Shown here: positions 1 to 64,000 of the stretch, one piece after another | How the letters are laid out: every line of letters starts with the position of its first letter | How positions within the stretch are numbered: position 1 is the first letter of the stretch | Assembly (NCBI GenBank): GCA_036253495.1 | Contig: GCA_036253495.1_4125.1 | From: a phage | Direction: 5' to 3' (one strand) | DNA length: 64,000 nucleotides | Made by a program: the position numbers and the translations under genes | The notes under the pieces: model-generated | The model's input: the letters and a program-made list of their open reading frames with translations, nothing else | Told to the model about the DNA's origin: nothing | Database searches by the model: none

Positions 1-48
1 TATGTCGTAAAGATCATTAATGCGACACAACGTAGACAAGAATACAAG

Positions 49-390
49 ATGGAAATTCTACGCGGAGATAGTGAAATTCGTCTATATAATGTATCACGCT
101 ACACTAAGATACTGGTAAAACATTCTTATGAAGATGACGAGAAGTTAGCTGTAGCTAAAATTGATTCAAACACTTTCAAAGAACAAATGTTCATGGCTGC
201 TATGTCATATGATCAATTAACTTATAATAAGCTAGAAATGGGTTATAAATTACTTAGGTTATTAGAAGATCATTATGAAATTACAATTATGGACAAATTG
301 CTTACCAAAAGCCAAGAGGAACTAGAGAAAATGCATTTGTTATTAAAAAAATATATTGATGATAATTTAAATTATGGAGAAGTACGTTGA
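49..390 (+). CDS. hypothetical protein (113 aa from first ATG; frame is open to the window start, so the true start may lie upstream)
   Basis: ORF track; stop overlaps TTG start of next gene; no recognisable motif. Confidence 0.55.
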
Positions 391-1799
391 AAAGTAATTT
401 AGAAAATATACGCAAAAAAGCCGATAATTTAGTACTATGTTGTATAGGGGCTTTATTCGCTGTTACTTTAGTTTCCGGTGTTGTTCATGGTAGTTTTATT
501 ATTGCACTAATCGGTGCAGTTTTATTATTAGTAATGCTAACTCCTTTACTATTTGTTGAAAGTAATGCGTTCACTCGAACGTTGTTAAGTATAAATGTGA
601 TGTGCTGGAGTGCGTTACTAATACATCTTGGCTTAGGGATGGTGGAATGGCACTTTACAGTTTTTGTCTTTTTAAGTTTATTGATTGTATGGCGTGACTG
701 GCGTTGTGTATTAGCAGGTTCAGTACTGATTGCTATACATCATTTATTATTTGGATTGTTACAGGGTGCTGGAATTCCAATATTATTCGTGTTTTCTTTT
801 CACCATATTTCGTTATGGCACATTATAGAGCACGCAATATATGTAGTAGTACAGGCAATAGTTCTGATGTACGTAGCGTACATTATGGAGAAAGATGCAA
901 ATGAAGCAGATGAAATTCAACGAATTGCAAGATCAGTGAATTCTGAAGACGGCAATATTACTTTAGAAATACAAAATAATCATTTCAACTCCGAATTTGC
1001 ACAGACTTTTAGTAAAACAATATCAGCTATGCGTGAGGCAATTGAACAAGTACAAATTACAGTTCAGTCAATGAAAAGCAACTCCTATCATCTCGAAAGT
1101 AAAAGTAATGATTTAGCTTTCAGAACTGAAACACAAGGACAGGCACTTACTCAAATCGCTGCTGCTATGGAAGAATTAAGTGCTACATCTGCAAATACAT
1201 CTGATAACTCCAATACTGCAAAAAGTATGGTTAAAACTACAAAAGAATCCAGTACTAATGCAATTGAAAGTATCAATAATTGCAAAGAGCAGATGGATAG
1301 AATTAAAGAAGATTCTAATGCTATAGTTGCTATACTCAAAAATATAGAAACTATTGCTTTCCAGACTAATATTCTTTCTTTAAATGCCAGTATTGAAGCT
1401 GCTAAAGCTGGTGAACATGGACGTGGATTCTCTGTTGTTGCACAGGAAGTTCGTAACTTAGCAATGAAATGTGATGCATGTAGTAAAGAAATTAAAGAAA
1501 TCGTTGATAACTCCGTAAAAAACAACAACCAAGGAATAGAACAAATCAACGAAACTGCAAGTGATATTGATTCTATTGTAAAAAATGTTGATTCACTCTT
1601 GCAGTTCATTGATGATTTAGCTATAATGGCTGAACAACAAAGCATTGCAATCCTTCAGGTTACTGAGAGTGTTAATATGATGGACCGTTCAGTACAGCAA
1701 AATGCGGAGCATGTAAAGGACACAATGATGATGGTAGACAATCAACAGTCTGAAGTACATGCTTTACAAAAAGCCACTTCGATTTTTAACGTGAAATAA
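387..1799 (+). CDS. methyl-accepting chemotaxis protein-like membrane protein
   Basis: 470 aa; TTG start with GGAGA about 7 nt upstream; N-terminal ~150 aa strongly hydrophobic (several predicted TM helices); C-terminal region carries the MCP signalling-domain core [33 protein letters not shown]; intrinsic terminator immediately downstream. Confidence 0.85.
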
Positions 1800-1806
1800 T
1801 TTTAAA

Positions 1807-1832
1807 GCCAGGGTATTGACTCTGGCTTTTTT
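1807..1832 (+). terminator. rho-independent terminator
   Basis: GC hairpin gccagg..tctggc followed by TTTTTT. Confidence 0.7.
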
Positions 1833-1872
1833 CTTTGCTATTATTTTAATATTATTTAACCGAGGATATCAT

Positions 1873-2427
1873 ATGGACAATTACCTATTAATCTTACAAA
1901 TTTACAACGAACTGGGAAAACTTCTTGAAACGTGTAATTCACAGGGACGTAAATTAAGAATCGGTTTCGATTATGAAATTGAATACACAGGAGAGGGTAT
2001 TGCAACGCAGCAGATGTTCACAGAAGAAAATAAAACTATTCTGTGCGTTTACCCACATGAAGGTGATGAGGAAGACTGTGTTGTTGATTTTTCATATGAC
2101 AGTTCTTGGGCTTTTATTTCACGTAATCCTCGAATGAAAGAGGCAGTGGATTACAAAGAACCATCATATGATCCTATTGCGTTGTTCAGTACTGAGAATT
2201 TAGAAGAACAAAATTTCCAGAGTTCTGTAACTCACGATAAATTAATCACTGATGCACTTACGATTGAAGCTTTAGCACGTAACTATAAATTTGATTTCAA
2301 TCTCAATAATTATTATATGTCATATAGTGCAACAGCATCATTACTCACTGATGATCAATTAGTAGTATTACTCAAGGACTTGAAAAACTACGCACAAACG
2401 AGAAAAGAACATGAAAACACTAATTGA
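1873..2427 (+). CDS. hypothetical protein, FQ-motif paralog family
   Basis: Track ORF 1816..2427 trimmed to first ATG at 1873 (GAGGA RBS; upstream part overlaps the terminator); motif EEQNFQSS. Confidence 0.65.
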   Translation: MDNYLLILQIYNELGKLLETCNSQGRKLRIGFDYEIEYTGEGIATQQMFTEENKTILCVYPHEGDEEDCVVDFSYDSSWAFISRNPRMKEAVDYKEPSYDPIALFSTENLEEQNFQSSVTHDKLITDALTIEALARNYKFDFNLNNYYMSYSATASLLTDDQLVVLLKDLKNYAQTRKEHENTN

Positions 2428-2983
2428 TATTTTTAAAGTACTAGAAGAACTTACTCATAAGTTAGATGAACAAAAAAGAACTGAGAATATTTTTCATTAC
2501 TTCAACAATCCAATGTACCGATTAGTTTTTGATTGCAGTACTTTGTATCGTTATGCTAATATCCAAATACAACACTGCATTCAACATAAAACCAAAAATA
2601 TATGGTCAGTTGATGCTTCTTATGTGGCATCAGGCAGAGAGAGTAAATTTTTGGGTTCAGTTTCTGATTGTAGTCTTACTGTGAATAAACTCAAAGAAAC
2701 TAACGAATTAATCGTCAGAAATTTGTACGATGATTATTATGATGATGAAGAATATCTTCATATTGCACCTGAGCTACAAAATCCAGAAGAGCGAGAAGCA
2801 TATCTTTTCCAGTTGTCGTTGCTCCCAGGTTATGATATGATAGCTAAAGCTGATTTTGTATATCAACTATCAATGCAACTTGGTAGTGGGGAGTGTTCTG
2901 CTTTCAATAATCTATACAATGAAAGTACTGAAACACAAGAAGAATTATTGGAGGAATTAAATGCATTTCTCAAATCTTTATAA
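2411..2983 (+). CDS. hypothetical protein, FQ-motif paralog family
   Basis: ORF track; motif AYLFQLSL; short overlap with neighbours. Confidence 0.65.
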   Translation: MKTLIDIFKVLEELTHKLDEQKRTENIFHYFNNPMYRLVFDCSTLYRYANIQIQHCIQHKTKNIWSVDASYVASGRESKFLGSVSDCSLTVNKLKETNELIVRNLYDDYYDDEEYLHIAPELQNPEEREAYLFQLSLLPGYDMIAKADFVYQLSMQLGSGECSAFNNLYNESTETQEELLEELNAFLKSL

Positions 2984-3539
2984 TTACATGTCCGAAGAGT
3001 ATCAATATTACACTAAGATGGTTTTGAAAGTGAATGCTATTCTTAATAGTGATTTATGTAAAACTAAAAAGACATTTAATCTCCCATATATGCGTTTGGC
3101 GATTACTAAAGACCAGGAAGGTATGTATGATCATGCAGTAGTTTCGATGAATGATCTACGTGTCTTTCTGATAATTAAGTACAATAAAGAAGATTTAACC
3201 AACAACGATGGGTACATTAACTACGATTATATTATTGGAGGAAATGCTGAAGTTCCAGGGACAAGTGAATTTGCAGGGATTGTTATTTCAGGTAAAAAAA
3301 TTCCAAAGATTAATCTTAACAGTAGTACTATAGAAGAAGAACTATTCCAGTTAAGTACTATGTACAGTACTAACGAATTGGATTTATTACTTTTCAGTAC
3401 AATCGTCAATCATGAACTGGATAAGAAAGACAAATACTGTCCATTGCAACAAATTGTTCATCGTTTCAAACGTAGTGAATTTAAAAGAATTCATGAAGGT
3501 CTGGACAGTCTTATTAACAATACTGGGGATTTCTCATGA
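2961..3539 (+). CDS. hypothetical protein, FQ-motif paralog family
   Basis: ORF track; motif EEELFQLST. Confidence 0.65.
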   Translation: MHFSNLYNYMSEEYQYYTKMVLKVNAILNSDLCKTKKTFNLPYMRLAITKDQEGMYDHAVVSMNDLRVFLIIKYNKEDLTNNDGYINYDYIIGGNAEVPGTSEFAGIVISGKKIPKINLNSSTIEEELFQLSTMYSTNELDLLLFSTIVNHELDKKDKYCPLQQIVHRFKRSEFKRIHEGLDSLINNTGDFS

Positions 3540-4096
3540 AATATAGTCTTTACTATAGAGGGAAGTTCCTTGAGAAGTTTATTGAAGATTGTGTAGCTGC
3601 ACTGAGTTTAATTCGTGAAGGTGAATACATTAAAGTCAATCACACTGTACTAAGAGATCTTAATTTTTTTCTGAGTGGTGATTTGAATAATGATATGCAC
3701 TTCACAATAACGTACAACCACAAAGATATCATTGAAATCAATACACAACAACGACACATAAAAGAATACACCCGATTACGCAATACCAAGACAAAGCGTG
3801 TAGTAATTAAAAAAGGTGATGTAGAGTTGATGTGTAAAGATAGTACTGCAATAGATATCAGTACTTACTTCGATAATGAAGAAGATATGGATTGTGATTG
3901 CTTCCAGAAGAGTTTAATTATTGATGATCCGTATGTACTGTACGGTGCAGTACTGGCTCCGTTCTGTCAGAAGAACTTACCAGATGGATGTACGGTTGAA
4001 TTGAACTTGACAGAACTCATGAATGATGATATATTTGAGTACATGAGTACTAACTCCAAGGCAATGATTGAACATATTAAGGCAATCCAATGTTAA
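3536..4096 (+). CDS. hypothetical protein, FQ-motif paralog family
   Basis: ORF track; ATGA overlap; motif DCDCFQKSL. Confidence 0.65.
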   Translation: MKYSLYYRGKFLEKFIEDCVAALSLIREGEYIKVNHTVLRDLNFFLSGDLNNDMHFTITYNHKDIIEINTQQRHIKEYTRLRNTKTKRVVIKKGDVELMCKDSTAIDISTYFDNEEDMDCDCFQKSLIIDDPYVLYGAVLAPFCQKNLPDGCTVELNLTELMNDDIFEYMSTNSKAMIEHIKAIQC

Positions 4097-4575
4097 ATCC
4101 AGCAGACGTTATTAAATTTTGTAAAATTCTTGAGAAGTATTCTCATAAATTTGTGCACGAAGTACAGATAATGATTGATGGCATTCCCTTTAACTTCGTG
4201 AAAAACAACGACATTATCGCTGTGTTCTGTGGCTCATGGACATTTTGTGAACTCAACTGTCAAGAATCTCAAAATGTTATTGTGAAACGAAACATGATCC
4301 TATCAAGGGAAAGTTCAGTATTCATTGAACCAAGTGGTGAAATCATATACGAGAAAAAGAACGGCGACAGAACTTTAGATGATTTTATGGCTGAATTGAG
4401 CCTTGATAATGAGTTTCATAGAAATGCAGTACTGATACATAGTGCTATGGTGCATGAAACTAATTTAAATTCTATATCAATTAATTTCGGTGTTTATTCT
4501 TATTACAAATTTACATTTGATATGATATTTCAAACACTTAACAAACATCCTATATTCTGGAAATGCAATGAATAA
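4090..4575 (+). CDS. hypothetical protein
   Basis: ORF track; tight packing. Confidence 0.6.
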   Translation: MLNPADVIKFCKILEKYSHKFVHEVQIMIDGIPFNFVKNNDIIAVFCGSWTFCELNCQESQNVIVKRNMILSRESSVFIEPSGEIIYEKKNGDRTLDDFMAELSLDNEFHRNAVLIHSAMVHETNLNSISINFGVYSYYKFTFDMIFQTLNKHPIFWKCNE

Positions 4576-5026
4576 AGACGATTACGAATTACTGAAAAAG
4601 TTAATCCAGTACTGCCTCAATGAACTGGATAATGGTAAAGCTCGAAAATCAGGTTCATGGTTTGATGTAAGCTATCCATCAGACGGCGATGATATGATGA
4701 CATTATGGTCAAATGAAAGATACATTGATTATAGTGTAATGGATAATACTACTATAGATTATGTCAATGACAATGTATGGTATTTCAATACACAGTTAAT
4801 CATTGATATTAAAAGTATAGATTTAAGTACTGAGATTGATGAAGCAACCATATTTCAATTAAGTACTTTGTATTCTGATGAAGTGATATATCCGTTATTA
4901 CTTCTCCTACAGTTGCGAGCCATTGCAGCAGAACGTGGTTTCACATCCATATCATTTGCTCATGACATTGATGTACGAAGAGCTGAAATTACAAAATTAG
5001 TTGAGGGATATGATGGAACACTTTAG
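4568..5026 (+). CDS. hypothetical protein, FQ-motif paralog family
   Basis: ORF track; motif DEATIFQLST. Confidence 0.65.
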   Translation: MNKDDYELLKKLIQYCLNELDNGKARKSGSWFDVSYPSDGDDMMTLWSNERYIDYSVMDNTTIDYVNDNVWYFNTQLIIDIKSIDLSTEIDEATIFQLSTLYSDEVIYPLLLLLQLRAIAAERGFTSISFAHDIDVRRAEITKLVEGYDGTL

Positions 5027-5504
5027 TACTAAAGACTTTGTGGAATTGCATAAAATTCTTGAAGAAAAATATATCAATGAACAATATGGTCGATTCGAAC
5101 TGGCTCCAGATATTATTCTTAAAATACAAAAAGATGGTATGATCCGAGTTGTATTTGAGCAGAAAAGAGGTTTAGACCATGACATTTTCATGCTCTTTGA
5201 TAGCAATAGTCCTATCTATGATGCACCAAGTTTCGATACAAGCACCATTGGTTCACAATCCGCAGTCTTTCATCCAGGAACTACTGTTGTAAAAATCGAT
5301 GGTGTAGATTGCAACATGCGACCTGTATCATTGGATGAAATTGATGAAGTTGAATTTCAGAACAGTACTGTGAATAATTATAGTGCAATGTTCACCTACA
5401 TGTGCTATCTTAACAGTACTTGTTGCAAATTTCTTATGTACACATCGTATGTAAATGAAGATGAAGTACTACACTATGTATTGAAAAAACTAAGAGAATT
5501 ATGA
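5001..5504 (+). CDS. hypothetical protein, FQ-motif paralog family
   Basis: ORF track; motif EVEFQNST. Confidence 0.65.
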   Translation: MRDMMEHFSTKDFVELHKILEEKYINEQYGRFELAPDIILKIQKDGMIRVVFEQKRGLDHDIFMLFDSNSPIYDAPSFDTSTIGSQSAVFHPGTTVVKIDGVDCNMRPVSLDEIDEVEFQNSTVNNYSAMFTYMCYLNSTCCKFLMYTSYVNEDEVLHYVLKKLREL

Positions 5505-5505
5505 T

Positions 5506-6108
5506 ATGATCATTGACATGCCTATTCTTAATAAAATGCTTAACCCTGTCATTACGTTAGCTAAAAGTATTTCTAATAATGAAAAGTTGCATCTCCCATA
5601 CTCTATGTTAACGTATGCAACTGATTTTTACAGGATTGAAATCTCGGCATGTGAACAACGAATTACACTAGCATTCAAACGCCTTGGTGCTGGACTTGCA
5701 AATGATTTTGATATTTCACTGATACTTCATGGTGAATTAGAAGATAGTAAAATTCTGTCCTATGAAAGAATTCTTCGCAGTACAAATGAAATAAAATTAT
5801 TCAAAACATTTTCACATTATAATGGTTCTGATGTTTCATATTATTTTGATAAGGATTCATTTAAGAATATCAAAAGTGTTGAAGTGAAAGATTTCAGCGA
5901 AGAATGGTATTTTCAAAATACATTAATTCATTCTTTACCTTCATATGAAGAAATGAAGATGAACATTGATCTTTATGAAAAATTAAAATCAGAACTGAAA
6001 TGTAATTTTCTATTATCAATGAACTACAAAAAGATCAGTACTGATGTGGTATTGGAAGATGAACTAATGAAACGAATTTGGTCTGCTATACCAGTTATTA
6101 AGGAATAA
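5506..6108 (+). CDS. hypothetical protein, FQ-motif paralog family
   Basis: ORF track; motif EEWYFQNTL. Confidence 0.65.
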   Translation: MIIDMPILNKMLNPVITLAKSISNNEKLHLPYSMLTYATDFYRIEISACEQRITLAFKRLGAGLANDFDISLILHGELEDSKILSYERILRSTNEIKLFKTFSHYNGSDVSYYFDKDSFKNIKSVEVKDFSEEWYFQNTLIHSLPSYEEMKMNIDLYEKLKSELKCNFLLSMNYKKISTDVVLEDELMKRIWSAIPVIKE

Positions 6109-6110
6109 TA

Positions 6111-6650
6111 ATGCACATTGCAACATTATCAAATACTAAAGAATTTGAGCTATGGCCTGAGAAAGTTAACAGCTTAAGACAGCGTTATGTGAATTTCTGC
6201 CGTGGTATCAGGAAAGCCAGTAGAATGTCACATTCACTAAGCATGTCAATTGATGGTTGTGTTATGAATGCAGATAAGAACCGTTTGTACGTTGAATCAT
6301 ACAGTTCGCAAGCTCTGTACATTATGCTTCATGCTGGTACACAAATCCCACAGAATTCGATTGGTTGTTATTCAATTACATGGTCTGGACGAAAGTCTAC
6401 TAAATTATATCCGTGCAAAAGAAACGACCAATCGTTCAGTGTTGATATTAATTACTGTGAGTACACTGAAGAAGAACACTTTCAGCACAGTACTCTTCAT
6501 GATATCATTGAGTACAATGAATGCATCAATGTACTGGATAAATGTTATGATTTAGAACATAATACTGGTATCGTTGTAGTTAATAATTGCTTTTTTGATA
6601 GTGATGTACTTGATACATTAGATTATTTTTTAGAGGGTTACAATGACTAA
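6111..6650 (+). CDS. hypothetical protein, FQ-motif paralog family
   Basis: ORF track; motif EEEHFQHST. Confidence 0.65.
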   Translation: MHIATLSNTKEFELWPEKVNSLRQRYVNFCRGIRKASRMSHSLSMSIDGCVMNADKNRLYVESYSSQALYIMLHAGTQIPQNSIGCYSITWSGRKSTKLYPCKRNDQSFSVDINYCEYTEEEHFQHSTLHDIIEYNECINVLDKCYDLEHNTGIVVVNNCFFDSDVLDTLDYFLEGYND

Positions 6651-7260
6651 CATTAGAACAGAGTATGTTAAGTACGAGAAAGCACTACGTGATTTACTAA
6701 ACATTGCACCGGATTTAATTAGAGCTAAACAAACACTATTTGACAAGTACGGTCCGAAAAGTGAACTCAAGCTATCAAAAAAGGGAAAACCCACACAATA
6801 TACAACGCTGTATAATAGATATAGCGTTGGGATTTGTAATATCTATACAGATGAATTAGTACTGGAATTAACCCAAGACGATGATGAAGAAGCACATGAT
6901 TTATTTCCTGAATTTGAAGAGTGCATGTTTAGTCCAGGTAATCCAGTGTTTTTAACCTTAAATGATGGAAGAAAAACGCTAAAAGAATCGTTCATCACAT
7001 ATGATGCCAAAACTAAAACACTAATGGATATTGAATCTGGGTATAAGACTGATCTGAAATCACTTGAAGATTGTAAGGGTGCATTGTTTCAGATGGGTGT
7101 AATCACAGAGGTTACCACTACACCAGAAGAATTATGGCTTATGGTTTCAGTACTGAATGATTGGTACAAAGTGAAGAGTCTACGAAATATGTTCATTTAT
7201 ATCAAGCCTGATTGCATCAAGAAAGAAACACTAATTAACAATATGGTAATACCTGAATGA
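6643..7260 (+). CDS. hypothetical protein, FQ-motif paralog family
   Basis: ORF track; motif GALFQMGV. Confidence 0.65.
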   Translation: MTNIRTEYVKYEKALRDLLNIAPDLIRAKQTLFDKYGPKSELKLSKKGKPTQYTTLYNRYSVGICNIYTDELVLELTQDDDEEAHDLFPEFEECMFSPGNPVFLTLNDGRKTLKESFITYDAKTKTLMDIESGYKTDLKSLEDCKGALFQMGVITEVTTTPEELWLMVSVLNDWYKVKSLRNMFIYIKPDCIKKETLINNMVIPE

Positions 7261-7856
7261 AAAAAGATCCAAATGAAGACTTAATCAATTCTTTAAGTAC
7301 TATCAAAGATTTGTGGTTACGATATCGTGGATTGTATAGTGTTAAAGATACAGAAAATAACATACTCCAAAGTCTTAAAATCACGATTCGAATGCAATTC
7401 AAAAATGGAATGGCAGTTGATGTTGAGATGAACAAAACTGGAGTTTATGTATATGATGGTTCTCGAACTGCAATCTTTATGGCAGAATTCATAGATGAAG
7501 ACTGTAATCTATATTGTTCATACGACATTGAAAGTGGTGATATCGAAATGTTCGCTAATGAACCTATCCTGCTCCGTTTCACTAAATCATGGAATGAAGA
7601 TTACATTATATATCAAAATGGAGGCTTCTTAAATTCCGATGAGGAACCCATCGATAACATAGAAGAAATGGCATTCCAGAGTAGTACTGTTAATGATGAT
7701 GCATTATCTTATCAAGAAATCCTTGACACAGTGAATGGTTATGATAAGATACAGGCTGCAATGAAAGAGAACGGTATCTGTTACCTTACAGTACTGGACA
7801 AACTCTTCTACGATGAACTGTGTTCGTACCTGAACTGTATTCTCACTGAGGATTGA
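7257..7856 (+). CDS. hypothetical protein, FQ-motif paralog family
   Basis: ORF track; motif IEEMAFQSST. Confidence 0.65.
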   Translation: MKKDPNEDLINSLSTIKDLWLRYRGLYSVKDTENNILQSLKITIRMQFKNGMAVDVEMNKTGVYVYDGSRTAIFMAEFIDEDCNLYCSYDIESGDIEMFANEPILLRFTKSWNEDYIIYQNGGFLNSDEEPIDNIEEMAFQSSTVNDDALSYQEILDTVNGYDKIQAAMKENGICYLTVLDKLFYDELCSYLNCILTED

Positions 7857-8272
7857 TGATGATTCTATACCATGCAAGTACTGTTAAAATTGACAACTTC
7901 TACATTCCTTATGGTGGTTTACATATGGGAGGGAAGCATAGTGCTCTTGAGGCTGCGTTACGCAAGCTGAGAAGCCCACTGAACGTTGTTGATGCTGACA
8001 CGGTGTACTTGCATACCTTAGAAGTTGACGTTGATAACGTGCTTCTGTGTGAGGATATGGGTAGTGATGACGAATGGCGATCACTTATTGAGTATTGTGA
8101 TACTGAAGGTTACGATGCAGTTCAGTACAAGAATGAATACGAGCCGGACAATGTTCCTAGTTATATGATTTGGGATACATCTAAAGTTCGTATTGTTGAA
8201 GTTGATGCTATGCATATGGATGAAGCTGAAATGATTATCGAAGATTTTCTTGATGAATATGAAGGTGTATAA
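7856..8272 (+). CDS. hypothetical protein
   Basis: Track ORF 7853..8272 (TTG) trimmed to ATG at 7856 overlapping upstream stop (TGATG). Confidence 0.6.
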   Translation: MMILYHASTVKIDNFYIPYGGLHMGGKHSALEAALRKLRSPLNVVDADTVYLHTLEVDVDNVLLCEDMGSDDEWRSLIEYCDTEGYDAVQYKNEYEPDNVPSYMIWDTSKVRIVEVDAMHMDEAEMIIEDFLDEYEGV

Positions 8273-8796
8273 TGACTGATTCAATGACAGTACTGGTACG
8301 TACTAAGTTACTATTGAAGATTGGTGAGATTTTCACAGATCTTATGCACAATCAAATTGATATTACAGAACTAGATATTAAGCAACCGTGGGAAATTACA
8401 AGGTTCTCGGCGTTCCACCGATTGTCATATAAAGGTGAAACTGTTCTTGATTTTAATCACAAAGCAAAATTCATGGATTATGCCGCGTTGTACCGAAATA
8501 ATTATTCAGGTTGTATAACCAATAACTTCAAAGGAATAAAAGTACAGATTGAATCAATTGAATTTAACGAATTACTATATCCAGAATTTAAGTTAACTGA
8601 AGAATCTATGTTTCAGTACTCACTAATTCTAAAAGATCTAGAAACTCTAGAGTACTACAGAGAGTTAGTAGATATTTTTATGAATGTTCGTCTTTCAAAA
8701 GATATTGTGATATTCTGGTATACAGAGCGTATTACAGAGGAAGTACTTGAAGAATTTCTCGTAAATATGACAGCTATTAAGGAGAATTTATGTTAG
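8272..8796 (+). CDS. hypothetical protein, FQ-motif paralog family
   Basis: ORF track; motif EESMFQYSL. Confidence 0.65.
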   Translation: MTDSMTVLVRTKLLLKIGEIFTDLMHNQIDITELDIKQPWEITRFSAFHRLSYKGETVLDFNHKAKFMDYAALYRNNYSGCITNNFKGIKVQIESIEFNELLYPEFKLTEESMFQYSLILKDLETLEYYRELVDIFMNVRLSKDIVIFWYTERITEEVLEEFLVNMTAIKENLC

Positions 8797-9254
8797 ACAT
8801 TTTAGGAAACATTGATACGGTAAACTTTTTTATTCAAGACGCAATTATCAATATCACATCAAAGCCAATCCAAGTTAGAAGTAACTTTTATAGTGGGGAT
8901 GGTTATATGGTTGATATTGTTGAAGTTAAGAAAAATGTTTTCCAAATCAATATTCTCACACAAACGAGAACACAGATTTCTCGTATCATCATCAATAAAG
9001 ATGAAGCCGTCATTCGTTATAATTCAAAATTCATGATGTTCTTTAAAAAGAAAACTGGTATGTTCAGTACTAATCTCTTTGATGAATCATTTTATTCAAC
9101 CGATGTGGAATCTACCTTCTTCACACAAAGTACATTTATCAAATTTGATAGTATTGAGTTCGATTCAAATATCATGTCAGAAACATTACAATGCCTAAAG
9201 GTATTACATAATGAATTTACCAACTTTATCGATAGCCGAAACAAGATTAACTAA
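8790..9254 (+). CDS. hypothetical protein, probable FQ-family member
   Basis: ORF track; degenerate motif FFTQSTF. Confidence 0.6.
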   Translation: MLDILGNIDTVNFFIQDAIINITSKPIQVRSNFYSGDGYMVDIVEVKKNVFQINILTQTRTQISRIIINKDEAVIRYNSKFMMFFKKKTGMFSTNLFDESFYSTDVESTFFTQSTFIKFDSIEFDSNIMSETLQCLKVLHNEFTNFIDSRNKIN

Positions 9255-9669
9255 TATAAATGAATTAGTTAATGCTATCTTATCATGCAAATTAAAAATT
9301 GATACCAAATGTAAGTACAATGGTATTAATTTATACAAATTAAAATATTCACGAATACATAATTCAGTAAAATACATTTACGGTACTAGTCAAATCATCT
9401 TTGAAACGGTTACAGTGAACAGTAAATTACTTATTGATGTTTATATCAGTAATAAGATTAAAAATTCACAAAAAGTGTTGACAGTTTCTTCTGATAATGT
9501 TACTATGTTTGATACCAACAATAAGAAGTTAGATATTGATTTAGATGTTATTCTTGATGGTGACTTATTCCAGTACGAGTGTATTGGTCTAAATAATCCA
9601 TTTGATAAATCAGTACTAGTCAATTTAATCAAACATATTAAGGGTATTTTAGATGAAACTAACAACTGA
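9211..9669 (+). CDS. hypothetical protein, probable FQ-family member
   Basis: ORF track; motif GDLFQYEC; 44 nt overlap with upstream ORF, start uncertain. Confidence 0.55.
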   Translation: MNLPTLSIAETRLTNINELVNAILSCKLKIDTKCKYNGINLYKLKYSRIHNSVKYIYGTSQIIFETVTVNSKLLIDVYISNKIKNSQKVLTVSSDNVTMFDTNNKKLDIDLDVILDGDLFQYECIGLNNPFDKSVLVNLIKHIKGILDETNN

Positions 9670-10153
9670 TATGAAACTTTGCATTTCTTTGATTATGCGT
9701 TCATTCGATGACAAAAGGACAAGTAAAGTTACTATCACCAATGACCATTTACAATGCAGTACACTCAATAGTACTGTAGTTTTCGGATTACATAGCCTCC
9801 GTTTGACGATAGTAAATAATATTGACAATACGGCGATGTGTATTACCCCCTGCCACGTTCAGGATGAACATGGTGTTTATCTTCACCACATGGGGACTTC
9901 GTATTTCATTTTCAATGAAGAAAAGGGAGTACAAAAAGACTTTAACACGTTGTGCGTAGACGGCGGTGAATTGTTCCAGATGGGAACTTTATATCAGTGT
10001 GATTTTACTGATACATCTGAAGTACTTCCATTATTTCTTGATCTCATTAAGAATTTAGGTTCATTTACTGGTCGCTATAACAAATCATTAAAGGCACAGG
10101 CAATTCAAAATATCTCGGAAGCAATAGAATATTACGAAAACGCTGTGTCGTAA
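9653..10153 (+). CDS. hypothetical protein, FQ-motif paralog family
   Basis: ORF track; motif GELFQMGTL. Confidence 0.65.
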   Translation: MKLTTDMKLCISLIMRSFDDKRTSKVTITNDHLQCSTLNSTVVFGLHSLRLTIVNNIDNTAMCITPCHVQDEHGVYLHHMGTSYFIFNEEKGVQKDFNTLCVDGGELFQMGTLYQCDFTDTSEVLPLFLDLIKNLGSFTGRYNKSLKAQAIQNISEAIEYYENAVS

Positions 10154-10193
10154 CACCAGCACATGGATGTGCGATGACGATCAAGGATAGATC

Positions 10194-10667
10194 ATGGAGA
10201 TTAAAACTGTTGAAAACGGAAAGATTGATGACATTTTAGAGTTGGACGCTTTCAAAGTGCATGATATAATGTTTAACGTAAGAGACATTATCCAATGCCT
10301 TTTCTTGTGCAGCAAGTCAATGTATGAACATTTCCATTGCCCACGTACTAATATTTTTATACTAACTATCAGTACTGAAAACTCATTTATAATGGGTATA
10401 CCAATGAATACGAATGAAGAATATATTGATTGTGTTGTTCGTAATGATCCTTCTATCACACCACAGAGTGAAGTGCATAAGAAGAAAAATACATATACTA
10501 TTAAAGACGATAAAATTATGATGTGCGTTACCAAGGGTTTTCTACTTGACAACTTCATAATCAAAGATAGTTATCATGACTTTAAAGTATCTGAGAAGCA
10601 AGTCAACGTAGTTCTATATGCAAGTGATATCGAGAGCCTTACAGTGAAAGATCCAGACCTGGAGTAA
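10194..10667 (+). CDS. hypothetical protein
   Basis: ORF track; AGGATAG RBS before ATG. Confidence 0.65.
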   Translation: MEIKTVENGKIDDILELDAFKVHDIMFNVRDIIQCLFLCSKSMYEHFHCPRTNIFILTISTENSFIMGIPMNTNEEYIDCVVRNDPSITPQSEVHKKKNTYTIKDDKIMMCVTKGFLLDNFIIKDSYHDFKVSEKQVNVVLYASDIESLTVKDPDLE

Positions 10668-10669
10668 TT

Positions 10670-10807
10670 ATGGCTAAGAAATCTAAAGTAAACAACTTTG
10701 TTGCAAAGCACTGTAATGAGTTTAATAAGGCTCAAGTGCACGTGGACCGCAAGAAAGCTGCAAAAAATGGAAAAATTAAACACCAGTCGAGATTTTATCT
10801 CGACTAA
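10670..10807 (+). CDS. small basic protein (45 aa), hypothetical
   Basis: ATG 2 nt after upstream stop with GGAG RBS; MAKKSKVNNF...; below track size cut-off; terminator hairpin overlaps its 3-prime end. Confidence 0.4.
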   Translation: MAKKSKVNNFVAKHCNEFNKAQVHVDRKKAAKNGKIKHQSRFYLD

Positions 10808-10813
10808 TTTTTT
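10785..10813 (+). terminator. rho-independent terminator
   Basis: Hairpin agtcgagat/atctcgact followed by T-run. Confidence 0.65.
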
Positions 10814-10829
10814 GTCCGAGGAAATGTAA

Positions 10830-11666
10830 ATGTTCTTAAACTTCAAAGAGTATTCAGTACTTGATCATATCAAGATTCTATCTGAGAATCCTGAAACATT
10901 TGGTGCAGTAAAAACAGCAAATGGAGAATCTTATGATGTTTATAACATTACAGGACATACTGTTTCTGTAAAAAACAATATCCGTCCTTCGACACTAGAT
11001 ATTAATATTCGTAATAATGAAACTTATGAAACTTCACTATCATACGAATATGATTCAGATCTTAAGTCTGAAATATTCAACACACCATCAGTCCATTATT
11101 ACAAGTCAGAAGATACAATTCGTTACCGAGATACCACGATTAATGATATAGTTTTTAATCGTAGAATTAATGCCAGTGGTATAGTTTCAGTTCGTAGTAC
11201 TGATAGATTTGCAAAATATACTGTCGAAAATAATGTACGATCATTTGAAACAACTTTCCGTCTAACACAAGGTACAGAAGAAAGCAACATCACACTCCAA
11301 GAACGTTTGTCATCAGACGGGATTATTATGCGTAGTGTTGCTTTTTTCAGATATAACACCGAAGATGGGCGTCCAGTGATGTGTGATTTGGATATCACTC
11401 GTACAGGTGATAAAACAATTGCCACTATAACCTCTGGATACCGACATTCGTTTACATTAGAACTGGATGTACCTGATGCATCATTACTTGGTATTTTTGA
11501 TCCGCTGGCAGCATTTCAAGCAGAGTTAGTACTGAACCCTAAGCAGTACGAGATTCTTGATATCTTACGTAAAGGCATAGTTAATAAGTTGAAAACTTAC
11601 CAACAGTTAGGTGGTAAGATGAGTATAGTTAATACTATTCTCGAAAATATTGAAAGAGTAAGTTAA
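10830..11666 (+). CDS. hypothetical protein (278 aa)
   Basis: ORF track; GAGGAAATG RBS context. Confidence 0.7.
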   Translation: MFLNFKEYSVLDHIKILSENPETFGAVKTANGESYDVYNITGHTVSVKNNIRPSTLDINIRNNETYETSLSYEYDSDLKSEIFNTPSVHYYKSEDTIRYRDTTINDIVFNRRINASGIVSVRSTDRFAKYTVENNVRSFETTFRLTQGTEESNITLQERLSSDGIIMRSVAFFRYNTEDGRPVMCDLDITRTGDKTIATITSGYRHSFTLELDVPDASLLGIFDPLAAFQAELVLNPKQYEILDILRKGIVNKLKTYQQLGGKMSIVNTILENIERVS

Positions 11667-11686
11667 TACATGGAGATAGATTTAGT

Positions 11687-11989
11687 ATGGATACTAAATT
11701 TGAAATTAAATTCTTGACACAACCATATACTCCTAATACTGGGAAACGTTTTATTCCTGAAGGAGCAGTAGAGGTTGTTCACCCTGATGGTACTAAATTG
11801 TATTTGAATCCATGTTCATATGAGCGTGCTGTTGAAATGCTTATCATGAACTGTAAGCACAATACAAAGACAGAGGACAGTAAGTACATCAGTTATCTAT
11901 ATAGCGAGCACATCCTCGACTTCCAAGACGAGAATATGTTCATCCTTGCAATTCAAGACTTTGAAAATTGGATTGAAAATATTGTCTAA
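11687..11989 (+). CDS. hypothetical protein
   Basis: ORF track; GGAGATAG RBS. Confidence 0.65.
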   Translation: MDTKFEIKFLTQPYTPNTGKRFIPEGAVEVVHPDGTKLYLNPCSYERAVEMLIMNCKHNTKTEDSKYISYLYSEHILDFQDENMFILAIQDFENWIENIV

Positions 11990-11996
11990 AATCATC

Positions 11997-12024
11997 TGGA
12001 CATATGACAATTCAATGATATAAT
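11997..12024 (+). promoter_or_regulatory. sigma70-like early promoter (TGGACA-16-TGnTATAAT)
   Basis: -35-like TGGACA, 16 nt spacer, extended -10 TGATATAAT, about 30 nt upstream of the ATG at 12056. Confidence 0.5.
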
Positions 12025-12055
12025 GTTCGCATCTTTTTGATAAACGGAGATAAAG

Positions 12056-12442
12056 ATGAATACAAGTTCTATTCTAAAAGCAATTGGTGGTGTACTTCTC
12101 ATCGAGGTACAAGGTGAACCAAAACTATGTTGTTTAGAAGATATGAAACAAACTAAATTCTTTGGTACTGGTCAGATTTTCAATGCAATTCGTGTTTTGA
12201 ATGATAAAACAGTAGGTGACTACGGTCGTGCATGGCCTAACTATCGCAATGACGAAGGTGAAATCAGTACTGACTGGAAAACAATTGAAGCTGTTCGTCA
12301 GAATTGTGATTCAGATTGGGATTTCATTGTTGAAGTGTGTAATCAACTTCAAGAAGAAGTACCAGAGATTGTTGAACGTAAAGAAGTACTATCACAGCTA
12401 GAGAAGTTCCGTCACGGAACACTACAATACGAAGTACTGTAA
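12056..12442 (+). CDS. hypothetical protein
   Basis: ORF track; RBS ACGGAGATAAAG; preceded by promoter-like element. Confidence 0.7.
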   Translation: MNTSSILKAIGGVLLIEVQGEPKLCCLEDMKQTKFFGTGQIFNAIRVLNDKTVGDYGRAWPNYRNDEGEISTDWKTIEAVRQNCDSDWDFIVEVCNQLQEEVPEIVERKEVLSQLEKFRHGTLQYEVL

Positions 12443-12496
12443 TATCTCCGATTATTAAAACAAACTAATTAAACATTATATAAAAAGGAATTTAAA

Positions 12497-12805
12497 ATGG
12501 AAGACAACGGAATGAAATTTGATATGTTTGAAGGTGTACCAGAGTTTGATTTCAACAAGCTTGAAAATGGCGAAGAAGCAGAACTCGTAAGTGTTACCTT
12601 AAAATCGGATACTAAGAAGAAATACTCTTCAGCAGTTCGTGCTCGTTCACAAGAAGAATATGAAACGTTCATTGAAAGTATTCATTATGAAACAATGACT
12701 CGTGCAGATGGAAGTACTTATGAAGTTCGCGTTACAGTACTGAAACCTGAAGTTAATCCTCTTGAGAATTTGAAACCAGTCTACTGCTGGGGAACCTCAA
12801 ACTAA
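12497..12805 (+). CDS. hypothetical protein
   Basis: ORF track; RBS AAAAGGAA; followed by strong terminator. Confidence 0.7.
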   Translation: MEDNGMKFDMFEGVPEFDFNKLENGEEAELVSVTLKSDTKKKYSSAVRARSQEEYETFIESIHYETMTRADGSTYEVRVTVLKPEVNPLENLKPVYCWGTSN

Positions 12806-12820
12806 TACATAATAAAAAAA

Positions 12821-12846
12821 GGTCGGGAATATTCTCGGCCTTTTTG
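12821..12846 (+). terminator. rho-independent terminator
   Basis: Hairpin ggtcggg..ctcggcc followed by TTTTTG. Confidence 0.7.
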
Positions 12847-12859
12847 TCTATGAGGCACT

Positions 12860-13699
12860 ATGAAATTAAATTTTATTATCAACTTTAATGTTAAAGAAAC
12901 CGATCATTACGCATCAGAAGATGACCGTGTTGCACCAGCTTCGTCTGAATACATCAGAAATGAAAATGTCCATATGCATGAAAATTATTTCGACTTTGGT
13001 AATTTTATTATCTACCGTGGATTTAAGGATGTTGTATTCCGTTCCAGATATGAAGACTTTGAACATGCACTCATTGATGTACCAGATGAATTAGTATTCC
13101 AGTTCATGTTACTTGGTATTAAAGATTATGACTTTATAGTTTATAACCATTATACTAAGCGTATTATGATTGGTAATGATTCATATGATCTTACTTATTA
13201 TTCCAGTACTGATGAAGATTTAGAAAATATTAAACGCCGTTCTGGTGGTATACGTAATTGTTCATCTTCAAACTCCAGTAGAATGAGTGAAAGGTTTTTT
13301 GATTTCAAAAATAGCAATAATAACGACTGTGAAGACGCGGACAATACTGAACATGTAATGTTTGAAATTGACCACAATAATGGATATAATGACTTCCTTA
13401 ATGTTCTGAAGCCTTATATCAATCATAAATTCATCAAAGATGTAAATCTGGTAGCTCGTGACTTACAGTACAGTGATCGTACTGGTGGTATGCCTGTACC
13501 AATGGATCGTGTATGTACGAACAATACAGTGTTTAATGTACCACGAGAAGATGTTGCATTTGTATTTCTGGCATTTTTGAATTCAGATGCACTATGGGAC
13601 GATAATGAAAGACAATTTAGTTCAAGACATATTGAAATAATTCGTCAAAATACATTACTACTGTGGAAGAAATTTACTGAAAATACCCAGGACAAATAA
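12860..13699 (+). CDS. hypothetical protein (279 aa)
   Basis: ORF track; followed by terminator. Confidence 0.7.
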   Translation: MKLNFIINFNVKETDHYASEDDRVAPASSEYIRNENVHMHENYFDFGNFIIYRGFKDVVFRSRYEDFEHALIDVPDELVFQFMLLGIKDYDFIVYNHYTKRIMIGNDSYDLTYYSSTDEDLENIKRRSGGIRNCSSSNSSRMSERFFDFKNSNNNDCEDADNTEHVMFEIDHNNGYNDFLNVLKPYINHKFIKDVNLVARDLQYSDRTGGMPVPMDRVCTNNTVFNVPREDVAFVFLAFLNSDALWDDNERQFSSRHIEIIRQNTLLLWKKFTENTQDK

Positions 13700-13719
13700 A
13701 TTCTTGGTGATATAATGAT

Positions 13720-13752
13720 GAGTGGCAATATATCTTTGTCACTCTTTTTTTT
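13720..13752 (+). terminator. rho-independent terminator
   Basis: 9 bp stem gagtggcaa/ttgtcactc (one G-U) followed by a run of 8-9 T. Confidence 0.7.
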
Positions 13753-13760
13753 AATCCTGA

Positions 13761-14391
13761 AAGGTTCCATATGGAAATGATTAAGAGCCTAATCCACTCG
13801 AAAATGTAGAGGGTAGATGAGTAGTCCTTTCAGTACGAACAGCAGATGAAACCCGTCAGATGTGGGCATATTATGAACCCCTCACGGCAATGCGGCTGTA
13901 TAAAGAACTCCGATAAGCACACAGAGAGTTCCTAGATAGACATATAAGGATCGCACCTTACCAGATTTGCTAAGGGAGATTTCATTAGAAATTGCGGTCA
14001 ACTATTTGTACAAGATAGTTGCGTCCAAAATTTGGTGAAATCAAATACCAGTACTGTTCATATGGTACTCGTATTATGTGTCGGGATGTTTAAGACCGAC
14101 GACCGTTGCTACAAGAACCGCGATAGAGAGAAACAGAGCAACCCGCTTTCGCCTCGTTAAGAGAATTCGTGATATGAAATATGTGAAGACCACCAGCGTC
14201 AAATTTTAATTCTTTCCCCCAGTGGGGGGATGAAATATGCTCTTCCAAACCTCGTCAATATTAATTAAAACCATTTAGTACTATTAGAATTATTCAGAGC
14301 GTAGCGATGAATTAATTCTACTGATGTTGATTGAGTGCTAACGAAATCAATATCGAGTACATTATTTGATGTTTCCTAAAAAGGAATAATA
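13761..14391. other. ORF-free, GC-enriched intergenic island; candidate structured RNA, origin/packaging signal or decayed gene
   Basis: No ORF of 60 aa or more on either strand in a genome that is otherwise densely coding; local GC visibly higher than flanks (e.g. 14101-14160 about 50 percent); contains the hairpin cccccagtgggggg; only tiny peptide ORFs without credible RBS. Confidence 0.35.
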
Positions 14392-14934
14392 ATGCCTGTA
14401 TTTTCAAAGAACAAAACAACAGAGATCATTTATAAATCAAAAGAATTTGAAGTACTAGAAGAATTTGATAGAGATTCATTTGATGGATATAAAATAGTAA
14501 AAGAAAAAGGAACTATCAATCATATTGTTGAGTACATGGGAGGTGTAGAACTAGCAAAAATCACTTGTAGACCTACAAAAAACCCAGTAATTTTTTCTGT
14601 TCGCTATGGACATTACGGAGAAGAGCGATATAATTCTAATACAGTATCAAGGAAATTCCATGTTGTAGATGGGAAATTAGAAGGGGAATCCAGACAATAT
14701 AGTGTTCTTGGACTTCCTTTGTCAGTGAAGTACTTCCATCAAGGACATGATGTTACTATTGAAATTATGGATTTTATTGGGTTCAATGGTACAGTAGATG
14801 ACTTCAACTTCTATGTATTAGCAGAAGATGAAGCATTCAATATAATGATGAAGTACGGTTCTAGATTTAAATTTTTATATGAGTACAACCTGGACAGTAA
14901 ACTGTTCGATAATATCTTACAGAACTGTCTATAA
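14392..14934 (+). CDS. hypothetical protein
   Basis: ORF track; RBS AAAAAGGAA. Confidence 0.7.
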   Translation: MPVFSKNKTTEIIYKSKEFEVLEEFDRDSFDGYKIVKEKGTINHIVEYMGGVELAKITCRPTKNPVIFSVRYGHYGEERYNSNTVSRKFHVVDGKLEGESRQYSVLGLPLSVKYFHQGHDVTIEIMDFIGFNGTVDDFNFYVLAEDEAFNIMMKYGSRFKFLYEYNLDSKLFDNILQNCL

Positions 14935-14951
14935 TTAAAGGACTTAATGAT

Positions 14952-15479
14952 ATGGGGAAAAAGGATAATCCCACAAAAAACAAACATTCGGTACACTTCA
15001 GTACTGGAAAAGATAACTGGACTACTCCAAAGGAATTCTTTGAAGATTTGGATGAAGTCTGGGGATTTACACTTGATGCAGCATGTGTTAAAGAAACTGC
15101 ATTATGTGACAAGTTTTTTACACCGGAAGATGATAGTCTTTCACAGGATTGGGGAAACAATATCGTCTTTCTTAACCCACCATACAGCGACCTGAAACCT
15201 TGGCTATCTAAGGCAGTTGATGCTTATAATAATGGTGCAACAGTACTGATACTTGTTCCATCACGTACTGATACAATTGCATTTCAGGAATATGCATCTA
15301 AGCTTTGTGACTGTATTTGTTTTATTAAAGGACGTTTAAAATTTGGCATCCCTGAAGAACCAGATAAAAAGACTGATAGTGCTCCATTCCCTAGCTGTTT
15401 AATAGTACTGGATAAGTACTTAACACCAGCTAAAATCAACCATCTTAAATCTATCGGTCAGGTGATGAAGAATATATGA
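14952..15479 (+). CDS. dam: DNA N6-adenine methyltransferase, phage Dam family
   Basis: 175 aa; catalytic NPPY motif (FLNPPYSD); N-terminal WTTPKEFFEDL...FTLDAAC typical of small phage Dam-family enzymes. Confidence 0.8.
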   Translation: MGKKDNPTKNKHSVHFSTGKDNWTTPKEFFEDLDEVWGFTLDAACVKETALCDKFFTPEDDSLSQDWGNNIVFLNPPYSDLKPWLSKAVDAYNNGATVLILVPSRTDTIAFQEYASKLCDCICFIKGRLKFGIPEEPDKKTDSAPFPSCLIVLDKYLTPAKINHLKSIGQVMKNI

Positions 15480-16015
15480 AAGACACTTGTATAGTAACGT
15501 ATGGACGTATAAATCCAGTGCATTTGGGACATGGGTTAATTTTTGATAAAGCCGTATCGATGAAAGAACAATACAATGCTGATTTAAAAATATACCTTAG
15601 TACTACACAAGATTGTATTAAGAATCCATTACCACCTGAATTGAAAATGTATTACACTGAGGGTTTCTATCCAAGAATTCAACACAACATCAGTACTGAA
15701 GATAATCTTTTTGATATTATGCAGGAATTGAATGGTAAGTACAGTGATGTTCTTTTCATATGTGGTTCAGACAGGATAGAAAACTTTCAAAATGTACTTG
15801 ACAGATACAATGGAAACTTGTATAATTTTCGTAATATAAAAGCAATCCAAGCTGGTATAGACCGAACCGTTAGCAAGTACAGTTCAACTGAAATGCGTTC
15901 TTTTGCTAAGCGTGATGATTTTGAAAGCTTCAGTTCTTATCTACCAGGTGATGATAATGACTTGAAAATAAAACTTTTTAAAGATGTAATAAAATACATG
16001 AGGAAAGAACCATGA
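15476..16015 (+). CDS. HxGH nucleotidyltransferase (cytidylyltransferase fold; possible NMN adenylyltransferase)
   Basis: 179 aa; N-terminal GRINPVHLGH signature of the (H/T)xGH nucleotidyltransferase superfamily; ATGA overlap with dam. Confidence 0.6.
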   Translation: MKDTCIVTYGRINPVHLGHGLIFDKAVSMKEQYNADLKIYLSTTQDCIKNPLPPELKMYYTEGFYPRIQHNISTEDNLFDIMQELNGKYSDVLFICGSDRIENFQNVLDRYNGNLYNFRNIKAIQAGIDRTVSKYSSTEMRSFAKRDDFESFSSYLPGDDNDLKIKLFKDVIKYMRKEP

Positions 16016-16305
16016 CAGTACTCTTCAAAACTAACCCAGTACTATGGGAACAAAATGAAAGTTCAGGATATCGTAATATCCAAGTAGAATACAAAGGTAA
16101 CACTATTGTATCGGTTGTTGCGAACAAAACCCTAGGTGAATGGACATGTCAAGTGGTTCCAATGGGTTATTCATATCGTCTGGATGAAGTTGAATTTCTC
16201 GCTAATCTTTATTCACAAATGCAGTTCATTATGAACTTCCTTTGTACTGATACTGAACTTACACACGATGATGTAATCAACTTACTGGACAATTTACATG
16301 TCTGA
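16012..16305 (+). CDS. hypothetical protein
   Basis: ORF track; ATGA overlap. Confidence 0.65.
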   Translation: MTVLFKTNPVLWEQNESSGYRNIQVEYKGNTIVSVVANKTLGEWTCQVVPMGYSYRLDEVEFLANLYSQMQFIMNFLCTDTELTHDDVINLLDNLHV

Positions 16306-16588
16306 AATAAATGATATCACTTCTATCATATTGGATGAGTGTATTTTAGGATCATACGAAACATTTTCAGTACTAGACGGTATAGAACTATGGCACATTA
16401 AATGCCGTGGTATCAATGGCTTCAGTACTGAATGCAAAAAACTCTTGACTTCGTGCAGTACTGAAGGTAAACTGTGTACAGTGAGGTCATCACCGAGTCT
16501 TTCATATACTGGATATATAATTTATCTTGGAAGTGATCATTTATTCTATCTCACCAAGGAGAACTATTTTGACAAATACAAACAGTAA
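16298..16588 (+). CDS. hypothetical protein
   Basis: ORF track. Confidence 0.6.
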   Translation: MSEINDITSIILDECILGSYETFSVLDGIELWHIKCRGINGFSTECKKLLTSCSTEGKLCTVRSSPSLSYTGYIIYLGSDHLFYLTKENYFDKYKQ

Positions 16589-17186
16589 TACATATTTTCG
16601 TTACCTACGCCTTGGGCTATCACTTCGTCCAATTCGAGGTAAATGTGATTCTCTTGCTGATTTAGATTATGCATATTCCATTTATGATGATGGTGTACAG
16701 TATGTTCTGGGTGACTTCGGTGAGTTTGAAGAAACCAATGACAGTACTGGTATTATGGACGGCATTGAGAATCTAGATTGCATCGTAAACAGTTCAAGAC
16801 ATGATGTAATCAAAGAAATTCATAAATTTATTGAAACTAACACAGCAAAAACTACATGGTGTTTAGTAGGTACAGATCCACAAATGGCAATTGCTTTTGG
16901 TAATGAAGATGGATATGTAGCACAACTTATCATGGATTTTGCATCTAAAGAGAAATTTGAAGAATTCAAAGCAAAGATGGTTCAATCACTTCTTCAGATG
17001 GGTATCCCTGAAGATAAGATGCCAGAGATTCAAGATATTGAAGAATTTGTCTTAATTCCTTCAGATGAAAAATATGACGTATTATTCAGTACTCTGAACA
17101 TTCCAGGTGTTATCGTTGAAAGCTTTGATGACGATGATGGTGAAATCTACATCGAACTGGATGATGATGACGACGACGATGAATAA
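16527..17186 (+). CDS. hypothetical acidic protein with poly-Asp C-terminal tail
   Basis: 219 aa; ends ...IELDDDDDDDE; 62 nt overlap with upstream ORF so start uncertain; terminator downstream. Confidence 0.55.
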   Translation: MEVIIYSISPRRTILTNTNSNTYFRYLRLGLSLRPIRGKCDSLADLDYAYSIYDDGVQYVLGDFGEFEETNDSTGIMDGIENLDCIVNSSRHDVIKEIHKFIETNTAKTTWCLVGTDPQMAIAFGNEDGYVAQLIMDFASKEKFEEFKAKMVQSLLQMGIPEDKMPEIQDIEEFVLIPSDEKYDVLFSTLNIPGVIVESFDDDDGEIYIELDDDDDDDE

Positions 17187-17191
17187 TAATT

Positions 17192-17220
17192 ATGCCCGAC
17201 TTTGTTCGGGCATCTTTTTA
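17192..17220 (+). terminator. rho-independent terminator
   Basis: Hairpin atgcccga/tcgggcat followed by CTTTTTA. Confidence 0.7.
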
Positions 17221-17231
17221 AGGAAAAGTAA

Positions 17232-17504
17232 ATGGACTATCGAGTACTGAATAGAACATATAAAGCTTTATACAAAACATATATTGAAAGTAAAGTACAT
17301 AATCCTATCATTTATAAAAATCCAGTTTATATTATATGGAATGAATATTTTACAATGATTCAAAATTACTTTTACTCTAACGAAATCTTTATAGATGGTG
17401 AAATGCGTAAGCTAACACGCGTTGATAGTATAGGTGGTGAAATTGTGTTATTCTATACTGATTCTATTATTGGACAACAATCTATAAATTTAGAGATATT
17501 ATAA
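17232..17504 (+). CDS. small protein, IG-motif paralog family
   Basis: 90 aa; N-terminal MDYRVLNRTYK and central SNEIFIDGE. Confidence 0.65.
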   Translation: MDYRVLNRTYKALYKTYIESKVHNPIIYKNPVYIIWNEYFTMIQNYFYSNEIFIDGEMRKLTRVDSIGGEIVLFYTDSIIGQQSINLEIL

Positions 17505-17770
17505 TGAATTATAAGGATTTACATTTCACCTATAAACTAACATTTTATATGTATCGTTATGCTGATAACAACTTCATGGATAATGCATTTTATCATCGTT
17601 TGTGGAGTGATTATATAAATTCTTTACGTGAACATTTTATAGGTACTATAATTCAATACGAAGGTAAAACAGTAAAAATATTTCAAGTTGATAGTTACAA
17701 CGGGGATCTATGCTTCAAGGGTAGAGATTCTAGTGATGGATTACATGAGATTTATATCTATGAATTATAA
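17504..17770 (+). CDS. small protein, IG-motif paralog family
   Basis: 88 aa; MNYKDLHFTYK...LREHFIGTII. Confidence 0.65.
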   Translation: MNYKDLHFTYKLTFYMYRYADNNFMDNAFYHRLWSDYINSLREHFIGTIIQYEGKTVKIFQVDSYNGDLCFKGRDSSDGLHEIYIYEL

Positions 17771-18035
17771 GGATTTACAATTCACGTACAAAATTCTTCA
17801 TGAACAATATGAACGTGGTGAAGGAATATTAACTTACGATGAACGAGATTTTTTTCTTACATTGTGGTGTGAATATTTGGCAATGATTAACGAGATTTTT
17901 GTTGATAAAGAATATATGATTGACGACATGACTGTACGTATTATCAGAATTAAAAGTTATAATGGAAGTCTTGTTGGAATTTACTATAACAATGAAAAGG
18001 CGAAAAGCGGATTTGTTGATTTGGAGTATCTATGA
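17760..18035 (+). CDS. small protein, IG-motif paralog family
   Basis: Track ORF 17688..18035 trimmed to the ATG giving MNYKDLQFTYK, matching paralog N termini. Confidence 0.65.
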   Translation: MNYKDLQFTYKILHEQYERGEGILTYDERDFFLTLWCEYLAMINEIFVDKEYMIDDMTVRIIRIKSYNGSLVGIYYNNEKAKSGFVDLEYL

Positions 18036-18295
18036 ACTATAATGATTTACAATTCACGTATCAACTTTTATATGATGATATGAATAACGAATTAGGTTTC
18101 TACTATGAAGTACGTAATAAAATATGGTCAAATTATCTATCTGAGATACAACATCATTTTATAGGACTTCCAATACGTAGAAATAATAAAAACTATCGTT
18201 GTACTGATGTAGTAAGTCATAGAGGTAGGTTGCGTTTAGAATTCTACCGCAGAGACGGGGACTTCATTGGTATAAATTTACTGGATTTTAAATGA
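18032..18295 (+). CDS. small protein, IG-motif paralog family
   Basis: 87 aa; MNYNDLQFTYQ...IQHHFIGLPI. Confidence 0.65.
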   Translation: MNYNDLQFTYQLLYDDMNNELGFYYEVRNKIWSNYLSEIQHHFIGLPIRRNNKNYRCTDVVSHRGRLRLEFYRRDGDFIGINLLDFK

Positions 18296-18358
18296 TGAAA
18301 AACAACTTAAAGGAAATACAAGTATTTTATAGATTCTTATACTTGTCATATGTAACAG

Positions 18359-18580
18359 ATGAGTACTATGAAAGTGTGTATTATTTTTTTATGGCAACAT
18401 TACCGTACTATAGTAAGAGATTTATATATAGGAAAATCTATCATATCCAATGGTGAAAAATGTACCTGTACAGATGTTGTTAGTTTTAATGGTTCTTTAA
18501 CACTGTGTTTCAGATGCGATAATAATAGTGGGTCATTTTCATTAAACGTATATCAGTTAGAAGGAATAAATTTTGAATAA
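18359..18580 (+). CDS. small protein, IG-motif paralog family
   Basis: 73 aa; RDLYIGKSII...CTCTDVVSFNGSL resembles neighbours. Confidence 0.55.
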   Translation: MSTMKVCIIFLWQHYRTIVRDLYIGKSIISNGEKCTCTDVVSFNGSLTLCFRCDNNSGSFSLNVYQLEGINFE

Positions 18581-18773
18581 GTGTCCATATTGTAACAGTA
18601 CTCAATTAGCTCGTTTCCGCTTAGATTCAGACTGGGCCACTGGTGCTGGGGATTTCTTTCCCATCAATGATGATGCGGAATACACTGAAGAACAGCACAA
18701 AGATTTTGATAAATCATGGCGACCTGACATTGAGTGCATTTATTGCCTTAATTGTGAGCGTGTACATGACTAA
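18573..18773 (+). CDS. small zinc-ribbon protein
   Basis: 66 aa; CPYCN ... CIYCLNC cysteine pairs. Confidence 0.55.
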   Translation: MNKCPYCNSTQLARFRLDSDWATGAGDFFPINDDAEYTEEQHKDFDKSWRPDIECIYCLNCERVHD

Positions 18774-19029
18774 AGCTGAACTAATAGTTCATACATATAA
18801 AATGATATACAGTACTGAGTTATCCTGTGGTGCAGATAATCCAGTACTGGACTATTTTATAGAATCTTTGAAAGAACATTATATTGGTAAATCACTGATT
18901 CTTAATAATATTAATTTCACTGTAAAGGATGTAGCACCTGGAAAAAACGTACTAATAGTATGTGTTACTTCATCTGATAACCCAGTATACCCAATAACAA
19001 TAATTTTTGAGGTATTAGGTGATTTATGA
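18766..19029 (+). CDS. small protein, IG-motif paralog family
   Basis: Track ORF 18643..19029 trimmed to ATG overlapping upstream stop; LKEHYIGKSLIL. Confidence 0.6.
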   Translation: MTKAELIVHTYKMIYSTELSCGADNPVLDYFIESLKEHYIGKSLILNNINFTVKDVAPGKNVLIVCVTSSDNPVYPITIIFEVLGDL

Positions 19030-19316
19030 ATATCATTTTAATACAGAAAACATATGCTATATTGGTGAAAGATTATTCCATTACATTCGATTCACAAGAA
19101 AGTGCTCTACATAACCTATACAAAAACGTAACACAAGAATACAGAAATATGTTTTCTGACTTAGTAGTAGGAAGATATTTCAGTACTAGAAAATATCCAA
19201 AACTTCAAGCAGAGGATGTTTCTTTTTATTTCAATGGTCATATTACTATTCATAGTTTAGACCAAAATTCACCAACGTACTTAAACTTTTCATTCGATGA
19301 GGTAACCTTTTTATGA
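19026..19316 (+). CDS. hypothetical protein
   Basis: ORF track; ATGA overlap. Confidence 0.6.
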   Translation: MNIILIQKTYAILVKDYSITFDSQESALHNLYKNVTQEYRNMFSDLVVGRYFSTRKYPKLQAEDVSFYFNGHITIHSLDQNSPTYLNFSFDEVTFL

Positions 19317-19495
19317 GAACATTATTTTTTATCTGGAGTCTTTTTTCTCTTGCAGTACTGACAGTTGCAGGTGCTTATTCATTTTTAACAATGAATACAT
19401 GGTATATCAATTTACTATTTCCAATTGTCGGTGTAGGTTTAGGATTTACTTTACATAGTGTATGTAAGGATTTCAATGACAAATCAAACAAATGA
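19313..19495 (+). CDS. small hydrophobic (membrane) protein
   Basis: 60 aa, two hydrophobic segments. Confidence 0.5.
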   Translation: MRTLFFIWSLFSLAVLTVAGAYSFLTMNTWYINLLFPIVGVGLGFTLHSVCKDFNDKSNK

Positions 19496-19760
19496 AGTAC
19501 TTATTGCTGAAACAATGAAGATGATTTATAGTATTACTACAGCACAGAATATGCCCTATCCCATTAAGTCTTTATTGAGGACCGTGTATCTTGTGACTGT
19601 GCAGGAATACTATAAATCCAAGCACAAAAGCATTATTAGTGTTTATCGTGATTATGAAAGGATTCGTATTTTGTACTGGAACAAGAACCGAGTACGTTCT
19701 GAATGTGACCTTGCGGACTTCAAATTAGAGAATCTTTATTGTTATAAAGCGGGACAGTAG
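19476..19760 (+). CDS. hypothetical protein
   Basis: Track ORF 19458..19760; start placed at internal ATG, uncertain. Confidence 0.5.
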   Translation: MTNQTNEVLIAETMKMIYSITTAQNMPYPIKSLLRTVYLVTVQEYYKSKHKSIISVYRDYERIRILYWNKNRVRSECDLADFKLENLYCYKAGQ

Positions 19761-19818
19761 TATAAGTAGTGATATAATTGTTGGTATGGAATAATAACTA
19801 ACACAAGGAGCGTGTAGA

Positions 19819-20547
19819 GTGATTGACCGTATCAGATTTGCCAGCGAGTTAGCAAACCAATTAAACATTGCAAATTTCCAAATGCTAACATCCGTAATGG
19901 CAGAACATGCAACTGCATATTCAGTAAGTGGTGTCCAATGCGGACAAGAGAATTTACTAGCTGATGTATACAGTGAAGTGCAAGGTAAACAATATTCAGT
20001 CAAAACATACAAGGATAAGTTTGTTAGTCTGTATATGAACGGCGATATTGAAGAAGAACGTAAGTTTACCGATTTTATTATTGAACGTCGTGTATCAGGT
20101 GTGTCAAACCCGAATGCTGCAAGTGATGTAGTATTTGATGAAGTACTGAAAGATATATACGAAAATGAAGCGAAAAGTAAGAATCATTACAATGTACGTG
20201 AAACTAACACAGTGCTCTTGGGATATGATGAAGACGAATTTTTCTATTATTTCCGTATAACTGAAGTACCTTTTGATTATAAAAAACCACATACCACATG
20301 TGCTCGTGAATTTACTGAAAAGAGTAAAAACTACAAAAAGCACGAAGGCAATCGTTGTAGTGTAAATGGTTATGATGAGAATGGTGTACACATTTATGAA
20401 TGGGTACATCCGAACTGTCAGACTTACACACGTTGCCTTAAAAAGAGATATAATTTAGAAGAACATGAGTCTTTCTACTTCAAAGTTAAGAAGCAAGATT
20501 ATAACAGACCAGACGATTCTGAATTACTTGGTATGATTTACTTCTAA
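19819..20547 (+). CDS. hypothetical protein (242 aa)
   Basis: ORF track; GTG start with AAGGAG RBS. Confidence 0.65.
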   Translation: MIDRIRFASELANQLNIANFQMLTSVMAEHATAYSVSGVQCGQENLLADVYSEVQGKQYSVKTYKDKFVSLYMNGDIEEERKFTDFIIERRVSGVSNPNAASDVVFDEVLKDIYENEAKSKNHYNVRETNTVLLGYDEDEFFYYFRITEVPFDYKKPHTTCAREFTEKSKNYKKHEGNRCSVNGYDENGVHIYEWVHPNCQTYTRCLKKRYNLEEHESFYFKVKKQDYNRPDDSELLGMIYF

Positions 20548-20555
20548 GGTAAGTT

Positions 20556-20834
20556 ATGAATTTACAAAGAGATGTGTGGACATATGAATATCTTTTAGAA
20601 CTTTATGGTGATATGTATATTAAAAATAAACCATACATAGACGATATAAGGGCTATGATAGATGATTTTTCTTCTGAGTTTATTCCACTTTATACTAATA
20701 AAGAAGTTACACATAAATCAATGAATAAATCAGGTATCATTGATGAAATTGATTTTGATACACATGGTGTGTATTTTTATATTATTTTCTCCAATGATAC
20801 TGTTGGTATATACACGTATAAAGAATTAAAATAA
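20556..20834 (+). CDS. hypothetical protein
   Basis: ORF track; terminator downstream. Confidence 0.65.
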   Translation: MNLQRDVWTYEYLLELYGDMYIKNKPYIDDIRAMIDDFSSEFIPLYTNKEVTHKSMNKSGIIDEIDFDTHGVYFYIIFSNDTVGIYTYKELK

Positions 20835-20839
20835 GTACA

Positions 20840-20867
20840 GGCCAGCATGGATTGCTGGTCTTTTTTG
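20840..20867 (+). terminator. rho-independent terminator
   Basis: Hairpin ccagca/tgctgg followed by TTTTTT. Confidence 0.6.
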
Positions 20868-20877
20868 TAGGTACATT

Positions 20878-21177
20878 ATGGACAAAATACAATTAGTTAG
20901 TAGTACTATAACAATGCTTGCTGATGTTGCCAGATGGAGCAGTGGTGGTTCCGTTAGTACTATGCTCGGTATACTCACGCAATACACCTATACATGCAAT
21001 GGAATGTTATATGGTAAGGAGGTTGAAATTGATGATCCCTATGGAATTCCCATATCATATGACCGAGGTGTAATAAAAAGGGTTACTCTGAGACTAACAT
21101 ATCATCCATATTTTGTAGTAGAACTTCCAGATGGAAAATTAAGAGAATATGTTGCTAAAAGGTTAAAACTAAAATGA
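20878..21177 (+). CDS. hypothetical protein
   Basis: ORF track. Confidence 0.65.
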   Translation: MDKIQLVSSTITMLADVARWSSGGSVSTMLGILTQYTYTCNGMLYGKEVEIDDPYGIPISYDRGVIKRVTLRLTYHPYFVVELPDGKLREYVAKRLKLK

Positions 21178-21752
21178 ATATTGTAGAATTAAGTACTAAG
21201 CTGATTACTATGCGTAACGAGTGGTACAATTGGTATTATAACGGTACTGACATGGATTTTTCAAAATATCCATTTATGGAATCAGGATGTGATTCAAGAT
21301 ACCGCTGGTTGAGTAAAGATGATTCTGGTTTACATATTCGAGTTGATGATAGTGGTCAGGGAATTATAAAAGATTTACTTCAAGTTGAAGAACTCGTCCA
21401 TGATGAGTGGTGTGATAATGATCCATACCTAGGAAATATAATTTATGTAACTGAAGATGATTGTATATTCGTCATTCAGCGTCATGGTGATTCTATGTTT
21501 TATATAGCAGACAGCAGTACACCTGAAGGTGCAGCATCAGATGGTCTTATTCCTAAGATTAATATATTAGATTTTGGCTTACCTGAGCACTTCCAGATGA
21601 GTACTCTATTCGATATTCCACCGTTTGAGTTCTTTGACGAATTTAAATTGTACTACAGTGATCTTCAGAAATTGAGTACAGAGAGTCGTATTGAAATAAC
21701 TGTCAGGTACATGGACGGGGCAAAATTAACCGACACGGGGATAGAATTTTGA
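21174..21752 (+). CDS. hypothetical protein, FQ-motif paralog family
   Basis: ORF track; motif PEHFQMSTL. Confidence 0.65.
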   Translation: MNIVELSTKLITMRNEWYNWYYNGTDMDFSKYPFMESGCDSRYRWLSKDDSGLHIRVDDSGQGIIKDLLQVEELVHDEWCDNDPYLGNIIYVTEDDCIFVIQRHGDSMFYIADSSTPEGAASDGLIPKINILDFGLPEHFQMSTLFDIPPFEFFDEFKLYYSDLQKLSTESRIEITVRYMDGAKLTDTGIEF

Positions 21753-22438
21753 TTAAAGATTTAGATAGAATTTTATATGTACTAAGGGGTGTAATTACTT
21801 TACAACCACAGATTAACCGCATGGAGAGAGCCTTTGAATTAAAATCAAGAGAAACTCCATATTCACATATATCAAATGTAGTTGGCTCATTCTGCTCTGA
21901 AGACTCTGCATATGATATATATGTGTGTGAAGTACAGCCCAGTAATGATCTTGGTTTTGCAATCTTCGATAAAAATCAAGTACTGGTCAGTATGTTTCAG
22001 TGCAATAATCCTTTCTGGAAAACATGCCTGTACCCTGATTGGGCTATGCTTGACCCTACGAAGAGTAAGATTAAAGTATATGACTCTAAGAATGAAGAAG
22101 TTGTTATTGATTTGGATGAATCAATGACAGAGGAAGAACACTTCCAGCTTATGATGATGCGTGCGATGCCAGACTATGAAGCAATGATTAACACAGTACA
22201 ATACATTAAGGATACGATGAGATCATTGTGTAATCATGAGTTTTGTCATCCAGTATCTTATGAACATTTGGATTTAGATTTCAGTACTATCAAGTTTAAA
22301 GATAGTGTTATTGAATATATCCAAGAGAACACTAAATTTGATTTTATTAGTACAATGACAAATAATCCAAATACTAATTTCAGGCATCAGTACAATGAAT
22401 CTTTGTCTAATGGTCGAGATACCAGTTGGTGGAAATAA
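21749..22438 (+). CDS. hypothetical protein, FQ-motif paralog family
   Basis: ORF track; motif TEEEHFQLMM. Confidence 0.65.
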   Translation: MIKDLDRILYVLRGVITLQPQINRMERAFELKSRETPYSHISNVVGSFCSEDSAYDIYVCEVQPSNDLGFAIFDKNQVLVSMFQCNNPFWKTCLYPDWAMLDPTKSKIKVYDSKNEEVVIDLDESMTEEEHFQLMMMRAMPDYEAMINTVQYIKDTMRSLCNHEFCHPVSYEHLDLDFSTIKFKDSVIEYIQENTKFDFISTMTNNPNTNFRHQYNESLSNGRDTSWWK

Positions 22439-22439
22439 T

Positions 22440-22703
22440 ATGAATATCCAAGATAGATTGCAATTGTTGCACACACTTGAAGAAGCTGCTTTTGAACTTG
22501 TTAATAAAATTGCACAAGAACTCCCAAAAGGAACCAACATTCGTGTTCGTGAAATGGATTATTTAACGGGAGAAATTGAAGAAAAAGTTCTAACAGTGAT
22601 CAAAGTAACATACTATGAATCAGAGTTATCAATTCAATGTAAGTCAGATAATGGTTACGTTTCCTACTATGGCACAGATGTAGATATAGAGGTAATTAGA
22701 TGA
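22440..22703 (+). CDS. hypothetical small protein
   Basis: Track ORF 22395..22703 trimmed to ATG just after upstream stop. Confidence 0.55.
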   Translation: MNIQDRLQLLHTLEEAAFELVNKIAQELPKGTNIRVREMDYLTGEIEEKVLTVIKVTYYESELSIQCKSDNGYVSYYGTDVDIEVIR

Positions 22704-23845
22704 GTAATTTACGAGAAATATACAATGATTTAATGGAACTATGTGAATCTAATGATGCATTTTTCTATATAGATCACACAAGCCCTGGTGGTGGTTTATA
22801 CCGTGTATTCACCTATCGTCTGGCATCTTATACCGATTTCACAAATAAAAATGCACTAGAAACTCGTGGTTCTATGTGGGAAATTGATTCCAACGGAATT
22901 ATGATTCGTTGTGCAGCACGTACAATGAAAAAGTTCTTCAATGCATATGAAAACCCGTACACAATGTTCAGTACTGATACTACCTGTGATGATATTGCGG
23001 TTGTAATGCCTAAGCTAGATGGATCTATCATCAGCACATTCCGTGATAATGATGGTGAAATCCGTTGCAAATCACACACTTCGTTATCTTCTGACCATGC
23101 TATTAACAGTACTCGACTTTTGAACGAGAACCAAAATCTCTATCAATACATTGATGAAGCAGACCGTTTGGGCTATACTGTGAATCTGGAATACACAAGC
23201 CCAGAGTATCGAATTGTGTTACCATATCAGGTGGAACAGTTATTTGTTCTTAACGTTCGTCATCGTATTAGTGGTGAGTTGTTATGCGGTAAAGCACTAC
23301 GTGATAAGTTTCCATGCCTTTCACAGTACAGTACTAATATGACAGGTAATGACATTCATCATACATTCCCGATTATGCCTACATTTAAAGAGTCAATCGA
23401 TAAAGTACGTTCTATGATTGACATTGAAGGTTTTGTGTGTATAATGAAAGATGGTACAATGTGCAAAATCAAAACTGACTGGTATTGCTCTTTGCATTTA
23501 ACAAAAGATTCCATTCTTATTGATTCCCATTTATATGAAGCTGTACTGACTGGTGCAAGTGATGACTTAAAACAATTGTTCAGTACTGATACATATGCTA
23601 TGGATAAGATATTAAGAATGGAACAATTGGTATTTTCGTGCTATAATGCTTTACAAGATGAGGTAGAAAGCTTCGTCCATGCATACAAGCACTTAGAGCG
23701 AAAGGAATTCGCACAAAAGGTTCAGCAAGATTTACCGAATGTATTGAACCGACAAGGCTTGGCCTTTGCGTTGTACAATGGCAAAAGTGTCGATTATAAA
23801 GAGACTTTACTAAAGTACTACAAAGATGTACTAAAGGATTTTTAG
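22700..23845 (+). CDS. rnlA: RNA ligase 1 (T4 RnlA-like)
   Basis: 381 aa; nucleotidyltransferase motif I KxDG (VMPKLDGSI); N-terminal and C-terminal blocks (EIYNDLMELCE, IMKDGTMCKIKTDWY, GASDDLKQLF) colinear with T4 RNA ligase 1 as recalled. Confidence 0.85.
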   Translation: MSNLREIYNDLMELCESNDAFFYIDHTSPGGGLYRVFTYRLASYTDFTNKNALETRGSMWEIDSNGIMIRCAARTMKKFFNAYENPYTMFSTDTTCDDIAVVMPKLDGSIISTFRDNDGEIRCKSHTSLSSDHAINSTRLLNENQNLYQYIDEADRLGYTVNLEYTSPEYRIVLPYQVEQLFVLNVRHRISGELLCGKALRDKFPCLSQYSTNMTGNDIHHTFPIMPTFKESIDKVRSMIDIEGFVCIMKDGTMCKIKTDWYCSLHLTKDSILIDSHLYEAVLTGASDDLKQLFSTDTYAMDKILRMEQLVFSCYNALQDEVESFVHAYKHLERKEFAQKVQQDLPNVLNRQGLAFALYNGKSVDYKETLLKYYKDVLKDF

Positions 23846-23874
23846 TACTAACTAGCCCAGCACAAGGAGAAGTG

Positions 23875-24129
23875 ATGGCTAAACCTAAGTATAAAAATGA
23901 TGGTTCCCTTTCTCCTACTGAGTTCAGGAAAATACAACAAGAAATCGATGATTTACAGCACAAACGCTCAATGAAAGGTGTGAAGATTAGTAAGAAGCGA
24001 ATCGAGAATACTTTTGGGTGTAGTAGTACTGAATATAAGAAGAAAAGGAAACCAAAGGATGTTAAGCCGAGAATACATGATGTAACTCGCTATACATCAA
24101 AACGTGAAAATAAATTCGATCCACTATAA
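23875..24129 (+). CDS. small basic protein, hypothetical
   Basis: Track ORF trimmed to ATG with AAGGAGAAG RBS; Lys/Arg-rich. Confidence 0.6.
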   Translation: MAKPKYKNDGSLSPTEFRKIQQEIDDLQHKRSMKGVKISKKRIENTFGCSSTEYKKKRKPKDVKPRIHDVTRYTSKRENKFDPL

Positions 24130-24138
24130 GGAGTTCAT

Positions 24139-24375
24139 ATGAAAGTTGAAGTTCAGCATAGTATTGTTCAGGATATGTCAGTGGTTAAGTTTCTTTCTCT
24201 GAAAGATTACTTCAGATGTATCAAGTTCCTTGAAGAATCTCAATTACAGTGGACCCCCTTAAAGTACAGTTCATCCAATGACACTGCTAGTATTCGTTGT
24301 GATGAAGCTGTACTTGTAAAAATCTCCAAGCGATTTGGAGTTGGGAAATACAATGAAAAACAATCATTCAAGTGA
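24139..24375 (+). CDS. hypothetical protein
   Basis: ORF track. Confidence 0.6.
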   Translation: MKVEVQHSIVQDMSVVKFLSLKDYFRCIKFLEESQLQWTPLKYSSSNDTASIRCDEAVLVKISKRFGVGKYNEKQSFK

Positions 24376-24607
24376 TTTGTTATATTATAAAGTACTATCA
24401 GAATGTTTGACAGATGTATTGTACCGTGAGAGTAATACTCTACGTGCAAAATATATTAACAAAAGAGTACGTTATAAATCATCTTATGATGGGATGAATG
24501 TTTATGGTAAAATCACTAATGTATATGTAGATGATGATTTTACATTGAATATCACTGTCGATAATTGTATTGGTATCTCAATTGATGATATTATTGAGGT
24601 AATCTAA
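24353..24607 (+). CDS. small protein, IG-motif paralog family
   Basis: Track ORF 24335..24607 trimmed to internal ATG; LRAKYINKRVRY. Confidence 0.55.
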   Translation: MKNNHSSDLLYYKVLSECLTDVLYRESNTLRAKYINKRVRYKSSYDGMNVYGKITNVYVDDDFTLNITVDNCIGISIDDIIEVI

Positions 24608-24918
24608 TGAATAAAGCATTAAAAGAACTTCATAATTTAATGAATGCAGAAATTGAATTAACTAATACTATTTCTGAAATTGTTCATGATATGATTACAC
24701 AATACAAGAAATCACTCATTGGTAAGAAAGTTGAATGCTGGGATTACAACACTAAAACATGGTTCGAAACTATCATTAGTGATGTTAATGTTAAATTTCA
24801 TGTAGTTACTCATCACATTTCTGACGAGTGCTATGTAGAAGTAACTATAGGACACAACACGCGACATGAACGTTTTTCGTGGTACAATCTAAAGAATGTG
24901 AAATTTATTGAGGATTAA
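24607..24918 (+). CDS. small protein, IG-motif paralog family
   Basis: 103 aa; KKSLIGKKVEC. Confidence 0.6.
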   Translation: MNKALKELHNLMNAEIELTNTISEIVHDMITQYKKSLIGKKVECWDYNTKTWFETIISDVNVKFHVVTHHISDECYVEVTIGHNTRHERFSWYNLKNVKFIED

Positions 24919-25851
24919 ATGCCAACTATTACACTAACAGTTGGATTGCCAGGATGTGGTAAAACCACGTGGGCAGTGCAAGAAATTAAAAAAGCAAAGT
25001 CCAAGACTATCAACATCAACCGTGATGATATTCGAGAGTCTATGGCTGGGTCACATGATGCTTATAAATTCACTGATGCGAACGAGAAGTACGTAACTAA
25101 TCAACAGTTCAGTGCAGCAAACGCCGCAGCAGCGAATGGATGGAACATTATTGTGTCCGATACGAACCTGAAACAAGGTTTTCGTGATGAATGGAAACGT
25201 TGGGCTAAAGATAATGGCTACGACTACAAAGAAAAGAACTTCTACGAAGATTTTGTACCGAATGAAGACCGTGGTGCAGATGTTCATGAATTCTTTAAGA
25301 TTAAGGAATTCGTGAAGCTCTGTAAGAAACGCAACCTTCTTCGTGAGCGTTCAGTACAAGATGAAATCATTGACACTATGGCAGATACGTACTATTATAG
25401 TAAGGCGATGCACATTGGTTACTATGGTAATGCACGTGAAGCTGCTATCATTGTTGATATCGACGGTACTCTTGCTCATAAGTGGGGACGTAACCCGTTT
25501 GATGAAAGTACTGTCCTTCAGGATACACCAGATGAAGAAGTAATTCTGTCTGTCATTGCTGAGGCTGTTTTCCATAAGCGTAAGGTAATCGTCATGAGTG
25601 GGCGTACTGAAGGGTGTCGTGCTGATACTGAACAGTGGCTTAAGAATTGGGGCATTCCCTACGATGTATTGTTAATGCGAGCTATCGATGATAAACGTCC
25701 TGATGATGTTGTCAAATTCGAGTTGTATATGAATAACGTTGTTAATCATTACGATGTTAAGAAAGTATTTGATGACAGGGCCGCCGTTGTATTCATGTGG
25801 CGTAAGCTACTAGGCTTGAAAGTATTTCAGGTGGAACCTGGACTATTTTGA
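24919..25851 (+). CDS. pseT: polynucleotide 5-prime kinase / 3-prime phosphatase (T4 Pnk-like)
   Basis: 310 aa; N-terminal P-loop GLPGCGKTT; C-terminal HAD phosphatase motif IVDIDGTLA; colinear with T4 Pnk as recalled. Confidence 0.85.
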   Translation: MPTITLTVGLPGCGKTTWAVQEIKKAKSKTININRDDIRESMAGSHDAYKFTDANEKYVTNQQFSAANAAAANGWNIIVSDTNLKQGFRDEWKRWAKDNGYDYKEKNFYEDFVPNEDRGADVHEFFKIKEFVKLCKKRNLLRERSVQDEIIDTMADTYYYSKAMHIGYYGNAREAAIIVDIDGTLAHKWGRNPFDESTVLQDTPDEEVILSVIAEAVFHKRKVIVMSGRTEGCRADTEQWLKNWGIPYDVLLMRAIDDKRPDDVVKFELYMNNVVNHYDVKKVFDDRAAVVFMWRKLLGLKVFQVEPGLF

Positions 25852-25857
25852 TTATTA

Positions 25858-25892
25858 CAAAGGGATCAGTACTGATCCCTTTTCTTTTAATT
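25858..25892 (+). terminator. rho-independent terminator built on a perfect 20 nt palindrome
   Basis: agggatcagtactgatccct (perfect inverted repeat with CAGTACTG core and two GATC sites) followed by a T-rich tract. Confidence 0.7.
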
Positions 25893-25903
25893 TAGGTGAT
25901 ATA

Positions 25904-26164
25904 ATGGATAATAGTTATGATGTACATTTCAAACAATGCCAGTTGGTTTTACACTCCCTAATGGAAGAGTTGCGAATCAAGTACATAGGCAAAATTGCTA
26001 CATGTTTATCAACTGGAAGACGTGGGCAAATTGTAGAGATTTATTATTCTCCACTTAGTGATGAAATTAAAATAAAAGCTAAAATATTCCTAACTGGATC
26101 TAACAATTTCTTGGGTGAACATATGGTAAAAATTATCTCTGAATTATCGATAACGGATGAATAA
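25904..26164 (+). CDS. small protein, IG-motif paralog family
   Basis: 86 aa; LRIKYIGKIATC. Confidence 0.65.
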   Translation: MDNSYDVHFKQCQLVLHSLMEELRIKYIGKIATCLSTGRRGQIVEIYYSPLSDEIKIKAKIFLTGSNNFLGEHMVKIISELSITDE

Positions 26165-26166
26165 AC

Positions 26167-26433
26167 ATGGATATTAATAAAGATTTTAGATTTATCAATT
26201 CGCATATACAAGTACTGAAAACATTAGTAAAACAAGTATCAGAAAAATACACAGGAACTTATGTTAGATGTGCTTTTGATGCAAATGACTGGCAACGAAT
26301 TATAAAAATAGATTCAGTTTATCTTGATACAAATAATAGTATTACAGTTTCAGGTATTGATATGTATGGTCATCGATATCAATTTACTACAAGAGCCACA
26401 ATAACTACAGTGGATGGATATGAATACGAATGA
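26167..26433 (+). CDS. small protein, IG-motif paralog family
   Basis: 88 aa; VSEKYTGTYVRC. Confidence 0.65.
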   Translation: MDINKDFRFINSHIQVLKTLVKQVSEKYTGTYVRCAFDANDWQRIIKIDSVYLDTNNSITVSGIDMYGHRYQFTTRATITTVDGYEYE

Positions 26434-26719
26434 ATTCCAAGCATTATTGAAAACATTATATCTTCTTAAAGAAGAATCTCTTGCAATGTATAATGAAAAA
26501 CAATACAAGTTTGAAGAACAACTCATTCATTTTCATGATGAATATCTTGACTTTTTGAATAAAAAATACTCAAATGTTCAGTGCAAATATCGAGGTAGTG
26601 ATGTTATTATTACCGAAATCGAATCCAGTACTTACGGATATCCATACCTTTGTTGCAAATATATCCCAAGTAATATAACATTTCGCTCAAGAATGTATTC
26701 GAGGTTTATTTTTTCATGA
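26414..26719 (+). CDS. small protein, probable family member
   Basis: 101 aa; ORF track. Confidence 0.6.
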   Translation: MDMNTNEFQALLKTLYLLKEESLAMYNEKQYKFEEQLIHFHDEYLDFLNKKYSNVQCKYRGSDVIITEIESSTYGYPYLCCKYIPSNITFRSRMYSRFIFS

Positions 26720-26997
26720 ATAATGATTCATTGAAGTTTTTTTATTATCATTATCGTATTTTACGTAGTTTATATTTTTCAGAATCCGATGAAAGATTAC
26801 TAACATCATTATCAGTACTGATGGATAATTACGAGAACGAATTATCAAAAGTGGTTTTTGGTGTCAATGTTCTAGATGATACCGATTTAACATGGACAAT
26901 TATTGAAGTGGCGACCTGGAATGGTAATATTTTGTACAGGTGCGAACGAGCAGGTTTTTTATGGGATGCAACATATGACGAGATTAGAATTGTATGA
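26716..26997 (+). CDS. small protein, probable family member
   Basis: 93 aa; ATGA overlap. Confidence 0.6.
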   Translation: MNNDSLKFFYYHYRILRSLYFSESDERLLTSLSVLMDNYENELSKVVFGVNVLDDTDLTWTIIEVATWNGNILYRCERAGFLWDATYDEIRIV

Positions 26998-27274
26998 CAG
27001 GCAAGTGAAATTGATAAGAGATACTCGTCGTTTCTTTCATACTCAATTAGTAGACCCATGTTATGATATTTCCGATTTCCTTGAAACCTATCTCCTTGAT
27101 CTAACTACACCACTGCTTAAAAAATACGTAGGAACAAAAGCTATATATCTTGGAAGAGAAGTTGAAATTACCAACATATCATATTCTTATGGGGCATACA
27201 TGTATACGGCAAAATCTGATAATGGACAAAGATATTATGCAATACGATCAAGAGAACTTACTATTATTGGATAG
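26975..27274 (+). CDS. small protein, IG-motif paralog family
   Basis: Track ORF 26903..27274 trimmed to internal ATG; LKKYVGTKAIYLGREVEI. Confidence 0.55.
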   Translation: MTRLELYDRQVKLIRDTRRFFHTQLVDPCYDISDFLETYLLDLTTPLLKKYVGTKAIYLGREVEITNISYSYGAYMYTAKSDNGQRYYAIRSRELTIIG

Positions 27275-27302
27275 GCATCTTGCTATTCTTATCGACCTTG
27301 TG

Positions 27303-27566
27303 ATGGAAAGTGATGTAAAAATTTTTGAAAGTAGATTTCTTGAGGATTATAAAACTGAATTGCAAGAACTGTACAAAGGTAAAAAAGTATTACTTAGTAC
27401 TGGTGACTATGGTAAAATTGAGTACGTGTATTATGAATGGAAAAAGGTTATATATTTTATAAAAACCAAAATAAAATACCAAAATAAAACAAGAACCTAT
27501 AAAGCATATTACGATTCAAATGAGATAGAGATTATATATGACCAACACGTTAATAACAAAAAGTGA
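27303..27566 (+). CDS. small protein, IG-motif paralog family
   Basis: Track ORF 27150..27566 trimmed to first ATG after upstream stop; ELYKGKKVLL; start uncertain. Confidence 0.5.
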   Translation: MESDVKIFESRFLEDYKTELQELYKGKKVLLSTGDYGKIEYVYYEWKKVIYFIKTKIKYQNKTRTYKAYYDSNEIEIIYDQHVNNKK

Positions 27567-27861
27567 ATTAGATTATTTGAATTATATAAACAGATACTTT
27601 CTGATTCTATATAATATACTTCTTGAAGAACAATGCACTAAATCAAACCATCAGTTATATAACTATATTAACTGTATAATTAGTGAAATATATGAATCAT
27701 TGGAAAAGAGATTTAAGTACAGAACTATTAAGTGCGAAGATGATATTGTATATATTCATGGTGTTTTTGGTACAGGATATGGAATATTCGTTGATTATAA
27801 AATACACCCATTTGATCCGTACATAGAAAATAGTATGTACATAGAAGAGATTGAACTATGA
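27538..27861 (+). CDS. hypothetical small protein
   Basis: ORF track. Confidence 0.6.
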   Translation: MTNTLITKSELDYLNYINRYFLILYNILLEEQCTKSNHQLYNYINCIISEIYESLEKRFKYRTIKCEDDIVYIHGVFGTGYGIFVDYKIHPFDPYIENSMYIEEIEL

Positions 27862-28175
27862 CACAAGAAGAATATAATAAATTAATAATGTACGAGAATC
27901 ATTTTAATTATTGTCTGAAATGGTTATTGTACATTGATAACGTTGAGATGGATATGTACAGAAAAGAGGTGAATAAACGTGTTAAAGATTTCTATTACGA
28001 ATTGACTGATCTTTTTTATAATAATGTAGTATATGAAGCAAATACCAGTCGTGATTATGACCTTTATATCAAGCAAATATGGGGTACTGACTACGGTCTG
28101 ATGATTGATTGCAGTACTGATGTTAATACAGACAGACCCAGTACTACATTGTATCTGGATGAGATTTTCATATGA
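27858..28175 (+). CDS. hypothetical small protein
   Basis: ORF track; ATGA overlap. Confidence 0.6.
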   Translation: MTQEEYNKLIMYENHFNYCLKWLLYIDNVEMDMYRKEVNKRVKDFYYELTDLFYNNVVYEANTSRDYDLYIKQIWGTDYGLMIDCSTDVNTDRPSTTLYLDEIFI

Positions 28176-28474
28176 ATGAACTATTACTTTGTCATAAAAC
28201 ATACATTATGCTATTCAGAACGTGCCATGATATGCGAATTGAGGGGATACTAGACTACCCAACTATGATGATTAACTTCAGGGTGTTAATGGATTCATAT
28301 TCACAATCTGTTATTGATGCATTTGAAGGTAGAGAAATAAAGTTCAAAAATGCCAGGACAAATAATGAGCTATGTGATACAATTAAATCAGTGGGGATTT
28401 CGGTTCCAAATGTGTACGTAATCCCATTGATGTACGGAAAAGTAGTATCCACTAACGAAATTATTAGTATATGA
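28172..28474 (+). CDS. hypothetical small protein
   Basis: ORF track. Confidence 0.6.
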   Translation: MNELLLCHKTYIMLFRTCHDMRIEGILDYPTMMINFRVLMDSYSQSVIDAFEGREIKFKNARTNNELCDTIKSVGISVPNVYVIPLMYGKVVSTNEIISI

Positions 28475-28770
28475 TTAAAACATTATATGAAGCAGAAGAA
28501 ACATATAAACTTCTGTGGGAAACTTTTATTTTTGACAAATACTATAATAGAACTGAATGGTTAGAGGTAAGTAAAATATATCTTCAAATTTTAAATGATT
28601 ATTTTTGTCCGTTCGTTGCTGAATGTAAAAATAATCCAATTGAAGAAATTAATATAATCGAAATAGTAGATGGGTTTGGTGCGTGGTTGATATACCAAGA
28701 CAACTATCACTTTTCTAATTATATCGAAGATATCGGTAAAATAATTGTAATTAAAGGAGTCATACTATGA
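28471..28770 (+). CDS. hypothetical small protein
   Basis: ORF track. Confidence 0.6.
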   Translation: MIKTLYEAEETYKLLWETFIFDKYYNRTEWLEVSKIYLQILNDYFCPFVAECKNNPIEEINIIEIVDGFGAWLIYQDNYHFSNYIEDIGKIIVIKGVIL

Positions 28771-29384
28771 TTTATGCACTATACGTACTATACGTACTTG
28801 GTCTGGTTATTGGTTGGTTTTTGGCAAAATCTTACAACCGTAATGCACTGGCATACACAGTATTTGGTATTATTTTTACGCCAGTACTAGAACTAGGTTT
28901 ACTAATTATTATGGGTCGCCGTGACATGACACCAGTCATTGACGATAATCGTGATAAAGCAGTACATGATGTACCAGTTTTTGAAGGATATACGCCAACT
29001 TTAACTGTTGATGACGTTTACATTGATGGTGCTGCTGAAGAAGTTAAATCAGTTCAGGAAGAAGTTGAAGAAGTTCCAGTAAAAGAAGAACCACAACCAA
29101 AAGCATCAACAACTAAAACAAAAGCAAAAACTTCTAAGAAAACAAAAGGTCGCAAGACTAGCACTAAAAATACCAAAAAAACCAGTACAACTCGCAAAAG
29201 CACTAAAACTGATAAGGAAGCATCTTCCAGTACTACCAGTACTGATGATGGTACAAGCACTGTTCTACTGACAGCAGCAACAACTGCCGCAATTATCAGT
29301 ACTTCATCCTATAGCGACTCATCTTCCTCTTATGACAGTGGCTCTTGTGATAGTTCAAGCTCAAGTTCAGGAAGCTGTGATTAA
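28767..29384 (+). CDS. membrane-anchored protein with Lys/Thr/Ser-rich low-complexity tail
   Basis: 205 aa; two N-terminal hydrophobic helices, acidic linker, then KASTTKTKAKTSKKTKGRKTSTKNTKK... and Ser/Cys-rich C terminus. Confidence 0.6.
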   Translation: MIYALYVLYVLGLVIGWFLAKSYNRNALAYTVFGIIFTPVLELGLLIIMGRRDMTPVIDDNRDKAVHDVPVFEGYTPTLTVDDVYIDGAAEEVKSVQEEVEEVPVKEEPQPKASTTKTKAKTSKKTKGRKTSTKNTKKTSTTRKSTKTDKEASSSTTSTDDGTSTVLLTAATTAAIISTSSYSDSSSSYDSGSCDSSSSSSGSCD

Positions 29385-29728
29385 TGGTTCCGTTATCATC
29401 TGAACTAAGGTACTTCGAATCTCTCCTTGATCTTCAATCAGAATTCGTTAGTACCTTAAAAAATAAATTAATAGGCAAAAAAGTAAAATTCACTCAAGAG
29501 TATATTGACCACATCAATAAGGCTAAGGAGGATGAAGTAGATTCTGACTGGATTTATTGTGATGATGAAGCTTCTCATATCAACGAAAATACAGTTATGT
29601 TTATTACTTTGTTGCGAGTAAAGAATTCATCAATCTATGTTGATGTTGAATATGAAAATCCAAAAAGTTCTGAATGGTACGGATTCACTTACCGTTTAGA
29701 TCGTTTAGAACTAATAGAAGAGGAATAA
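29384..29728 (+). CDS. small protein, IG-motif paralog family
   Basis: 114 aa; LKNKLIGKKVKF. Confidence 0.6.
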   Translation: MVPLSSELRYFESLLDLQSEFVSTLKNKLIGKKVKFTQEYIDHINKAKEDEVDSDWIYCDDEASHINENTVMFITLLRVKNSSIYVDVEYENPKSSEWYGFTYRLDRLELIEEE

Positions 29729-29971
29729 ATGATTTTATTTTTTGCTTTGTATGGTGTAGGAGTACTGAGTACATTTATCAGTACTTTTCTTATCATCAAT
29801 TGGGGTTCTTTTAAAGATACCCCTACCACAATGATTAATATTAGTACCTGCTCTATGTTATCAGTACTGTGGCCTGTGTCGTTGGTGTATCTTTTCATTT
29901 CAATCTGTAAAGATTTTTACGATACACTAACAAAATTCAAGAAGAAGAAACATGACAAAGACGGAAATTGA
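29729..29971 (+). CDS. small membrane protein
   Basis: 80 aa; two hydrophobic segments. Confidence 0.55.
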   Translation: MILFFALYGVGVLSTFISTFLIINWGSFKDTPTTMINISTCSMLSVLWPVSLVYLFISICKDFYDTLTKFKKKKHDKDGN

Positions 29972-30206
29972 ACAGTTAAAGATGTTACAATCGTTATCTG
30001 ATGATTTTGTCCAACGTGCTAAGCACAAATATATTGGTCAAGAAATTCTTCTTAAACACTCCAGAGGTTGGCAAAAAATATGCATAAGAGATATGGGAAC
30101 ATATTATGGTGATGTGCGATATTACGTAGATTGCTATGTTAATGACCAAATTGCCAATACTCAAGTTGTCACCTATGATAAAATTATATGGATTAAAGAA
30201 CAATGA
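29952..30206 (+). CDS. small protein, IG-motif paralog family
   Basis: 84 aa; AKHKYIGQEILL. Confidence 0.6.
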   Translation: MTKTEIEQLKMLQSLSDDFVQRAKHKYIGQEILLKHSRGWQKICIRDMGTYYGDVRYYVDCYVNDQIANTQVVTYDKIIWIKEQ

Positions 30207-30946
30207 AACATTTCTTAGAAGTAACAGTTCCTGATGAAAAAGATTTGTATATAGTAGGAGACATTCACGGTAATGCAAAACTATGGGAACATACCAAGAA
30301 AGAATTTGGTATTACTCCTGAAGATTATGTATTCAGTTTAGGCGATTTAATTGACAGAGGTGAGCAAAGTGCTCACCTTTTGTTTGAGTTTTTATTCGCT
30401 GAGAATCGATATATGATCATGGGCAATCATGAATCGATGTGTATTGATTCTGCAACTCATCGTGACTGGTATCATTGCTGGACACAGAATGGGGGCGATA
30501 AGTTCCTGGAAGAAGTTGGTGTATCAGGAGTGGAATTCTTCCGTCAGTACTTGAACCAGCTACCTATGATTATCCAAATCAATCACAGAGGACTCAAGAT
30601 TGGCCTCGTACATGCAAGTGTAGACCTTAAGCACACTGACTGGAATAAGTTCATTACTGGGACAAAATCAATGTCCAGTGATACAATTGAGTCATGCCTA
30701 TGGGACAGAAAGACATTTGATTTCTGTAAAGCTAACAACGTCTTTAATGCACCACGTATTGCTAACGTCGATTACGTTCTTAGTGGTCATACCGCTGTGT
30801 TTGATCCCCTAATTTATGGAAACCGTATCTGGATTGACAGTCAGTTCCTTACTGGTGATTTGACTATTGCTACCCCACAAGGTGGTAAGATGCGTTATTT
30901 GCGTAAAGAAAAAGACGAATATTCATTCAGTCGATTCAAAAGGTAA
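30203..30946 (+). CDS. serine/threonine protein phosphatase (PPP-family metallophosphatase)
   Basis: 247 aa; motifs GDIHGN, GDLIDRG, GNHE. Confidence 0.85.
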   Translation: MKHFLEVTVPDEKDLYIVGDIHGNAKLWEHTKKEFGITPEDYVFSLGDLIDRGEQSAHLLFEFLFAENRYMIMGNHESMCIDSATHRDWYHCWTQNGGDKFLEEVGVSGVEFFRQYLNQLPMIIQINHRGLKIGLVHASVDLKHTDWNKFITGTKSMSSDTIESCLWDRKTFDFCKANNVFNAPRIANVDYVLSGHTAVFDPLIYGNRIWIDSQFLTGDLTIATPQGGKMRYLRKEKDEYSFSRFKR

Positions 30947-30951
30947 TTATT

Positions 30952-31230
30952 ATGCATGACATGATTGATAGTGCATTAACCGAATTTAACTTTTTTAAAA
31001 AATCACTCGATACAATAATCAATGATACCAACCAACAAATGAAAGACCATTTAAGTGATAAATTGGTTGGTCGTTGGGTTGAGCTACCATATATAGATGG
31101 AACTACTGTTGGTGTGATTCATAGAATTGTAACAATTCATGAAGTGAAGGTGTATGTTGAAATTTTGGTTGACAATGAAACTAACAAATGTTTTGTACAA
31201 TTAAGCACTGAAGATTTAACTTTTTTATAA
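30952..31230 (+). CDS. small protein, IG-motif paralog family
   Basis: 92 aa; LSDKLVGRWVEL. Confidence 0.6.
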   Translation: MHDMIDSALTEFNFFKKSLDTIINDTNQQMKDHLSDKLVGRWVELPYIDGTTVGVIHRIVTIHEVKVYVEILVDNETNKCFVQLSTEDLTFL

Positions 31231-31239
31231 GGATATAAA

Positions 31240-31467
31240 ATGAAAGTAATTTATGTTCAGGTTGAAAAATATCAAACTGAAGATGGTCGCATTTTTGATT
31301 CAGCTAAACAAGCTGAGCATCATGAACGTATTATTTCTGGTGTTCGTCGCATTTGTCCTAAATGTAACGGAACACAACAAGTTCCCGATGAAGAATTTCG
31401 TCGCTATTATGCATGTCCAGATTGTGATGGTAAAGGATATGTAGAAAAACAAGAGGTATGGAAGTGA
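31240..31467 (+). CDS. small DnaJ-type zinc-finger protein
   Basis: 75 aa; two CxxCxGxG repeats (CPKCNGTQ, CPDCDGKG). Confidence 0.6.
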   Translation: MKVIYVQVEKYQTEDGRIFDSAKQAEHHERIISGVRRICPKCNGTQQVPDEEFRRYYACPDCDGKGYVEKQEVWK

Positions 31468-31877
31468 AACTATATTGCTTAACAAACATGTACTGTCAGG
31501 GTGTTCAGGCTGGCATTCAGGCATTTCATGCTGGTATTAAACTCGTCAAAGATTATGAAGGTTCAGTATTCAGTACTCTAATCGATGAATGGTATAATGA
31601 GCACGAAACTATTGTAATTCTCAATGCTGGCAACCAAGATAAATTAACCACTCATTACGAGAATCTATCCAAACAGGGCAAGGTTCCATTTGCTAAATTC
31701 AATGAACCAGGTTTGAACGATACCCTCACTAGTGTAGCAGTACTATGCACTGAAGAAATGATTGATGACATGGCACTGATGCGTACTAACGACCCAATGA
31801 CTGATTTACAGCTATGTCACAAATACGGTCATATGTACGAAACACTAAAAGCTATGAGTACAATGAGGACTATTTGA
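31458..31877 (+). CDS. hypothetical protein
   Basis: ORF track. Confidence 0.6.
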   Translation: MEVKLYCLTNMYCQGVQAGIQAFHAGIKLVKDYEGSVFSTLIDEWYNEHETIVILNAGNQDKLTTHYENLSKQGKVPFAKFNEPGLNDTLTSVAVLCTEEMIDDMALMRTNDPMTDLQLCHKYGHMYETLKAMSTMRTI

Positions 31878-33073
31878 TGAATTTTCCTGAAAAGATTTTC
31901 GTCGCAAGACGTTTTGTTAGTGGGGATCAGGTTGACGGATATATTATCGACGCAACTAAAATGCACACTAAAGCATTTGAAACTAAGAAAGAACGTGTTG
32001 AGTACTGGGCAAGAACCAATAATATGCCGTCACTTATACTCGACAATGAACCGAAAAAAGGTTTTGCTATTGTTCAAAAATTGATTCACAGTGGGCGTGA
32101 TACCTATTTTGTTTGTCGTCACCCAGAAGGATTTGAGTTCAATATCACTGCAAACAATATGCTGGACTTAATCACACACAATGATATCGTTAATGGTGTA
32201 TTCCAAGATGCTATGTTCTTTAATAATAATCTTGAACTCATCAATGGTAATACAAAAACATTTGCTAAGATGCAAGAGAAGCAAGAAAAAGCTGAAGAAC
32301 GTAAAAGCGTTGTTGGTGAGTTGAAAGTTGGTGATGGATTCCTTTATAACAAAAAAGAGTACTACTATTGTGGTCGCGTTCATGCTCTTTGTTTGAAGAA
32401 AACTAAAGAATTCTCTTTACCTAACAAAAGTTCTTTCTATCATATGGTGTATTGTATCGCTGATGGTACATATGGTGTATGTGCAAGCCTTGACCGATAC
32501 GAATTAACACCCAGAGCACTCCATAACGTTAAAACAACAATGGAAGCTGAAATTGTTAAAGCAAATGCGTATTTCAATACGTACCGAATGCGAACTGAGA
32601 ACGCATTAGGTGAATGCAATAGACCAGTACTGATCAGTACTAAATCATTTAAAAGTACTGATATGAAAGTAAAATACACTGAAATCACTAAAGATGTTCT
32701 TGTTAATGGTCGTTTCAATGAAAACGTATTATTCATGACTGAACAGAATGGTCAAAAATATCGTGTATTCTTTGGTATTTCAGATAACAACAGCAGAAAT
32801 TCCTATGGATATTATCGCCATGATTATTCTATAGCGTACAAGGGTGATTTTGAAAAATACTGCGGATACCCAGTGGAAGTTGATGCGAATGGTGTAATGT
32901 CAATGGATGTTGATATCGATGAACATACATCTTTCAATACATGGCGTGGTTATAATTCACCTTTCTATCCACCAACCAAACGATACAGTAATAATACATC
33001 AGAATCTAATAAAAAACCTATGGTTCATATTAGCACTGACTGTCCTATTTTTTATGGAACCTATTATCTATAA
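31877..33073 (+). CDS. hypothetical protein (398 aa)
   Basis: Track ORF 31814..33073 trimmed to ATG overlapping upstream stop (ATGA). Confidence 0.6.
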   Translation: MNFPEKIFVARRFVSGDQVDGYIIDATKMHTKAFETKKERVEYWARTNNMPSLILDNEPKKGFAIVQKLIHSGRDTYFVCRHPEGFEFNITANNMLDLITHNDIVNGVFQDAMFFNNNLELINGNTKTFAKMQEKQEKAEERKSVVGELKVGDGFLYNKKEYYYCGRVHALCLKKTKEFSLPNKSSFYHMVYCIADGTYGVCASLDRYELTPRALHNVKTTMEAEIVKANAYFNTYRMRTENALGECNRPVLISTKSFKSTDMKVKYTEITKDVLVNGRFNENVLFMTEQNGQKYRVFFGISDNNSRNSYGYYRHDYSIAYKGDFEKYCGYPVEVDANGVMSMDVDIDEHTSFNTWRGYNSPFYPPTKRYSNNTSESNKKPMVHISTDCPIFYGTYYL

Positions 33074-33082
33074 GGGAATATA

Positions 33083-34501
33083 ATGAGCATTTTAGCAATT
33101 CTGGAACAAATCAAAAAGACTTCAAGTACACTTGGTAAGAAAGCAATCCTTGAAGAAAACAAAAACAATGAAACACTCAAAAAAGTACTGAAATATACGC
33201 TAGACCCTACTATCGTAAGTGGCTATAAGAAGCTACCAGACGCTACTGACGTGTATCAACATATGACGTTAGATGAAGCTATTGATAAGCTAGAATGCAT
33301 CTATAAGCGTGGTGTGACGGGTAATACAGGGCGTGATTTCATTGCTTCAGTACTAGGTTCTGTTTCCGACGATGACCAGGAAGTTCTCCGTAAAATGCTC
33401 ACGAAGAACCTTGATTGTGGTATTCAGGAAAAGAACTGTAATGATGTATTCGGTAAAGGCTTCATTAAAGATGAACCTTATATGCGTTGTTCATTGATTG
33501 ACAAGAAAACTGCTAAGAACATCAACTTCAAAGATTATGGTTATGCAGTCGCTGAGCATAAATTAGATGGGATGTATATGAACCACGTTGTTATCAATGC
33601 ATCATTAACATCCACTTCCCGTAATGGTAAGATTTATGACTTCCTCGGTTGTCGTGATGCTGAAATGGCTGGCCTTGCTCATCATATCCAAAGTACAGAT
33701 GAACGTTTCAGTAGTGGTGTAGTCTTTATGGGTGAGGGTTTAGTACTGGATACTGATGGGGAAACTATTCTTCCACGTACAACTGGTAACGGCATCATTC
33801 AGAAAGCTGGTAAGGATACTATCACCCAAAACGAAGCAATGCGTACTGTATTTGTACTATGGGATGTAGTGCCATACGATGCATATTGTGATGGTATCTG
33901 GGATGTAAAACGTAAGGAACGTCGCGAGATTCTCGAAGGTGCAATCAATGCATTAGGTAGTGAATTCGTGCGTATGGTTGGATATCGTAAGGTGAAGGAT
34001 CTCAAAGAAGCCTTTGCTTACAACTCTGAACTCATGAGTTCAGGTGAAGAAGGTTCAGTACTGAAATGTGAAGATGGTATCTGGAAATCTCATACTTCTC
34101 CTAAGCAGTTGAAAATGAAATTGAAAATGCAACTGGACTTGCGTATTGTTGGTTTCAATGAAGGTGAAGGTAAGCGTAAAGGTATGCTTGGTTCTTTACA
34201 ACTCGAAAGTGCTTGTGGTACACTGAAAGTAAGTGTTGGAACAGGCATTAAAGAGAAAGACGCTGAATGGACATTTAAAACCATTTGGGAAAGAATGCAA
34301 GAACTCATTGGCAAAGTTGTTACAATAGAGTGCAATGACGTAGTATATGATAAGCGTACTGGTGAGCCATCACTATTTTTACCAGTGTTTATTGAATTTA
34401 GATTTGACAAAAACACGTGTGACGATTATACTCGTATTTTAGAAATTCGCGAGAGTGCAGTTGAAGTGTTCTCTAACAGTATTATTGAATCAATTTCGTA
34501 A
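33083..34501 (+). CDS. ATP-dependent DNA ligase (T4 gp30-like)
   Basis: 472 aa; ligase motif I KxDG (AEHKLDGMY); N terminus ILEQIKKTSSTLGKKAILEENKNNE resembles T4 DNA ligase. Confidence 0.85.
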   Translation: MSILAILEQIKKTSSTLGKKAILEENKNNETLKKVLKYTLDPTIVSGYKKLPDATDVYQHMTLDEAIDKLECIYKRGVTGNTGRDFIASVLGSVSDDDQEVLRKMLTKNLDCGIQEKNCNDVFGKGFIKDEPYMRCSLIDKKTAKNINFKDYGYAVAEHKLDGMYMNHVVINASLTSTSRNGKIYDFLGCRDAEMAGLAHHIQSTDERFSSGVVFMGEGLVLDTDGETILPRTTGNGIIQKAGKDTITQNEAMRTVFVLWDVVPYDAYCDGIWDVKRKERREILEGAINALGSEFVRMVGYRKVKDLKEAFAYNSELMSSGEEGSVLKCEDGIWKSHTSPKQLKMKLKMQLDLRIVGFNEGEGKRKGMLGSLQLESACGTLKVSVGTGIKEKDAEWTFKTIWERMQELIGKVVTIECNDVVYDKRTGEPSLFLPVFIEFRFDKNTCDDYTRILEIRESAVEVFSNSIIESIS

Positions 34502-34515
34502 CGGATGATAATATC

Positions 34516-35592
34516 ATGATTGACAATGCTATTATACAAAGTGTGAATTTATTTTTATCAAGTGATGCATTGTCAATCTCTAATACTATTTGGAAAGAGA
34601 AATACAAATGGCTTCCAGAAAATTTTAGTTTTGATATGCTGGAAACTGATTCGTATAGTGAAAATAATAACAATATTCATGGTTTTGTCCGAACTGGTAA
34701 AAATGGATATACAAAAATGTATTTTCATAGTTGTGATGTTTGTAAACAAGATTCGTCATTGCACGGTCTTGGTATTTTCGCATCTGTACGAAGTAATTTG
34801 GAAAAAGGTATAGTTGCATGTGATTGTTCCATAACTTCAAAACTAACAAAATATCAATATATTGCTAAAATTTATAAAAAATGTTTGGAACTTGGATACG
34901 AATTTATTGGATTTAATGAGGATTGGGAATCAACACAGCCAAAAGGACTAATCCATCTAAAATTATCATGTAATATTCATGGATTATGGAATACAACAAC
35001 AATTGATAATTTACTGTTCCACTCTAAAGGTTGTAAGGAATGTGGGAGACGTAAAATCAGCCAAGCTAGAACAATTGGAGATGAATTCCATATAAATGAG
35101 TTTTTCAAAACAGGTAAATTTAGTAAAGGTAGTAAGTTTTGGCGTTCTGACCGTTTGAATACTTATGGTTACAAGAATTATTGGTTTTATGAATGTTCAG
35201 TATGTCATATGGTAGTTGAATCACAGATTGGTAACCTAAAGGATGGAAAAGTACCATGTTTATGTAATGGAAACATCCAACAACAATGCTATATAAATTT
35301 AGTACTTGACAATAATATTCCAATTGCATTAAAATATGGTATAGCAAACAACTTCACAACGAGAGAAAAATCTCAAAATAAGCATTCAATCTATGATATT
35401 GTAAACAGTGGTGTTTGGGAATTTGAAACAGTATCATTGTGTAAATCAGCAGAAGCGGAATGTAAGAGAATTTTCTCACCAGTACTTGAAGCTCGTGAAA
35501 TGAAAGATGGATATACGGAAACTACATCACCATTAGATATTGACAAAATCATTGAAATATATGAGAATTGGGGTGGTGTGCGAATAAAATAA
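34516..35592 (+). CDS. Cys-rich hypothetical protein
   Basis: 358 aa; several Cys pairs (CDVC, CKEC, CSVC); no confident family assignment. Confidence 0.6.
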   Translation: MIDNAIIQSVNLFLSSDALSISNTIWKEKYKWLPENFSFDMLETDSYSENNNNIHGFVRTGKNGYTKMYFHSCDVCKQDSSLHGLGIFASVRSNLEKGIVACDCSITSKLTKYQYIAKIYKKCLELGYEFIGFNEDWESTQPKGLIHLKLSCNIHGLWNTTTIDNLLFHSKGCKECGRRKISQARTIGDEFHINEFFKTGKFSKGSKFWRSDRLNTYGYKNYWFYECSVCHMVVESQIGNLKDGKVPCLCNGNIQQQCYINLVLDNNIPIALKYGIANNFTTREKSQNKHSIYDIVNSGVWEFETVSLCKSAEAECKRIFSPVLEAREMKDGYTETTSPLDIDKIIEIYENWGGVRIK

Positions 35593-35604
35593 CTGGAGGT
35601 GATT

Positions 35605-36396
35605 ATGAAATTTGTTGTAACGTCAGACGTACACGGTGGCACTGATTACCTCCATAGTGGTGATTACAGTGATACAGTACTGATCATTGCAGGGGACTTT
35701 GATGAAGCTAAACGCAGTCGTTATCGTACTGGTATCGAATCCCTGTGCAAGCAGTTCAAGAATGTAGTACTGGTTCCTGGCAACCACGAGTACTACGGTT
35801 CAAACATTCACAAGACTAATAAAGTTCTGTCCGATATGCAAGATGAGATTCCAAATTTCATCTTTTTGCAAAACAAATTTGTATGGCTGGATGGTGTCCT
35901 GCTCGTTGGTAGTACTCTGTGGACAGACTTTGACAAAGGTAATTCCATGACGAAGTTTGATGCTCGTCAGAAGATGAACGATTACAAACATATTCGTCAT
36001 GGAACAACATCCGAGCCTTGGCGTAAGAAACTGACACCCGAAGATACTGAGTTCATGCATCACAAAGATAAACAATTTATCAAAAATTCAGTTGACACAG
36101 TACGCTTAATGCAGGATAATGATTTCAAGGTCATCGTGATTACCCATCACGCACCGAGTTTTCAAAGTGTTTCGCCAAAATATAAAAACGATTCACTGAA
36201 TGGTTGTTACTGTTCAGACATGGATCAGTACATTGAAGATTTGGGTGCTGATGTTTGGATTCATGGTCATGTTCATAGTAGCTTTGATTACCACATCGGT
36301 AAGACACGTATCATTTGTAATCCAAGAGGTTACGAATCTTATAGTGGAGCTTGTGAGAATTTCGATTACAATCCCAAATTGGTATTCGAAATCTAA
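35605..36396 (+). CDS. calcineurin-like metallophosphoesterase
   Basis: Track ORF trimmed to ATG with GGAGG RBS; motifs SDVHGG, AGDFDE, GNHEYYG, GHVHSS. Confidence 0.8.
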   Translation: MKFVVTSDVHGGTDYLHSGDYSDTVLIIAGDFDEAKRSRYRTGIESLCKQFKNVVLVPGNHEYYGSNIHKTNKVLSDMQDEIPNFIFLQNKFVWLDGVLLVGSTLWTDFDKGNSMTKFDARQKMNDYKHIRHGTTSEPWRKKLTPEDTEFMHHKDKQFIKNSVDTVRLMQDNDFKVIVITHHAPSFQSVSPKYKNDSLNGCYCSDMDQYIEDLGADVWIHGHVHSSFDYHIGKTRIICNPRGYESYSGACENFDYNPKLVFEI

Positions 36397-36404
36397 GGAT
36401 TACT

Positions 36405-36800
36405 ATGATATATACATTGCATACAAAAGACAAAATGATCGTAATCAATGGAAGTACTCGTATGTTCCAAAGATATGGTATGCGTCTAGTGACTTATTGT
36501 GATAAAGTTCAATTCTATGATGATAAGAAAGGAATCAATTCAGTACTGAAAGATAGGTATCACTATAGTCGTGATATCCAGAGAGCAGATGATTTGGATT
36601 CTTTTAGTGGTAAAGTGTACGTTGTTGTTTGTGATGATAGTAAAGGTGATGTGTTACCTTTCAGTACTTTTGCATGTAATATGTTCTTTAGAAATGAACT
36701 CCCTGATTCATTCAGAATGATTGAGGTTGATTTTGATACCATACCGTGTGGAATTCGTTTAGAATTTCTTAACGCACTGGTATCAATTAGGGAGTACTGA
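36405..36800 (+). CDS. hypothetical protein
   Basis: ORF track; AAGGA RBS. Confidence 0.65.
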   Translation: MIYTLHTKDKMIVINGSTRMFQRYGMRLVTYCDKVQFYDDKKGINSVLKDRYHYSRDIQRADDLDSFSGKVYVVVCDDSKGDVLPFSTFACNMFFRNELPDSFRMIEVDFDTIPCGIRLEFLNALVSIREY

Positions 36801-37183
36801 TGAAACTTATTACTGTGTACACAATTGTATATAATAACGAAATCAAGTACGTGTTAAATGCAAACTTACACCACACTAGAGGTGAAACAAAGTTACAACA
36901 GAACAGTACAGAAATCTCTCACTACTGGCTGGATGATGATTCAGTTGAAGTGTATATTGATGGTCGTGCTGAATACTATGATGCAGTTTTCTTTGAAGAT
37001 TTAGATAAATCGAACGAATTCTTCATTTATGTCAGTACTGACCAATATTATACGCATTCTTTGTTTGACATTACCAACACTTCTGTGTATGATACAGGTA
37101 TGGTTAGGTTACTGAAGATAGACCCAACTCTGTACAACAAAGAAACAATTTACGGTTTACTAGATTTTACAAGAAAATTGTAG
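36800..37183 (+). CDS. hypothetical protein
   Basis: ORF track; ATGA overlap. Confidence 0.65.
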   Translation: MKLITVYTIVYNNEIKYVLNANLHHTRGETKLQQNSTEISHYWLDDDSVEVYIDGRAEYYDAVFFEDLDKSNEFFIYVSTDQYYTHSLFDITNTSVYDTGMVRLLKIDPTLYNKETIYGLLDFTRKL

Positions 37184-37208
37184 ACAAATACGAACACTGT
37201 GATATAAT
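37181..37208 (+). promoter_or_regulatory. sigma70-like early promoter (TAGACA-16-TGnTATAAT)
   Basis: TAGACA, 16 nt spacer, GTGATATAAT; about 36 nt upstream of the ClpP-like gene. Confidence 0.5.
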
Positions 37209-37243
37209 ACTCACATCAATGAAACAATAGAGGAAAATATACA

Positions 37244-37939
37244 ATGACTCAACAATTTATGTTTGGTGGTTATGCGAATGGTGAAACAACTAACATTTCA
37301 ATTCCATATGTAGTTGAAAAAGTTAATGGCAACGAACGTACTTATGATCTAGCATCTCGTATGATGCAAGACCGTATCATTTTCCTTGATACTGATTTCA
37401 ACGACCAGATGGCACATATCATCAAGCAACAATTGGTGTGGTTGGATTCTCAAGGTTCTGAACCAATTACTCTTTATATTTCCTCGCCGGGTGGTAGTGT
37501 TCATGCAGGTTTGGGTATTTCTGATATTGCTAAATCTTGTGTATCACCAATCCGCACAGTAGTGATGGGTTATGCAGCATCAATGGGTTGCTACACACAA
37601 TCAGTAGTTGGTACTAAAGGTTATCGTCTTGGTGGTAAACGCTCGTACTTTATGTGTCACCAAGTAAGTTCTGGTACACAAGGTCTGATCACTGATCAGA
37701 AAATTGCACTAAAACACTCTGATGCATTGAACACATTGCTGACGAAAGAAATCGCTGAAGCTGTAGGTGTTTCTCATGAAAAACTACTAGAAGATGCGGA
37801 CCGCGATTTGTGGTTGAGTGCAGATGAAGCACTTGAGTATGGTGAACTTGGATTTATCGATGGTATTATCCTTGGTCCACGTAATGAAAAAGGTCAATAC
37901 CTAGTTAAACGTCGCGGTGGCGTGGAAGAGTGGGTATAA
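37244..37939 (+). CDS. clpP: ClpP-family serine peptidase
   Basis: 231 aa; ClpP signature blocks ISSPGGSV.AGLGI and MGYAASMG (catalytic Ser), His in MCHQ, Asp in DADRDLW. Confidence 0.85.
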   Translation: MTQQFMFGGYANGETTNISIPYVVEKVNGNERTYDLASRMMQDRIIFLDTDFNDQMAHIIKQQLVWLDSQGSEPITLYISSPGGSVHAGLGISDIAKSCVSPIRTVVMGYAASMGCYTQSVVGTKGYRLGGKRSYFMCHQVSSGTQGLITDQKIALKHSDALNTLLTKEIAEAVGVSHEKLLEDADRDLWLSADEALEYGELGFIDGIILGPRNEKGQYLVKRRGGVEEWV

Positions 37940-37965
37940 TTCAGTACTAAAACTTAAAATATATT

Positions 37966-37990
37966 ATGCCTCACTATGTGGGGCATTTTC
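37966..37990 (+). terminator. rho-independent terminator
   Basis: Hairpin tgcctca/tggggca followed by TTTTC. Confidence 0.55.
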
Positions 37991-38002
37991 TAAGGAGTTA
38001 AA

Positions 38003-38296
38003 ATGTCAAAGAAACTTGTACGAAACTCTAGCACTGAAGAAGTTGAAATTCTTGATGATTCGGAATTCATCAGTACTGCACTAGAGCAGATCAGTACTCA
38101 AGCGTTAGCACTAAAAGACATTAAAGAATCAGAAGACCTACTGGTTGGTATGGCTGAAATTCTTGAATTGATGCAAGAAGTTCTTATGAAGAACAATATT
38201 AAACCAATTGATGCGGTGCAATATGCTGCAAATTTGCGAGCCGAACACGGTTCATTCAACGAGAAAAAAGCTGTCAGCACAGAAGATAAGGAATAA
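38003..38296 (+). CDS. hypothetical acidic protein
   Basis: ORF track; AGGAG RBS. Confidence 0.65.
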   Translation: MSKKLVRNSSTEEVEILDDSEFISTALEQISTQALALKDIKESEDLLVGMAEILELMQEVLMKNNIKPIDAVQYAANLRAEHGSFNEKKAVSTEDKE

Positions 38297-38300
38297 TACA

Positions 38301-38747
38301 ATGGCTAATGAACAACACAAAGAAGGTTATGACGCGTTTAAAAACAAAGTAGTTTTTAACAATGAACAGCTAAAATCACAGCACCCACTATTCCGTCAAG
38401 GCTATCGTGCTGCACAAGCTGACGCAATGAAGAAAAACAATGTAACCTTCCCAACTACATTGTTTGATATTCCTAAACGTCCTGAAGTGTTTAAGGCTGA
38501 TTGGACTGATATTATGGCAGCAACTAAACGACCACGTTTTGCAAAACTACATACCGACGAAGGTAAATGGCTGCTAATGGGTATCATGAAAGCTGTTGAA
38601 AAACGTGCACATACTATTGTCCGTTATCGTGATGTTGTTACTATGGTAGATGAAGCATTTGATATTGTACTTCAGTACGGCTACGATGAAGGTGTATTAA
38701 CTGTTGAAGATTGTCAACAATATAACTATACACCGACCGAAAAGTGA
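38301..38747 (+). CDS. hypothetical protein
   Basis: Track ORF 38208..38747 trimmed to ATG with AAGGA RBS. Confidence 0.65.
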   Translation: MANEQHKEGYDAFKNKVVFNNEQLKSQHPLFRQGYRAAQADAMKKNNVTFPTTLFDIPKRPEVFKADWTDIMAATKRPRFAKLHTDEGKWLLMGIMKAVEKRAHTIVRYRDVVTMVDEAFDIVLQYGYDEGVLTVEDCQQYNYTPTEK

Positions 38748-38757
38748 TTAAATAAAT

Positions 38758-38780
38758 GGGAGTCATTGTACTCCCTTTTC
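38758..38780 (+). terminator. rho-independent terminator
   Basis: Hairpin gggagt/actccc followed by TTTTC. Confidence 0.6.
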
Positions 38781-38795
38781 GCATAGGTAAATTAT

Positions 38796-39149
38796 ATGAG
38801 TAAAGTTTACATTTCTGTTGATATGGATTATTCATCTGATCCTATATGGACTTCTAAAACAGGAGACTATTGGATTAATGATGATCTTGATGGATACAAA
38901 AAACTTTTTAGTGCAGGTTTAATGCATAGCTTGTATGTTTACCAGCAAATTTGGGAGGCATCCAATTGGAGTTCATATCTGTCACCATCGGATATGATAA
39001 ATGTGGAAGCACCTGGGATGTTTATGATCCAACAAGCATCACATATATTAAGTCAAGCTTGTGCAGTACAAATAAAGAAGGAGTTTCCTGACTGGCACGT
39101 CTTTTATTGGTGCGACGCAAGTAACACTAGGAAGGAGGTAATACTTTAA
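38796..39149 (+). CDS. hypothetical protein
   Basis: ORF track. Confidence 0.65.
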   Translation: MSKVYISVDMDYSSDPIWTSKTGDYWINDDLDGYKKLFSAGLMHSLYVYQQIWEASNWSSYLSPSDMINVEAPGMFMIQQASHILSQACAVQIKKEFPDWHVFYWCDASNTRKEVIL

Positions 39150-39658
39150 TGATCTTTAAAATCACTAAAGAAAGCAGTATTGAGTTCTCAAAAAATATGT
39201 TTTTAATAAATGAGTACGCAAAAAATATCAGTACTGAAGCAATAGAAATAACCAAGAAATGGTACGATAATTATTTGAATACAAGAAAATGGTATCATAA
39301 AATTAATGATTACCAGTGGTTTCTTACTACTATAACTGAGGGAGATGGACTAGTATTAAGATATAATTGTATGAATTTTAATTACATTGGACTTGATTTC
39401 AATTCAACAATTGTTGGTATGGATATTAAAAAAATTAGAAAATTAACATCAATCAATACTAAGGAAATATATGAAGAATCGGGTAAAGTTTGGGAAGCTG
39501 TAACATTTATGATTAAGCACTCGTCATTTATGTATAGAAATTATGATATTAGTATGGATTTACAAGGTCGTAATATCCCATATACTTTAGATGAAAAACA
39601 ATATCATCACATGAAAATGTGTGAAGAGATGGTTGAATCTTTAAAATTAAAGGAGTGA
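39149..39658 (+). CDS. hypothetical protein
   Basis: ORF track; ATGA overlap. Confidence 0.65.
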   Translation: MIFKITKESSIEFSKNMFLINEYAKNISTEAIEITKKWYDNYLNTRKWYHKINDYQWFLTTITEGDGLVLRYNCMNFNYIGLDFNSTIVGMDIKKIRKLTSINTKEIYEESGKVWEAVTFMIKHSSFMYRNYDISMDLQGRNIPYTLDEKQYHHMKMCEEMVESLKLKE

Positions 39659-39659
39659 T

Positions 39660-40181
39660 ATGAACTATAATCAATTATCACAAGAAGATACTGATATTTG
39701 GCTAAAGAACGTAAACAATACGTTGGAACTTGTGCGACAATGTATTTCGGAAGCTGACCGTGTATCAGACGAAGCTAAAGAAAAAACATACAAACACTTT
39801 CACCGTAATATCTTCATGAAAATTTATGCACTTACTATGTATAATATGTACAAACCATCTGATATTTTTATTGGGTTGTATAGTGGGGCGATGTTCACAT
39901 TAGGTGGGATTTTTTCAGATACTGGTCGTACATTAGAACAAAACGAAAAAGATGTTATCGTGGCAGTTGATAAGATTATGAATAAGGAAGTGGATTTCAT
40001 TCTGGAAATCGTTCGTTGCTGGAATGTTTATAGCTCAAAACCATTTGACATTACACAGAAAGATATAGTAGACTATATGCGTATTTTACGTACACATCAG
40101 ATCTGTAAAGAACTATTAACCAATTTAGGGACATATGATGAAACATACAACGTGGTTGAAGATAGCCAGTGTCGTTGCTGA
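39660..40181 (+). CDS. hypothetical protein
   Basis: ORF track. Confidence 0.65.
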   Translation: MNYNQLSQEDTDIWLKNVNNTLELVRQCISEADRVSDEAKEKTYKHFHRNIFMKIYALTMYNMYKPSDIFIGLYSGAMFTLGGIFSDTGRTLEQNEKDVIVAVDKIMNKEVDFILEIVRCWNVYSSKPFDITQKDIVDYMRILRTHQICKELLTNLGTYDETYNVVEDSQCRC

Positions 40182-40617
40182 GGAAAGTAAGTGTCTTTCC
40201 CAGAAAGTAGGTTGTGTTATTGTAAAGAATAACCGAGTATTGAGTACTGGATATAACGGTACACCATCAAAGCAACCTAACTGTTGTGATGTTAATAAAC
40301 ATCTCGTAAACAATGGTCAATTTCAAAATTGGATTGATGAAGATGCAAAACACTTACATCACGAGTGGAGCAACATTCATGAGATCCATGCGGAAATGAA
40401 TGCATTACTATATAGTTCACCACAAGAACGTCAGGGTGCAACACTTTACACCACACTCCAACCGTGCTATACTTGTTCTAAGTTAATCGCTGGTAGTGGT
40501 ATTTCTCGTGTAATTTACGAAAAATCGTATCCTCGCACTCCACCAGAAGCTATTAAAGTACTGGAAGATGCTGGGATTATTGTAAATTGTATCTATGATA
40601 ATGGACTCAATAAATGA
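40135..40617 (+). CDS. cd: dCMP deaminase
   Basis: 160 aa; zinc-binding deaminase motifs HAEMNAL and PCYTCS. Confidence 0.85.
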   Translation: MMKHTTWLKIASVVAEESKCLSQKVGCVIVKNNRVLSTGYNGTPSKQPNCCDVNKHLVNNGQFQNWIDEDAKHLHHEWSNIHEIHAEMNALLYSSPQERQGATLYTTLQPCYTCSKLIAGSGISRVIYEKSYPRTPPEAIKVLEDAGIIVNCIYDNGLNK

Positions 40618-40874
40618 CAATGGTATATTTGTTTCTAGGTTGTATTGTTATATTTGTATTGTTTGCTATCTATTGTTTAGTTGATACTGATTATTCAATG
40701 CGTGGTAATAAGAATTATCAAGTACGTTTTTCCCCGCATAATAACAAGTACTACATTGTGAATGTTAGCCACACTACTGGTCGTGAAATGAAAGTAACTG
40801 GTAGATTTGGCTTTACAATTTACTATGATAACCAAATTGATGTTGATTATGTTGTTGAAAAGTTAAATAAATGA
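40614..40874 (+). CDS. small membrane protein
   Basis: 86 aa; N-terminal hydrophobic helix; ATGA overlap. Confidence 0.6.
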   Translation: MTMVYLFLGCIVIFVLFAIYCLVDTDYSMRGNKNYQVRFSPHNNKYYIVNVSHTTGREMKVTGRFGFTIYYDNQIDVDYVVEKLNK

Positions 40875-40875
40875 G

Positions 40876-40901
40876 AAAAGGAGCCTATGGCTCCTTTTTT
40901 A
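40876..40901. terminator. bidirectional rho-independent terminator between convergent genes
   Basis: aaaaggagcctatggctcctttttt: symmetric hairpin flanked by A-run and T-run. Confidence 0.7.
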
Positions 40902-41276
40902 TTATGCTTTTTTACGTAGGATGTATTGTCCATTATGTAATTTAATTTTGTGAATCATGTACATAGTGCAAAACCCTTCAATACCTGCTTCTTCATCTTT
41001 CAATTTAATGAAGAAAGTATTATCTCTTAGGCTTTCTACAAGGCTTTCATCTGAATCTTCGAAATTCATGATATATGAATCTTTATTTCTATACACCATC
41101 TGAACATATTCATAAACCTTACCGCTTTCATCGATTAGATCATAAGTATGTGCTGAACGTTGTTTTAAAATATATAGTTTACCAAGAATAGCTGCTCCAT
41201 TAATTTTAGCACCAGTAATTTCGATACCATTAATAGAAAAAGGAAGTCTTCCGGTTAATGCAATTGGTTTACCCAT
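40902..41276 (-). CDS. hypothetical protein, paralog of the N-terminal domain of the Ig-like repeat protein
   Basis: Track ORF 40902..41318 trimmed to internal ATG giving MGKPIALTGRLPF..., matching the N termini of its two paralogs; GGAGAAG RBS. Confidence 0.6.
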   Translation of the reverse strand: MGKPIALTGRLPFSINGIEITGAKINGAAILGKLYILKQRSAHTYDLIDESGKVYEYVQMVYRNKDSYIMNFEDSDESLVESLRDNTFFIKLKDEEAGIEGFCTMYMIHKIKLHNGQYILRKKA

Positions 41277-41336
41277 TATTATTATACTTCTCCAAGTAAA
41301 GTGCATGATAATTTTCATGCACTATATTATTAAAAA

Positions 41337-43763
41337 TTAAGCACTGATTGTTACAGTTGCAGTATCAGTTTTATTGCCATTCGCAGTAGTCACTGTAATG
41401 ACTACAGTACCTTCTTCTAGAGCAGTTACTAATCCATCATCACTAATAGATACTTTAGTAGGTTCATCTGCACTATAAGTTACTGATTTGTTAGTTGCGT
41501 TAGCTGGAAGAACTTCTGGAACTAGTTGAACTGTTTTAGTACCTGATAGTGAAAGATCAGTGGCTTTAGGTGTTAAACCAACGCTGGATACTGGTACTGG
41601 AATATTAACAGTTACAGCACATTTTGCAGTTTTTGCACCATCAGTAGTTTTTACAGTGATATCAGCAGTACCGTTTGCAACAGCAGTGATTAAACCACTT
41701 GCACTAACAGTTGCGACCCCAGCAGCAGAAGTACTATAAGTTACTGCTTTGTTAGTTGCATTAGCTGGTAGTACAGTTGGTGTTAGTTGTTGAGTTGCAC
41801 CAACAGATGTTAAAGTTGCTGTTGTTGGAGAAACAGAAACACTAGCTACAGGAACTGGGATTGACACAGTAATGACACCTTGACCTGTTTTACCACTTCC
41901 ATCAGCGGCAGTTGCGATAATGTTTGCAGTACCGTTAGTTAACGCAGTTACAACACCAGTACTAGCATCAACTTTCGCTACAGCAGGTGCACTAGAAGAC
42001 CATGTTACAGCTTTATTAGTTGCGTTAGCTGGAAGAACTTCAGCAGCCATTGCTTGAGTTGCGTTAACAGCAGTCAATGTTTTAGTTGCTGGTGTAACAT
42101 TAATAGTTGTTACTGGAACTGGAATTGCTACAGTTACTGCACAAACCGCAGTTTTTGCACCATCAGCGGTTGTTACGGTGATGTTAGCAGTGCCATTTGC
42201 TACAGCAGTTATCAATCCTGAAGTGCTAACAGTTGCTACACCCGCATTAGAAGTACTATAAGTTACTGCTTTATTGGTTGCATTAGTTGGTGCAACCGAT
42301 GGTGTTAGTTGTTGTGTTGCACCAACAGATCTTAAAGTTGCTGTTGTTGGAGAAACAGAAACACCAGTTACTGGTACTGGAATATTAACAGTTACAGCAC
42401 AAACTTTACTAAAGCCACCATCAGCAGTAGTAGCCGTGATATTAGCAGTGCCATTCGCTACCGCAGTGATTAAACCACTTGTACTAACGGTTGCAACACC
42501 AGCAGCAGAAGTTGCGTATGTTACTGCTTTGTTACGAGCATTAGCTGGTAGAACAGTTGCAGTTAATTGCTGTGTTGCACCAACAGAAGTTAATGAAGCG
42601 GTTGCAGGTGTTAGGTTAATACCAGTTACTGGGATCGTCACATCAATAATTGATTGTGCGGTTTTTTCACCATCAATAGTTGTTACGGTAATAGTGGCAG
42701 TACCATTATTAACAGAAGTTACTAAACCGTCATCATCAACTTCTGCTACTGTAGGTGCAGAAGATTCATAACGAACTTCCTGATTTGATGCAGTTCTTGG
42801 TAGTACCGTTGCTGTTAATGGTTCATTTGCACCAATAGTAGTGAATGTATATGTTTCAGGTGTTAACGTAACACCAGTTACTGCTGTTTGAACTTTAATA
42901 GAAGAAGTATCAGTAAATGAACCATCTTCAGATGTTGCAGTAATAGTAACATCACCATTGGATACACCTGTTACCAACCCAGAATCTTTATCAACTGTTG
43001 CAACGGATGGAGCAGATGAAGTCCATATAACTTTCTTGTCTGTTGCTGAGGCCGGAGTAACTTCAGCTAACAATTGTTGAGTTGACCCAACGTTTACAGT
43101 TGCAGATTTAGGAGAAACGGTAACACCAGTAACACCAGTACTGACAACGATAGAACACACATCTGTGAAATCACCATCGTGAGTTGTTACGGTTACATCA
43201 GCATTGCCATTTGCAAGTGCAGTTGCTAGACCTGTTTGAGCATCAACTTCAACGATTGTAGGAGCAGATGAAGAGTAGGTTACTGCCTTGTCTTTTGCAT
43301 TAGATGGAACTACTTGGGCTGATAGTTGTTTTGTTGCACCAACTTTAAGAGATGCATCTTTGGGTGTAATTACAACACCAGTTACGGGGATATCAGCATT
43401 AACATAATCGCGTTTTACGATACGACCATTATTTAATTTAATAACACGACCCATATAAAGCATAGTATACCCCATGCTAATACCATCATCAACATAGATC
43501 ATGAATGAATTGTCTTGAACCATATTAATTGCGTCTGCTGGTTCAACAGAATTTGGAATGTCGATACCACGAGTATCATACCAACGCATGGAAACTTTGT
43601 AATAGATATCACCATTATCATTGATGAGATCATACACGTTACCGGAACGTTGACGGTTAATATATAAAGTTTCCGTTAACACCTTACCATCGATTTTAGC
43701 GACAGAAACTTTAATACCACCAATACCAAAAGGCAATTTACCTTCACTAGATATTGCTTTCAT
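41337..43763 (-). CDS. virion-associated Ig-like (Big_2-type) repeat protein, Hoc-like decoration/adhesin candidate
   Basis: 808 aa; N-terminal ~130 aa domain shared with flanking ORFs, then about seven tandem ~90 aa repeats with VTGV..P.......G.TQQL...V.P.NATNK.VT..SS....ATV...GL.TAV.NGTA.IT pattern; late promoter upstream. Confidence 0.75.
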   Translation of the reverse strand: MKAISSEGKLPFGIGGIKVSVAKIDGKVLTETLYINRQRSGNVYDLINDNGDIYYKVSMRWYDTRGIDIPNSVEPADAINMVQDNSFMIYVDDGISMGYTMLYMGRVIKLNNGRIVKRDYVNADIPVTGVVITPKDASLKVGATKQLSAQVVPSNAKDKAVTYSSSAPTIVEVDAQTGLATALANGNADVTVTTHDGDFTDVCSIVVSTGVTGVTVSPKSATVNVGSTQQLLAEVTPASATDKKVIWTSSAPSVATVDKDSGLVTGVSNGDVTITATSEDGSFTDTSSIKVQTAVTGVTLTPETYTFTTIGANEPLTATVLPRTASNQEVRYESSAPTVAEVDDDGLVTSVNNGTATITVTTIDGEKTAQSIIDVTIPVTGINLTPATASLTSVGATQQLTATVLPANARNKAVTYATSAAGVATVSTSGLITAVANGTANITATTADGGFSKVCAVTVNIPVPVTGVSVSPTTATLRSVGATQQLTPSVAPTNATNKAVTYSTSNAGVATVSTSGLITAVANGTANITVTTADGAKTAVCAVTVAIPVPVTTINVTPATKTLTAVNATQAMAAEVLPANATNKAVTWSSSAPAVAKVDASTGVVTALTNGTANIIATAADGSGKTGQGVITVSIPVPVASVSVSPTTATLTSVGATQQLTPTVLPANATNKAVTYSTSAAGVATVSASGLITAVANGTADITVKTTDGAKTAKCAVTVNIPVPVSSVGLTPKATDLSLSGTKTVQLVPEVLPANATNKSVTYSADEPTKVSISDDGLVTALEEGTVVITVTTANGNKTDTATVTISA
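41500..43300 (-). repeat. in-frame tandem coding repeats (Ig-like domain array)
   Basis: Near-identical DNA segments recur at about 270 nt spacing; these also create the spurious antisense ORF 42274..42771. Confidence 0.6.
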
Positions 43764-43799
43764 ATACTTTCCTTTATAAATTGTATTGTAGTGTTATAT

Positions 43800-43807
43800 T
43801 ATTTATA
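43800..43807 (-). promoter_or_regulatory. T4-type late promoter TATAAATA
   Basis: Reverse complement of tatttata, about 36 nt upstream of the minus-strand start at 43763. Confidence 0.55.
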
Positions 43808-43831
43808 TTATACCAAAAGTATTTTAGGATT

Positions 43832-43854
43832 AAAAAAAGGAGTCCGAAGACTCC
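43832..43854 (-). terminator. rho-independent terminator (minus strand)
   Basis: Hairpin ggagtc cgaa gactcc; the A-run on + reads as a T-run on minus. Confidence 0.65.
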
Positions 43855-43867
43855 TTAAAATATAAAG

Positions 43868-44383
43868 TTATTGGAAACGAGCATACGGTGGGAATCTGGT
43901 TTGGTCAGGCCAATCTTTCGGAGAGAAGTAAGCAGTGAATTGCATTTTATCATTTGAATAAAGAACAAAATCATCTGGCTTTATTATAACTTTAGACAAC
44001 GAATTTGGCTCCACGTTCGTTCTTCTGAAAATTATTTCACCATTATGTAATTTTATTTTATTACTTTGATATTGAATACCAAAACCATACTTATTATTAA
44101 TAGCATCAGCTTCTTTTATGCAAAATGTATTATTTGCTAAAGATTTAGCAATTTCAGCATCGTCATCATCATACAACAATGTTGATTTATCTTTATTTCT
44201 ACCTGTGATTTTTATATCTTTGTAAATCTTGAAATTTTCAGATATTAAATCATATGAATCGAATGTTCTTTGTTTTATAACATACAATTCTTTAACAAAT
44301 ACTTGCCCTTCTATCTTTGCAGCAGTAACCTGCAATCCACCTATAACAAATGGAAATTGATCTAAGCCAGCTATTGGTTTCAT
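43868..44383 (-). CDS. hypothetical protein, paralog of the N-terminal domain of the Ig-like repeat protein
   Basis: 171 aa; MKPIAGLDQFPFVIGGLQVTAAKIEGQV...IKLHNGEII parallels the other two paralogs. Confidence 0.65.
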   Translation of the reverse strand: MKPIAGLDQFPFVIGGLQVTAAKIEGQVFVKELYVIKQRTFDSYDLISENFKIYKDIKITGRNKDKSTLLYDDDDAEIAKSLANNTFCIKEADAINNKYGFGIQYQSNKIKLHNGEIIFRRTNVEPNSLSKVIIKPDDFVLYSNDKMQFTAYFSPKDWPDQTRFPPYARFQ

Positions 44384-44517
44384 AACATCTCCTTACCTTA
44401 AAAATGGGATTGTAAACTGCCTCCCAATATGATACCATAGTTCAAATGGTCAATTGGTAAATCAATGAACTTAACAAAAACACTTGATACTACAGTCATA
44501 ATTGTTCAGTTTTGCAC

Positions 44518-44546
44518 TTGACATAATTGATCAATTATTGTACTAT
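44518..44546 (+). promoter_or_regulatory. sigma70-like promoter (TTGACA-17-TACTAT)
   Basis: Consensus -35 TTGACA, 17 nt spacer, -10 TACTAT, about 35 nt upstream of 44582. Confidence 0.5.
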
Positions 44547-44581
44547 TATTTATGTTCCTTAACTCAAATCCGAGGTAATCA

Positions 44582-45187
44582 ATGAAACGAATCTTGAAAG
44601 AGATTGTACAAACCGTTGTTTTAATCGCTGCATTAAACTTTCCGGCAGCGGCAGAAGTTTCAAAAAAATCATCTGTTTTTCTATTAAATGAACATGTTGT
44701 GTCAATTGATGGTGAACTAAATGATGAAACTGTACAAGAAGTGAAGAAGTTGTGGAAAGAAACAAGATTTAAAATTTTAACAATTACATCACCTGGTGGA
44801 GATTTTGATGCAGGATTAGATTTGGGATTGTTTGTGGCTGCTAAAAAGTTAACTGTTTATGTCCCAAAGCAATGTAATTCGTCTTGTAGTCTGGTTTTTT
44901 TCTCTGCATCATCTGAACGTAGGGATATGAGTGATACCGCAGTGATGGGTTTACATAACATCTCACTAGTATCTACGAATGGTGCAGATCCAGATACGAC
45001 ATTCGTTTCAGTTAGACAGTTGATGGAGTTTACACATCAAGTCTCAACTAAAGTTGGGTATCTTTTTACACTGTACGCACATAACGGTATCCCCGCTGAA
45101 ACACTCATTGATATCAGTACTAAACATGGTGAGGATATCGTTGTCTTACGAAGATCAGATCTCGTTAAATGGGGAATCATTCAATAA
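44582..45187 (+). CDS. secreted ClpP/S49-like (crotonase-fold) protein, possibly a divergent or inactive peptidase
   Basis: 201 aa; N-terminal signal-peptide-like segment; ITSPGGDFDAGLDLGLFV resembles the ClpP SPGG block, but the catalytic Ser context is not canonical. Confidence 0.4.
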   Translation: MKRILKEIVQTVVLIAALNFPAAAEVSKKSSVFLLNEHVVSIDGELNDETVQEVKKLWKETRFKILTITSPGGDFDAGLDLGLFVAAKKLTVYVPKQCNSSCSLVFFSASSERRDMSDTAVMGLHNISLVSTNGADPDTTFVSVRQLMEFTHQVSTKVGYLFTLYAHNGIPAETLIDISTKHGEDIVVLRRSDLVKWGIIQ

Positions 45188-45314
45188 AAAGTTGTATTTT
45201 TTATGAAGCAATGATATAATCCTAATACTAATTCATGATTTTGGTTAAGGGTGGTGTACTGCCACCCGATTTTAAGATATAATGGTTGTACATTATCAAC
45301 CAAGGAAACAAAAA

Positions 45315-45578
45315 ATGACAGAATTATCACATCTTCAAGGCTGGACAGAGTTCATCTTCTATGCTACTATAGTTACATATGGAATCATTGTTCTTTTATC
45401 AGTGATTATGGCAAGTGATTTCAAGAGTGGTTTTCTTGAAGAAAATGGTGAGTTTTCTTCTAAAACTGAAAAGTACTTTTATTATTTCTTTAAAATTTCG
45501 TATACAATTTTACTCATAATTTTGGGTTTACTATTGTATTTCATGTACACAATCTTAGATGTAATGCATCTTTTATAA
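45315..45578 (+). CDS. small membrane protein
   Basis: Track ORF 45282..45578 trimmed to ATG with AAGGA RBS; two hydrophobic helices. Confidence 0.55.
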   Translation: MTELSHLQGWTEFIFYATIVTYGIIVLLSVIMASDFKSGFLEENGEFSSKTEKYFYYFFKISYTILLIILGLLLYFMYTILDVMHLL

Positions 45579-45589
45579 CGGAGATATCA

Positions 45590-46192
45590 ATGACTTGTAT
45601 TATTGCTTACACTGATGGTAACACATCTTTTATCGCGGGTGACAAACTGGGTAGTAATGGTTTCACTAAAGCAATTCAAACTGAACCAAAAGTGTTTGAA
45701 AAAGAATTCATCAAAATCGATGAAAGTGGATTGAATCGCACCAAAGAAGTTATGGCAATGGGATACACGTCGAGCTTCCGCATGGGACAATTGCTGACGT
45801 ATAAACTTGATTTACCTGAACAGCAATCAAACCAAACATTCTCACAGTACTTAGTACTTGAGGTAATCCCACGTATTCGCACACTCTTCAAAGAAGAATG
45901 GGGTGCTCGTGATACAACTCAAGACGTTGGTGGTGGACAGTTTATTATTCTCCACAATCATACAATTTATGAAGTTCAAGAGGATTTTTCAGTACTCCAA
46001 CCTAAGACACAAATTACATCTGTTGGTAGTGGTACATATCATGCAATTGCAGCTATGCAAGCATATATTGAAGTTCAAAAAGAAACAGGTGTTAAGATGG
46101 TTGATCGCACCGATTCTATCTTCAAAATTGTAAGTGATAATGTTACCAGCGTTAGTGCTGAGTATGATTTACTAAGCTATCCTAAGCTGTAA
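45590..46192 (+). CDS. HslV/proteasome-like Ntn-hydrolase peptidase candidate
   Basis: 200 aa; Met-Thr N terminus then CIIAYTDG.TSFIAGD and later SVGSGTYHAIAAMQAY, resembling HslV blocks. Confidence 0.5.
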   Translation: MTCIIAYTDGNTSFIAGDKLGSNGFTKAIQTEPKVFEKEFIKIDESGLNRTKEVMAMGYTSSFRMGQLLTYKLDLPEQQSNQTFSQYLVLEVIPRIRTLFKEEWGARDTTQDVGGGQFIILHNHTIYEVQEDFSVLQPKTQITSVGSGTYHAIAAMQAYIEVQKETGVKMVDRTDSIFKIVSDNVTSVSAEYDLLSYPKL

Positions 46193-46200
46193 TACAAAAA

Positions 46201-46228
46201 AGGGGATTCTTATAATCCCCTATATTAA
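46201..46228 (+). terminator. probable rho-independent terminator
   Basis: Perfect 8 bp hairpin aggggatt/aatcccct; downstream tract is AT-rich rather than a clean T-run. Confidence 0.4.
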
Positions 46229-46252
46229 TTTAATAAGGAGAGTATTATAACT

Positions 46253-46465
46253 ATGATAACTATCAATTACTTTTCACTATGCTTTGTTTATTTTGTTGTT
46301 GTATTTCTAGCAGTTGTAGCGTACAATAATATTAAATGTATATATAAAATTATCAAAAACAAAGAGAAATTCAATGGATGGATGATATATCACATTGTCA
46401 TCTCGGTTGTGTGTATCTTATTTGTATACGATTTGAGTTCATTAGGTACAGTAGGTAAGCTATGA
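46253..46465 (+). CDS. small membrane protein
   Basis: 70 aa, two hydrophobic helices. Confidence 0.55.
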   Translation: MITINYFSLCFVYFVVVFLAVVAYNNIKCIYKIIKNKEKFNGWMIYHIVISVVCILFVYDLSSLGTVGKL

Positions 46466-47214
46466 TTTCTGACTCTTTTATAAAAAATAAAGGTAATAAA
46501 CGTGTATTGGTTATTTCCGGTGCAGGTCTATCCGTTGAAAGTGGGATGGAACCGTTTCGCATGGACGATGGCCTATGGGATCAATTTCAAATAAATGATG
46601 TATGTAACATTGCACGTCTTAGTACTAAGTATCATTTAGTACACACTTTCTATAATACATTACGTGTTAAAATGAAAGATTGTGTTCCTAATGATATGCA
46701 TTATTATATCAAATCTATAGAAGATACATACGGTGATAACTTTTTACATATGACTTCGAATATGGATGATCTCTATACTCGTATTGGTGGCAATGAATTA
46801 AAGTTACATGGTAATTTAAAAGAAGTTATTGAGAATTTTACAATTGGTGGTGACGATTATAGTATTGTGGATTGTGGTTATGAACCGTACATTCCGAAAG
46901 AAGGTGTCTTTGCGAAACCAAACGTAGTGTTCATTGGTGAATATTATCGTTATGTTGATGGTGAAAAACTCCCAATATACGATGAGCGTAATTTAGTATT
47001 GCAATCCTTAACAGAAGATGATACAGTTGTAGTCATTGGTAGCAGTGACACAGTACTGAAATGGTCACATCTGGTTGCGTGTTTACCATGCTTTAGTGTT
47101 AATATCAACATCAGAAAAAATGATAACGATTTCATGTTCAATGAAAAAATTATAAAACCAGCTACAAAAGCGATTCCAGTACTGGAAACTATCATTAAGG
47201 ATAGAATGAAATGA
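46462..47214 (+). CDS. Sir2-family NAD-dependent protein (deacylase/ADP-ribosyltransferase/NADase family)
   Basis: 250 aa; Rossmann motif ISGAGLSVESGMEPFR and catalytic-region LHGN; ATGA overlaps at both ends. Confidence 0.75.
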   Translation: MISDSFIKNKGNKRVLVISGAGLSVESGMEPFRMDDGLWDQFQINDVCNIARLSTKYHLVHTFYNTLRVKMKDCVPNDMHYYIKSIEDTYGDNFLHMTSNMDDLYTRIGGNELKLHGNLKEVIENFTIGGDDYSIVDCGYEPYIPKEGVFAKPNVVFIGEYYRYVDGEKLPIYDERNLVLQSLTEDDTVVVIGSSDTVLKWSHLVACLPCFSVNINIRKNDNDFMFNEKIIKPATKAIPVLETIIKDRMK

Positions 47215-47759
47215 TTCGAGAAGTACCTCTAGGTGAGTATGGTAAACGAGCAAACTTTGTATTCTGTTACTTCTTTGCTCGAAATTGTAACCCATATAAA
47301 GGTTATGATTTAAATGATATCCCTGTTGTGAATCTGGTATTACTCCAGCTTCGTTGGGATGGTTTACTGGGTGGTTGTGGTGGAACAGTTGAAGATACCG
47401 ATGCCACCTTAGAAGATGCACTATTCCGTGAAATTCAGGAAGAGATGGATTATAATATTTTCATCGAACAACTGAAACCATTGAAAACTTACGAACTATA
47501 TCCAGGAGCACATACTCATAGCTATAGTTATGAAGTTACTTACGAAGAATTGAAAGCGATTCGCGATGGATACTGTACTGCTAAACATGCAAGTGCAGAA
47601 GTGGCTGGTGTTAATTTATGTCACATTTCTCGTTATTCAAAGGGACAAAACCGAGAAGCAGGATATAATAATCTTATGACACAAAACTTCATAGGAACTG
47701 CTAAAATGGAATTAGAACATCTTGTTCAATCCGAGAATTTACTGATTAGTTACTTATAA
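47211..47759 (+). CDS. Nudix hydrolase-like protein
   Basis: 182 aa; Nudix-box-like GGCGGTVED...REIQEEMD with slightly non-canonical spacing. Confidence 0.55.
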   Translation: MIREVPLGEYGKRANFVFCYFFARNCNPYKGYDLNDIPVVNLVLLQLRWDGLLGGCGGTVEDTDATLEDALFREIQEEMDYNIFIEQLKPLKTYELYPGAHTHSYSYEVTYEELKAIRDGYCTAKHASAEVAGVNLCHISRYSKGQNREAGYNNLMTQNFIGTAKMELEHLVQSENLLISYL

Positions 47760-47770
47760 GGTGAATTATA

Positions 47771-48103
47771 ATGTCTTACTCAATGTTTCTGGATGATATT
47801 CGTGATCCTGAAAAGTATTATCCAAATCAAAACATGGTTTTATGTCGTGATTATGAAAGTGCATGTGCTTATGTAAATGAACATGGTTTACCACAATTTA
47901 TTAGCTTCGATCATGACTTAGGTGATGTTGGGGAGGATGAAAAAACAGGGTATTCATTTGCAAAATTTCTAATTGATTATATGGTCGAAAACAATATCAG
48001 TACTGGATTCGATTATATTATTCATAGCAGTAATCCTGTAGGGAAGGTCAACATTGACACATACTTACAGAATGGTTTTAGATTTTTGAGAGGGGACAAT
48101 TGA
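47771..48103 (+). CDS. hypothetical protein (conserved-looking FLDDIRDP / DHDLG / HSSNPVG motifs)
   Basis: 110 aa; immediately downstream of the Sir2-Nudix pair. Confidence 0.6.
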   Translation: MSYSMFLDDIRDPEKYYPNQNMVLCRDYESACAYVNEHGLPQFISFDHDLGDVGEDEKTGYSFAKFLIDYMVENNISTGFDYIIHSSNPVGKVNIDTYLQNGFRFLRGDN

Positions 48104-48399
48104 CAAAACATCATATACAAAGCTTTATAATCACAAGTGTTATATTTCTTGTTGTGTTTTGGTTCTTCTATCATCAAGATCAAACCAAGCACCGAAATAT
48201 ATACTACCGTACTGCTGTTGTTACTGACATAGGGCAGTGTGAAGAAAATACATGTTCATTTACTTATAAGACTGAAGATGGGTCTATTAAGTATGGAGCA
48301 TCAAGGAAACCAGTTTCAGTTGGGCAAATTGTTTACAATGAATGCTGGACAGAAAAGGCTCGCGGTCACCGCTGCTACGTTGACTATGAGCCACAATAA
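48100..48399 (+). CDS. small membrane protein
   Basis: 99 aa; N-terminal hydrophobic helix; ATGA overlap. Confidence 0.55.
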   Translation: MTKHHIQSFIITSVIFLVVFWFFYHQDQTKHRNIYYRTAVVTDIGQCEENTCSFTYKTEDGSIKYGASRKPVSVGQIVYNECWTEKARGHRCYVDYEPQ

Positions 48400-48463
48400 G
48401 AAGTGTCTGAGTCTATAATCTACCGTAGAGCACAAGGATGTGCTCATAACTCAAGGATGTTTT

Positions 48464-49903
48464 ATGAAAAAATACACAATTGACACAAACGTACTACTAT
48501 CCGATCCAAATGCAACCGTAGCATTTGATGGGGCAGCAGTGATTCTACCATTCACTGTTCTTGAAGAACTTGATTCAATCAAGAGCCGTAATGTTGACGT
48601 ATCACGTGATGCACGTTTCGCAATCCGTAACATCGATGCAATTCTGAAAGATGCTACTCATGAAGAAATCAGCAGTACTGGTGTTAATATTGCCAATATC
48701 CACAAAAATATGGATGCATCCAGTAAGCTATTCGTTATGACGAATGAAGAAGCTGAAGCACTTATTCGTATGGGCGGCAGTGAAGATAAAGTAGAAACTC
48801 TACTTAAAAGTACTGTACCAGATGACAAAATCATTCTAGTGGCTTTGGCATCACAATCAGTACTGGTAACTCGCGACATTAACATGCGTATCAAAGCAAT
48901 GAGCTACGGTGTTGAGGTACAAGATTACCGTCATGACGTTGCAATCGAAGATAGTGAGTTGATTCATATTGGTCAGCACCACCTTGATATTGATTTCTGG
49001 AAAACATTCAGTGAAGTTAATAATGCTGAAATTAAATCCCAACAAGAAGGTCGCCGTCTATATCACTATATTCCAACCGCATTGATTCAAGATGTTCTAC
49101 CAGATAATCTATGTATTGGTGATTATCTATATGATAATGCTGATGTACTATTCGTATACGAAGGTCAATCTGCTATCGAAGAAGAAGACGGTTCACTAAC
49201 ACCTGAAGATATTTTGGTATTCCAGGATATTGGTCAAAGTATCGCTCTTCGTGCTAAAGTTTGGGATATTAAAGCAAAGAATATTCAACAGGCACTAGCA
49301 ATTAACAGTATTCTTGACCCTGATGTACATTTGACAGTACTACTCGGTTCAGCAGGTACTGGTAAAACATTGATTACTGTTGCTACTTCACTCGAATTAG
49401 TGCTGGAAAAACGTAAATACGATCGTATAATCTTCTCCAAAACACAAGATTCTCAATTTGAAGAAATTGGTTTCTTGCCTGGTTCTGAAGCTGAAAAGGT
49501 CATCCCATTCTGTGGGGCTGCAATCGATGCTCTAGAGTATCTACACAAAGATGATGCTAACCCACAAGGTAGCATTGAAGAGATTCTCAAACGTAACGTA
49601 ATGCAGTTTAAAGCATTGAACTTTATTCGTGGTCGTTCTTTCACTAATACAATTCTAATTGTAGATGAATTCCAGAACATCACCCCTGCACAGGCAAAGA
49701 CTATTCTTACCCGTGCTGGACAAAACTGTAAGGTTATCATTATGGGTAACTTAGCACAGATTGATAGTAAGTTTATTAGTCCAGTGAACAGTGGTTTGAC
49801 ATATGTAACTGAAAAATTCAAAGATTGGGAAGGTTGCCGTATCATTGAATTGGAAGGTGTAGTACGTTCTGCACTCGCTGAGTTTGCAGAAGAAAATATG
49901 TAA
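48464..49903 (+). CDS. phoH: PIN-domain / PhoH-like P-loop ATPase (PhoH2-type)
   Basis: Track ORF trimmed to ATG with AAGGA RBS; N-terminal PIN-like IDTNVLLSDP, Walker A LLGSAGTGKT, Walker B IVDEFQN. Confidence 0.85.
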   Translation: MKKYTIDTNVLLSDPNATVAFDGAAVILPFTVLEELDSIKSRNVDVSRDARFAIRNIDAILKDATHEEISSTGVNIANIHKNMDASSKLFVMTNEEAEALIRMGGSEDKVETLLKSTVPDDKIILVALASQSVLVTRDINMRIKAMSYGVEVQDYRHDVAIEDSELIHIGQHHLDIDFWKTFSEVNNAEIKSQQEGRRLYHYIPTALIQDVLPDNLCIGDYLYDNADVLFVYEGQSAIEEEDGSLTPEDILVFQDIGQSIALRAKVWDIKAKNIQQALAINSILDPDVHLTVLLGSAGTGKTLITVATSLELVLEKRKYDRIIFSKTQDSQFEEIGFLPGSEAEKVIPFCGAAIDALEYLHKDDANPQGSIEEILKRNVMQFKALNFIRGRSFTNTILIVDEFQNITPAQAKTILTRAGQNCKVIIMGNLAQIDSKFISPVNSGLTYVTEKFKDWEGCRIIELEGVVRSALAEFAEENM

Positions 49904-49910
49904 TCTATTA

Positions 49911-49939
49911 TTGACATTAAATGTGTTCATTGCTATAAT
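49911..49939 (+). promoter_or_regulatory. consensus sigma70 promoter (TTGACA-17-TATAAT)
   Basis: Perfect -35 and -10 hexamers with 17 nt spacer, about 32 nt upstream of 49972. Confidence 0.65.
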
Positions 49940-49971
49940 GAACACACCATTATCGAAGAAGGAAGTAAATC

Positions 49972-50160
49972 ATGGCTAAACAACCTAAGAAAAAAGAACC
50001 AGAAGTTAAAGTTAAAAAAGTGAAAGTTATTCAATCCAAAGAACAACGCACTTATGAGCTACGTAAAGCTGAAACTTTAAGTGGGCTTCAGTCTCTACGT
50101 AAGCAAGGTGTACTAACACGTGCACAATATCGTGAACTGGTTGCACAAAAAGGTTTTTGA
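49972..50160 (+). CDS. small highly basic protein, possible nucleic-acid-binding
   Basis: 62 aa; MAKQPKKKEPEVKVKKVKV...; GGAAG RBS; driven by consensus promoter. Confidence 0.65.
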   Translation: MAKQPKKKEPEVKVKKVKVIQSKEQRTYELRKAETLSGLQSLRKQGVLTRAQYRELVAQKGF

Positions 50161-50263
50161 TTTAACGCGTTTTTTTGGAGTTCTTAATAAATACTTTCAT
50201 AAGAATAATAATACTTTTTATGAATTTAAAAAGAACTCCATGTGTTATTTCAGTAAGTTTTTC

Positions 50264-50291
50264 ATCCCTGTCAATTGGCAGGGATTTTTTA
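50264..50291 (+). terminator. rho-independent terminator
   Basis: Hairpin atccctg/cagggat followed by TTTTTT; preceded by a 9 bp inverted repeat pair (50177-50185, 50231-50239). Confidence 0.6.
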
Positions 50292-50304
50292 TTGGTGGTA
50301 AACT

Positions 50305-51051
50305 ATGGATCTTGAAAAACAAACCGAAGCAATCATCACCGAACTAATCAAAATTGGTTATAAATGCCCATTTATCTATGGTTCGTGGAATACTTTTTGT
50401 TTGTATAAGTATGATGACAAATTACCAAATGATATTGATGTTATTAATATAGTACCAGAAGAGTTTGAAGAAGGTGAGTTCTCTGTAAAATTAGATTGTA
50501 TTGATATACCTGTCAATATTGAATGTATGACTCTCAATCATCTTCGTGTCGAATTAATGCGTGGTGATGTTAAATACTATACCATCGGTTTTGGTACTAT
50601 TGTACCGAAATGTGCAAATCATCTTTTGATGTACCTTGGTCATATCGGTTCGGTTATGATGACACGCCGTAACAGTGAGATTCGTAAAATTTGCAGTACT
50701 GCATCAGATAAAGCCTTTAATAAAGGAAAAAAGAAGTTGACAGTACTGGAAGATTACGATAAGATGTTAGGACTAAAGAACATCTGGCATAGCATTCACT
50801 TCATCTATATCATTACGCATTATTACAATCTGTACAGATCCAACACTGAACATGAAATGAATATTGCGTCAATGAAACAAGAGTTTGATGTGCTTGAAAT
50901 GCTGAACATTCGCGACAACATATATAAGATATATGATGAAACATATGGTGATTATCATGTAAAAGCACAAGCTGTTATTGATTATGCGAAACCGATTCGT
51001 AACAAACTGATGACTGAATTTAGAAAATTATACCCCAAGGAGGATGTATGA
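50305..51051 (+). CDS. hypothetical protein, possible minimal nucleotidyltransferase fold
   Basis: 248 aa; N-terminal YGSW...(13)...NDIDVI resembles the GS...DxD pattern of Pol-beta-type nucleotidyltransferases (weak). Confidence 0.6.
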   Translation: MDLEKQTEAIITELIKIGYKCPFIYGSWNTFCLYKYDDKLPNDIDVINIVPEEFEEGEFSVKLDCIDIPVNIECMTLNHLRVELMRGDVKYYTIGFGTIVPKCANHLLMYLGHIGSVMMTRRNSEIRKICSTASDKAFNKGKKKLTVLEDYDKMLGLKNIWHSIHFIYIITHYYNLYRSNTEHEMNIASMKQEFDVLEMLNIRDNIYKIYDETYGDYHVKAQAVIDYAKPIRNKLMTEFRKLYPKEDV

Positions 51052-51114
51052 AAGATACTTTCAGAGGTCGCATGACTTTCCATTAAGGAACTTTAACTTA
51101 ATGGAGAAAATAAT

Positions 51115-51672
51115 ATGTTCTTTGACCAAACATTTACGTTGTACCATGATTCTGGAAAAGTAGAGATTGTTGATAATCTTCTACAATATATTGCTGACCA
51201 CGAAGGGGTTGATCTATTTCACAGCAAAATGAAATTTGATTTATCCGAGTTCAACAAGAAGAATCGTGAATCATTCTGGAAAAATCGTTTCTATTACGAA
51301 ATGTATCCTGAAAAGTTTGTAGGTTATTATCTCTGTACTGAAAAAGGTTTATTAGTATCGCCTGATTTACTTATGGGTGAATACATGGTTCTCTATAATG
51401 AGTACTGGGAACATAAACGTAAGGCCCGTGACACCGAATGGCGACACAAACGCTCTTACATGTACAAGCATAACCATTCTCGCTACAAACGTCCTAAGAC
51501 CCAACAAGAGCGTCGTATGGCGTGTGCAGTACTGAAGGATGATGGTGAACCTGATATTCGTGGAAAACGCAAGATGCGTTCACTACCGACATATTGGGAC
51601 GATTTTAGAACAAGACACAGTACTGGCTGGAAATACAGTACTAAGCGTAAAAAACAATACAAAGGGAGCTAA
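51115..51672 (+). CDS. hypothetical basic protein
   Basis: 185 aa; Arg/Lys-rich C-terminal half. Confidence 0.65.
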   Translation: MFFDQTFTLYHDSGKVEIVDNLLQYIADHEGVDLFHSKMKFDLSEFNKKNRESFWKNRFYYEMYPEKFVGYYLCTEKGLLVSPDLLMGEYMVLYNEYWEHKRKARDTEWRHKRSYMYKHNHSRYKRPKTQQERRMACAVLKDDGEPDIRGKRKMRSLPTYWDDFRTRHSTGWKYSTKRKKQYKGS

Positions 51673-51687
51673 TGCTCCCTATTTTTA
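51664..51687 (+). terminator. probable rho-independent terminator
   Basis: Hairpin gggagc taat gctccc followed by TATTTTTA; overlaps the stop codon. Confidence 0.5.
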
Positions 51688-51700
51688 TAGGTTAAACGTT

Positions 51701-52030
51701 ATGAGCAAAGTTGATGTTGATGTAGTTATTGGCTATATTGAAATTGAACAGTGTTGTATTGATACATTGATTGACACTCTTAATAAGTACCGTGCAGAGT
51801 ACAAGGGTAACATTAGTCTTTCACCGGACGGTGGTTACGGTGGATTCGATGGATACAATGTAATTTGGACACGAGAAGAAACGGATGAAGAATACAATAT
51901 CCGTTTGCAGTTAGAATCACAACGTCGCGAAGAAATTGAACGTCAAGAAATGAAACATTTAATGAACAAGAAATCATTAAGTGCTGAAGAGAAATCTAAA
52001 CTTCTAAAATATATCAAGGATTACATGTAA
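51701..52030 (+). CDS. hypothetical protein
   Basis: Track ORF 51539..52030 trimmed to first ATG after upstream stop. Confidence 0.6.
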   Translation: MSKVDVDVVIGYIEIEQCCIDTLIDTLNKYRAEYKGNISLSPDGGYGGFDGYNVIWTREETDEEYNIRLQLESQRREEIERQEMKHLMNKKSLSAEEKSKLLKYIKDYM

Positions 52031-52677
52031 TGAAAAATGTAACTCAAGAAAAGATTCTGTATCACGCTAAACATAACGGTTCTTTCAATATTATTAGCCG
52101 AGAATACGTTGGTCATATGGCTAAGTTGATTGATAATTTACTGGAATTTGATTTCCTGAATTGGGAAACTAATGATCTTTGGTATGAATACGCGGGACAG
52201 CAATGGGAACGTGATTATGATAATGCAACACATTCATACACTATCACCAAAGCAGGTGAAGTTCGTTTAGCCATTATGCGTTGTGCATATGCTTACAAAA
52301 ATCACAAAGGTGAAGAAAAACATACTCGTAGAAATGAAGAGCTATTGCTTCTCATGGAATCAGCAAAAATTACAATGCATGATTTGTTCCACCACCCACG
52401 TTGGTATGAAAATCTAACCAAAGCAGAGTACAAAGCGTTGCGTTACATTGATGAACAGAACAAAACGCCAATTTTAGTAGATGAAAGTGACGGTGAACTA
52501 AGCCTCAAATGTGTATTTGACAATTCCAGTACTGAGAGCATTGCTGACATTTCAGTACAAATGGCACTTAAAGCTATGGAACTATTCAAGACGCAATACC
52601 AAGGTACAAATGCCGATGAAATTGAGCGTGAGTTCATTACACGCGTACAGATTGCATTAGCTAAGACCAAAACTTAA
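52030..52677 (+). CDS. hypothetical protein
   Basis: ORF track; ATGA overlap. Confidence 0.65.
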   Translation: MKNVTQEKILYHAKHNGSFNIISREYVGHMAKLIDNLLEFDFLNWETNDLWYEYAGQQWERDYDNATHSYTITKAGEVRLAIMRCAYAYKNHKGEEKHTRRNEELLLLMESAKITMHDLFHHPRWYENLTKAEYKALRYIDEQNKTPILVDESDGELSLKCVFDNSSTESIADISVQMALKAMELFKTQYQGTNADEIEREFITRVQIALAKTKT

Positions 52678-52695
52678 AAACATTGGAAAATAATC

Positions 52696-52881
52696 ATGAA
52701 AAGACTTGCATATGTATTAGTATTAATGTTAATATCATCTTGTTCACTAATGGACTTTAAATACAGTACACAATACTATTCAGTGTTTGAAGAAGCACCA
52801 GATAACTGTTTACTAGAAAGTAATCAGATGTATGTCATTAATGGTGAAACAAAATTACAATACATTTGCAAAGAGGATTAA
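52696..52881 (+). CDS. small putative lipoprotein
   Basis: 61 aa; signal peptide with lipobox-like LISSC. Confidence 0.55.
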   Translation: MKRLAYVLVLMLISSCSLMDFKYSTQYYSVFEEAPDNCLLESNQMYVINGETKLQYICKED

Positions 52882-52884
52882 TTC

Positions 52885-53118
52885 ATGAAAAAGATTATCA
52901 TTTCTTGTTTAGTTGCTGGGGCAACCTTACTCGTAGGCTGTGCACCTAAAGTTAACGAGATGGATGCAGAAATGATCCGTAAGGACTTAACTAAACTGAA
53001 TCATAATGGCACACTCTATGCCTGTCATGAGATGCGACACGGACAGGATCTAAATCTTATGTGTCGCAAAATTGTTAACCGCAAACGCTTAACAACAGTC
53101 CCAAAGGATGCTCAATGA
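52885..53118 (+). CDS. small putative lipoprotein
   Basis: 77 aa; signal peptide with lipobox LLVGC. Confidence 0.6.
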   Translation: MKKIIISCLVAGATLLVGCAPKVNEMDAEMIRKDLTKLNHNGTLYACHEMRHGQDLNLMCRKIVNRKRLTTVPKDAQ

Positions 53119-53140
53119 AAGACGTAATGGGATATAAACT

Positions 53141-53500
53141 ATGAGTGATTATGTTGCATTCCTACATCGTTTTGGTAAAGCTGAAGAAAAGCACATCATT
53201 CGTCTACCAGCTTATGGTGAGAAAGACTGGTACAAAAGTACTATCAGTGTAGGTGCATTCCGTGACCGTGAAGCTGAATTCTTTCTCGGTAAACAACATG
53301 AACGAGAGGTACTTTGCTCCCTTTGGCGTTTAGACGAATGGGATGAAGAGAATGCAAGAACTGCGGTATCAATGCTTAAAATTGTTGGCATTGAGAACTA
53401 TCAGCACCCATATGATCTCTTACCTACGTTTGAACATGCTTCGTTATTTGACTTTTACAAAGCAATAGGGTACGATTATAAAAAGAAACGTTACATTTGA
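53141..53500 (+). CDS. hypothetical protein
   Basis: ORF track. Confidence 0.65.
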   Translation: MSDYVAFLHRFGKAEEKHIIRLPAYGEKDWYKSTISVGAFRDREAEFFLGKQHEREVLCSLWRLDEWDEENARTAVSMLKIVGIENYQHPYDLLPTFEHASLFDFYKAIGYDYKKKRYI

Positions 53501-53507
53501 GGATATC

Positions 53508-54125
53508 ATGACAACATCACAAAAGTACTGGTGGATTTTGGGACACCCTGAATTTATCAATAAAGACTACGTTGATGCTCGCATTGATGTTGAGCCACAC
53601 GATGTATGTCCCATCACCAATCGTATTGAAGATTATCCGGTACTGAATACAAAAACACAGTACTGGATCGAAATGCTAACTCCGTTTTTCGATGAAGACG
53701 AAGGGAAGTTCGTTCGTGGACATGAGTACGAGTTGGATTGTGGTGGTGATACATATGAAGAAGCAATTGATAATTTATACACCAAGATCCTAGAAAAGTA
53801 TGGTGATTACACACAAGAAGAAGCGGAAGCTAAGTATGATGCTGTACATCAGCGTGTAGTGACGAAAAGTGCTTTTCCTTCATCAATGTTCCAACCAGAA
53901 GAACTTCGTAACACATGGGAGAACTCAAAATTATCTGAAATTGAACTTGATTATATTCCAGGTGATATTGAAAACATTAAAGGTACAATAAAAGCCTTGA
54001 AAGAATTCCTCAAAACTTGTACAATAGAAGAACAAGAAGAGGCAAACAAACATTTACAATCAGAGGAATGTAAACTATGGGTGCTTGAGGAATCACTTAG
54101 AAAAGGTATAGACTACAACATATGA
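53508..54125 (+). CDS. hypothetical protein
   Basis: ORF track. Confidence 0.65.
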   Translation: MTTSQKYWWILGHPEFINKDYVDARIDVEPHDVCPITNRIEDYPVLNTKTQYWIEMLTPFFDEDEGKFVRGHEYELDCGGDTYEEAIDNLYTKILEKYGDYTQEEAEAKYDAVHQRVVTKSAFPSSMFQPEELRNTWENSKLSEIELDYIPGDIENIKGTIKALKEFLKTCTIEEQEEANKHLQSEECKLWVLEESLRKGIDYNI

Positions 54126-54490
54126 ACCCGAAATTGCTTAAACTGGTAGAAGAACTCCGTGAGATGCCGCCGATTGAACAAGTCGGTAATTACAAACGGT
54201 ATAGAGTAATTGCTCGTGCACTGGATAAGAAAGGTCGAGTACTGGCTACTCGTACCAACTCTTACACACAGACTCACCCTAAGCAGAAAGGCTTTGCAAT
54301 TCGTGCGGGTCGCCCTCAAGGGGAATTTTTACACGCTGAAATTTCGTGTCTTCTTGCTGCTCGTGCTGAAGTACATACTCTTCTTATCGCTCGTGTAAGT
54401 AAAGATGGAATTCCAGTTCCAGCAAAACCTTGTGAGATTTGTACATTAGCAATTCAGGAGTACGGGGTAAAAGAGATTATCCATACATGA
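54122..54490 (+). CDS. small cytidine/deoxycytidylate deaminase-like zinc-binding protein
   Basis: 122 aa; HAE (LHAEISCLL) and PCxxC (PCEIC) zinc-deaminase motifs. Confidence 0.6.
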   Translation: MNPKLLKLVEELREMPPIEQVGNYKRYRVIARALDKKGRVLATRTNSYTQTHPKQKGFAIRAGRPQGEFLHAEISCLLAARAEVHTLLIARVSKDGIPVPAKPCEICTLAIQEYGVKEIIHT

Positions 54491-54708
54491 AAATTGAACG
54501 ATATCAGCACCATACTGTACTGTTTGGTGAATCAATAATGTACTATTATATTTTTGAGCCAAAACATTCGTTACAAATAACTATATACGAAAATGGTAAA
54601 TTTAAAGATACCAATTTCCCATTACATGAATTGGCATTATATTCCAGTACTGATCACTTTAAGCATTTAGTATTTGTATATTGTATTCCAAATGAAAACG
54701 AGGAATAA
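54487..54708 (+). CDS. hypothetical small protein
   Basis: Track ORF 54439..54708 trimmed to ATG overlapping upstream stop. Confidence 0.55.
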   Translation: MKIERYQHHTVLFGESIMYYYIFEPKHSLQITIYENGKFKDTNFPLHELALYSSTDHFKHLVFVYCIPNENEE

Positions 54709-54710
54709 CT

Positions 54711-55121
54711 ATGTTAGAAGATGAGTTTCTAAAATTAAGTAGAAAGATATTTGATATACTAGGTGATGAAACAGATTTCAATCTAAGCGATAAAGATATC
54801 CCATTGGAAGATGGTGGTTTCTTTTTCGCATTTGGATCTACGTATAATCTGGATATTTCAAAGCCTATCAGTGATGATAGTGATTATACTGCAACAACAT
54901 ATTTTGATTTCCAGCTTAATGGACACAAAGAGCGTTTACTAACGTACAGACGTAAAGGTAGTTTCAATAGAACCGAGATTACATTAATGGATTTTGAGAA
55001 ACGCATCGAACTCGCGAAGAAACATCCATTCATCAGTACTCATGCGTTTAATAGGCTAATCGATCTATTAGACAGTTATCCAGAGACAATACGAGGGTCA
55101 TTACGTTTAAATGCAGATTGA
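54711..55121 (+). CDS. hypothetical protein
   Basis: ORF track. Confidence 0.65.
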   Translation: MLEDEFLKLSRKIFDILGDETDFNLSDKDIPLEDGGFFFAFGSTYNLDISKPISDDSDYTATTYFDFQLNGHKERLLTYRRKGSFNRTEITLMDFEKRIELAKKHPFISTHAFNRLIDLLDSYPETIRGSLRLNAD

Positions 55122-55296
55122 AATTTTAAAAAAAGAATATGATGGTGAAAGTCTATATGATATCCAAAGAGATGTGCATGAAGCTTTTGATTCAAGATTT
55201 AACCCATTAGCTGAACAAATCCCACAAGATGAATATGGCTTCCAACAAGGTACATTTACTGTAACTATTACATGGAGTCCAGATAAGACTAATTAA
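55111..55296 (+). CDS. hypothetical small protein
   Basis: 61 aa; ORF track. Confidence 0.5.
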   Translation: MQIEILKKEYDGESLYDIQRDVHEAFDSRFNPLAEQIPQDEYGFQQGTFTVTITWSPDKTN

Positions 55297-55396
55297 ACTA
55301 TTCATTGGTTGCAGTGCAATTGCAATTTATATGTTATGCCCAGCACCAATTAACACTGTTATGCTAATATGGTCAGTTGTTATTTTGTCTATTCTA

Positions 55397-55421
55397 TAAA
55401 GCACCCAAGTGGTGCTTTTTG
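55397..55421 (+). terminator. rho-independent terminator
   Basis: Hairpin agcacc/ggtgct followed by TTTTT. Confidence 0.65.
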
Positions 55422-55554
55422 TGTTTGTACAGTACTTAATCAATTGCACTTTTCCTTGATTTAGGTCAAGAGAAAAAGGCCAATATGAGGCTATAATGCT
55501 CTTTGTTGAAGTTAAATAAATTCACCCAAACGAATAACATACAAGGAATGTGAA

Positions 55555-56496
55555 ATGCAAATAGATAAATTATATACGGACGTAACTAACTTCCTCAACC
55601 AGAGTAACGCTGATTTAACAAATGAAAATGCAAATAAAGACGCTAAATGTGTTAATACACATCGTGATTTATTGGCAGGTATTCTTTCTAAACATTATTC
55701 CCAAGATGTGATTCCTGATGAATTGATGAAGTGGCATAATGAAGGTTACGGTCATATTCATGATTTAGACTATTACATTAGCCCATTAACAAACTGTTGT
55801 TTAGTTAATTATCCTGATATGCTTGCTAATGGCTTCATGATTGGTTGTGCCAAGATTGAAGAACCAAAAAGCTTTGGGGTAGCTTGTACAGTACTAACAC
55901 AGATTGTTCAGGCTGTGGCAAGTTCACAGTACGGTGGTCAGTCGTTGGCTCACATTGACACTGGCCTTGCACCATATGTACAAAAGTCATGGGATAAACT
56001 TCTAGAAAAACAAAAGAAATACAATCTTAGTACTGAATTCATCGAAGATGAGTTGCGTAAGGAAGTTTATGACGGTTGTCAAACAATTCTATATCAAACA
56101 AACTCAATGATCAGTACTAATGGTCAGGCTGCGTTCATTTCTTTGAGTTTAGGATTAGGTACATCTAAATTTGAAAAACTAATCACTGAACAATATTTGA
56201 AAGTACATGAAAATGGACTAGGTAAAGATAAGATTACTCCAGTATTTCCTAAAGTAATATTCTTTCTTCAGGATGGAATTAATATGAATACCAATGATAC
56301 TAACTATGATCTTAAACAGTTAGCTATGCGTTGTGCATCAAAAAGAATCTATCCAGACTTTGTTTCTGTACCATTGAACCATAAAGTAACTGGAAGTACC
56401 AGTACTGCTGTTACTCCTATGGGATGCAGAAGCTTCTTAGGTAAATGGGAAGATGAAAATGGCAACGAACAGTACAATGGCCGTTTCAATTTGGGT
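55555..56496 (+). CDS. nrdD: anaerobic ribonucleoside-triphosphate reductase NrdD, exon 1
   Basis: N-terminal 314 codons of a class III RNR; the frame runs into the interruption and stops at 56523; proposed 5-prime splice site after ...GRFNLG (exon ends in U). Confidence 0.75.
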
Positions 56497-57666
56497 AGAC
56501 ATACATGCCCCATTGCTGAGTGATCAGTAATTGCAAACACGTTAACATGCTGGAACCCCCTAAAGCCATAAACACTACAACGCAATCTTAATAGATAAAC
56601 GTGAATGTTACGAGAGTAGAAAAAAGTTTTATGGATATATAATAAGTTGTAAATCATATTATATGTACAATGGGAAATCAGCAGCCAAGCCATCATTAAT
56701 ATAATGGTGGAAGGTTCAACGAGTATAATACGTGACTCTAATATTAAAACTTCCATAAATAATATTTTATGGAGGATATATAATGAGAAAAGGAAGTATA
56801 TATAAAATAGAATGTATAGTAACTAATAAAGTTTATATTGGACAAACCGTTTTATATCCACCGATGAAAAGATGGGTGGAACACTGCCAAAACAATGATG
56901 AAAAATCATGTATTAGTAAAGCTATTAAAAAATTTGGTTTTGAAAATTTCACATTTCAAATTTTAAAAACTAATATTGATTTAAATAATCTTAATGATGA
57001 AGAAATAAAATATATTGAAATTTATGATAGTTATAAGAATGGTTACAACTCAACATTAGGTGGTCACCAAACCTTTAATGGAAGTAAAATAACTGAACTT
57101 GATGCTATAAAAATTATAGAATATATTAAATCATATAAAGATCTTTCATTCGTAGAAATAGCAAAAACTTTAAATGTTCCATACGGCTGTGTAAGTGATA
57201 TAAATTGTGGCGAAACTTGGTATCAAATAAATGAAACATACCCTATTAGAGATAACAAAAGAAATAAGATTGAAGATAATATAGATTCAATTTATGAGTT
57301 ATTGAGAAATGGTGTTTCTAGTATAGAAATTGCAAAAATATATAATGTTTCAAATGTCACCATTTGTAACGTTAATAATGGAACAATCTATCGAAACGAA
57401 TCAGTTGAATACCCAATTTTTAAACCACAAAATTCATCAAAACGACATTCTATTGAAATAGTTTCTAAGATTATTGATATGTTAATTAATACAGATAAAA
57501 ATTATTCTGAAATTGCAAAATGTTTAAATGTAGGAAGAAAAACTGTTGCAAATATCAATAACGGTTCTGGATATAAAGAACTATCAAATGAACTTGGTTA
57601 TATATCATTTCCTCTTCGTTAGAGTATGGTGTACTCTAATCCTTCATGAAAGTGAAGGTACAAATG
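56497..57666 (+). mobile_element. probable group I intron interrupting nrdD, carrying a GIY-YIG homing endonuclease ORF
   Basis: 1.17 kb separating two halves of nrdD; exon 1 ends in T, the interruption ends in G (candidate omega-G); GCCCC a few nt inside the 5-prime end can pair with exon GGGU (P1 with U-G wobble); ~285 nt structured segment precedes the ORF, as in the T4 nrdD intron. Confidence 0.6.
56783..57622 (+). CDS. GIY-YIG homing endonuclease (I-TevII-like)
   Basis: 279 aa; N-terminal GIY-YIG module (GSIYKIECIVTNKVYIGQT); repeated helix-turn-helix-like segments downstream; lies within the nrdD interruption. Confidence 0.8.
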   Translation: MRKGSIYKIECIVTNKVYIGQTVLYPPMKRWVEHCQNNDEKSCISKAIKKFGFENFTFQILKTNIDLNNLNDEEIKYIEIYDSYKNGYNSTLGGHQTFNGSKITELDAIKIIEYIKSYKDLSFVEIAKTLNVPYGCVSDINCGETWYQINETYPIRDNKRNKIEDNIDSIYELLRNGVSSIEIAKIYNVSNVTICNVNNGTIYRNESVEYPIFKPQNSSKRHSIEIVSKIIDMLINTDKNYSEIAKCLNVGRKTVANINNGSGYKELSNELGYISFPLR

Positions 57667-58530
57667 GTTGTCTCAATCAACCTACCGCTAATTGCTCTTG
57701 AAAGCACTACTGATGGTGATTTCTTTGATAAGATAGATGAGCATATGAACATTGCATACAGAGCACAGATGAACCGTGTAGAGCGTTTAAAAGGTACTAA
57801 GGCTAAACAGAACCCGATTCTGTTCATGGAAGGTGCTCTTGCACGTCTTGATGCAGAAGAAACTATTGACAAACTCTTCTACGATGGTTATGCTAGTATT
57901 AGTATTGGTTATGTAGGATTAGTTGAATGTTCAGAGATTTTGACTGGTTCAATCAGTAAAGAGTTCTGTATGTCAGTACTGAATTATATGAAAGTCAAAT
58001 GCGATGAGTTCAAAAAAGAGAGTAACATAGCTTTTAGTCTATATGGAACCCCAGCAGAGTCACTTTGCTACAAATTTGCACGTTGCATCGAATCTAAGTA
58101 CCCTTCAGTACTAAAACGTGATTACATCACAAATTCCTTCCATCAACCAGTATGGGTAGAAAGTTCACCATTTGATAAGTGGAGTTACGAAGAGGGCTTT
58201 GCTTACCTCAGCAATGGAGGAAACATCAGTTATGTGGAATCACCCAACCTAAGTAACAATATTCAAGCACTTGAGACTTTAGTCAATTACGCTTACACAA
58301 AGATTCCATATTTTGGCATCAACCAGCCAATTGACCAGTGTTTCGAGTGTGGGTATAAAGGTGAGTTCAGTGTAGATAAACACGGTTTTCATTGTCCAGT
58401 ATGTGATAATCGCAATGAGAAGACAATCTCAGTGATTCGTCGTGTTTCTGGATATTTGGGGAACCCATCGTCTCGTGGATTCAACAAAGGCAAACAACAA
58501 GAATGTTGTGAGCGTATACAACACAAATAA
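57667..58530 (+). CDS. nrdD: anaerobic ribonucleoside-triphosphate reductase NrdD, exon 2
   Basis: C-terminal part with zinc ribbon CFECGY...CPVCDN and glycyl-radical motif RRVSGYLG; exon junction reads ...FNLG|VVSINLPLIALE. Confidence 0.75.
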   Translation, partial: VVSINLPLIALESTTDGDFFDKIDEHMNIAYRAQMNRVERLKGTKAKQNPILFMEGALARLDAEETIDKLFYDGYASISIGYVGLVECSEILTGSISKEFCMSVLNYMKVKCDEFKKESNIAFSLYGTPAESLCYKFARCIESKYPSVLKRDYITNSFHQPVWVESSPFDKWSYEEGFAYLSNGGNISYVESPNLSNNIQALETLVNYAYTKIPYFGINQPIDQCFECGYKGEFSVDKHGFHCPVCDNRNEKTISVIRRVSGYLGNPSSRGFNKGKQQECCERIQHK

Positions 58531-58538
58531 GGTACATT

Positions 58539-58871
58539 ATGGATTTAAAGCCAATTGTAGTTAACAAATATAAAGAACCATATGATGTGTATATTGGTCG
58601 TGGGTCTAAATGGGGAAATCCATTTACCCACATTAATGACAAACAAACAAAGGCAGAGTTTATAGTTCCGACACGAGAAGAGTCGATTGAGAAGTTCAGA
58701 GAGTATCTTATCCAAAGAATTGAAAATGGTGAGGTTACTATCGAAGAACTACTTGAATTGGCTGGGAAGCGTCTTGGGTGCTTTTGTAAGCCAAAATCAT
58801 GTCATGGTGATGTTCTTGTAGAAATAGTGAGTGCAATATTAGATGAATTACCAGACGATAATCAAGGATGA
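58539..58871 (+). CDS. conserved phage protein of unknown function
   Basis: 110 aa; motifs YDVYIGRGSKWGNPF and GCFCKPKSCHGDVL. Confidence 0.65.
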   Translation: MDLKPIVVNKYKEPYDVYIGRGSKWGNPFTHINDKQTKAEFIVPTREESIEKFREYLIQRIENGEVTIEELLELAGKRLGCFCKPKSCHGDVLVEIVSAILDELPDDNQG

Positions 58872-59322
58872 TTTAGTCAATGGAGAGGGAGTTAGATGCT
58901 CCCTTTTTGTTTCAGGGTGTAGCCACGGATGTGAAGAATGCTTCAACGAAAAAGCATGGGATTATCGCAGTGGGGAAGTATTCAGTACTGAAACAGTTGA
59001 AATCATCCTGAATGAACTTAACAAGCCATATGTACAAGGATTATCCCTTTTAGGTGGTGATCCATTGATGCCAAAGAATATCAGTACTGTTATTGAGTTA
59101 TGTAAAGTAGTAAAAGAAAAATATCCAAATAAAGATATTTGGTGCTGGAGTGGTTATACTTTAGAGGAAATAATAAATAATCATGCCTCCGCAATACTAG
59201 AGTACATTGATGTATTAGTTGATGGTAAATTTATTCTTGAAGAAAAGAATTTAGAATTACCATTTAGAGGCTCTAATAATCAACGTATTCTTCGTAAAGG
59301 AGTAGATTATGCGTTATCTTGA
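58843..59322 (+). CDS. nrdG: anaerobic ribonucleotide reductase activating protein (radical SAM)
   Basis: 159 aa; N terminus MNYQ...VNGEGVRCSLFVSGC and cysteine cluster CSHGCEEC typical of NrdG. Confidence 0.85.
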   Translation: MNYQTIIKDDLVNGEGVRCSLFVSGCSHGCEECFNEKAWDYRSGEVFSTETVEIILNELNKPYVQGLSLLGGDPLMPKNISTVIELCKVVKEKYPNKDIWCWSGYTLEEIINNHASAILEYIDVLVDGKFILEEKNLELPFRGSNNQRILRKGVDYALS

Positions 59323-59467
59323 TATTATTTCTGAAAAGATACAGAAACGTGGAAATGAGTGGGTTGTTACTGACCACACAGGGAAGAAAGTTCTCGGTCG
59401 TCACCCAACCAGAAAAGAAGCACTTAAACAATTAAGAGCAGTTGAATTTTCTAAACACGGCGGTTAA
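59309..59467 (+). CDS. small hypothetical protein (52 aa)
   Basis: ATG overlapping the end of nrdG; below track size cut-off; terminator downstream. Confidence 0.35.
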   Translation: MRYLDIISEKIQKRGNEWVVTDHTGKKVLGRHPTRKEALKQLRAVEFSKHGG

Positions 59468-59474
59468 TATGAAG

Positions 59475-59500
59475 AAGCACCCTTTGGGTGCTTTTTTTAT
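59475..59500 (+). terminator. rho-independent terminator
   Basis: Hairpin agcaccc ttt gggtgct followed by TTTTTTT. Confidence 0.75.
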
Positions 59501-59505
59501 ACTAT

Positions 59506-59513
59506 TATAAATA
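59506..59513 (+). promoter_or_regulatory. T4-type late promoter TATAAATA
   Basis: Exact TATAAATA about 32 nt upstream of the tail-fibre-like gene start. Confidence 0.6.
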
Positions 59514-59544
59514 CACTATGGATATCTAGATAAAAGGGATATAT

Positions 59545-62244
59545 ATGGCAAAGAAAATATATGGTGGCATTGATGTTACACATAATGTAACAGTCAAAGG
59601 TAAGAGAAGTGTTCAGAGCATCAATGATAACGTATTTGATGAAAATGGCAATCTCACAATAGATGCATATACACAAGATGATATGCTGGAAATGGTTGGT
59701 ATGTTACCCATTTCTCGTTATGGTACACAAAACTATCTACCTGCTGGTGTCAATGGTACAACAGTTGGTTCTTCAGAAAATGCTAGTTCCAGAAATACAA
59801 AATTATTTTTGGAAGATGATAACACTTTAGTAATGTTACGTCCGGGTACTAATGGAAGTTCACAGGGGATTTATTATAGTTATATGACCCAGGCGGTTGG
59901 TACAACAAATACAAGTCGTATGGTTAATACTACTCGTGCATATAAACCAAATTATTTTGGTGCTGGGTATGCAGTTTATTTGTATCCAAGCAGTGATGAT
60001 ATTACTTGTGGTTTGGTGAGAACTGAAAATTCTGATGGTACATATATTGATAGAGTTTTTGTTTCAGTCAATAATGGTACTATGAATGATACAATGCACA
60101 CTGGTATTATTCTATCAGACCATACAGCCGTACAACCTTTTGGTGCAATACAATTTGTTATTCGTGCTGAAGATGGTTCATTATACTTTTTCAGTTTAGA
60201 TACACCAAGCAATACTCTTAAAATATCCGTTACTAAAGTTACTTTTAGTCCAAGTAATAACCCAGGTGGTGGTACTTATAGTGTTACTAGAATTACTGGT
60301 TGGGCCACAAGAACTTTTTATAATGCAATGGTATATGATGACAATATTGTTCCAACTATGAAAATAAATTCAACAAATACCAATGATAATCCATACGTTT
60401 TAATTCCAAGTGGTATTATTGGGTTTGGTGTTTATATGACAGATCCAGATTTATATGTTGCACAGAAATCTGGTACATCCGAATTCAGATTTAGATTATG
60501 TGGTGATATGTGGATGACAAATGGACGATATGACACACGCCCACAACATGGTTTTAGTATGACTTTTGATGTTGTGACAAAACAATGTAAATTAGATAAT
60601 ATGTTAACGACTACACCAGTTGCTGTTAATGACACGGGTTCAAGTATGAATGTAACGGGTCAATGCATAACAAAAGATCCATTTTATCTTCACGCGGGTC
60701 TGCGTAATATTTTTAGTAATTATTGCTATGTACCATCAACTGGTGATGCATTTTGTTCATTCTCACCAAACCTCGCAGAAGCATTGAACTTATCATATGC
60801 GAAATATCCACCACAGTCATTGTTTAATTTAATGAATGTTAGAAGTGTATCAGCAACTAATTTTATTAATGGTGTAGTATCACCAAGATTTGGTTCAGCA
60901 GTTGGTTCATACCAAGTAGGTGTAGAGTTATTACCAAATAACAGTACTAAACAATATTCAAGACGTTCTGGTGATGGTCGTTTTTATCCATCCTATGCTG
61001 TACATAAAGCTACACCGAACTTCACATTTAAGTCTCTAGACTATGGTACTGTTCCTGGTTATGAACCAACACCAGACCGAGCGTTTATAACTACACCAGA
61101 ATCTAGAATTTTTATAAGTTCAATTTCTGGATCAACGGTAACGACTAATGGTGGTGTTTTGGTGGCTGATAATAGAACATCAACTCCTATTAGTTTTGAT
61201 TATAAAGGTAATGTACTGAATAATGGTACAATCAGTATGTCTCAAGATATAATGAATGCTATTCGAAATTCCGAATTTGCTAAAGTTGCTAGTTCATGGA
61301 ATATATCACCAGAATCAATAAAAACATTATCTGTATTTGTTCCACAACAAACTGATATTCCTGTTTTTGGTGTTCTTGCAGCATCTACTACAGCCCGTGG
61401 TCTATATATTCGAGTTGTTGAATTGAATGTCAATACAAGAACTGGTGATATTACAACGTGGTCGTTCAAACGTTTAGTACATGAAAGTGTTCAAGCTGGG
61501 GATTACAAAACAGATACCGCATATCATCTTGATAGTGGAAGTATTGGTATTACTATATATGATGCGGGTTCTTTCTACTTCATTGGTGGTGGTATTCCTG
61601 GTTTCTTTAATACAGTTGGTAATACAAACTCTCCATTTTTCCGTGCTACAGTGGATAAAGCGACAGCCCAATTTAATAATTTCCATATAGCTGGTGGACG
61701 TCCGATCTATGCATTAGATGGTCAACCATTCGCTTTACCTAACATTGGGTTTGGTATTCTTCAAAGTATAGATAATAATAACAAAACAATTTTTAGAACA
61801 TATGGTACAACATTAGCGGATTATAATGCATGGACTGATAAAGGAAATCCAGTTATATGTCTTGTTTCCCAAGATGTTGCTCAAGGTTTTATTATATACT
61901 TCACCGAAGAGACACCAGTACTGATATCCGGTAAACACTATACATTACCAATATCAAATATAGATTTAACAACTGTGAAAGCAAATCCTGCCAATACTAC
62001 ATTTTATGTGTATATTAAATTAGTACAGGGTATTGCAAACTATCATATATCAACAACTGAATTAGCTGAAACTCATTCAATATTCTGGATTGGTACAGTG
62101 AAAACTGATAATTTACAAATAACCGAAATTAATATAGAAAAACGTTCTCGTTTAGACCTGTTTGGTTCATCATTCAACGCTGCCGGAAGTTCCTTCCCAG
62201 TAAGTTCTGGGTTCCCTTCAAGTTCTGGTAATGTGAATTGGTAA
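59545..62244 (+). CDS. tail fibre / receptor-binding protein candidate
   Basis: 899 aa; Gly/Ser/Thr/Asn-rich; late promoter; N-terminal block MLPISRYGTQNYLPAGVNGT shared with the ORF at 62856; C-terminal block shared with 62255..62845. Confidence 0.6.
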   Translation: MAKKIYGGIDVTHNVTVKGKRSVQSINDNVFDENGNLTIDAYTQDDMLEMVGMLPISRYGTQNYLPAGVNGTTVGSSENASSRNTKLFLEDDNTLVMLRPGTNGSSQGIYYSYMTQAVGTTNTSRMVNTTRAYKPNYFGAGYAVYLYPSSDDITCGLVRTENSDGTYIDRVFVSVNNGTMNDTMHTGIILSDHTAVQPFGAIQFVIRAEDGSLYFFSLDTPSNTLKISVTKVTFSPSNNPGGGTYSVTRITGWATRTFYNAMVYDDNIVPTMKINSTNTNDNPYVLIPSGIIGFGVYMTDPDLYVAQKSGTSEFRFRLCGDMWMTNGRYDTRPQHGFSMTFDVVTKQCKLDNMLTTTPVAVNDTGSSMNVTGQCITKDPFYLHAGLRNIFSNYCYVPSTGDAFCSFSPNLAEALNLSYAKYPPQSLFNLMNVRSVSATNFINGVVSPRFGSAVGSYQVGVELLPNNSTKQYSRRSGDGRFYPSYAVHKATPNFTFKSLDYGTVPGYEPTPDRAFITTPESRIFISSISGSTVTTNGGVLVADNRTSTPISFDYKGNVLNNGTISMSQDIMNAIRNSEFAKVASSWNISPESIKTLSVFVPQQTDIPVFGVLAASTTARGLYIRVVELNVNTRTGDITTWSFKRLVHESVQAGDYKTDTAYHLDSGSIGITIYDAGSFYFIGGGIPGFFNTVGNTNSPFFRATVDKATAQFNNFHIAGGRPIYALDGQPFALPNIGFGILQSIDNNNKTIFRTYGTTLADYNAWTDKGNPVICLVSQDVAQGFIIYFTEETPVLISGKHYTLPISNIDLTTVKANPANTTFYVYIKLVQGIANYHISTTELAETHSIFWIGTVKTDNLQITEINIEKRSRLDLFGSSFNAAGSSFPVSSGFPSSSGNVNW

Positions 62245-62254
62245 TGGAGATAAT

Positions 62255-62845
62255 ATGGCTTATAAATTTAGATCTGATGTGGAAGCGTATGCTTCCGTTA
62301 AATCACAAGGAAAAAATACTGGGACCACGATAACTGATCGTTCTGGTAATGTGTATCAAGCTGATGCTAATGGGAATGTTGATGTACCACTCATGAGTAC
62401 AGATGATGTGAATTACATTACCAGTTCCTTTCCGTTATCACAATTTGGTTCACTTTACAGTACTGAACCATTGGGTATTTCTGCTGCTGGTTTCAATTTA
62501 ACTTTCAGCAAAGAATTACCGTTATTCATGGCGGGAGCGGCGTATACCCTCCCAGCTAAAACAATAACGGACCCAGGAGTTACTGGAACTAATATTGAAA
62601 CACATTATGTATATGTTATATTAGATGTTGGGGTAGCTGACTACCTCATTTCTAAAACTCAACGCCCTGAAAGTAGTGTTAATATGTACATAGGACAACT
62701 GACAGTTTTCCCAGATGGCATTACAGGGGTCAGTATAAATAAAGTGTCAAGATTTGACGACTTCAGAGTAAGTGCTACAAAAATTGGTTCAGCTATCCCT
62801 ATCAGTTCTGGTACACCAGATGTGAATAGTGGGACAGAATGGTAA
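62255..62845 (+). CDS. tail-fibre-associated protein (shares C-terminal module with the upstream fibre gene)
   Basis: 196 aa; YTLPAKTITDP...HYVYVILDVG...SINKVSRFDDF parallels HYTLPISNIDL...FYVYIKLVQG...NIEKRSRLDLF; both end in SSG..W. Confidence 0.55.
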   Translation: MAYKFRSDVEAYASVKSQGKNTGTTITDRSGNVYQADANGNVDVPLMSTDDVNYITSSFPLSQFGSLYSTEPLGISAAGFNLTFSKELPLFMAGAAYTLPAKTITDPGVTGTNIETHYVYVILDVGVADYLISKTQRPESSVNMYIGQLTVFPDGITGVSINKVSRFDDFRVSATKIGSAIPISSGTPDVNSGTEW

Positions 62846-62855
62846 AGGAATATAT

Positions 62856-64000
62856 ATGGCTTCGAGACGAATTATAGGAAACGCAGAAATACTAGGGAAT
62901 TTGAAAATTAATGGAAAGTATGCATTACGTTCCTTTAATGGATTCCCTGCTGATTCTGCTGGTAATATCACTTACCAATATTATGACAAAGCGGAAGTGG
63001 ATCAAATGTTTGATATGCTTCCTGTTTCAAGGGTAGGTGATCAAGATTACCTACCGATGAGTATTAACGGTACATTTGAAGGTGCTTCTTCCTTTTCATT
63101 TGCAAAAATAATGCAACCTTGTATCATTGAAAATGATGGTACTGGTGTAATTTTACGTGCAGGTACAAATGGAAGTTCTTATGGTTTCTATTATGCTTAT
63201 ATAAAAAATATAAGAGATATAGAAACATTAACTCAAGATAATATAATTACAACCAACACGATGTATAGACCTTCTGTGCTACCAAGTACTGATTACATTT
63301 ATGAATTTTATGGGTCAAATGCATATGAATTACTATTTTGGGAATCGACTGATAGAGCATCATACTACCTTACATTAACAAATGAAACATTAAATGAATC
63401 TGCTCATAAACACTGTAGAATTCCAAAAACAGCAATAACAAATAAACCAATCTATGCACACATCGTAAATGATTCAGTTTATATATGGTGTATGGATTCA
63501 AGTGTATTGAGTAGTGTTCGCGGGTGTGCATTTATCATATACACAGTACCTTTAACTGCATTTAATACTGGTTCAGTTTCGACAGTAACACAGATTAGTG
63601 GTTATTCAGGAAGAACTATAAGAAATGTAACATACACTGCATCTAATAATATTCGTGTTTATGATAGTTATTCAGTGTTGGGTTCAGGTGGTGATGCACT
63701 AATAGCATATGATAATGGTGTTTCCAGAATAGATTATTGGGAAAATAACGCATTTAATACCCAAGCAGTTCTTAGCCCTGATGGTACAAAAATAAGAGTA
63801 GCGATATATCCAGGGTTTCGTGTCTTTACCGCAACAAAAACATCTAGTGTATATGCACTTGGTATCAGCTTTACATATGATATCAGTACTAAAACAATGA
63901 CACTTGACGGTTCTGAACGTGGTCCAATCAGAGTATCAGCTAATACATCAACTGGTAGTATAACAGTGAGTAACCCGTTTTCAATCAATATGGAAAACTT
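62856..64000 (+). CDS. second tail-fibre-like protein, 3-prime truncated by window end
   Basis: ATG 10 nt after upstream stop with AAAGGAA RBS; frame open to position 64000; N terminus paralogous to 59545 ORF (MLPVSRVGDQDYLPMSINGT; LRAGTNGSSYGFYYAY). Confidence 0.6.
   Translation, partial: MASRRIIGNAEILGNLKINGKYALRSFNGFPADSAGNITYQYYDKAEVDQMFDMLPVSRVGDQDYLPMSINGTFEGASSFSFAKIMQPCIIENDGTGVILRAGTNGSSYGFYYAYIKNIRDIETLTQDNIITTNTMYRPSVLPSTDYIYEFYGSNAYELLFWESTDRASYYLTLTNETLNESAHKHCRIPKTAITNKPIYAHIVNDSVYIWCMDSSVLSSVRGCAFIIYTVPLTAFNTGSVSTVTQISGYSGRTIRNVTYTASNNIRVYDSYSVLGSGGDALIAYDNGVSRIDYWENNAFNTQAVLSPDGTKIRVAIYPGFRVFTATKTSSVYALGISFTYDISTKTMTLDGSERGPIRVSANTSTGSITVSNPFSINMEN

Follow-up and report, generated by a model that had tools for sequence, protein, structure and literature searches.

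The analysed window, a 64,000-nucleotide stretch of phage DNA (GenBank assembly GCA_036253495.1, contig GCA_036253495.1_4125.1), is 98.8-99.2% identical to the genome of Escherichia phage A4 (ON286972.1; 355.5 kb), in agreement with the phage origin assumed in a first-pass annotation of the sequence. It encodes a 470-aa ORF (387..1799, plus strand) with a TTG start and a TAA stop, which is already annotated as "methyl-accepting chemotaxis protein" (MCP) in this jumbo phage (A4_379). The exact same protein is encoded on ~352-359 kb contigs within E. coli assemblies. The features of the locus are listed below.

1..390, plus strand: 3' part of the upstream gene, equal to A4_378, a 182-aa ORFan; its start lies outside the window, upstream
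376..379, plus strand: Shine-Dalgarno sequence GGAG, 7 nt 5' of the TTG, read from the sequence
387..1799, plus strand: complete chemoreceptor (MCP) gene, equal to A4_379 of phage A4
387..896, plus strand: N-terminal six-helix membrane sensor (aa 1-170), predicted N-in/C-in
897..1052, plus strand: divergent HAMP-like linker (aa ~171-222)
1053..1796, plus strand: kinase-control module (aa 223-470), a long antiparallel hairpin turning at aa 341 (AF2)
1158..1187, plus strand: methylation-site motif A-A-A-M-E262-E263-L-S-A-T, corresponding to Tsr Q311, the sole canonical one
1353..1463, plus strand: hairpin tip (aa 323-359), contact region for CheA/CheW and trimers, by Tsr alignment
1804..1836, plus strand: intrinsic terminator, an 11-bp stem with a 4-nt loop (1804-1829) and a T-run, ending the two-gene unit
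1816..1844, plus strand: sigma-70-like promoter of the next gene, TTGACT-17-TATTAT with TG, overlapping the terminator; consensus match only

The TTG (387-389) overlaps the TGA of the upstream gene (388-390), as TTGA at 387-390, and the gene is followed by a terminator of its own (hairpin 1804-1829 and T-run); both features had been noted in the first pass. In A4, the DNA 5' of A4_378 carries a terminator, followed by TTGACA-17-TAGAAT (extended -10 TG) and an RBS. This promoter lies outside the window, in the A4 sequence 5' of it, and is proposed from its match to the consensus only. The unit is thus ordered as terminator, near-consensus sigma-70 promoter, ORFan, MCP, and terminator, and, judging from the sequence, A4_378 and the MCP gene are co-transcribed and translationally coupled.

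Matches to the 182-aa ORFan were confined to A4-like phages, and the two genes flanking the MCP gene had no match in any other phage and no second copy in A4. The possibility that the small neighboring ORFs are paralogues was rejected because BLASTP comparison of 29 ORFs gave no match at E<1e-3. The MCP locus is a hypervariable ORFan region that is absent from other Asteriusviruses. The surroundings of the gene form a block of lineage-specific, presumably early genes. No CheA- or CheW-like phage gene was present among the ORFs examined, and PADLOC found no substantial match to known defence systems, giving only weak coiled-coil noise from DruC and JetC.

The first-pass annotation had described a phage-encoded protein in which an MCP signalling domain is attached to a polytopic membrane domain rather than to a canonical periplasmic sensor, and had named a profile search as the way to refute it. 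The search recovered the signalling domain (Pfam MCPsignal PF00015, E=7.1e-37, 127.3 bits vs a cut-off of 34.6, aa 281-434), and the near-invariant MCP core motif [30 protein letters not shown] is present at aa 330-359. The AF2 model of the full-length protein (pLDDT 86) consists of six TM helices, a helix-loop-helix, and a long hairpin. The NCBIfam models for Tar, Tap, and Tsr are collinear with the phage protein (150-468 to 195-514 for the Tar model), and aa ~197-469 align to Tsr 245-517 (6S1K) without gaps. Given the lack of gaps relative to Tsr in the kinase-control module, the protein and the host receptors fall into one length class, which answers the length-class check proposed earlier. 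E. coli receptors of the Tsr/Tar type reportedly constitute the 36-heptad length class of Alexander and Zhulin 2007.

A total of 32 of the 36 conserved signalling columns are kept in the phage protein, and its best-conserved part is the CheA/CheW and trimer-contact tip, which shares 30 of 37 residues with Tsr 371-407. Residues kept at the tip include F373, I377, L380, N381, E385, F396, V398, and E402, and the differences are A379S, A383S, V384I, R388K, Q392H, A397S, and G401Q (all in Tsr numbering). The conservation of this tip bears on one alternative, in which the receptor scaffold has been re-used for phage membrane signalling unrelated to flagella, for example relaying membrane energisation or envelope state to lysis timing or superinfection exclusion, perhaps together with the co-transcribed ORFan. 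Such a tip would be difficult to account for in the absence of Che partners from the host, and the phage offers neither a CheA/CheW-like gene among the ORFs examined nor a substantial match to known defence systems. The translational coupling to an ORFan restricted to A4-like phages would fit such a re-use, as would the location among lineage-specific, presumably early genes and the altered hinge and adaptation sites described below; on balance we consider it improbable.

Upstream of the kinase-control module, the first pass had seen no canonical HAMP domain. Pfam HAMP indeed gave no hit at E<=1 on the phage protein, but aa ~171-222 align to the HAMP region of Tsr and have a helix-connector-helix layout, with AS1 continuous with TM6, a G189-x-I-x-L connector, and AS2 starting from ~aa 203. 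In the AF2 model these elements appear as a helix (143-184), a loop (185-202), and a second helix starting at 203. phmmer aligned aa 174-245 to Tsr 219-293, with posterior probabilities that were low in AS1 and high in AS2.

The N-terminal multi-helix domain, previously sized at ~150 aa, is polytopic as proposed but somewhat larger (~170 aa), with six helices at 4-33, 37-56, 61-81, 86-102, 105-127, and 143-184 according to hydropathy and AlphaFold2. Its signature residues are D13, E87, H89, F90, F93, H118, H119, F122, Q126, H149, and V153, in addition to a Y/W-R-D-W loop at 102-105. All of the sensor motifs are present in the phage copy, i.e., E-x-H-F in TM4, the Y/W-R-D-W loop, H-H-x-x-F-x-x-x-Q in TM5, and H-A-x-x-V-V in TM6. 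Across 100 sequences, G84, H89, F90, F93, H119, H149, and V153 are invariant. The phage protein keeps 27 of the 33 sensor columns, including every His/Glu signature residue, and all six changes are conservative.

A profile of the sensor domain matched 6086 clusters (50% identity level, E<=1e-3) in an exhaustive search of representatives; a word-indexed search gave 10 fragments only. Among the matches, the sensor is joined to MCPsignal through differing linkers, with or without HAMP or HAMP_2, and it also occurs on a GGDEF+EAL protein in Granulicella tundricola and in a 315-aa P. aeruginosa plasmid protein without any Pfam domain. The E-x-HF/HH/H columns are invariant across the MCP, GGDEF-EAL, and P. 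aeruginosa plasmid versions. Its use with different output domains indicates that this is a real sensor module. The domain had no hit at E<=1 to Pfam membrane sensors (MHYT, MASE1-4, 5TMR-LYT, 7TMR-DISM, and others), no NCBIfam family match, and no match of its profile at E<=10 among PDB sequences, and no other viral protein with the six-helix sensor fold was found in BFVD. By these profile comparisons, the sensor appears to be a widespread, uncharacterised, and unnamed family without a Pfam or NCBIfam entry.

Hydropathy and the AF2 model place E87 and H89 (TM4), H118, H119, and Q126 (TM5), and H149 (TM6) in a cluster in the outer-leaflet half of the membrane. The likeliest reading of this His/Glu cluster, from the positions of the residues in TM4-6, is a candidate metal or cofactor site; a bound lipid is an alternative reading. 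No hint of the signal came from the genes next to the bacterial homologues (exbBD and metC in Enterobacter, tctC in Cupriavidus).

Whole-length homologues of the phage protein were found in Enterobacter, Pseudocitrobacter, Pantoea, and Siccibacter (37-40% identity, 99% coverage), and in Cupriavidus and Paraburkholderia (~31% identity). Full-length relatives are common in Burkholderiales according to a genome-contig scan, whose matches were dominated by the generic MCP motif DGIAFQTN. In the tree, the phage protein sits on a long branch as sister to the Enterobacterales clade, and no homologue was found between 40% and 99% identity. The phage gene was absent from all complete E. coli genomes searched, and blastn against 5,426 complete E. 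coli genomes revealed no DNA like the N-domain of the Enterobacter homologue, which speaks for a sensory modality new to the host. A fusion made in the phage was ruled out, as the same architecture exists in the bacterial homologues and identity is equal in all parts; the N-domain, linker, and signalling parts are each 33-41% identical to the Enterobacterales homologues. The gene thus appears to be an ordinary member of a bacterial MCP subfamily, acquired whole as a unit.

A different evolutionary origin had earlier been suggested from a lower density of AGTACT in the gene than in its neighbors. This is not borne out, with three sites in the gene vs 3.9 +/- 2.0 per 1413 bp across the window, and the GC content of the gene (34.4%) is close to that of the window (34.5%). 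The phage copy uses AT-rich codons (GC3 25%), and its composition is fully ameliorated. Compared with the A4 gene, there are 22 synonymous and 3 non-synonymous differences (pN/pS 0.036), non-synonymous changes are rare throughout the gene, N-domain included, and the reading frame is intact in all nine close variants, which are located on ~350 kb contigs. Purifying selection on the gene within the phage lineage is strong. This record, along with the ameliorated composition and the gene's own SD, promoter context, and terminator, speaks against a captured bacterial gene that is merely carried along with no role in the phage. Such a passenger might be expected in a hypervariable ORFan region lacking from other Asteriusviruses, and several residues important in model receptors are changed, but we regard this explanation as very improbable.

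The changes in question concern switching and adaptation. The glycine hinge is typical of enteric receptors and is not a strict requirement of the family. In the phage protein all three hinge glycines are lost (Tsr G340, G341, and G439 correspond to A292, I293, and A391), and its closest homologues carry G at these positions in 97%, 72%, and 86% of cases, respectively. Replacements at the hinge glycines of Tsr impair or abolish chemotaxis (PMC6606802), and the phage protein may therefore not switch normally. The position of Tsr R388 is occupied by K340, where 95-97% of homologues have R. As for the methylation sites (Tsr numbering from PMC6606802), the N-helix contains one perfect motif, E262-E263-L-S-A-T, and one partial motif, T-Q256-I-A-A-A, and the C-helix positions are D445 and Q454; besides Q311, the Tsr sites align to T249, Q256, D445, and Q454. 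The equivalents of Tsr Q297 and E493 are lost, and the loss of the C-helix Glx site is restricted to the phage copy. The C-terminus (...ATSIFNVK) has no NWETF-type pentapeptide, the CheR/CheB tether; some family members (P0151, P0154) end in DWETF. Together, these phage-specific changes suggest altered switching and adaptation.

The same changes could mean that the protein joins the host CheA/CheW array, or titrates it, and acts independently of any signal, imposing a fixed run or tumble bias or disrupting chemotaxis. The loss of the whole hinge, the R-to-K change at the R388 position, and the loss of the C-helix methylation site are all specific to the phage, hinge replacements are harmful in Tsr, and the tether is missing from a protein whose tip is otherwise largely identical to that of Tsr. 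A decoy, however, has no need of a sensor, yet every signature residue of the sensor is kept, the six changes in its conserved columns are conservative, and non-synonymous changes are rare throughout the gene, N-domain included. We accordingly rate this signal-independent action as unlikely, though ahead of the re-used scaffold. The CheA/CheW decoy proposed in the first pass is affected in the same way: a pure decoy is less likely than a working sensor because the sensor columns and the His/Glu signature are kept and pN/pS is low, and the idea of a decoy or bias keeps some likelihood, given the loss of the glycine hinge and most methylation sites.

The phage protein resembles E. coli receptors of the Tsr/Tar type in the gapless kinase-control module, the conserved tip, the single canonical E-E-x-x-A-T motif, and a helix-connector-helix linker at the HAMP position. 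It differs from them in lacking the periplasmic four-helix-bundle sensor, in having six rather than two TM helices, and in the replacement of G340/G341/G439 by A/I/A and of R388 by K, with no NWETF. The bacterial six-helix MCP subfamily (Enterobacter soli, Pseudocitrobacter corydidari, Pantoea, Siccibacter, Cupriavidus, and Paraburkholderia), itself uncharacterised, has an identical architecture from end to end and all of the sensor signature residues in common with the phage protein, whereas the hinge glycines, the arginine at the Tsr R388 position, and the Glx site of the C-helix are missing from the phage copy alone.

The aerotaxis transducer HtrVIII (Htr8) of Halobacterium salinarum, whose six TM segments at the N-terminus have been proposed to bind haem (Brooun et al. 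1998, as described in the review PMC13401364), likewise has the MCP module directly after six TM helices. By that description, conserved intramembrane histidines are its presumed sensing element, as they may be in the phage protein. Class III adenylyl cyclases (AC9, AC5, and M. tuberculosis Cya/Rv1625c) and ImcA of P. aeruginosa also have dimeric six-helix bundles directly upstream of a coiled-coil transducer. A receptor role has been argued for the TM domain of Cya, including a cation site where TM4-6 meet, and the 6TM domain of the diguanylate cyclase ImcA is required for activity. The similarity to these domains amounts to ~10% sequence identity only, Foldseek finds no match, the output domains are different, and the His/Glu signature is specific to the phage/bacterial MCP sensor family.

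A chemoreceptor gene is as unusual in phages as the first-pass annotation had supposed, with only a handful of genuine phages encoding MCPsignal proteins among 50,697 phage records. Vibrio phage vB_VmeM-Yong XC31 has an MCP with dCache_1+HAMP+MCPsignal, 'Microcystis phage MaAM05' has a HemAT-like protoglobin+MCPsignal protein, and a P1 variant has an Aer-like gene inside a transposon. These phage-borne MCPs (PHROG 8572) are also complete chemoreceptor genes on large phage genomes, and two of the three have an O2/energy-type sensor, but the sensors and lineages are different and none has the six-helix sensor. 'Acinetobacter phage MD-2021a' was excluded as a bacterial contig with pilJ and chpA. 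The literature searched contained no experimental characterisation of the other phage-borne MCPs and no discussion of the A4-type chemoreceptor gene.

Taken as a whole, the evidence somewhat favors a complete, functional transmembrane chemoreceptor that was captured whole from a proteobacterial MCP subfamily, most likely an Enterobacterales-like one, by an ancestor of the A4/JNE01-like jumbo phages. The domain identity, the architecture, the homologues, the selection, and the departures at single residues are shown by the data. Its most likely role, as read from sequence features, would be that of an early-expressed receptor joining the host chemoreceptor array; array entry, the signal sensed, the early timing, and the benefit to the phage are steps that we infer. 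The host RNA polymerase would transcribe the MCP gene early, as the second gene of the two-gene unit, and the protein would insert in the inner membrane with six TM helices and both termini inside, and dimerise. It could then join mixed trimers of dimers and the E. coli CheA/CheW array, given that the hairpin tip is Tsr-like and the cytoplasmic module is of host-receptor length; receptors of different length segregate to separate arrays (PMC6628036). Foreign MCPs are able to signal in E. coli (bioRxiv 10.1101/339275). The input would be the membrane-embedded six-helix bundle, with the His/Glu cluster reporting redox state, O2, a metal ion, or pH, and the signal would run via TM6 and the divergent HAMP-like linker. 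The output would probably be biased and poorly adapting because the glycine hinge, most methylation sites, and the NWETF-type tether are gone. The net effect during infection would be to endow the cell with a type of sensory input missing from E. coli, or to fix its swimming bias.

We tentatively propose, as a possibility rather than an expectation, that a virulent jumbo phage gives infected E. coli a new sense, i.e., a His/Glu-cluster receptor (for oxygen, redox, metal, or pH) in the host array that steers or biases swimming toward conditions favoring phage production or spread. A by-product of this reading would be the definition of a widespread six-helix sensor (>6000 clusters) that is structurally akin to orphan adenylyl cyclase membrane domains. 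The ligand-sensing role of those six-helix domains remains debated, and reading out chemotaxis in E. coli would offer an easy way to learn what such a domain senses. E. coli has the best-understood chemotaxis system, for which FRET, crosslinking, and tethered-cell assays exist. A receptor that functions in the host array would be a concrete and genetically tractable example of viral reprogramming of bacterial behavior, namely navigation, instead of metabolism. Should the gene do no more than jam the array, this too would represent a new kind of phage takeover function.

Escherichia phage A4 (ON286972.1), a 355.5-kb phage of E. coli LF82, matches the window at 98.8-99.2% identity, and the MCP identity of the gene is already in GenBank, where the same gene in A4 (A4_379) is annotated as 'methyl-accepting chemotaxis protein'. 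A4 and vB_EcoM_JNE01 form a clade separate from the PBECO4/121Q-type Asteriusviruses (PMC13070987; PMC10868205). Window positions 1-7849 had no nucleotide match in any other Asteriusvirus, and no MCP was detected in those phages by tblastn. Several 'E. coli' assemblies include contigs of ~352-359 kb that encode the identical protein, and the phage MCP gene is absent from all complete RefSeq E. coli genomes. Divergence from A4 is 1.8% of nucleotides in the MCP gene (nearly all synonymous), 0.3% in window 1-386 and 0.9% in 1800-4000.

In A4, the MCP gene comes second in a unit of two genes flanked by terminators, with a near-consensus sigma-70 promoter in front (terminator, promoter, A4_378, MCP, terminator).

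Elements of the two-gene unit
Just upstream of the window (read in A4), before A4_378: promoter TTGACA-17-TAGAAT with extended -10 TG, a consensus match
1-390 (5748-6390 of L001, the phage A4 locus): A4_378 region
7 nt upstream of TTG, + strand: Shine-Dalgarno sequence GGAG
387-389, + strand: start codon TTG, overlapping the TGA (388-390) of the upstream ORF
387..1799, + strand: MCP ORF, 470 aa
1804-1829, + strand: strong terminator directly 3' of the MCP gene

The promoter match suggests that the unit would be transcribed early by host sigma-70 polymerase. A4_378, a 182-aa ORFan translationally coupled to the MCP, lacks homologues in all other phage records and may be its functional partner. 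The TTG start over the upstream stop and the gene's own terminator, both proposed in the first-pass annotation, were read in the sequence, and a later start is implausible because homologue alignments begin at a conserved N-terminal 'I-R-x-x-A-D' motif. The MCP core motif that it quoted lies at aa 330-359, and the MCPsignal profile matched aa 281-434 (Pfam, 127 bits, E=7e-37). A lower AGTACT density, also claimed there, was not found (3 sites in the gene vs 3.9 +/- 2.0 per equal-sized window stretch). Across window 1-64000, AGTACT occurs 177 times vs 21.6 expected from base composition (8.2-fold); the top over-represented hexamers, CAGTAC (134 vs 10.7 expected) and GTACTG (118 vs 12.0), suggest that CAGTACTG lies at the centre of a longer motif that is very frequent.

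The genes flanking the MCP are lineage-specific ORFans. In window ~1-22000, 29 ORFs (each >=120 aa) form a long co-directional run, and BLASTP found no similarity among them at E<1e-3; the stretch appears to be an early region that is hypervariable and specific to the lineage. T4-like early/middle functions occupy the remaining window (RNA ligase, polynucleotide kinase, DNA ligase, PhoH, Sir2, anaerobic ribonucleotide reductase). Within 55555-58530, nrdD, which encodes the anaerobic ribonucleotide reductase, falls into two parts, an arrangement that we take to resemble the intron-interrupted nrdD of T4.

Other features of the window
22700-25851, + strand: RNA-repair set, T4 Rnl1-like RNA ligase and polynucleotide kinase-phosphatase
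41337-43763, - strand: the single large ORF on this strand, encoding 808 aa with eight Ig-like repeats (Big_2)
46462-47214, + strand: Sir2-family protein
55555-56523: first part of nrdD (Pfam NRDD positions 1-283)
56783-57622: GIY-YIG homing-endonuclease-like ORF between the nrdD parts
57646-58530: second part of nrdD (NRDD positions 280-562 and glycyl-radical domain)

Enterobacter, Pseudocitrobacter, Pantoea and Siccibacter have homologues that match the MCP over its whole length (37-40% identity, 99% coverage); more remote ones are found in Cupriavidus, Paraburkholderia, Aquabacterium and other Burkholderiales. Neighbour-joining places the phage protein on a long branch as sister to the Enterobacterales clade. 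The N-terminal domain, linker and signalling parts are near-equal in similarity (33-41%), therefore the gene was acquired whole. The capture is old enough for full composition amelioration (gene GC 34.4% vs window 34.5%; GC3 25%), and no protein of 40%-99% identity was found among 5.8 billion proteins. Enterobacter N-domain-like DNA was not detected in 5,426 complete E. coli genomes by blastn at a sensitivity limit of ~65-70% identity, and E. coli itself seems to be without this receptor type.

Compared with the A4 allele, the gene differs at 25 nucleotides; 22 of these changes are synonymous and 3 are non-synonymous (pN/pS 0.036). The phage retains 27 of 33 conserved sensor columns, the six changes being G-to-S, A-to-S twice, L-to-I, Y-to-W and V-to-I, and 32 of 36 in the signalling part. 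Column retention and the low pN/pS argue for a working protein, working sensor included; that the gene is an inert passenger is very improbable.

Residues 174-469 align by phmmer to E. coli Tsr 219-517 (6S1K), 3 residues short in HAMP AS1/connector, and the NCBIfam Tar, Tap and Tsr models are collinear with the phage protein. The alignment to Tsr is gapless from aa ~197 to the end, thus the kinase-control module is exactly as long as in the host's own receptors, which is important because receptors differing in length segregate into separate arrays (PMC6628036). The hairpin tip (aa 323-359) is identical to Tsr 371-407 at 30 of 37 residues. The full-length AlphaFold2 model (pLDDT 86, 30-sequence alignment) continues the TM6 helix to aa 184, followed by a connector (185-202) and hairpin (203-340 and 342-464). 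The first-pass annotation saw no canonical HAMP; the Pfam HAMP model indeed found no match, but the modelled helix-connector-helix gives the linker a predicted HAMP-like topology.

Departures were scored at columns that are conserved in the closest homologues and at which the phage alone differs; methylation sites follow the Tsr numbering of PMC6606802.

Tsr positions and their phage equivalents
Methylation site Q297: T249
Methylation site E304: Q256
Methylation site Q311: E263, within a perfect E-E-L-S-A-T motif
Methylation site E493: D445
Methylation site E502: Q454
G340: A292 (G in 97% of homologues)
G341: I293 (G in 72%)
G439: A391 (G in 86%)

All three residues of the 'glycine hinge' are thus substituted. 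The equivalent of Tsr R388 is lysine (R in 95-97% of homologues), and the C-helix Glx site is D (Q or E in 24 of 29). A NWETF-like C-terminus is absent; neither the phage protein nor the relatives closest to it have a DWETF-type end. Two bacterial six-helix sensor MCPs (P0151, P0154) end in DWETF, a pentapeptide of the CheR/CheB-tethering type. In Tsr, replacing hinge residues impairs or abolishes chemotaxis, and a part in ON/OFF switching is ascribed to the hinge (PMC6606802). Because of the hinge and adaptation changes, viewed with these Tsr data, the phage receptor likely adapts weakly and has an output that is shifted or stiffened. A signal-independent poison of the array would be a different reading of the protein, and we regard it as unlikely.

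The N-terminus, described initially as polytopic, has six TM helices by hydropathy and AlphaFold2 (pLDDT 92, pTM 0.86), and its basic N-terminus and R-D-W-R loop predict an N-in, C-in topology. It has no Pfam or NCBIfam family and no sequence relative in the PDB. With a profile built from 20 N-domains, 6086 clusters (at the 50% identity level) were recovered at E<=1e-3, of which 567 also passed E<=1e-30. Among 100 aligned members, G84, H89, F90, F93, H119, H149 and V153 are invariant, and D13, E87, Y102, R103, W105, H118, F122 and Q126 are at least 90% conserved. The conserved polar residues of TM4 (E87, H89), TM5 (H118, H119, Q126) and TM6 (H149) all fall in the outer-leaflet half, as counted from helix ends. 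The domain is modular: it sits before MCP modules via plain, HAMP or HAMP_2 linkers, upstream of a GGDEF-EAL output in Granulicella tundricola, and within a 315-aa P. aeruginosa plasmid protein without any Pfam domain, with the His/Glu signature complete in all three kinds of member. A non-chemotactic, phage-specific membrane sensor is an improbable reading of the phage protein. The dimer interface of Cya is built by TM4-6, which also make up an extracellular cation-binding pocket controlling activity (PMC9433096), and ImcA activity needs its 6TM domain (PMC10904736). A fold relationship to these domains is moderately, not firmly, supported, since Foldseek did not recover Cya/ImcA-type 6TM matches.

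Phage-borne MCPs also occur in a few other large phages and are grouped as PHROG 8572. The literature searched contained no discussion of the A4_379 MCP, no demonstration of function for any phage MCP, and no description of the six-helix His-cluster sensor family (unnamed), its kinship in fold with the membrane domains of cyclases, or the phage-specific loss of hinge and adaptation sites; one preprint only lists CheR, CheY and MCP in phages of ammonia oxidisers. Two complete chemoreceptors are annotated as 'hypothetical protein', in Vibrio phage vB_VmeM-Yong XC31 (L009:1187-3019, dCache_1+HAMP+MCPsignal) and 'Microcystis phage MaAM05' (L010:1796-3322, protoglobin+MCPsignal, HemAT-like). The MaAM05 assignment deserves a check because the isolate is from hospital wastewater and thiL and ispD adjoin the MCP gene. 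The 254-kb record CAKLQH020000002.1 ('Acinetobacter phage MD-2021a', L006) carries mdtC, macA, phoB-annotated response regulators, cheW, dapE, an MCP gene annotated tap (read as pilJ-like) and a very long cheA (read as chpA-like), and seems to be a contig of a bacterial chromosome filed wrongly under phages.

For the signal, our first choice is redox state or O2, reported through a metal or cofactor site; direct sensing of a metal ion or of pH comes second and a lipid third. An oxygen or energy-type input would be attractive on three grounds, not counted as evidence. The adjacent HH and single histidines on neighbouring helices recall the copper and haem sites of membrane oxidases. Two of three other phage-borne MCPs examined are HemAT-like or Aer-like, and HtrVIII of Halobacterium, likened by review description of its six-TM MCP architecture, is the sole experimentally studied six-TM MCP, an aerotaxis receptor with proposed haem binding (PMC13401364).

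The gene is solidly real, and its biological implication is testable and moderately surprising. On a somewhat favoured reading, the receptor would be expressed early, enter the host array via its Tsr-like tip and matching length, and input either a signal sensed by the His/Glu cluster or a mostly fixed bias, as a result of which the swimming of the infected cell would be altered.

What the first reader, a model, noticed from the sequence alone, without database searches (positions are those of the whole stretch)
1800..40000. Strong over-representation of the palindromic hexamer AGTACT (often CAGTACTG / TCAGTACTGA) in the early-gene region
Reading the sequence by eye, AGTACT recurs far more often than composition predicts. 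For roughly 33 percent GC the expectation is about one per 3 kb. I counted about 6 in 1.8-3.6 kb, 9 in 3.6-5.0 kb, 14 in 15.0-17.2 kb and 5 inside rnlA. It occurs in all three reading frames (AGT-ACT as Ser-Thr, xCA-GTA-CTG as Val-Leu, CAG-TAC as Gln-Tyr) and in intergenic hairpins, so it is not explained by one conserved peptide motif. Flanks are often C and G, giving the 8-mer CAGTACTG; the 10-mer TCAGTACTGA occurs several times. It is uneven: the first tail-fibre gene has only 2 in 2.7 kb and the MCP-like gene about 3 in 1.4 kb. Phages usually deplete palindromes, so enrichment suggests positive selection for a DNA-level signal. Candidates are a site for phage-directed base modification or self-marking, a binding site for an abundant phage DNA-binding protein, or a recombination or processing signal.
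Basis: partly seen in the sequence, partly recalled or inferred. Interest (0 to 1): 0.85.

Follow-up and report, generated by a model that had tools for sequence, protein, structure and literature searches.

The report
Highly iterated AGTACT palindrome in jumbo phages
A giant E. coli phage and its relatives carry the 6-letter palindrome AGTACT about ten times more often than chance allows; selection keeps it there, it is built into their early promoters, and its reader and purpose are unknown.

Summary
AGTACT occurs 177 times in the window, against 18 expected from dinucleotide shuffles and 41 from a null that preserves protein and codon usage. CAGTACTG occurs 57 times against 0.8 expected. 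The excess covers the whole window and the whole ~355-kb genome of its near-identical relative, phage A4 (922 vs 101). It is present in all four sampled genera of RaK2-like jumbo phages of Enterobacterales. It is absent from the Pseudomonas and Agrobacterium relatives and from a host DNA sample.

Sites lie in all three reading frames and outside ORFs, and their spacing is Poisson-like. They are retained twice as often as control hexamers at ~80% sequence identity. They distort codon-pair and dipeptide usage.

In three genera, AGTACT boxes bracket the −35 hexamer and spacer of early σ70 promoters, and site pairs are phased about 21 bp apart.

The best reading is a selected signal on duplex DNA, read by an unidentified symmetric factor. 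This is a phage analogue of cyanobacterial HIP1.

An unexpected extra finding lies just upstream of the window: a conserved 7–9-kb operon with no ACT at all on its sense strand. There the motif is replaced by AGTACA, which implies a second, strand-specific reader. The mechanism is unresolved. I found no prior description.

The parts
1..64000 (.). 177 dispersed copies of AGTACT, with extended consensus W-T-C-AGTACT-G-A-W. Density is 2.77/kb and spacing is Poisson-like.
   Evidence: Searches give the counts and context. One search shows spacing CV 0.96, and 36 genes with zero sites against 37 expected under a Poisson model.
1800..40000 (.).
40001..64000 (.). The rest of the window is still enriched: 47 sites, 1.96/kb, about 7× expectation.
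14952..15479 (+). DNA N6-adenine methyltransferase of the phage 'Dam' family. It is a candidate reader or modifier of the motif, but its specificity is unknown.
   Evidence: Pfam PF05869, E = 4e-32. In CBB and GAP32 the homologue is paired in synteny with a cytidylyltransferase gene.
15476..16015 (+). Gene that follows the methyltransferase in conserved synteny. It is annotated as a cytidylyltransferase in A4 and CBB.
   Evidence: Annotation. There was no Pfam hit here.
25859..25882 (.). 24-bp perfect palindrome AAAGGGATCAGTACTGATCCCTTT followed by a T-run. It is a terminator-like hairpin with AGTACT at its apex, and it is the only clear hairpin case in the window.
35301..35335 (+). Promoter-like site with the clade's upstream box fused to the −35 hexamer: AGTAC-TTGACA-N18-TAAAAT. 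It lies upstream of the gene starting at 35605.
   Evidence: 0 matches in shuffles. The same architecture occurs in the early promoters of A4, CBB and BF.
16017..16043 (.). Example of two sites 21 bp apart (two helical turns).
   Evidence: Pairs 18–23 bp apart number 8 in the window against 2.9 expected.
38072..38098 (.). Second example of two sites 21 bp apart.
22700..23845 (+).
59545..62244 (+). Long gene with low motif density: 2 sites, 0.74/kb.
   Evidence: Density falls with gene length across the genome.
34493..35593 (+). Window-specific insertion relative to phage A4. It encodes a CapR-domain protein and has low motif density (1.8/kb).
56452..58528 (+). Window-specific insertion that splits nrdD. 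It carries a GIY-YIG homing endonuclease at 56783–57622 and has low motif density (0.96/kb).

Best explanation
AGTACT is a lineage-specific, highly iterated palindromic signal of the RaK2/121Q/GAP32-type jumbo phages of Enterobacterales. Its core is fixed. In this phage the preferred flanks are C on the left and G on the right.

**Shown**
- Selection on the nucleic acid itself keeps the motif at 2–3 copies per kb. The density reaches 6–8 per kb in the early/terminal region.
- This pressure overrides codon choice and even the order of amino acids.

**Inferred**
- The main reader is a sequence-specific factor that recognises duplex DNA as a symmetric dimer. It is probably phage-encoded.
- Two boxes about 21 bp apart bracket the −35 hexamer and spacer of the early σ70 promoters, like operators. 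The factor, or a methyl mark it deposits, would therefore control early transcription.
- The ~900 dispersed copies would mark the phage chromosome as distinct from host DNA, which carries about 45-fold fewer sites. They could also serve as a sink or landing pad for the same factor.

**Not known**
- The identity of the factor. The Dam-family methyltransferase in the window is one candidate.
- The identity of a second reader. It acts on one strand and senses the ACT half of the motif.
For: **Reality and size of the excess**
- for the window; for the whole genome (922 vs 101; CAGTACTG 224 vs 4.8).

**Nucleic-acid-level selection**
- All frames and non-coding sequence are enriched.
- Codon pairs and dipeptides are distorted.
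- Orthologous sites are conserved 62.6% vs 32.2% for controls, p = 1.5e-9.
- Divergence inside the motif is lower in the comparison with A4.

**Two-fold symmetry**
- The flank preferences are symmetric but statistically independent. This is what two identical half-site readers would give, and not what hairpin selection would give.

**Not a repeat element**
- There is no information beyond ±3 bp.

**Phylogeny**
- AGTACT is the top hexamer at 8–11× expectation in all four genera sampled: Asteriusvirus, Alcyoneusvirus, Mimasvirus and Eneladusvirus.
- It is 0.3× expectation in PA5oct and Atu_ph07.
- The host sample has 0.06 sites/kb.

**Promoter architecture**
- AAAAGTAC-TTGCAA/TTGACA …(G)AGTACT(T/G)TATAAT recurs in A4, CBB and BF.
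- Site pairs 21–23 bp apart number 33 against 9.4 expected in the early zones.

**Candidate reader**
- A methyltransferase gene is conserved in synteny.
Against: - No binding protein or modification has been identified, and the methyltransferase's specificity is unknown. This Pfam family is best known for GATC (my own knowledge).
- A pure duplex-DNA reader does not explain the 7–9-kb operon with zero ACT on its sense strand. There the motif is replaced by AGTACA, and these replacement sites are themselves conserved.
- It also does not explain the neighbouring island, which uses only TGTACT.
- It is unclear why a promoter operator would need ~900 intragenic copies.
- The density gradient (early > middle > late genes) fits relaxed coding constraint or an RNA-decay logic equally well.
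Confidence: 0.4

Rival explanations
1. RNA-level signal. AGUACU, with ACU as its minimal determinant, is the target of a sequence-specific endoribonuclease, following the logic of T4 RegB or MazF. The enzyme could be phage- or host-encoded. Enrichment would programme rapid decay of early and middle mRNAs, and the ACU-free operon would be an immune set of transcripts.
For: - The ACT-free block starts at the transcription start of a near-consensus σ70 promoter and is specific to the sense strand.
- It is conserved in A4, PBECO4 and Turkey3: 6,981, 7,620 and 8,790 bp, with 117–169 ACT expected and none found.
- The only ACUs left between that transcription start and the end of the ACT-free block are complete AGUACU hexamers, near the 5' end of the transcript.
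- Motif density follows early > middle > late.
- After a codon-aware null, the sense strand favours AGTACA over TGTACT, and the skew flips with gene orientation.
- The phage invests in RNA repair: an RNA ligase and a polynucleotide kinase lie in the window.
Against: - A 6-mer that is a perfect palindrome with symmetric flanks is a 1-in-64 coincidence for a single-strand target.
- Boxes sit upstream of the −35 at fixed positions.
- It does not explain why AGUACA is enriched and conserved in the immune operon, nor the TGTACT-only island.
- No MazF/Kid homologue was found.
- ChpB specificity (ACD) does not fit, because ACA is enriched in the island.
Confidence: 0.2
2. Primase start sites. The T4-type primase (gp61 homologue) would use 5'-WGTAC(T)-3' as a preferred template, with five templating bases plus a cryptic 3' T, to make a pppGUACW pentamer. 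The palindrome places a strong site on both strands at minimal coding cost. The islands would be zones where priming is allowed on one strand only.
For: - A T4-like primase and helicase are encoded.
- T4 gp61 reads 5'-GTT/GCT with a cryptic 3' T and makes 5-nt primers (my own knowledge). That gives a hexamer footprint, and ACT is one base away from GCT.
- Only primases and MazF-type RNases are known to read 3 nt on a single strand, which matches the total ACT ban.
- The two islands carry 5'-TGTACT-3' on opposite strands.
Against: - Non-palindromic GTACT is barely enriched (1.0–1.7×).
- Both flanks keep their preference even at one-sided sites.
- It gives no reason for fixed promoter boxes or 21-bp phasing.
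- The ACT ban starts at a transcription start.
- Island A's TGTACT sites sit in a paralogous peptide motif.
Confidence: 0.12
3. HIP-like drive with no direct function. Methylation of AGTACT, coupled to a biased short-patch repair as in Elhai's model for cyanobacterial HIP1, would create and restore sites. The abundance would then be a by-product.
For: - The density is uniform and Poisson-like in coding and non-coding DNA, and nearly constant (2.2–3.0/kb) across genera.
- Mobile or accessory insertions carry fewer sites.
- One-off variants concentrate at the outer positions, as reported for HIP1 (the HIP1 comparison is from my own knowledge).
- Methyltransferase genes are present.
Against: - No single-mismatch neighbour is depleted, as a donor class should be.
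- Fixed positions in promoters and helical phasing indicate function.
- The full site is actively avoided by synonymous choice in island A, 22 of 22 times.
- One-sided sites are conserved.
Confidence: 0.1
4. Host-factor sites. The phage would load its DNA with binding sites for the host nucleoid-occlusion protein SlmA, to block cell division. The SlmA consensus GTGAGTACTCAC has AGTACT at its centre.
For: - The SBS consensus contains AGTACT.
- The trait is restricted to phages of Enterobacterales.
Against: - SlmA needs G1, T2, R3, A4 and G5.
- The window has 0 matches to GTRAGYRCTYAC.
- Only 3 of 354 half-sites carry a GTR flank.
- YAGTACTR outnumbers RAGTACTY 103 to 10, and G at −1 / C at +1 are the rarest flanks in every genus.
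Confidence: 0.02
5. Preferred cleavage or binding sites of a type IIA topoisomerase, either host gyrase or the phage's T4-type topo II. A|GTAC|T has the geometry of a 4-nt staggered cut.
For: - Topo II genes are present.
- The G at +1 and C at +4 geometry resembles quinolone-stabilised gyrase sites.
Against: - The gyrase motif is a degenerate 130-bp periodic pattern, and its GNNC preference is drug-induced.
- AGTACT sites carry no information beyond ±3 bp.
- It does not explain the promoter boxes or the ACT ban.
Confidence: 0.03
6. An artefact of composition, codon usage, a conserved peptide or a repeat family.
For: Some sites do come from repeated units: the early-promoter cassettes, and the TGTACT sites of island A, which sit in a paralogous peptide motif.
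Against: - Every null fails by 4–10×.
- All frames and non-coding sequence are enriched.
- There is no flank conservation.
- Composition-matched relatives lack the excess.
Confidence: 0.01

Closest known systems
HIP1, the highly iterated palindrome GCGATCGC of cyanobacteria, and alternate HIPs (description from my own knowledge of Robinson et al. and Elhai 2015)
   Same: - It is a short palindrome with an 8-bp optimum around a 6-bp core.
- Its density is about one per 0.4–1 kb, far above any Markov expectation.
- It occurs in all reading frames and in intergenic DNA.
- Individual sites are conserved.
- One-off variants are biased to the outer positions.
- Methyltransferase genes are present in the genome.
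- Its function is unknown.
   Different: - The sequence is different and AT-rich.
- The host of the trait is a virus, not a cellular chromosome.
- Here the motif is also built into promoters at fixed positions with helical phasing.
- Strand-specific 'disarmed' variants exist (AGTACA and TGTACT islands).
- No cognate methyltransferase specificity has been shown.
Genome-wide self-identifying motifs: Chi (GCTGGTGG) and DNA uptake sequences (DUS/USS)
   Same: - They are over-represented about 5–10×, scattered through genes, and lineage-specific.
- They allow a protein to tell own DNA from foreign DNA. Here the phage-to-host density ratio is about 45-fold.
   Different: - Chi and DUS are asymmetric and orientation-dependent, whereas AGTACT is a palindrome.
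- No helicase-nuclease or uptake machinery has been linked to AGTACT.
- Polarity appears only in two islands.
Operator boxes of small dimeric repressors, for example MetJ 'metbox' AGACGTCT arrays and phage Arc/Mnt operators
   Same: - The boxes are 6–8-bp palindromes.
- Two boxes on the same helical face overlap the −35 and the spacer of σ70 promoters.
   Different: - Operators are few per genome, whereas here about 900 extra copies lie inside genes.
- No repressor has been identified.
ACA-less mRNAs that escape MazF (the basis of the 'single protein production' system), and T4 RegB cleavage of GGAG in early mRNAs
   Same: - One trinucleotide is completely absent from the sense strand of a whole transcription unit.
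- A short motif is concentrated in early transcripts.
   Different: - The missing triplet is ACU, for which no 3-nt-specific RNase is known to me.
- No RNase has been identified.
- The operon lies outside the window.
- The enriched motif is palindromic.
ScaI-type restriction-modification target (AGTACT)
   Same: The hexamer is identical.
   Different: - Restriction targets are normally avoided by phages. In this window, 16 other palindromic hexamers are absent although at least 3 copies of each are expected.
- AGTACT shows the opposite behaviour.

Membership tests
Highly iterated palindromes (HIP1-type) | A short palindrome at roughly one or more copies per kb, far above Markov expectation. 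| tested here: met
   AGTACT 2.77/kb, 10× over order-1 and 5× over order-2. CAGTACTG 0.9/kb, 68×. Whole genome 922 vs 101.
Highly iterated palindromes (HIP1-type) | Present in coding DNA in all frames and in intergenic DNA, and not part of a longer repeat. | tested here: met
   Frames 86/58/17, each 3–4.5× over a protein-preserving null. No information beyond ±3 bp.
Highly iterated palindromes (HIP1-type) | One-nucleotide variants are biased to the outermost positions. | tested here: met
   NGTACT/AGTACN neighbours are 1.8–2.6× expectation, and inner-position neighbours are 0.5–1.9×.
Highly iterated palindromes (HIP1-type) | A methyltransferase specific for the palindrome or its core is encoded in the genome. 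| tested here: inconclusive
   A Dam-family (PF05869) methyltransferase is in the window and a C5-methyltransferase lies elsewhere in A4. Their specificities cannot be read from sequence with these tools.
SlmA-binding sites (SBS) | 12-bp palindrome GTRAGYRCTYAC with strict G1, T2, A4 and G5. | tested here: not met
   0 matches. Only 3 of 354 half-sites have a GTR flank. G at −1 and C at +1 are the rarest flanks.
Restriction-modification target under phage avoidance | The site is depleted relative to expectation. | tested here: not met
   AGTACT is enriched 10×, whereas 16 other palindromic hexamers are absent although at least 3 copies of each are expected.
Chi / DUS-type polar signature motifs | An asymmetric sequence with strand or orientation bias. 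| tested here: not met
   The motif is a palindrome. Polarity (TGTACT or AGTACA only) is seen only in two islands outside the window.
Strong gyrase sites | An extended (~130 bp) periodic flanking pattern around the cleavage site. | tested here: not met
   No information content beyond ±3 bp. Motif description.
Dispersed repeat elements (REP, MITE) | Conserved sequence flanks the core. | tested here: not met
Operator boxes at σ70 promoters | Palindromic boxes at fixed positions overlapping the −35 and spacer, phased by whole helical turns. | tested here: met
   The dual-box design recurs in A4, CBB and BF early promoters. Pairs 21–23 bp apart number 33 vs 9.4. Binding by a protein was not tested.
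T4-type primase initiation sites | A template trinucleotide with a cryptic 3' base, read on single-stranded DNA by gp61. | not testable with these tools
   A primase gene is present. The ACT ban and hexamer length are compatible with this reading, but non-palindromic GTACT is not enriched.
Transcripts immune to a triplet-specific mRNA interferase (ACA-less type) | One trinucleotide is completely absent from the sense strand of whole transcription units. | tested here: met
   This applies to the operon upstream of the window, not to the window itself. There are 0 ACT in 6,981, 7,620 and 8,790 bp, starting at a promoter's transcription start. The RNase itself was not found.

The most novel reading that the evidence does not exclude
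These phages would use a two-layer code built on one hexamer.

- **On duplex DNA**, AGTACT is an operator and self-mark read by a symmetric factor.
- **On the transcript**, its ACU half is the determinant of a still-unknown triplet-specific endoribonuclease that sets mRNA lifetimes or shuts off host and early messages.
- **A conserved 7–9-kb σ70-driven operon** has purged every ACU. It keeps the DNA signal as AGTACA, so it stays expressed under RNase attack. This would be a natural counterpart of the engineered ACA-less 'single protein production' system.
Probability: 0.22. Interest if true: 0.92.

Novelty: new variant of a known kind. Interest (0 to 1): 0.8.

Why it matters
Phages are textbook cases of palindrome avoidance. 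Here a whole clade of 350-kb phages does the opposite for one hexamer. It pays a visible price in codon and amino-acid usage, and it has done so since before its genera diverged.

- **An unidentified reader or modifier.** The pattern points to an abundant, sequence-specific reader or modifier of phage DNA, and possibly of RNA, that has not been identified. Its site is known and easy to assay, because ScaI cuts AGTACT.
- **A route into HIP1.** It offers a tractable viral model for the unsolved function of highly iterated palindromes.
- **Early promoters.** It defines the early-promoter architecture of a poorly understood phage group that is used in therapy research.
- **A possible new RNase.** The linked ACU-free operon may expose a new triplet-specific RNase or another single-strand reader.
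- **Practical use.** AGTACT density is a simple marker for DNA native to this clade, as opposed to recently acquired or host DNA.

Tried and rejected
- **SlmA-site hypothesis.** Rejected by the flank requirements.
- **VSP-type donor depletion.** Not seen among single-mismatch neighbours.
- **Hairpin or cruciform selection.** Flanks are independent, and only one real hairpin exists in the window.
- **Regular spacing or clustering in the window.** Spacing is exponential.
- **Gyrase-site idea.** The motif types are incompatible.
- **'Site-free islands are foreign DNA'.** Rejected. They are Asteriusvirus-specific, conserved, and share the palindrome avoidance.
- **ChpB (ACD) as the cause of the ACU ban.** ACA is enriched in the island.
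- **MazF/ChpB/Kid homologues in A4.** None found by tblastn, using query sequences I recalled from memory.
- **Function of island-B proteins.** All are of unknown function in Pfam and PHROGs.
- **Literature.** Five of eight searches looked for a prior description: AGTACT + phage, HIP + phage, Asteriusvirus + methyltransferase, CAGTACTG + phage, and ScaI with RaK2, PBECO4, 121Q, GAP32 or phAPEC6. They found none. The RaK2, CBB, Sharanji and PA5oct genome papers do not mention the motif.
- **Genome termini.** The Sharanji paper gives a 20.7-kb terminal repeat but no coordinates, so the islands could not be placed relative to the genome ends.
- **Public-collection pattern scans for other lineages.** Not run. 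Sites are too dispersed for gapped patterns to find them.
- **An analogous motif in the outgroups.** PA5oct's best is TGCAG at 2.8×, and Atu_ph07 has none.

Full report
**1. The observation**

AGTACT occurs 177 times in the 64-kb window, which has 34.5% G+C. The nulls give much lower numbers:
- Dinucleotide-preserving shuffles give 17.8 ± 4.1, with a maximum of 29.
- Markov models of order 2 and 3 give 34.8 and 66.9.

AGTACT is the most deviant hexamer, followed by its own sub-strings CAGTAC and GTACTG.

I called 114 ORFs (90% coding, 109 on the + strand).
- Shuffling synonymous codons within each gene, which keeps every protein and each gene's codon usage, gives 40.6 ± 5.6 sites against 161 observed inside genes.
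- Permuting codon order gives 23.1 ± 4.7.
- All three frames are 3–4.5× enriched.
- The 16 sites outside my ORF calls have the same density as coding DNA. Some of these may lie in genes with non-ATG starts.

The context shows C at −1 (59%), G at +1 (51%), T at −2 and A at +2, and nothing beyond ±3. So this is not a repeat element. CAGTACTG occurs 57 times against 0.8 expected.

However, the excess continues to the end of the window at 2.0 sites/kb.

The 'intergenic hairpin' remark holds for one site only, the 24-bp palindrome plus T-run at 25859–25882. Left and right flanks are statistically independent in six loci, so extended hairpins are not being selected. Spacing is exponential, with CV 0.96, and 36 genes have no site against 37 expected under a Poisson model.

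**2. What the window is**

The window is 98–99% identical to Escherichia phage A4 (ON286972, 355,528 bp, Asteriusvirus), from about record position 50,744 onward. It carries two extra insertions. A4 belongs to the RaK2/121Q/PBECO4/GAP32 group of jumbo myoviruses with a T4-like replication and recombination apparatus.

Across the whole A4 genome, AGTACT occurs 922 times against 101 expected, and CAGTACTG 224 times against 4.8. Density varies by region:

| Region of A4 | Sites per kb |
|---|---|
| First 25 kb (tiny early ORFs with σ70 promoters) | 6–8 |
| The part corresponding to the window | 2–3.5 |
| Structural-gene region | 1–2 |

Density also falls with gene length.

**3. Phylogenetic range**

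AGTACT is the top hexamer, at 8–11× expectation and a remarkably constant 2.2–3.0 sites/kb. This holds in every sample from the RaK2-like phages of Enterobacterales:

| Phage | Host | Genus |
|---|---|---|
| A4, Turkey3 | E. coli | Asteriusvirus |
| RaK2 | Klebsiella | Alcyoneusvirus |
| GAP32 | Cronobacter | Mimasvirus |
| CBB | Pectobacterium | Mimasvirus |
| BF | Serratia | Eneladusvirus |

In the nearest relatives on other hosts it is depleted to 0.3×. These are Pseudomonas phage PA5oct and Agrobacterium phage Atu_ph07, which have the same base composition. They have no comparable motif of their own.

The hexamer core is constant while flank preference drifts: C/G in Asteriusvirus, A/G,T in Mimasvirus. 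G at −1 and C at +1 are the rarest flanks everywhere.

A 50-kb sample of E. coli K-12 has 3 sites, or 0.06/kb. The phage is therefore about 45-fold denser than that host sample.

The enriched phages simultaneously lack many GC-containing palindromic hexamers altogether. AGTACT is thus a conspicuous exception within a genome that otherwise avoids palindromes.

**4. Evidence for selection**

In 31 kb aligned between the window and phage Turkey3 (79.7% identity), 62 of 99 sites are retained. By comparison, 798 of 2,475 same-codon-phase control hexamers within 45 bp are identical (Fisher p = 1.5e-9). Gains and losses are balanced.

Against A4 (1.5% divergence), motif positions carry 9 of 1,032 mismatches, against 880 of 59,644 elsewhere. 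The direction agrees but the difference is not significant.

The proteins bear the imprint:
- Ser-Thr dipeptides are over-represented (138 vs 89). Of these, 86 are encoded AGT-ACT against 19.6 expected from codon usage.
- The reverse pair ACT-AGT occurs 0 times against 10 expected.
- Val-Leu dipeptides number 151 vs 103, with 81 encoded GTA-CTN. The Leu-Val control has 18 encoded CTN-GTA.

The phage encodes tRNA-Ser(GCU) and tRNA-Thr(UGU), which fits this codon load.

No single-mismatch neighbour is depleted, so a VSP-repair-like conversion from one donor class is not evident. Neighbours that differ at the outer positions are 1.8–2.6× enriched.

**5. Promoter boxes and helical phasing**

In the early zones the motif is part of the promoter.
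- A4 has 16 copies of AAAAAGTAC-TTGCAw-N17-GTATAAT.
- CBB and BF have about 10–25 promoters each of the form aaaAGTAC-TTGACA/TTGCAA-N~10-(G)AGTACT-(T/G)TATAAT.
- One box therefore overlaps the first base of the −35 hexamer, and a second abuts the −10.

Pooled over three early zones, site pairs 21–23 bp apart number 33 against 9.4 expected, and pairs 18–23 bp apart number 51 against 18.8. The window shows a weaker echo, 8 against 2.9.

One promoter-like site of this kind lies in the window at 35301–35335.

Fixed positions, two-fold symmetry and spacing by two helical turns are the hallmarks of a dimeric duplex-DNA reader. They would also fit promoters whose strength depends on a mark placed on the boxes. 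This is my main reason to prefer a DNA-level explanation.

**6. An unexpected strand-specific layer, outside the window**

This lies in A4 record 25–39 kb, about 12 kb upstream of the window's start. A4 has two stretches with no AGTACT at all.

*The larger stretch (island B)*
- A4 positions 31,575–38,554 contain no ACT trinucleotide on the + strand, against 136–146 expected depending on the background used. The complement AGT is normal.
- This is the only such run in the genome.
- The homologous blocks in PBECO4 (7,620 bp) and Turkey3 (8,790 bp, 169 expected) are likewise ACT-free.
- The block begins at the transcription start of a near-consensus σ70 promoter (TTGACA-17-TGcTATAGT, 31,301–31,329). 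It also contains four more 11/12 promoters on the + strand.
- The only ACTs between that transcription start and the end of the ACT-free block are one or two complete AGTACT hexamers near the 5' end. One of them is conserved just upstream of the second ORF's ribosome-binding site.
- Inside the block the motif persists as AGTACA, at 5–6.6 copies per kb (46, 44 and 47 copies). It has the usual flanks, and 14 of 17 aligned copies are conserved between A4 and PBECO4, against 46% of controls (p = 0.005).

*The smaller stretch (island A)*
- It carries only TGTACT, inside a paralogous xxT-GTA-CTG peptide motif.
- In 22 of 22 cases the preceding codon ends in T. It never ends in the synonymous A that would create CAGTACTG.

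*Other observations*
- After a codon-aware null, the sense strand in the window also favours AGTACA (1.46×) over TGTACT (1.0×).
- In A4 the skew flips with gene orientation.
- The block's proteins have no known function.

*Interpretation*

Something reads the ACT half of the motif on one strand. Because the ban starts at a transcription start, an ACU-sensing process on RNA is the simplest reading. A T4-type primase, which reads a trinucleotide on single-stranded DNA, is the alternative. Neither reader was identified.

**7. Candidates examined**

- *SlmA.* The E. coli nucleoid-occlusion factor binds GTGAGTACTCAC, and the literature requires G1, T2, R3, A4 and G5. The window has no compatible site, and the flanks are the opposite of what SlmA needs. 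Rejected.
- *Gyrase.* Its motif is a degenerate 130-bp periodic pattern, and the GNNC preference is quinolone-induced. This is a poor fit to a sharp 6–8-bp motif.
- *Methylation.* The window encodes a Dam-family (PF05869) N6-adenine methyltransferase. It is conserved in synteny with a cytidylyltransferase gene in CBB and GAP32. A4 also has a C5-methyltransferase. The RaK2 paper reports resistance to many restriction enzymes and CpG methylation, but nothing on AGTACT. Specificity cannot be inferred here. GATC is under-represented, 119 against 211.
- *Literature.* Five searches for a prior description, together with the RaK2, CBB, Sharanji and PA5oct genome papers, turned up no description of the motif's excess.

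**8. Verdict**

*Shown*
- A real, roughly 10-fold (8-mer: ~50–70-fold), clade-wide excess of a palindrome, maintained by selection and not explained by coding.
- Its incorporation into early promoters.
- Its interplay with a conserved sense-strand ACT ban.

*Inferred*
- The principal reader is a symmetric duplex-DNA factor, acting by binding and/or methylation. It would control early promoters and mark the phage chromosome. My confidence is about 0.4.

*Rivals*
- An RNA-cleavage signal (0.2).
- Primase start sites (0.12).
- A methylation-linked repair drive with no function of its own (0.1).

*Closest known phenomenon*
- The cyanobacterial highly iterated palindrome HIP1. This case shares its statistical anatomy. 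It differs in sequence, in being viral, in the promoter boxes, and in the strand-specific disarmed variants.

I rate it a new variant of a known kind and of high interest. The assays needed are simple: ScaI digestion, methylome sequencing, pull-down, and RNA end mapping.

Noticed in passing
Outside the window: phage A4 record 31,575–38,554 (L003); PBECO4 L013 7,920–15,538; Turkey3 L019 30,004–38,792: A conserved σ70-driven operon of 7–9 kb with zero ACT trinucleotides on its sense strand (117–169 expected). It starts at a promoter's transcription start. The only ACTs left between that transcription start and the end of the ACT-free block are one or two complete AGTACT hexamers near the 5' end. 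AGTACA replaces AGTACT at 5–6.6 copies per kb, and these sites are conserved.
   Followed up: partly
Outside the window: A4 record 25,255–29,750; PBECO4 L013 1–5,260; Turkey3 L019 22.4–26.5 kb: A second AGTACT-free island. It holds a paralogous family of tiny ORFs, each with xxT-GTA-CTG. The codon before GTA always ends in T (22 of 22), never the synonymous A that would create CAGTACTG. AGTAC is almost absent there.
   Followed up: partly
window 1–64000: Sixteen palindromic hexamers are completely absent although at least 3 copies of each are expected (10–12 for CTGCAG, CAGCTG, GGTACC and CCATGG). The others include GCATGC, CGTACG and GGATCC. ACTAGT, TGATCA and CTTAAG are at 0.3–0.4×. This is extreme restriction-site avoidance, shared by all the enriched relatives.
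   Followed up: partly
window 1–64000; methyltransferase gene at 14952–15479: GATC is under-represented (119 vs 211 expected), even though the phage encodes a Dam-family methyltransferase. That protein is only 95% identical to A4's, while the surrounding DNA is ~99% identical.
   Followed up: no
window 56452–58528: An insertion absent from phage A4 splits the anaerobic ribonucleotide reductase gene nrdD. It carries a GIY-YIG homing endonuclease with several HTH domains (56783–57622).
   Followed up: partly
window 34493–35593: An insertion absent from A4 encodes a 358-aa protein with three CapR homology domains.
   Followed up: partly
window ~10813–10830 (A4 record 61,556–62,214): Phage A4 carries about 0.65 kb here that the window lacks. 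It holds an HNH endonuclease gene plus a small ORF, and looks like another mobile-element polymorphism.
   Followed up: no
A4 record ~4,140–6,140 (L003); Turkey3 L019 ~1,090–3,060: A ~2-kb stretch with no annotated ORF and about 10 AGTACT per kb, mostly ttcAGTACTga. It could be a regulatory region, an origin or a non-coding RNA region.
   Followed up: no
A4 record 38,973–45,002; Turkey3 L019 24,447–29,249: Unusually long runs free of CGC (6.0 kb, 29 expected) and of CGG (4.8 kb, 27 expected). These are weaker anomalies of the same kind as the ACT-free run.
   Followed up: no
A4 record 304–307 kb (L017 4019–7088): A tRNA cluster comprising Ser(UGA), Gly(UCC), Ser(GCU), Met(CAU), Asn(GUU) and Thr(UGU). 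Ser(GCU) and Thr(UGU) fit the heavy AGU/ACN usage created by the motif. ARAGORN finds a tRNA-Gly that the record does not annotate.
   Followed up: partly
PA5oct L005 (NC_071039 109–150 kb): The outgroup phage shows a moderate excess of TGCAG/TGCAGA (TGCAG 2.8×, TGCAGA about 4×) and of CTGCAG (12 vs 4), and a depletion of AGTACT (3 vs 11.6).
   Followed up: no
A4 record positions 1 and 353,405: The first 25 bases of the A4 record recur at position 353,405, near the paralogous 'DNA condensation protein' genes. The relation to the genome termini is unknown.
   Followed up: no

What the first reader, a model, noticed from the sequence alone, without database searches (positions are those of the whole stretch)
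1873..22438. Second tandem paralog family (150-230 aa) with an acidic-x-x-F-Q-x-S-T motif, about 16 members in two blocks
Consecutive ORFs from 1873 to 10153, plus two at 21174-22438, carry a conserved block about two-thirds of the way through: EEELFQLST, DEATIFQLST, EVEFQNST, EEWYFQNTL, EEEHFQHST, IEEMAFQSST, EESMFQYSL, GELFQMGTL, PEHFQMSTL, TEEEHFQLMM. The rest of each protein has diverged. The ST of the motif is usually encoded by AGTACT, tying this family to the palindrome enrichment. This is a 9 kb array of duplicated, rapidly diverging early genes.
Basis: partly seen in the sequence, partly recalled or inferred. Interest (0 to 1): 0.7.

Follow-up and report, generated by a model that had tools for sequence, protein, structure and literature searches.

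The report
Huge undescribed jumbo-phage gene family
The ORFs belong to a real, previously undescribed family of small acidic proteins sharing an invariant Phe-Gln motif, present in at least 47 tandem copies in this E. coli jumbo phage and in its relatives; its function is unknown, most likely a repertoire of early host-interaction proteins.

Summary
The window is an Escherichia phage A4-like jumbo phage (Asteriusvirus, Rak2-like group). Fourteen of the 18 ORFs in the two blocks carry [ST]-E-E-x-[YL]-F-Q-x-S-[TL]-[VIL]-[YHFW]-[DN] about 0.67 of the way along. They are recognised by a profile trained only on copies outside the window.

It runs about 20 kb off the left edge of the window. At least 47 copies lie in 115 kb of the A4-like genome (about 6% of it). 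At least 46 are in 121Q, 32 in RaK2, 7 in GAP32 and 6 in CBB. Phe and Gln are invariant in all 130 aligned members.

There is no Pfam or NCBIfam model, and members are split over 34 PHROGs of unknown function. No paper in the searchable library describes the family.

One AlphaFold model (pLDDT 78) gives an N-terminal helix, a beta-meander and three helices. The motif is the first of the three. The nearest fold, weakly, is acidic p32/Mam33.

Positional orthologues in 121Q are only 24-36% identical, against 76% for neighbouring genes. Even so, window versus A4 gives dN/dS of 0.11.

The AGTACT link is only the genome-wide codon-pair bias. Function is inferred, not shown.

The parts
1804..1844 (+). 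Terminator-like hairpin (1804-1829) after the chemotaxis-receptor-like gene. It overlaps a sigma-70-like promoter match (1816-1844, TTGACT-17-TATTAT with TG), 29 bp upstream of the first family gene in the window.
   Evidence: This is weak evidence: the promoter-like count in the region is not above that of shuffled sequence.
1873..2427 (+). Family member, 184 aa, motif NLEEQNFQSSVTH.
   Evidence: Upstream-only HMM E 5.8e-5. Flank-shuffle z 3.95. No 121Q counterpart by reciprocal best hit.
2411..2983 (+). Family member, 190 aa, motif EREAYLFQLSLLP.
   Evidence: Upstream-only HMM E 0.0045. hhalign against the rest of the family: 24% probability over 26 columns. Matches phrog_36945.
2961..3539 (+). 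Family member, 192 aa, motif TIEEELFQLSTMY.
   Evidence: hhalign 94.6% probability, E 7e-8. Cross-hits to phrog_38467 and phrog_12674 over the motif region.
3536..4096 (+). Family member, 186 aa, motif DMDCDCFQKSLII.
   Evidence: Upstream-only HMM E 0.001. Flank-shuffle z 3.1.
4568..5026 (+). Family member, 152 aa, motif IDEATIFQLSTLY. It is the window copy closest to the family consensus.
   Evidence: Upstream-only HMM E 6e-8. hhalign 92.6% probability. AlphaFold model of low confidence (pLDDT 50) with the motif in a helix.
5001..5504 (+). Family member, 164-167 aa (the start could be 5001, 5010 or 5013), motif IDEVEFQNSTVN.
   Evidence: Full HMM E 3.5e-14 with itself included. Upstream-only HMM E 0.026. 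hhalign 32% probability.
5506..6108 (+). Family member, 200 aa, motif FSEEWYFQNTLIH.
   Evidence: Upstream-only HMM E 8.3e-6. hhalign 93.5% probability over 42 columns.
6111..6650 (+). Family member, 179 aa, motif YTEEEHFQHSTLH.
   Evidence: Upstream-only HMM E 3.4e-7. hhalign 93.9% probability.
7257..7856 (+). Family member, 199 aa, motif NIEEMAFQSSTVN.
   Evidence: Full HMM E 3.7e-15. hhalign 67.7% probability over 54 columns. Upstream-only HMM is weak, E 0.13.
8272..8796 (+). Family member, 174 aa, motif LTEESMFQYSLIL. It is 79% identical to its 121Q orthologue.
   Evidence: Upstream-only HMM E 9.3e-5. hhalign 93.6% probability. dN/dS 0.23 against 121Q.
9211..9669 (+). Borderline member, 152 aa, motif ILDGDLFQYECIG.
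   Evidence: Upstream-only HMM E 9.6e-4. Flank-shuffle z 2.6. However, E is 0.0036 with the 130-sequence HMM and hhalign gives only 14% probability.
9653..10153 (+). Family member, 166 aa, motif VDGGELFQMGTLY. This is the copy with the usable structure model.
   Evidence: Upstream-only HMM E 1.9e-4. Flank-shuffle z 4.1. AlphaFold pLDDT 78.4, pTM 0.75.
21174..21752 (+). Family member, 192 aa, motif FGLPEHFQMSTLF. It lies in a separate second block and is 87% identical to its 121Q orthologue.
   Evidence: Full HMM E 3.3e-11. The 121Q orthologue is found by the A4 HMM at E 1.7e-9. dN/dS 0.23.
21749..22438 (+). Family member, 229 aa, motif MTEEEHFQLMMMR (Ser replaced by Met).
   Evidence: Upstream-only HMM E 1.3e-4. 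Enters the 130-sequence HMM at E 2.3e-7. hhalign 79.5% probability over 54 columns.
6643..7260 (+). ORF inside the array with a weak motif (CKGALFQMGVI). It may be a degenerate member, but this is not statistically supported.
   Evidence: HMM E 0.1-0.9. hhalign 3% probability.
4090..4575 (+). ORF inside the array without FQ at the expected position (DDFMAELSLDN). Not supported as a member.
   Evidence: No HMM hit. hhalign 0.2% probability. No homologue in 121Q, RaK2 or GAP32.
8790..9254 (+). Conserved ORF inside the array (ESTFFTQSTFIKF). Not supported as a member.
   Evidence: hhalign 1.3% probability. Matches phrog_15293, with orthologues in 121Q, RaK2 and GAP32.
7853..8272 (+). Non-family gene that anchors the array. 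It is conserved in all five phages examined, and family copies sit immediately upstream of it in each of them.
   Evidence: 92% amino-acid identity to 121Q and 59% to RaK2. hhalign 0.2% probability against the family. Synteny seen.

Best explanation
The ORFs belong to one large, lineage-specifically expanded family of small acidic cytoplasmic proteins: 100-230 aa, median pI 4.8, net charge about -9. The family is found in Rak2-like jumbo phages.

The shared element is a helix that begins with a Ser/Thr-Glu-Glu capping box and carries an invariant Phe-Gln. In the model it is the first of three C-terminal helices that follow an N-terminal helix and an antiparallel beta-meander. I read the motif as the conserved packing element of a common scaffold, with the rest of the surface free to vary.

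An ancestral block of about six 200-aa copies lies just upstream of a conserved non-family gene (window 7853-8272). Upstream of that block, Asteriusvirus and Alcyoneusvirus have added dozens of further copies by tandem duplication. Individual copies are kept by purifying selection, exist as very old divergent alleles, and are exchanged between lineages.

Most likely function (inferred, not shown): a repertoire of binding proteins made early from the end of the genome next to the terminal repeat. Each would neutralise or redirect a different host protein, or a protein of a competing element. Given their acidity, the likely targets are basic proteins such as nucleic-acid-binding defence or nucleoid proteins.
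For: Family reality
- The out-of-window HMM recovers window copies.
- The same HMM finds 42, 30 and 3 copies in three other phages, with decoys at E 0.2 or worse. It grows to 130 members on iteration, plus 6 in CBB.
- F and Q are invariant in all 130 aligned members.
- The flanks carry signal: Stouffer z 8.7.

Real genes
- dN/dS is 0.11 for window versus A4 and 0.11-0.77 versus 121Q.

Scaffold
- The AlphaFold model of 9653-10153 has pLDDT 78 and pTM 0.75.
- An independently computed BFVD model of a RaK2 protein superposes on it at TM 0.79-0.80.
- The low-confidence model of 4568-5026 (pLDDT 50) also puts the motif in a short helix, followed by a long helix and a terminal helix.
- The motif logo shows Ser/Thr at -5 and Glu at -4 and -3, which is a helix N-cap. 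Conserved positions -1, 0, +3, +4 and +7 fall on one helical face.

Variability
- Family positional orthologues have a median of 38% identity, against 76% for neighbours.
- Copy numbers are 47, 46, 32, 7 and 6 in the five phages.

Not virion proteins
- In RaK2, all 54 virion proteins detected by mass spectrometry map to two other gene clusters (PMC3622015).
- In GAP32 and CBB, genes flagged 'virion structural protein' do not include family members.

Position
- In CBB the array starts 64 bp after the 22.4-kb terminal repeat.
- All copies are on one strand and tightly packed.
- A terminator plus a promoter-like site precede the window block.

Acidity
Against: - No experiment or transcriptome bears on timing or function.
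- Promoter-like sites are not enriched over shuffled sequence.
- For window members, similarity outside the roughly 15-50 residues around the motif cannot be shown by profile-profile comparison. A common fold for all copies is therefore extrapolated from one good model and its orthologue.
- In that model the motif helix has only pLDDT 53-61.
- Short-term dN/dS of 0.11 shows no sign of ongoing diversifying selection.
Confidence: 0.5

Rival explanations
1. The FQ block is a portable short linear motif, and the proteins are not a common fold. It would be a docking or processing site recognised by a single partner. The block reads E-x-x-[YL]-F-Q, which resembles the potyviral TEV protease site E-x-x-Y-x-Q|S/G. 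A Gln-specific protease, or an adaptor-binding partner, would then act on all members.
For: - Detectable similarity among window members is confined to 12-54 columns around the motif.
- The motif has Glu at -4 (P6) in 93 of 129 members, Tyr or Leu at -1 (P3), and invariant Phe-Gln at P2-P1.
- Some copies read EEGYFQGS.
- The motif region is the least confident part of the good model.
Against: - Conservation continues strongly on the C-terminal side (S+3, T/L+4, V/I/L+5, aromatic +6, D/N+7). The P1' position is mostly Tyr, Leu, Glu or Gln rather than Gly or Ser.
- Both models place the block in a helix, not an extended loop.
- The position is fixed at 0.67 of protein length and about 53 residues from the C-terminus.
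- The flanks add signal.
- The N-terminal and C-terminal halves of orthologues diverge together.
- No cognate protease was identified.
Confidence: 0.12
2. The family serves the phage's own physiology rather than conflict with the host. For example, the proteins could be acidic chaperones or assembly factors for basic phage proteins, as p32/Mam33 is for mitochondrial ribosomal proteins. Alternatively they could be regulators of phage replication or transcription.
For: - The top six Foldseek matches in the PDB are all p32/C1QBP, over the full length (E 0.02-0.07).
- The topology is the same (helix, beta-meander, C-terminal helices) and both families are acidic.
- Purifying selection is strong.
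Against: - hhalign of p32 against the family gives 0.15% probability.
- Housekeeping functions do not normally show 6-to-47-fold copy-number differences between genera, or 24-36% identity between positional orthologues within a genus.
Confidence: 0.15
3. The proteins are virion-packaged (internal or ejected) proteins that are delivered with the DNA.
For: They are small, acidic and numerous, and are encoded near a genome end, as are some ejected proteins of other phages. This is general knowledge and was not tested here.
Against: - The RaK2 virion proteome of 54 proteins maps to other clusters (PMC3622015).
- The structural-protein flags in the GAP32 and CBB annotations skip the family.
Confidence: 0.04
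4. The family is not real. The motif recurs by chance, or because of the AGTACT DNA-word bias, in unrelated ORFs.
For: - Pairwise BLASTP between window members is never better than E 0.007.
- All six Ser-Thr motifs in the window are encoded AGTACT.
Against: - 43 ORFs carry the motif against 1 when reversed.
- Phe-Gln is invariant in 130 members from four phages in three genera, and a further 6 copies with the FQ motif are found in CBB.
- Cross-genome HMM hits have decoys at E 0.2 or worse.
- Half of the members have Ser-Leu encoded by unrelated codons.
- AGTACT use equals the genome-wide Ser-Thr rate.
Confidence: 0.01

Closest known systems
PHROGs 12674, 9317, 13866 and 31 others (all 'unknown function')
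   Same: These clusters hold the same proteins. Sixteen of the 46 A4/window members hit phrog_12674, 11 hit phrog_9317 and 9 hit phrog_13866.
   Different: PHROGs' remote-homology clustering did not unite them: the 46 members fall into 34 PHROGs. No name, motif or function is attached. No Pfam or NCBIfam model exists.
p32 / gC1qR / Mam33 (MAM33 family), the acidic mitochondrial matrix protein
   Same: - The secondary-structure order is the same (N-terminal helix, antiparallel beta-meander, C-terminal helices), and both are strongly acidic.
- What p32 does comes from my own knowledge and was not tested here: it binds many basic partners.
   Different: - There is no sequence relationship (hhalign probability 0.15%).
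- The phage proteins have three C-terminal helices, and their oligomeric state is unknown.
Lineage-specific multigene expansions in large viruses. Examples are the ~35-copy zinc-ribbon expansion in Bacillus phage G (PMC7824862) and, from my own knowledge, the ASFV MGF families and poxvirus ankyrin families.
   Same: - Tandem arrays near a genome end.
- Copy number differs between relatives.
- A conserved core motif with variable remainder.
- Unknown or host-interaction function.
   Different: - The protein family is different.
- At about 47 copies it is larger than the phage G example.
- A host-interaction role is not shown here.
Small acidic early anti-host proteins of T-odd and T-even phages (Ocr, Arn, gp5.5, from my own knowledge), and ArdA
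   Same: They are similar in size and acidity, and in presumed early expression. This is the kind of mechanism proposed here.
   Different: - There is no sequence or fold match.
- ArdA (PF07275) was hit by 1 of 46 members at E 0.074, below its cut-off.
- Those proteins are single-copy genes, not arrays.

Membership tests
Rak2-like phage 'FQ' family (defined here) | Invariant Phe-Gln within [ST]EEx[YL]FQxS[TL][VIL][YHFW][DN], at about two-thirds of a 100-230 aa protein. | tested here: met
   Met by 14 window ORFs.
Rak2-like phage 'FQ' family (defined here) | Significant match to a family profile that does not contain the protein or its orthologues. | tested here: met
   - The upstream-only HMM gives 11 window ORFs above the best decoy.
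- Leave-group-out hhalign probability exceeds 65% for 7 of the 12 members tested, and is 79.5% for 21749-22438.
- It is 22-32% for four others and 3% for 1873-2427. That last ORF is supported instead by the upstream-only HMM (E 5.8e-5).
Rak2-like phage 'FQ' family (defined here) | Homology over the whole length, not only over the motif. | tested here: inconclusive
   - The flank-shuffle test is positive: Stouffer z 8.7.
- Out-of-window 'canonical' copies align end to end.
- Window copies with the motif removed give no hhalign signal.
MAM33 / p32 | Sequence-profile match to the family. | tested here: not met
   - hhalign of 1p32_A against the 130-sequence alignment gives 0.15% probability.
- There is no Pfam MAM33 hit.
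MAM33 / p32 | Fold of one helix, seven antiparallel strands and C-terminal helices. | tested here: inconclusive
   - Foldseek E 0.02-0.07 with TM about 0.3.
MAM33 / p32 | Doughnut-shaped homotrimer with an asymmetric negative surface. | not testable with these tools
ArdA antirestriction proteins (PF07275) | Pfam match above the gathering score. | tested here: not met
   One of 46 members matched, at E 0.074 and 14 bits against a cut-off of 27.
TEV/NIa-type protease substrate site (E-x-x-Y-x-Q|G/S) | Small P1' residue (Gly or Ser) and an extended, exposed conformation. | tested here: not met
   - P1' is mostly Tyr, Leu, Glu, Gln, Asn or Met.
- The block is predicted to be helical.
TEV/NIa-type protease substrate site (E-x-x-Y-x-Q|G/S) | A cognate Gln-specific protease encoded by the phage or host, and cleavage observed. 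| not tested
   No protease search was made. Cleavage needs an experiment.

The most novel reading that the evidence does not exclude
The family could be a phage counterpart of the adaptor multigene families of large eukaryotic viruses. The invariant FQ helix would be a common handle, either docking to one host or phage machine such as a protease or the transcription apparatus, or serving as a Gln-specific processing site. The hypervariable beta-sheet of each of the roughly 47 paralogues would capture a different target. Together they would form a combinatorial host-takeover or anti-defence repertoire built on a p32-like acidic scaffold.
Probability: 0.12. Interest if true: 0.8.

Novelty: new member of a known kind. 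Interest (0 to 1): 0.5.

Why it matters
Rak2-like jumbo phages (121Q, PBECO4, phAPEC6, RaK2, GAP32, CBB) are widely isolated and are being considered for therapy, yet about 80% of their genes are unannotated. In the 115 kb of the A4-like genome examined, this one family accounts for at least 47 genes and about 23 kb, which is 6.4% of the 355.5-kb A4 genome.

Recognising it does four things:
- It joins 34 separate PHROGs into one family.
- It gives a concrete, countable example of jumbo-genome growth by tandem duplication.
- It marks the most variable stretch between otherwise similar phages as a candidate determinant of host range or defence evasion.
- It gives a simple handle, the invariant Phe-Gln, for mutagenesis and pull-down experiments.

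Tried and rejected
- **Pairwise BLASTP among window ORFs.** Nothing better than E 0.007, and only over the motif.
- **Pfam, NCBIfam and PDB sequence searches.** No family found. The only PDB 'hit' was a chance match to an acetylcholine-receptor helix.
- **The three word-indexed homologue searches.** They returned only near-identical orthologues.
- **The exhaustive search of 1.84 billion representatives.** It gave 19 hits, all orthologues of the input sequences.
- **First AlphaFold run (4568-5026).** pLDDT 50, not usable for fold search.
- **The afdb50 library.** Unavailable.
- **ArdA lead.** One weak hit in 46 members; rejected.
- **p32 homology.** Rejected at the sequence level.
- **Idea that the motif is a recombination joint that shuffles N- and C-terminal halves.** Rejected: the two halves of 32 orthologue pairs diverge together, with one possible exception.
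- **Idea that the motif is an AGTACT artefact.** Rejected.
- **Literature.** Searches and readings of the RaK2, CBB, phAPEC6, fEgEco12 and Sharanji papers and two jumbo-phage reviews found no description of the family. The RaK2 paper only remarks that about 10% of its proteins are paralogues.

Full report
**Source of the window.** Megablast of window 1800-10200 gives a 100%-coverage, 99.4%-identity match to Escherichia phage A4 (ON286972.1, 355.5 kb, genus Asteriusvirus). Window position 1 corresponds to about record position 50744. The window is not A4 itself. In the first 10.7 kb there are 82 mismatches, and A4 carries 641 extra bases (an HNH endonuclease gene) near window 10800-10840. Other Asteriusvirus genomes match only part of the region at 77-85% nucleotide identity.

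**Check of the observation.** In a composite of A4 1-50743 plus the window, the pattern [DE]..FQ.[STGN][TLVI] is found in 43 ORFs, all on the + strand. It is found in 1 of the same ORFs when reversed. Pairwise BLASTP between window members is weak, with a best E of 0.007 confined to the motif, so profiles were needed.

Upstream of the window, A4 genes A4_334 to A4_377 carry a sharper version of the motif, for example SEEYYFQQSTVY.

An iterated HMM over the 115-kb composite converges on 46 ORFs between A4 positions 30736 and 72495. An HMM trained only on the 33 out-of-window copies finds 11 window ORFs above the best reversed decoy (E 0.006) and 9 at E <= 1e-3.

The A4/window HMM then finds 42 copies in the syntenic 49 kb of 121Q, 30 in RaK2 (genus Alcyoneusvirus) and 3 in GAP32 (Mimasvirus). 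Every hit shows the motif, and the best decoy is at E 0.21. Iteration brings the set to 130 sequences: 46, 46, 32 and 7 in the four phages. Six more are found in CBB. Phe and Gln are invariant in all 130.

The motif logo is [ST]-E-E-x-[YL]-F-Q-x-S-[TL]-[VIL]-[YHFW]-[DN]. It lies at 0.67 +/- 0.06 of the protein length.

**How far does similarity extend?** For the window copies it does not extend far.
- In leave-group-out hhalign, seven of the 12 copies tested match the rest of the family at more than 65% probability, as does 21749-22438 at 79.5%. The aligned stretch is only 12-54 columns.
- When the motif block is removed, neither the N-terminal nor the C-terminal part matches anything.
- When the 14-residue block is kept and the flanks are shuffled, scores against the out-of-window HMM fall: mean z 2.3, Stouffer z 8.7, with at most 5 of 200 shuffles reaching the real score for 8 of 14 proteins.
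- The out-of-window 'canonical' copies do align end to end, including a conserved N-terminal helix and a C-terminal FYxDL element.

I conclude that these are true but very old paralogues.

**Membership in the window.** Fourteen ORFs are supported; they are listed under parts. ORF 9211-9669 is borderline. Four ORFs inside the run are not supported: 4090-4575, 6643-7260, 7853-8272 and 8790-9254. Three of these have motif-like remnants (DDFMAELSL, GALFQMGVI, FFTQST) and may be degenerate copies.

**Anatomy and evolution.** In all five phages, family copies sit immediately upstream of the conserved homologue of window 7853-8272, with one to three more copies just downstream. CBB and GAP32 have only this block of six to seven copies of about 200 aa. 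In CBB it begins 64 bp after the 22.4-kb terminal repeat. Asteriusvirus and Alcyoneusvirus have added dozens of mostly shorter copies upstream.

Between the window phage and 121Q the array is collinear. Even so, family positional orthologues have a median amino-acid identity of 38%, and 24-36% for 2411-7856. Non-family neighbours have 76%. A single A4 copy is only 24-32% identical to its counterpart in all 33 other genomes.

dN/dS against 121Q is 0.11-0.77 for family pairs and 0.06-0.23 for neighbours. Several family pairs have dS of 0.1-0.3 where the background is 1-1.9, which indicates gene-by-gene exchange. Over the shortest distance (window versus A4), the 12 family genes show 27 synonymous and 10 non-synonymous codon changes, dN/dS 0.11.

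These are therefore functional genes under purifying selection. Their diversity is old and reshuffled, not the product of a fast clock. The N-terminal and C-terminal halves of orthologues diverge together, so the motif is not a shuffling joint.

**AGTACT.** The hexamer occurs 177 times in the window against 21.6 expected from base composition. In 173 + strand ORFs, 56% of all Ser-Thr dipeptides are encoded AGTACT against 13.7% expected from codon usage, and the word is also frequent in the other two frames. The family's rate of 11 in 18 is the same as this background. Half of the members have Ser-Leu with unrelated codons. The bias is a genome-wide DNA-level feature and does not explain the motif.

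**Structure.**
- The first AlphaFold run (4568-5026, 22-row alignment) gave pLDDT 50.
- The second (9653-10153, with orthologues at 36-54% identity) gave pLDDT 78.4 and pTM 0.75. Its elements are helix 5-17, an antiparallel meander of strands over 26-98, helix 104-114 (the motif, with F108 and Q109), helix 119-137 and helix 144-165. The segment 91-120 has only pLDDT 53-61.
- Two BFVD models superpose at TM 0.79-0.86: one of a RaK2 protein, and one of a protein unnamed in the UniProt tables. From its length and position the RaK2 protein is probably the orthologue.
- The Ser/Thr-Glu-Glu start reads as a helix N-cap.
- In the Foldseek search of the PDB, the six best hits are all human p32/C1QBP over the full length, but at E 0.02-0.07 and TM about 0.3.
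- hhalign of the p32 sequence (checked against 1p32_A) versus the family gives 0.15% probability.

The p32 likeness is thus a weak resemblance in topology and charge, not membership.

**Comparison with what is known.**
- There is no Pfam or NCBIfam match.
- The 46 A4/window members fall into 34 PHROGs, all of unknown function.
- An exhaustive HMMER search of 1.84 billion representatives found only orthologues of the inputs.
- None of the genome papers and reviews read describes the family. The RaK2 paper notes only that about 10% of its proteins are paralogues, and that all 54 virion proteins map to other clusters.

**Mechanism.**

Shown:
- a real, expanded, tandem protein family under purifying selection;
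- acidic composition, with median pI 4.84;
- absence from the mapped virion proteomes;
- a position next to the terminal repeat;
- exceptional variability between lineages.

Inferred:
- the FQ helix is the packing element of a common alpha/beta scaffold with variable surfaces;
- the genes are expressed early, for which the only local evidence is a terminator plus a promoter-like site at 1804-1844;
- each copy binds a different host protein or competitor protein.

The rivals are a portable docking or cleavage motif (the block resembles the TEV site ExxYxQ), a p32-like chaperone role for the phage's own basic proteins, and virion proteins. I consider all of them less likely, for the reasons given under each.

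**Limits.**
- Only 115 kb of the A4-like genome and 32-49 kb of each relative were scanned, so copy numbers are lower bounds.
- A shared fold rests on one good model.
- No expression or functional data exist.

Noticed in passing
whole window (for example 431, 722, 1251 ... 63885): AGTACT occurs 177 times against 21.6 expected from base composition. In 173 + strand ORFs, 56% of all Ser-Thr dipeptides are encoded AGTACT against 13.7% expected from codon usage. The word is also common in the other two reading frames. This looks like DNA-level selection for the palindrome, of unknown cause.
   Followed up: partly
window 387-1799 (+): A 470-aa ORF with a methyl-accepting chemotaxis protein signalling domain (annotated as such in A4) sits between the two parts of the array. 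It has no counterpart in 121Q or RaK2 by reciprocal best hit. It is followed by a strong terminator-like hairpin at 1804-1829.
   Followed up: partly
window 7853-8272 (+): A non-family gene embedded in the array is the best-conserved gene of the region: 92% amino-acid identity to 121Q, 59% to RaK2, and DNA matches reaching Erwinia, Yersinia, Serratia and Pectobacterium phages. In some records the features under the DNA match include a 'putative ADP-ribosyl transferase'. No Pfam hit was found here.
   Followed up: partly
window about 10800-10840; L001 24001-24681: Phage A4 has 641 extra bases here, carrying a putative HNH endonuclease (A4_397) and a small ORF. The window phage lacks them, as expected for a mobile homing-endonuclease insertion.
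   Followed up: yes
L002 37063-37599 (A4_348): This gene is annotated 'DNA ligase' in the A4 record, but it is a clear FQ-family member (motif SPEEYFQESLVQ; matches phrog_28680 and phrog_12674) with no ligase domain in Pfam. The annotation is probably wrong.
   Followed up: partly
the motif Gln codon in the 46 A4/window family members: The invariant Gln is encoded CAG in 33 of 46 copies, although CAG is only 36% of Gln codons in the region (Fisher p 2.6e-6). The paralogues are not independent observations, so the meaning is unclear.
   Followed up: partly
window 8790-9254 (+): A 154-aa ORF that is conserved in 121Q, RaK2 and GAP32 (phrog_15293, E 2.6e-57) is not annotated in the A4 record.
   Followed up: no
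window 17232-19760 (+); L002 about 26000-31000: Further tandem arrays of small ORFs (60-115 aa) flank the FQ family on both sides. They are not related to the FQ family by HMM.
   Followed up: no
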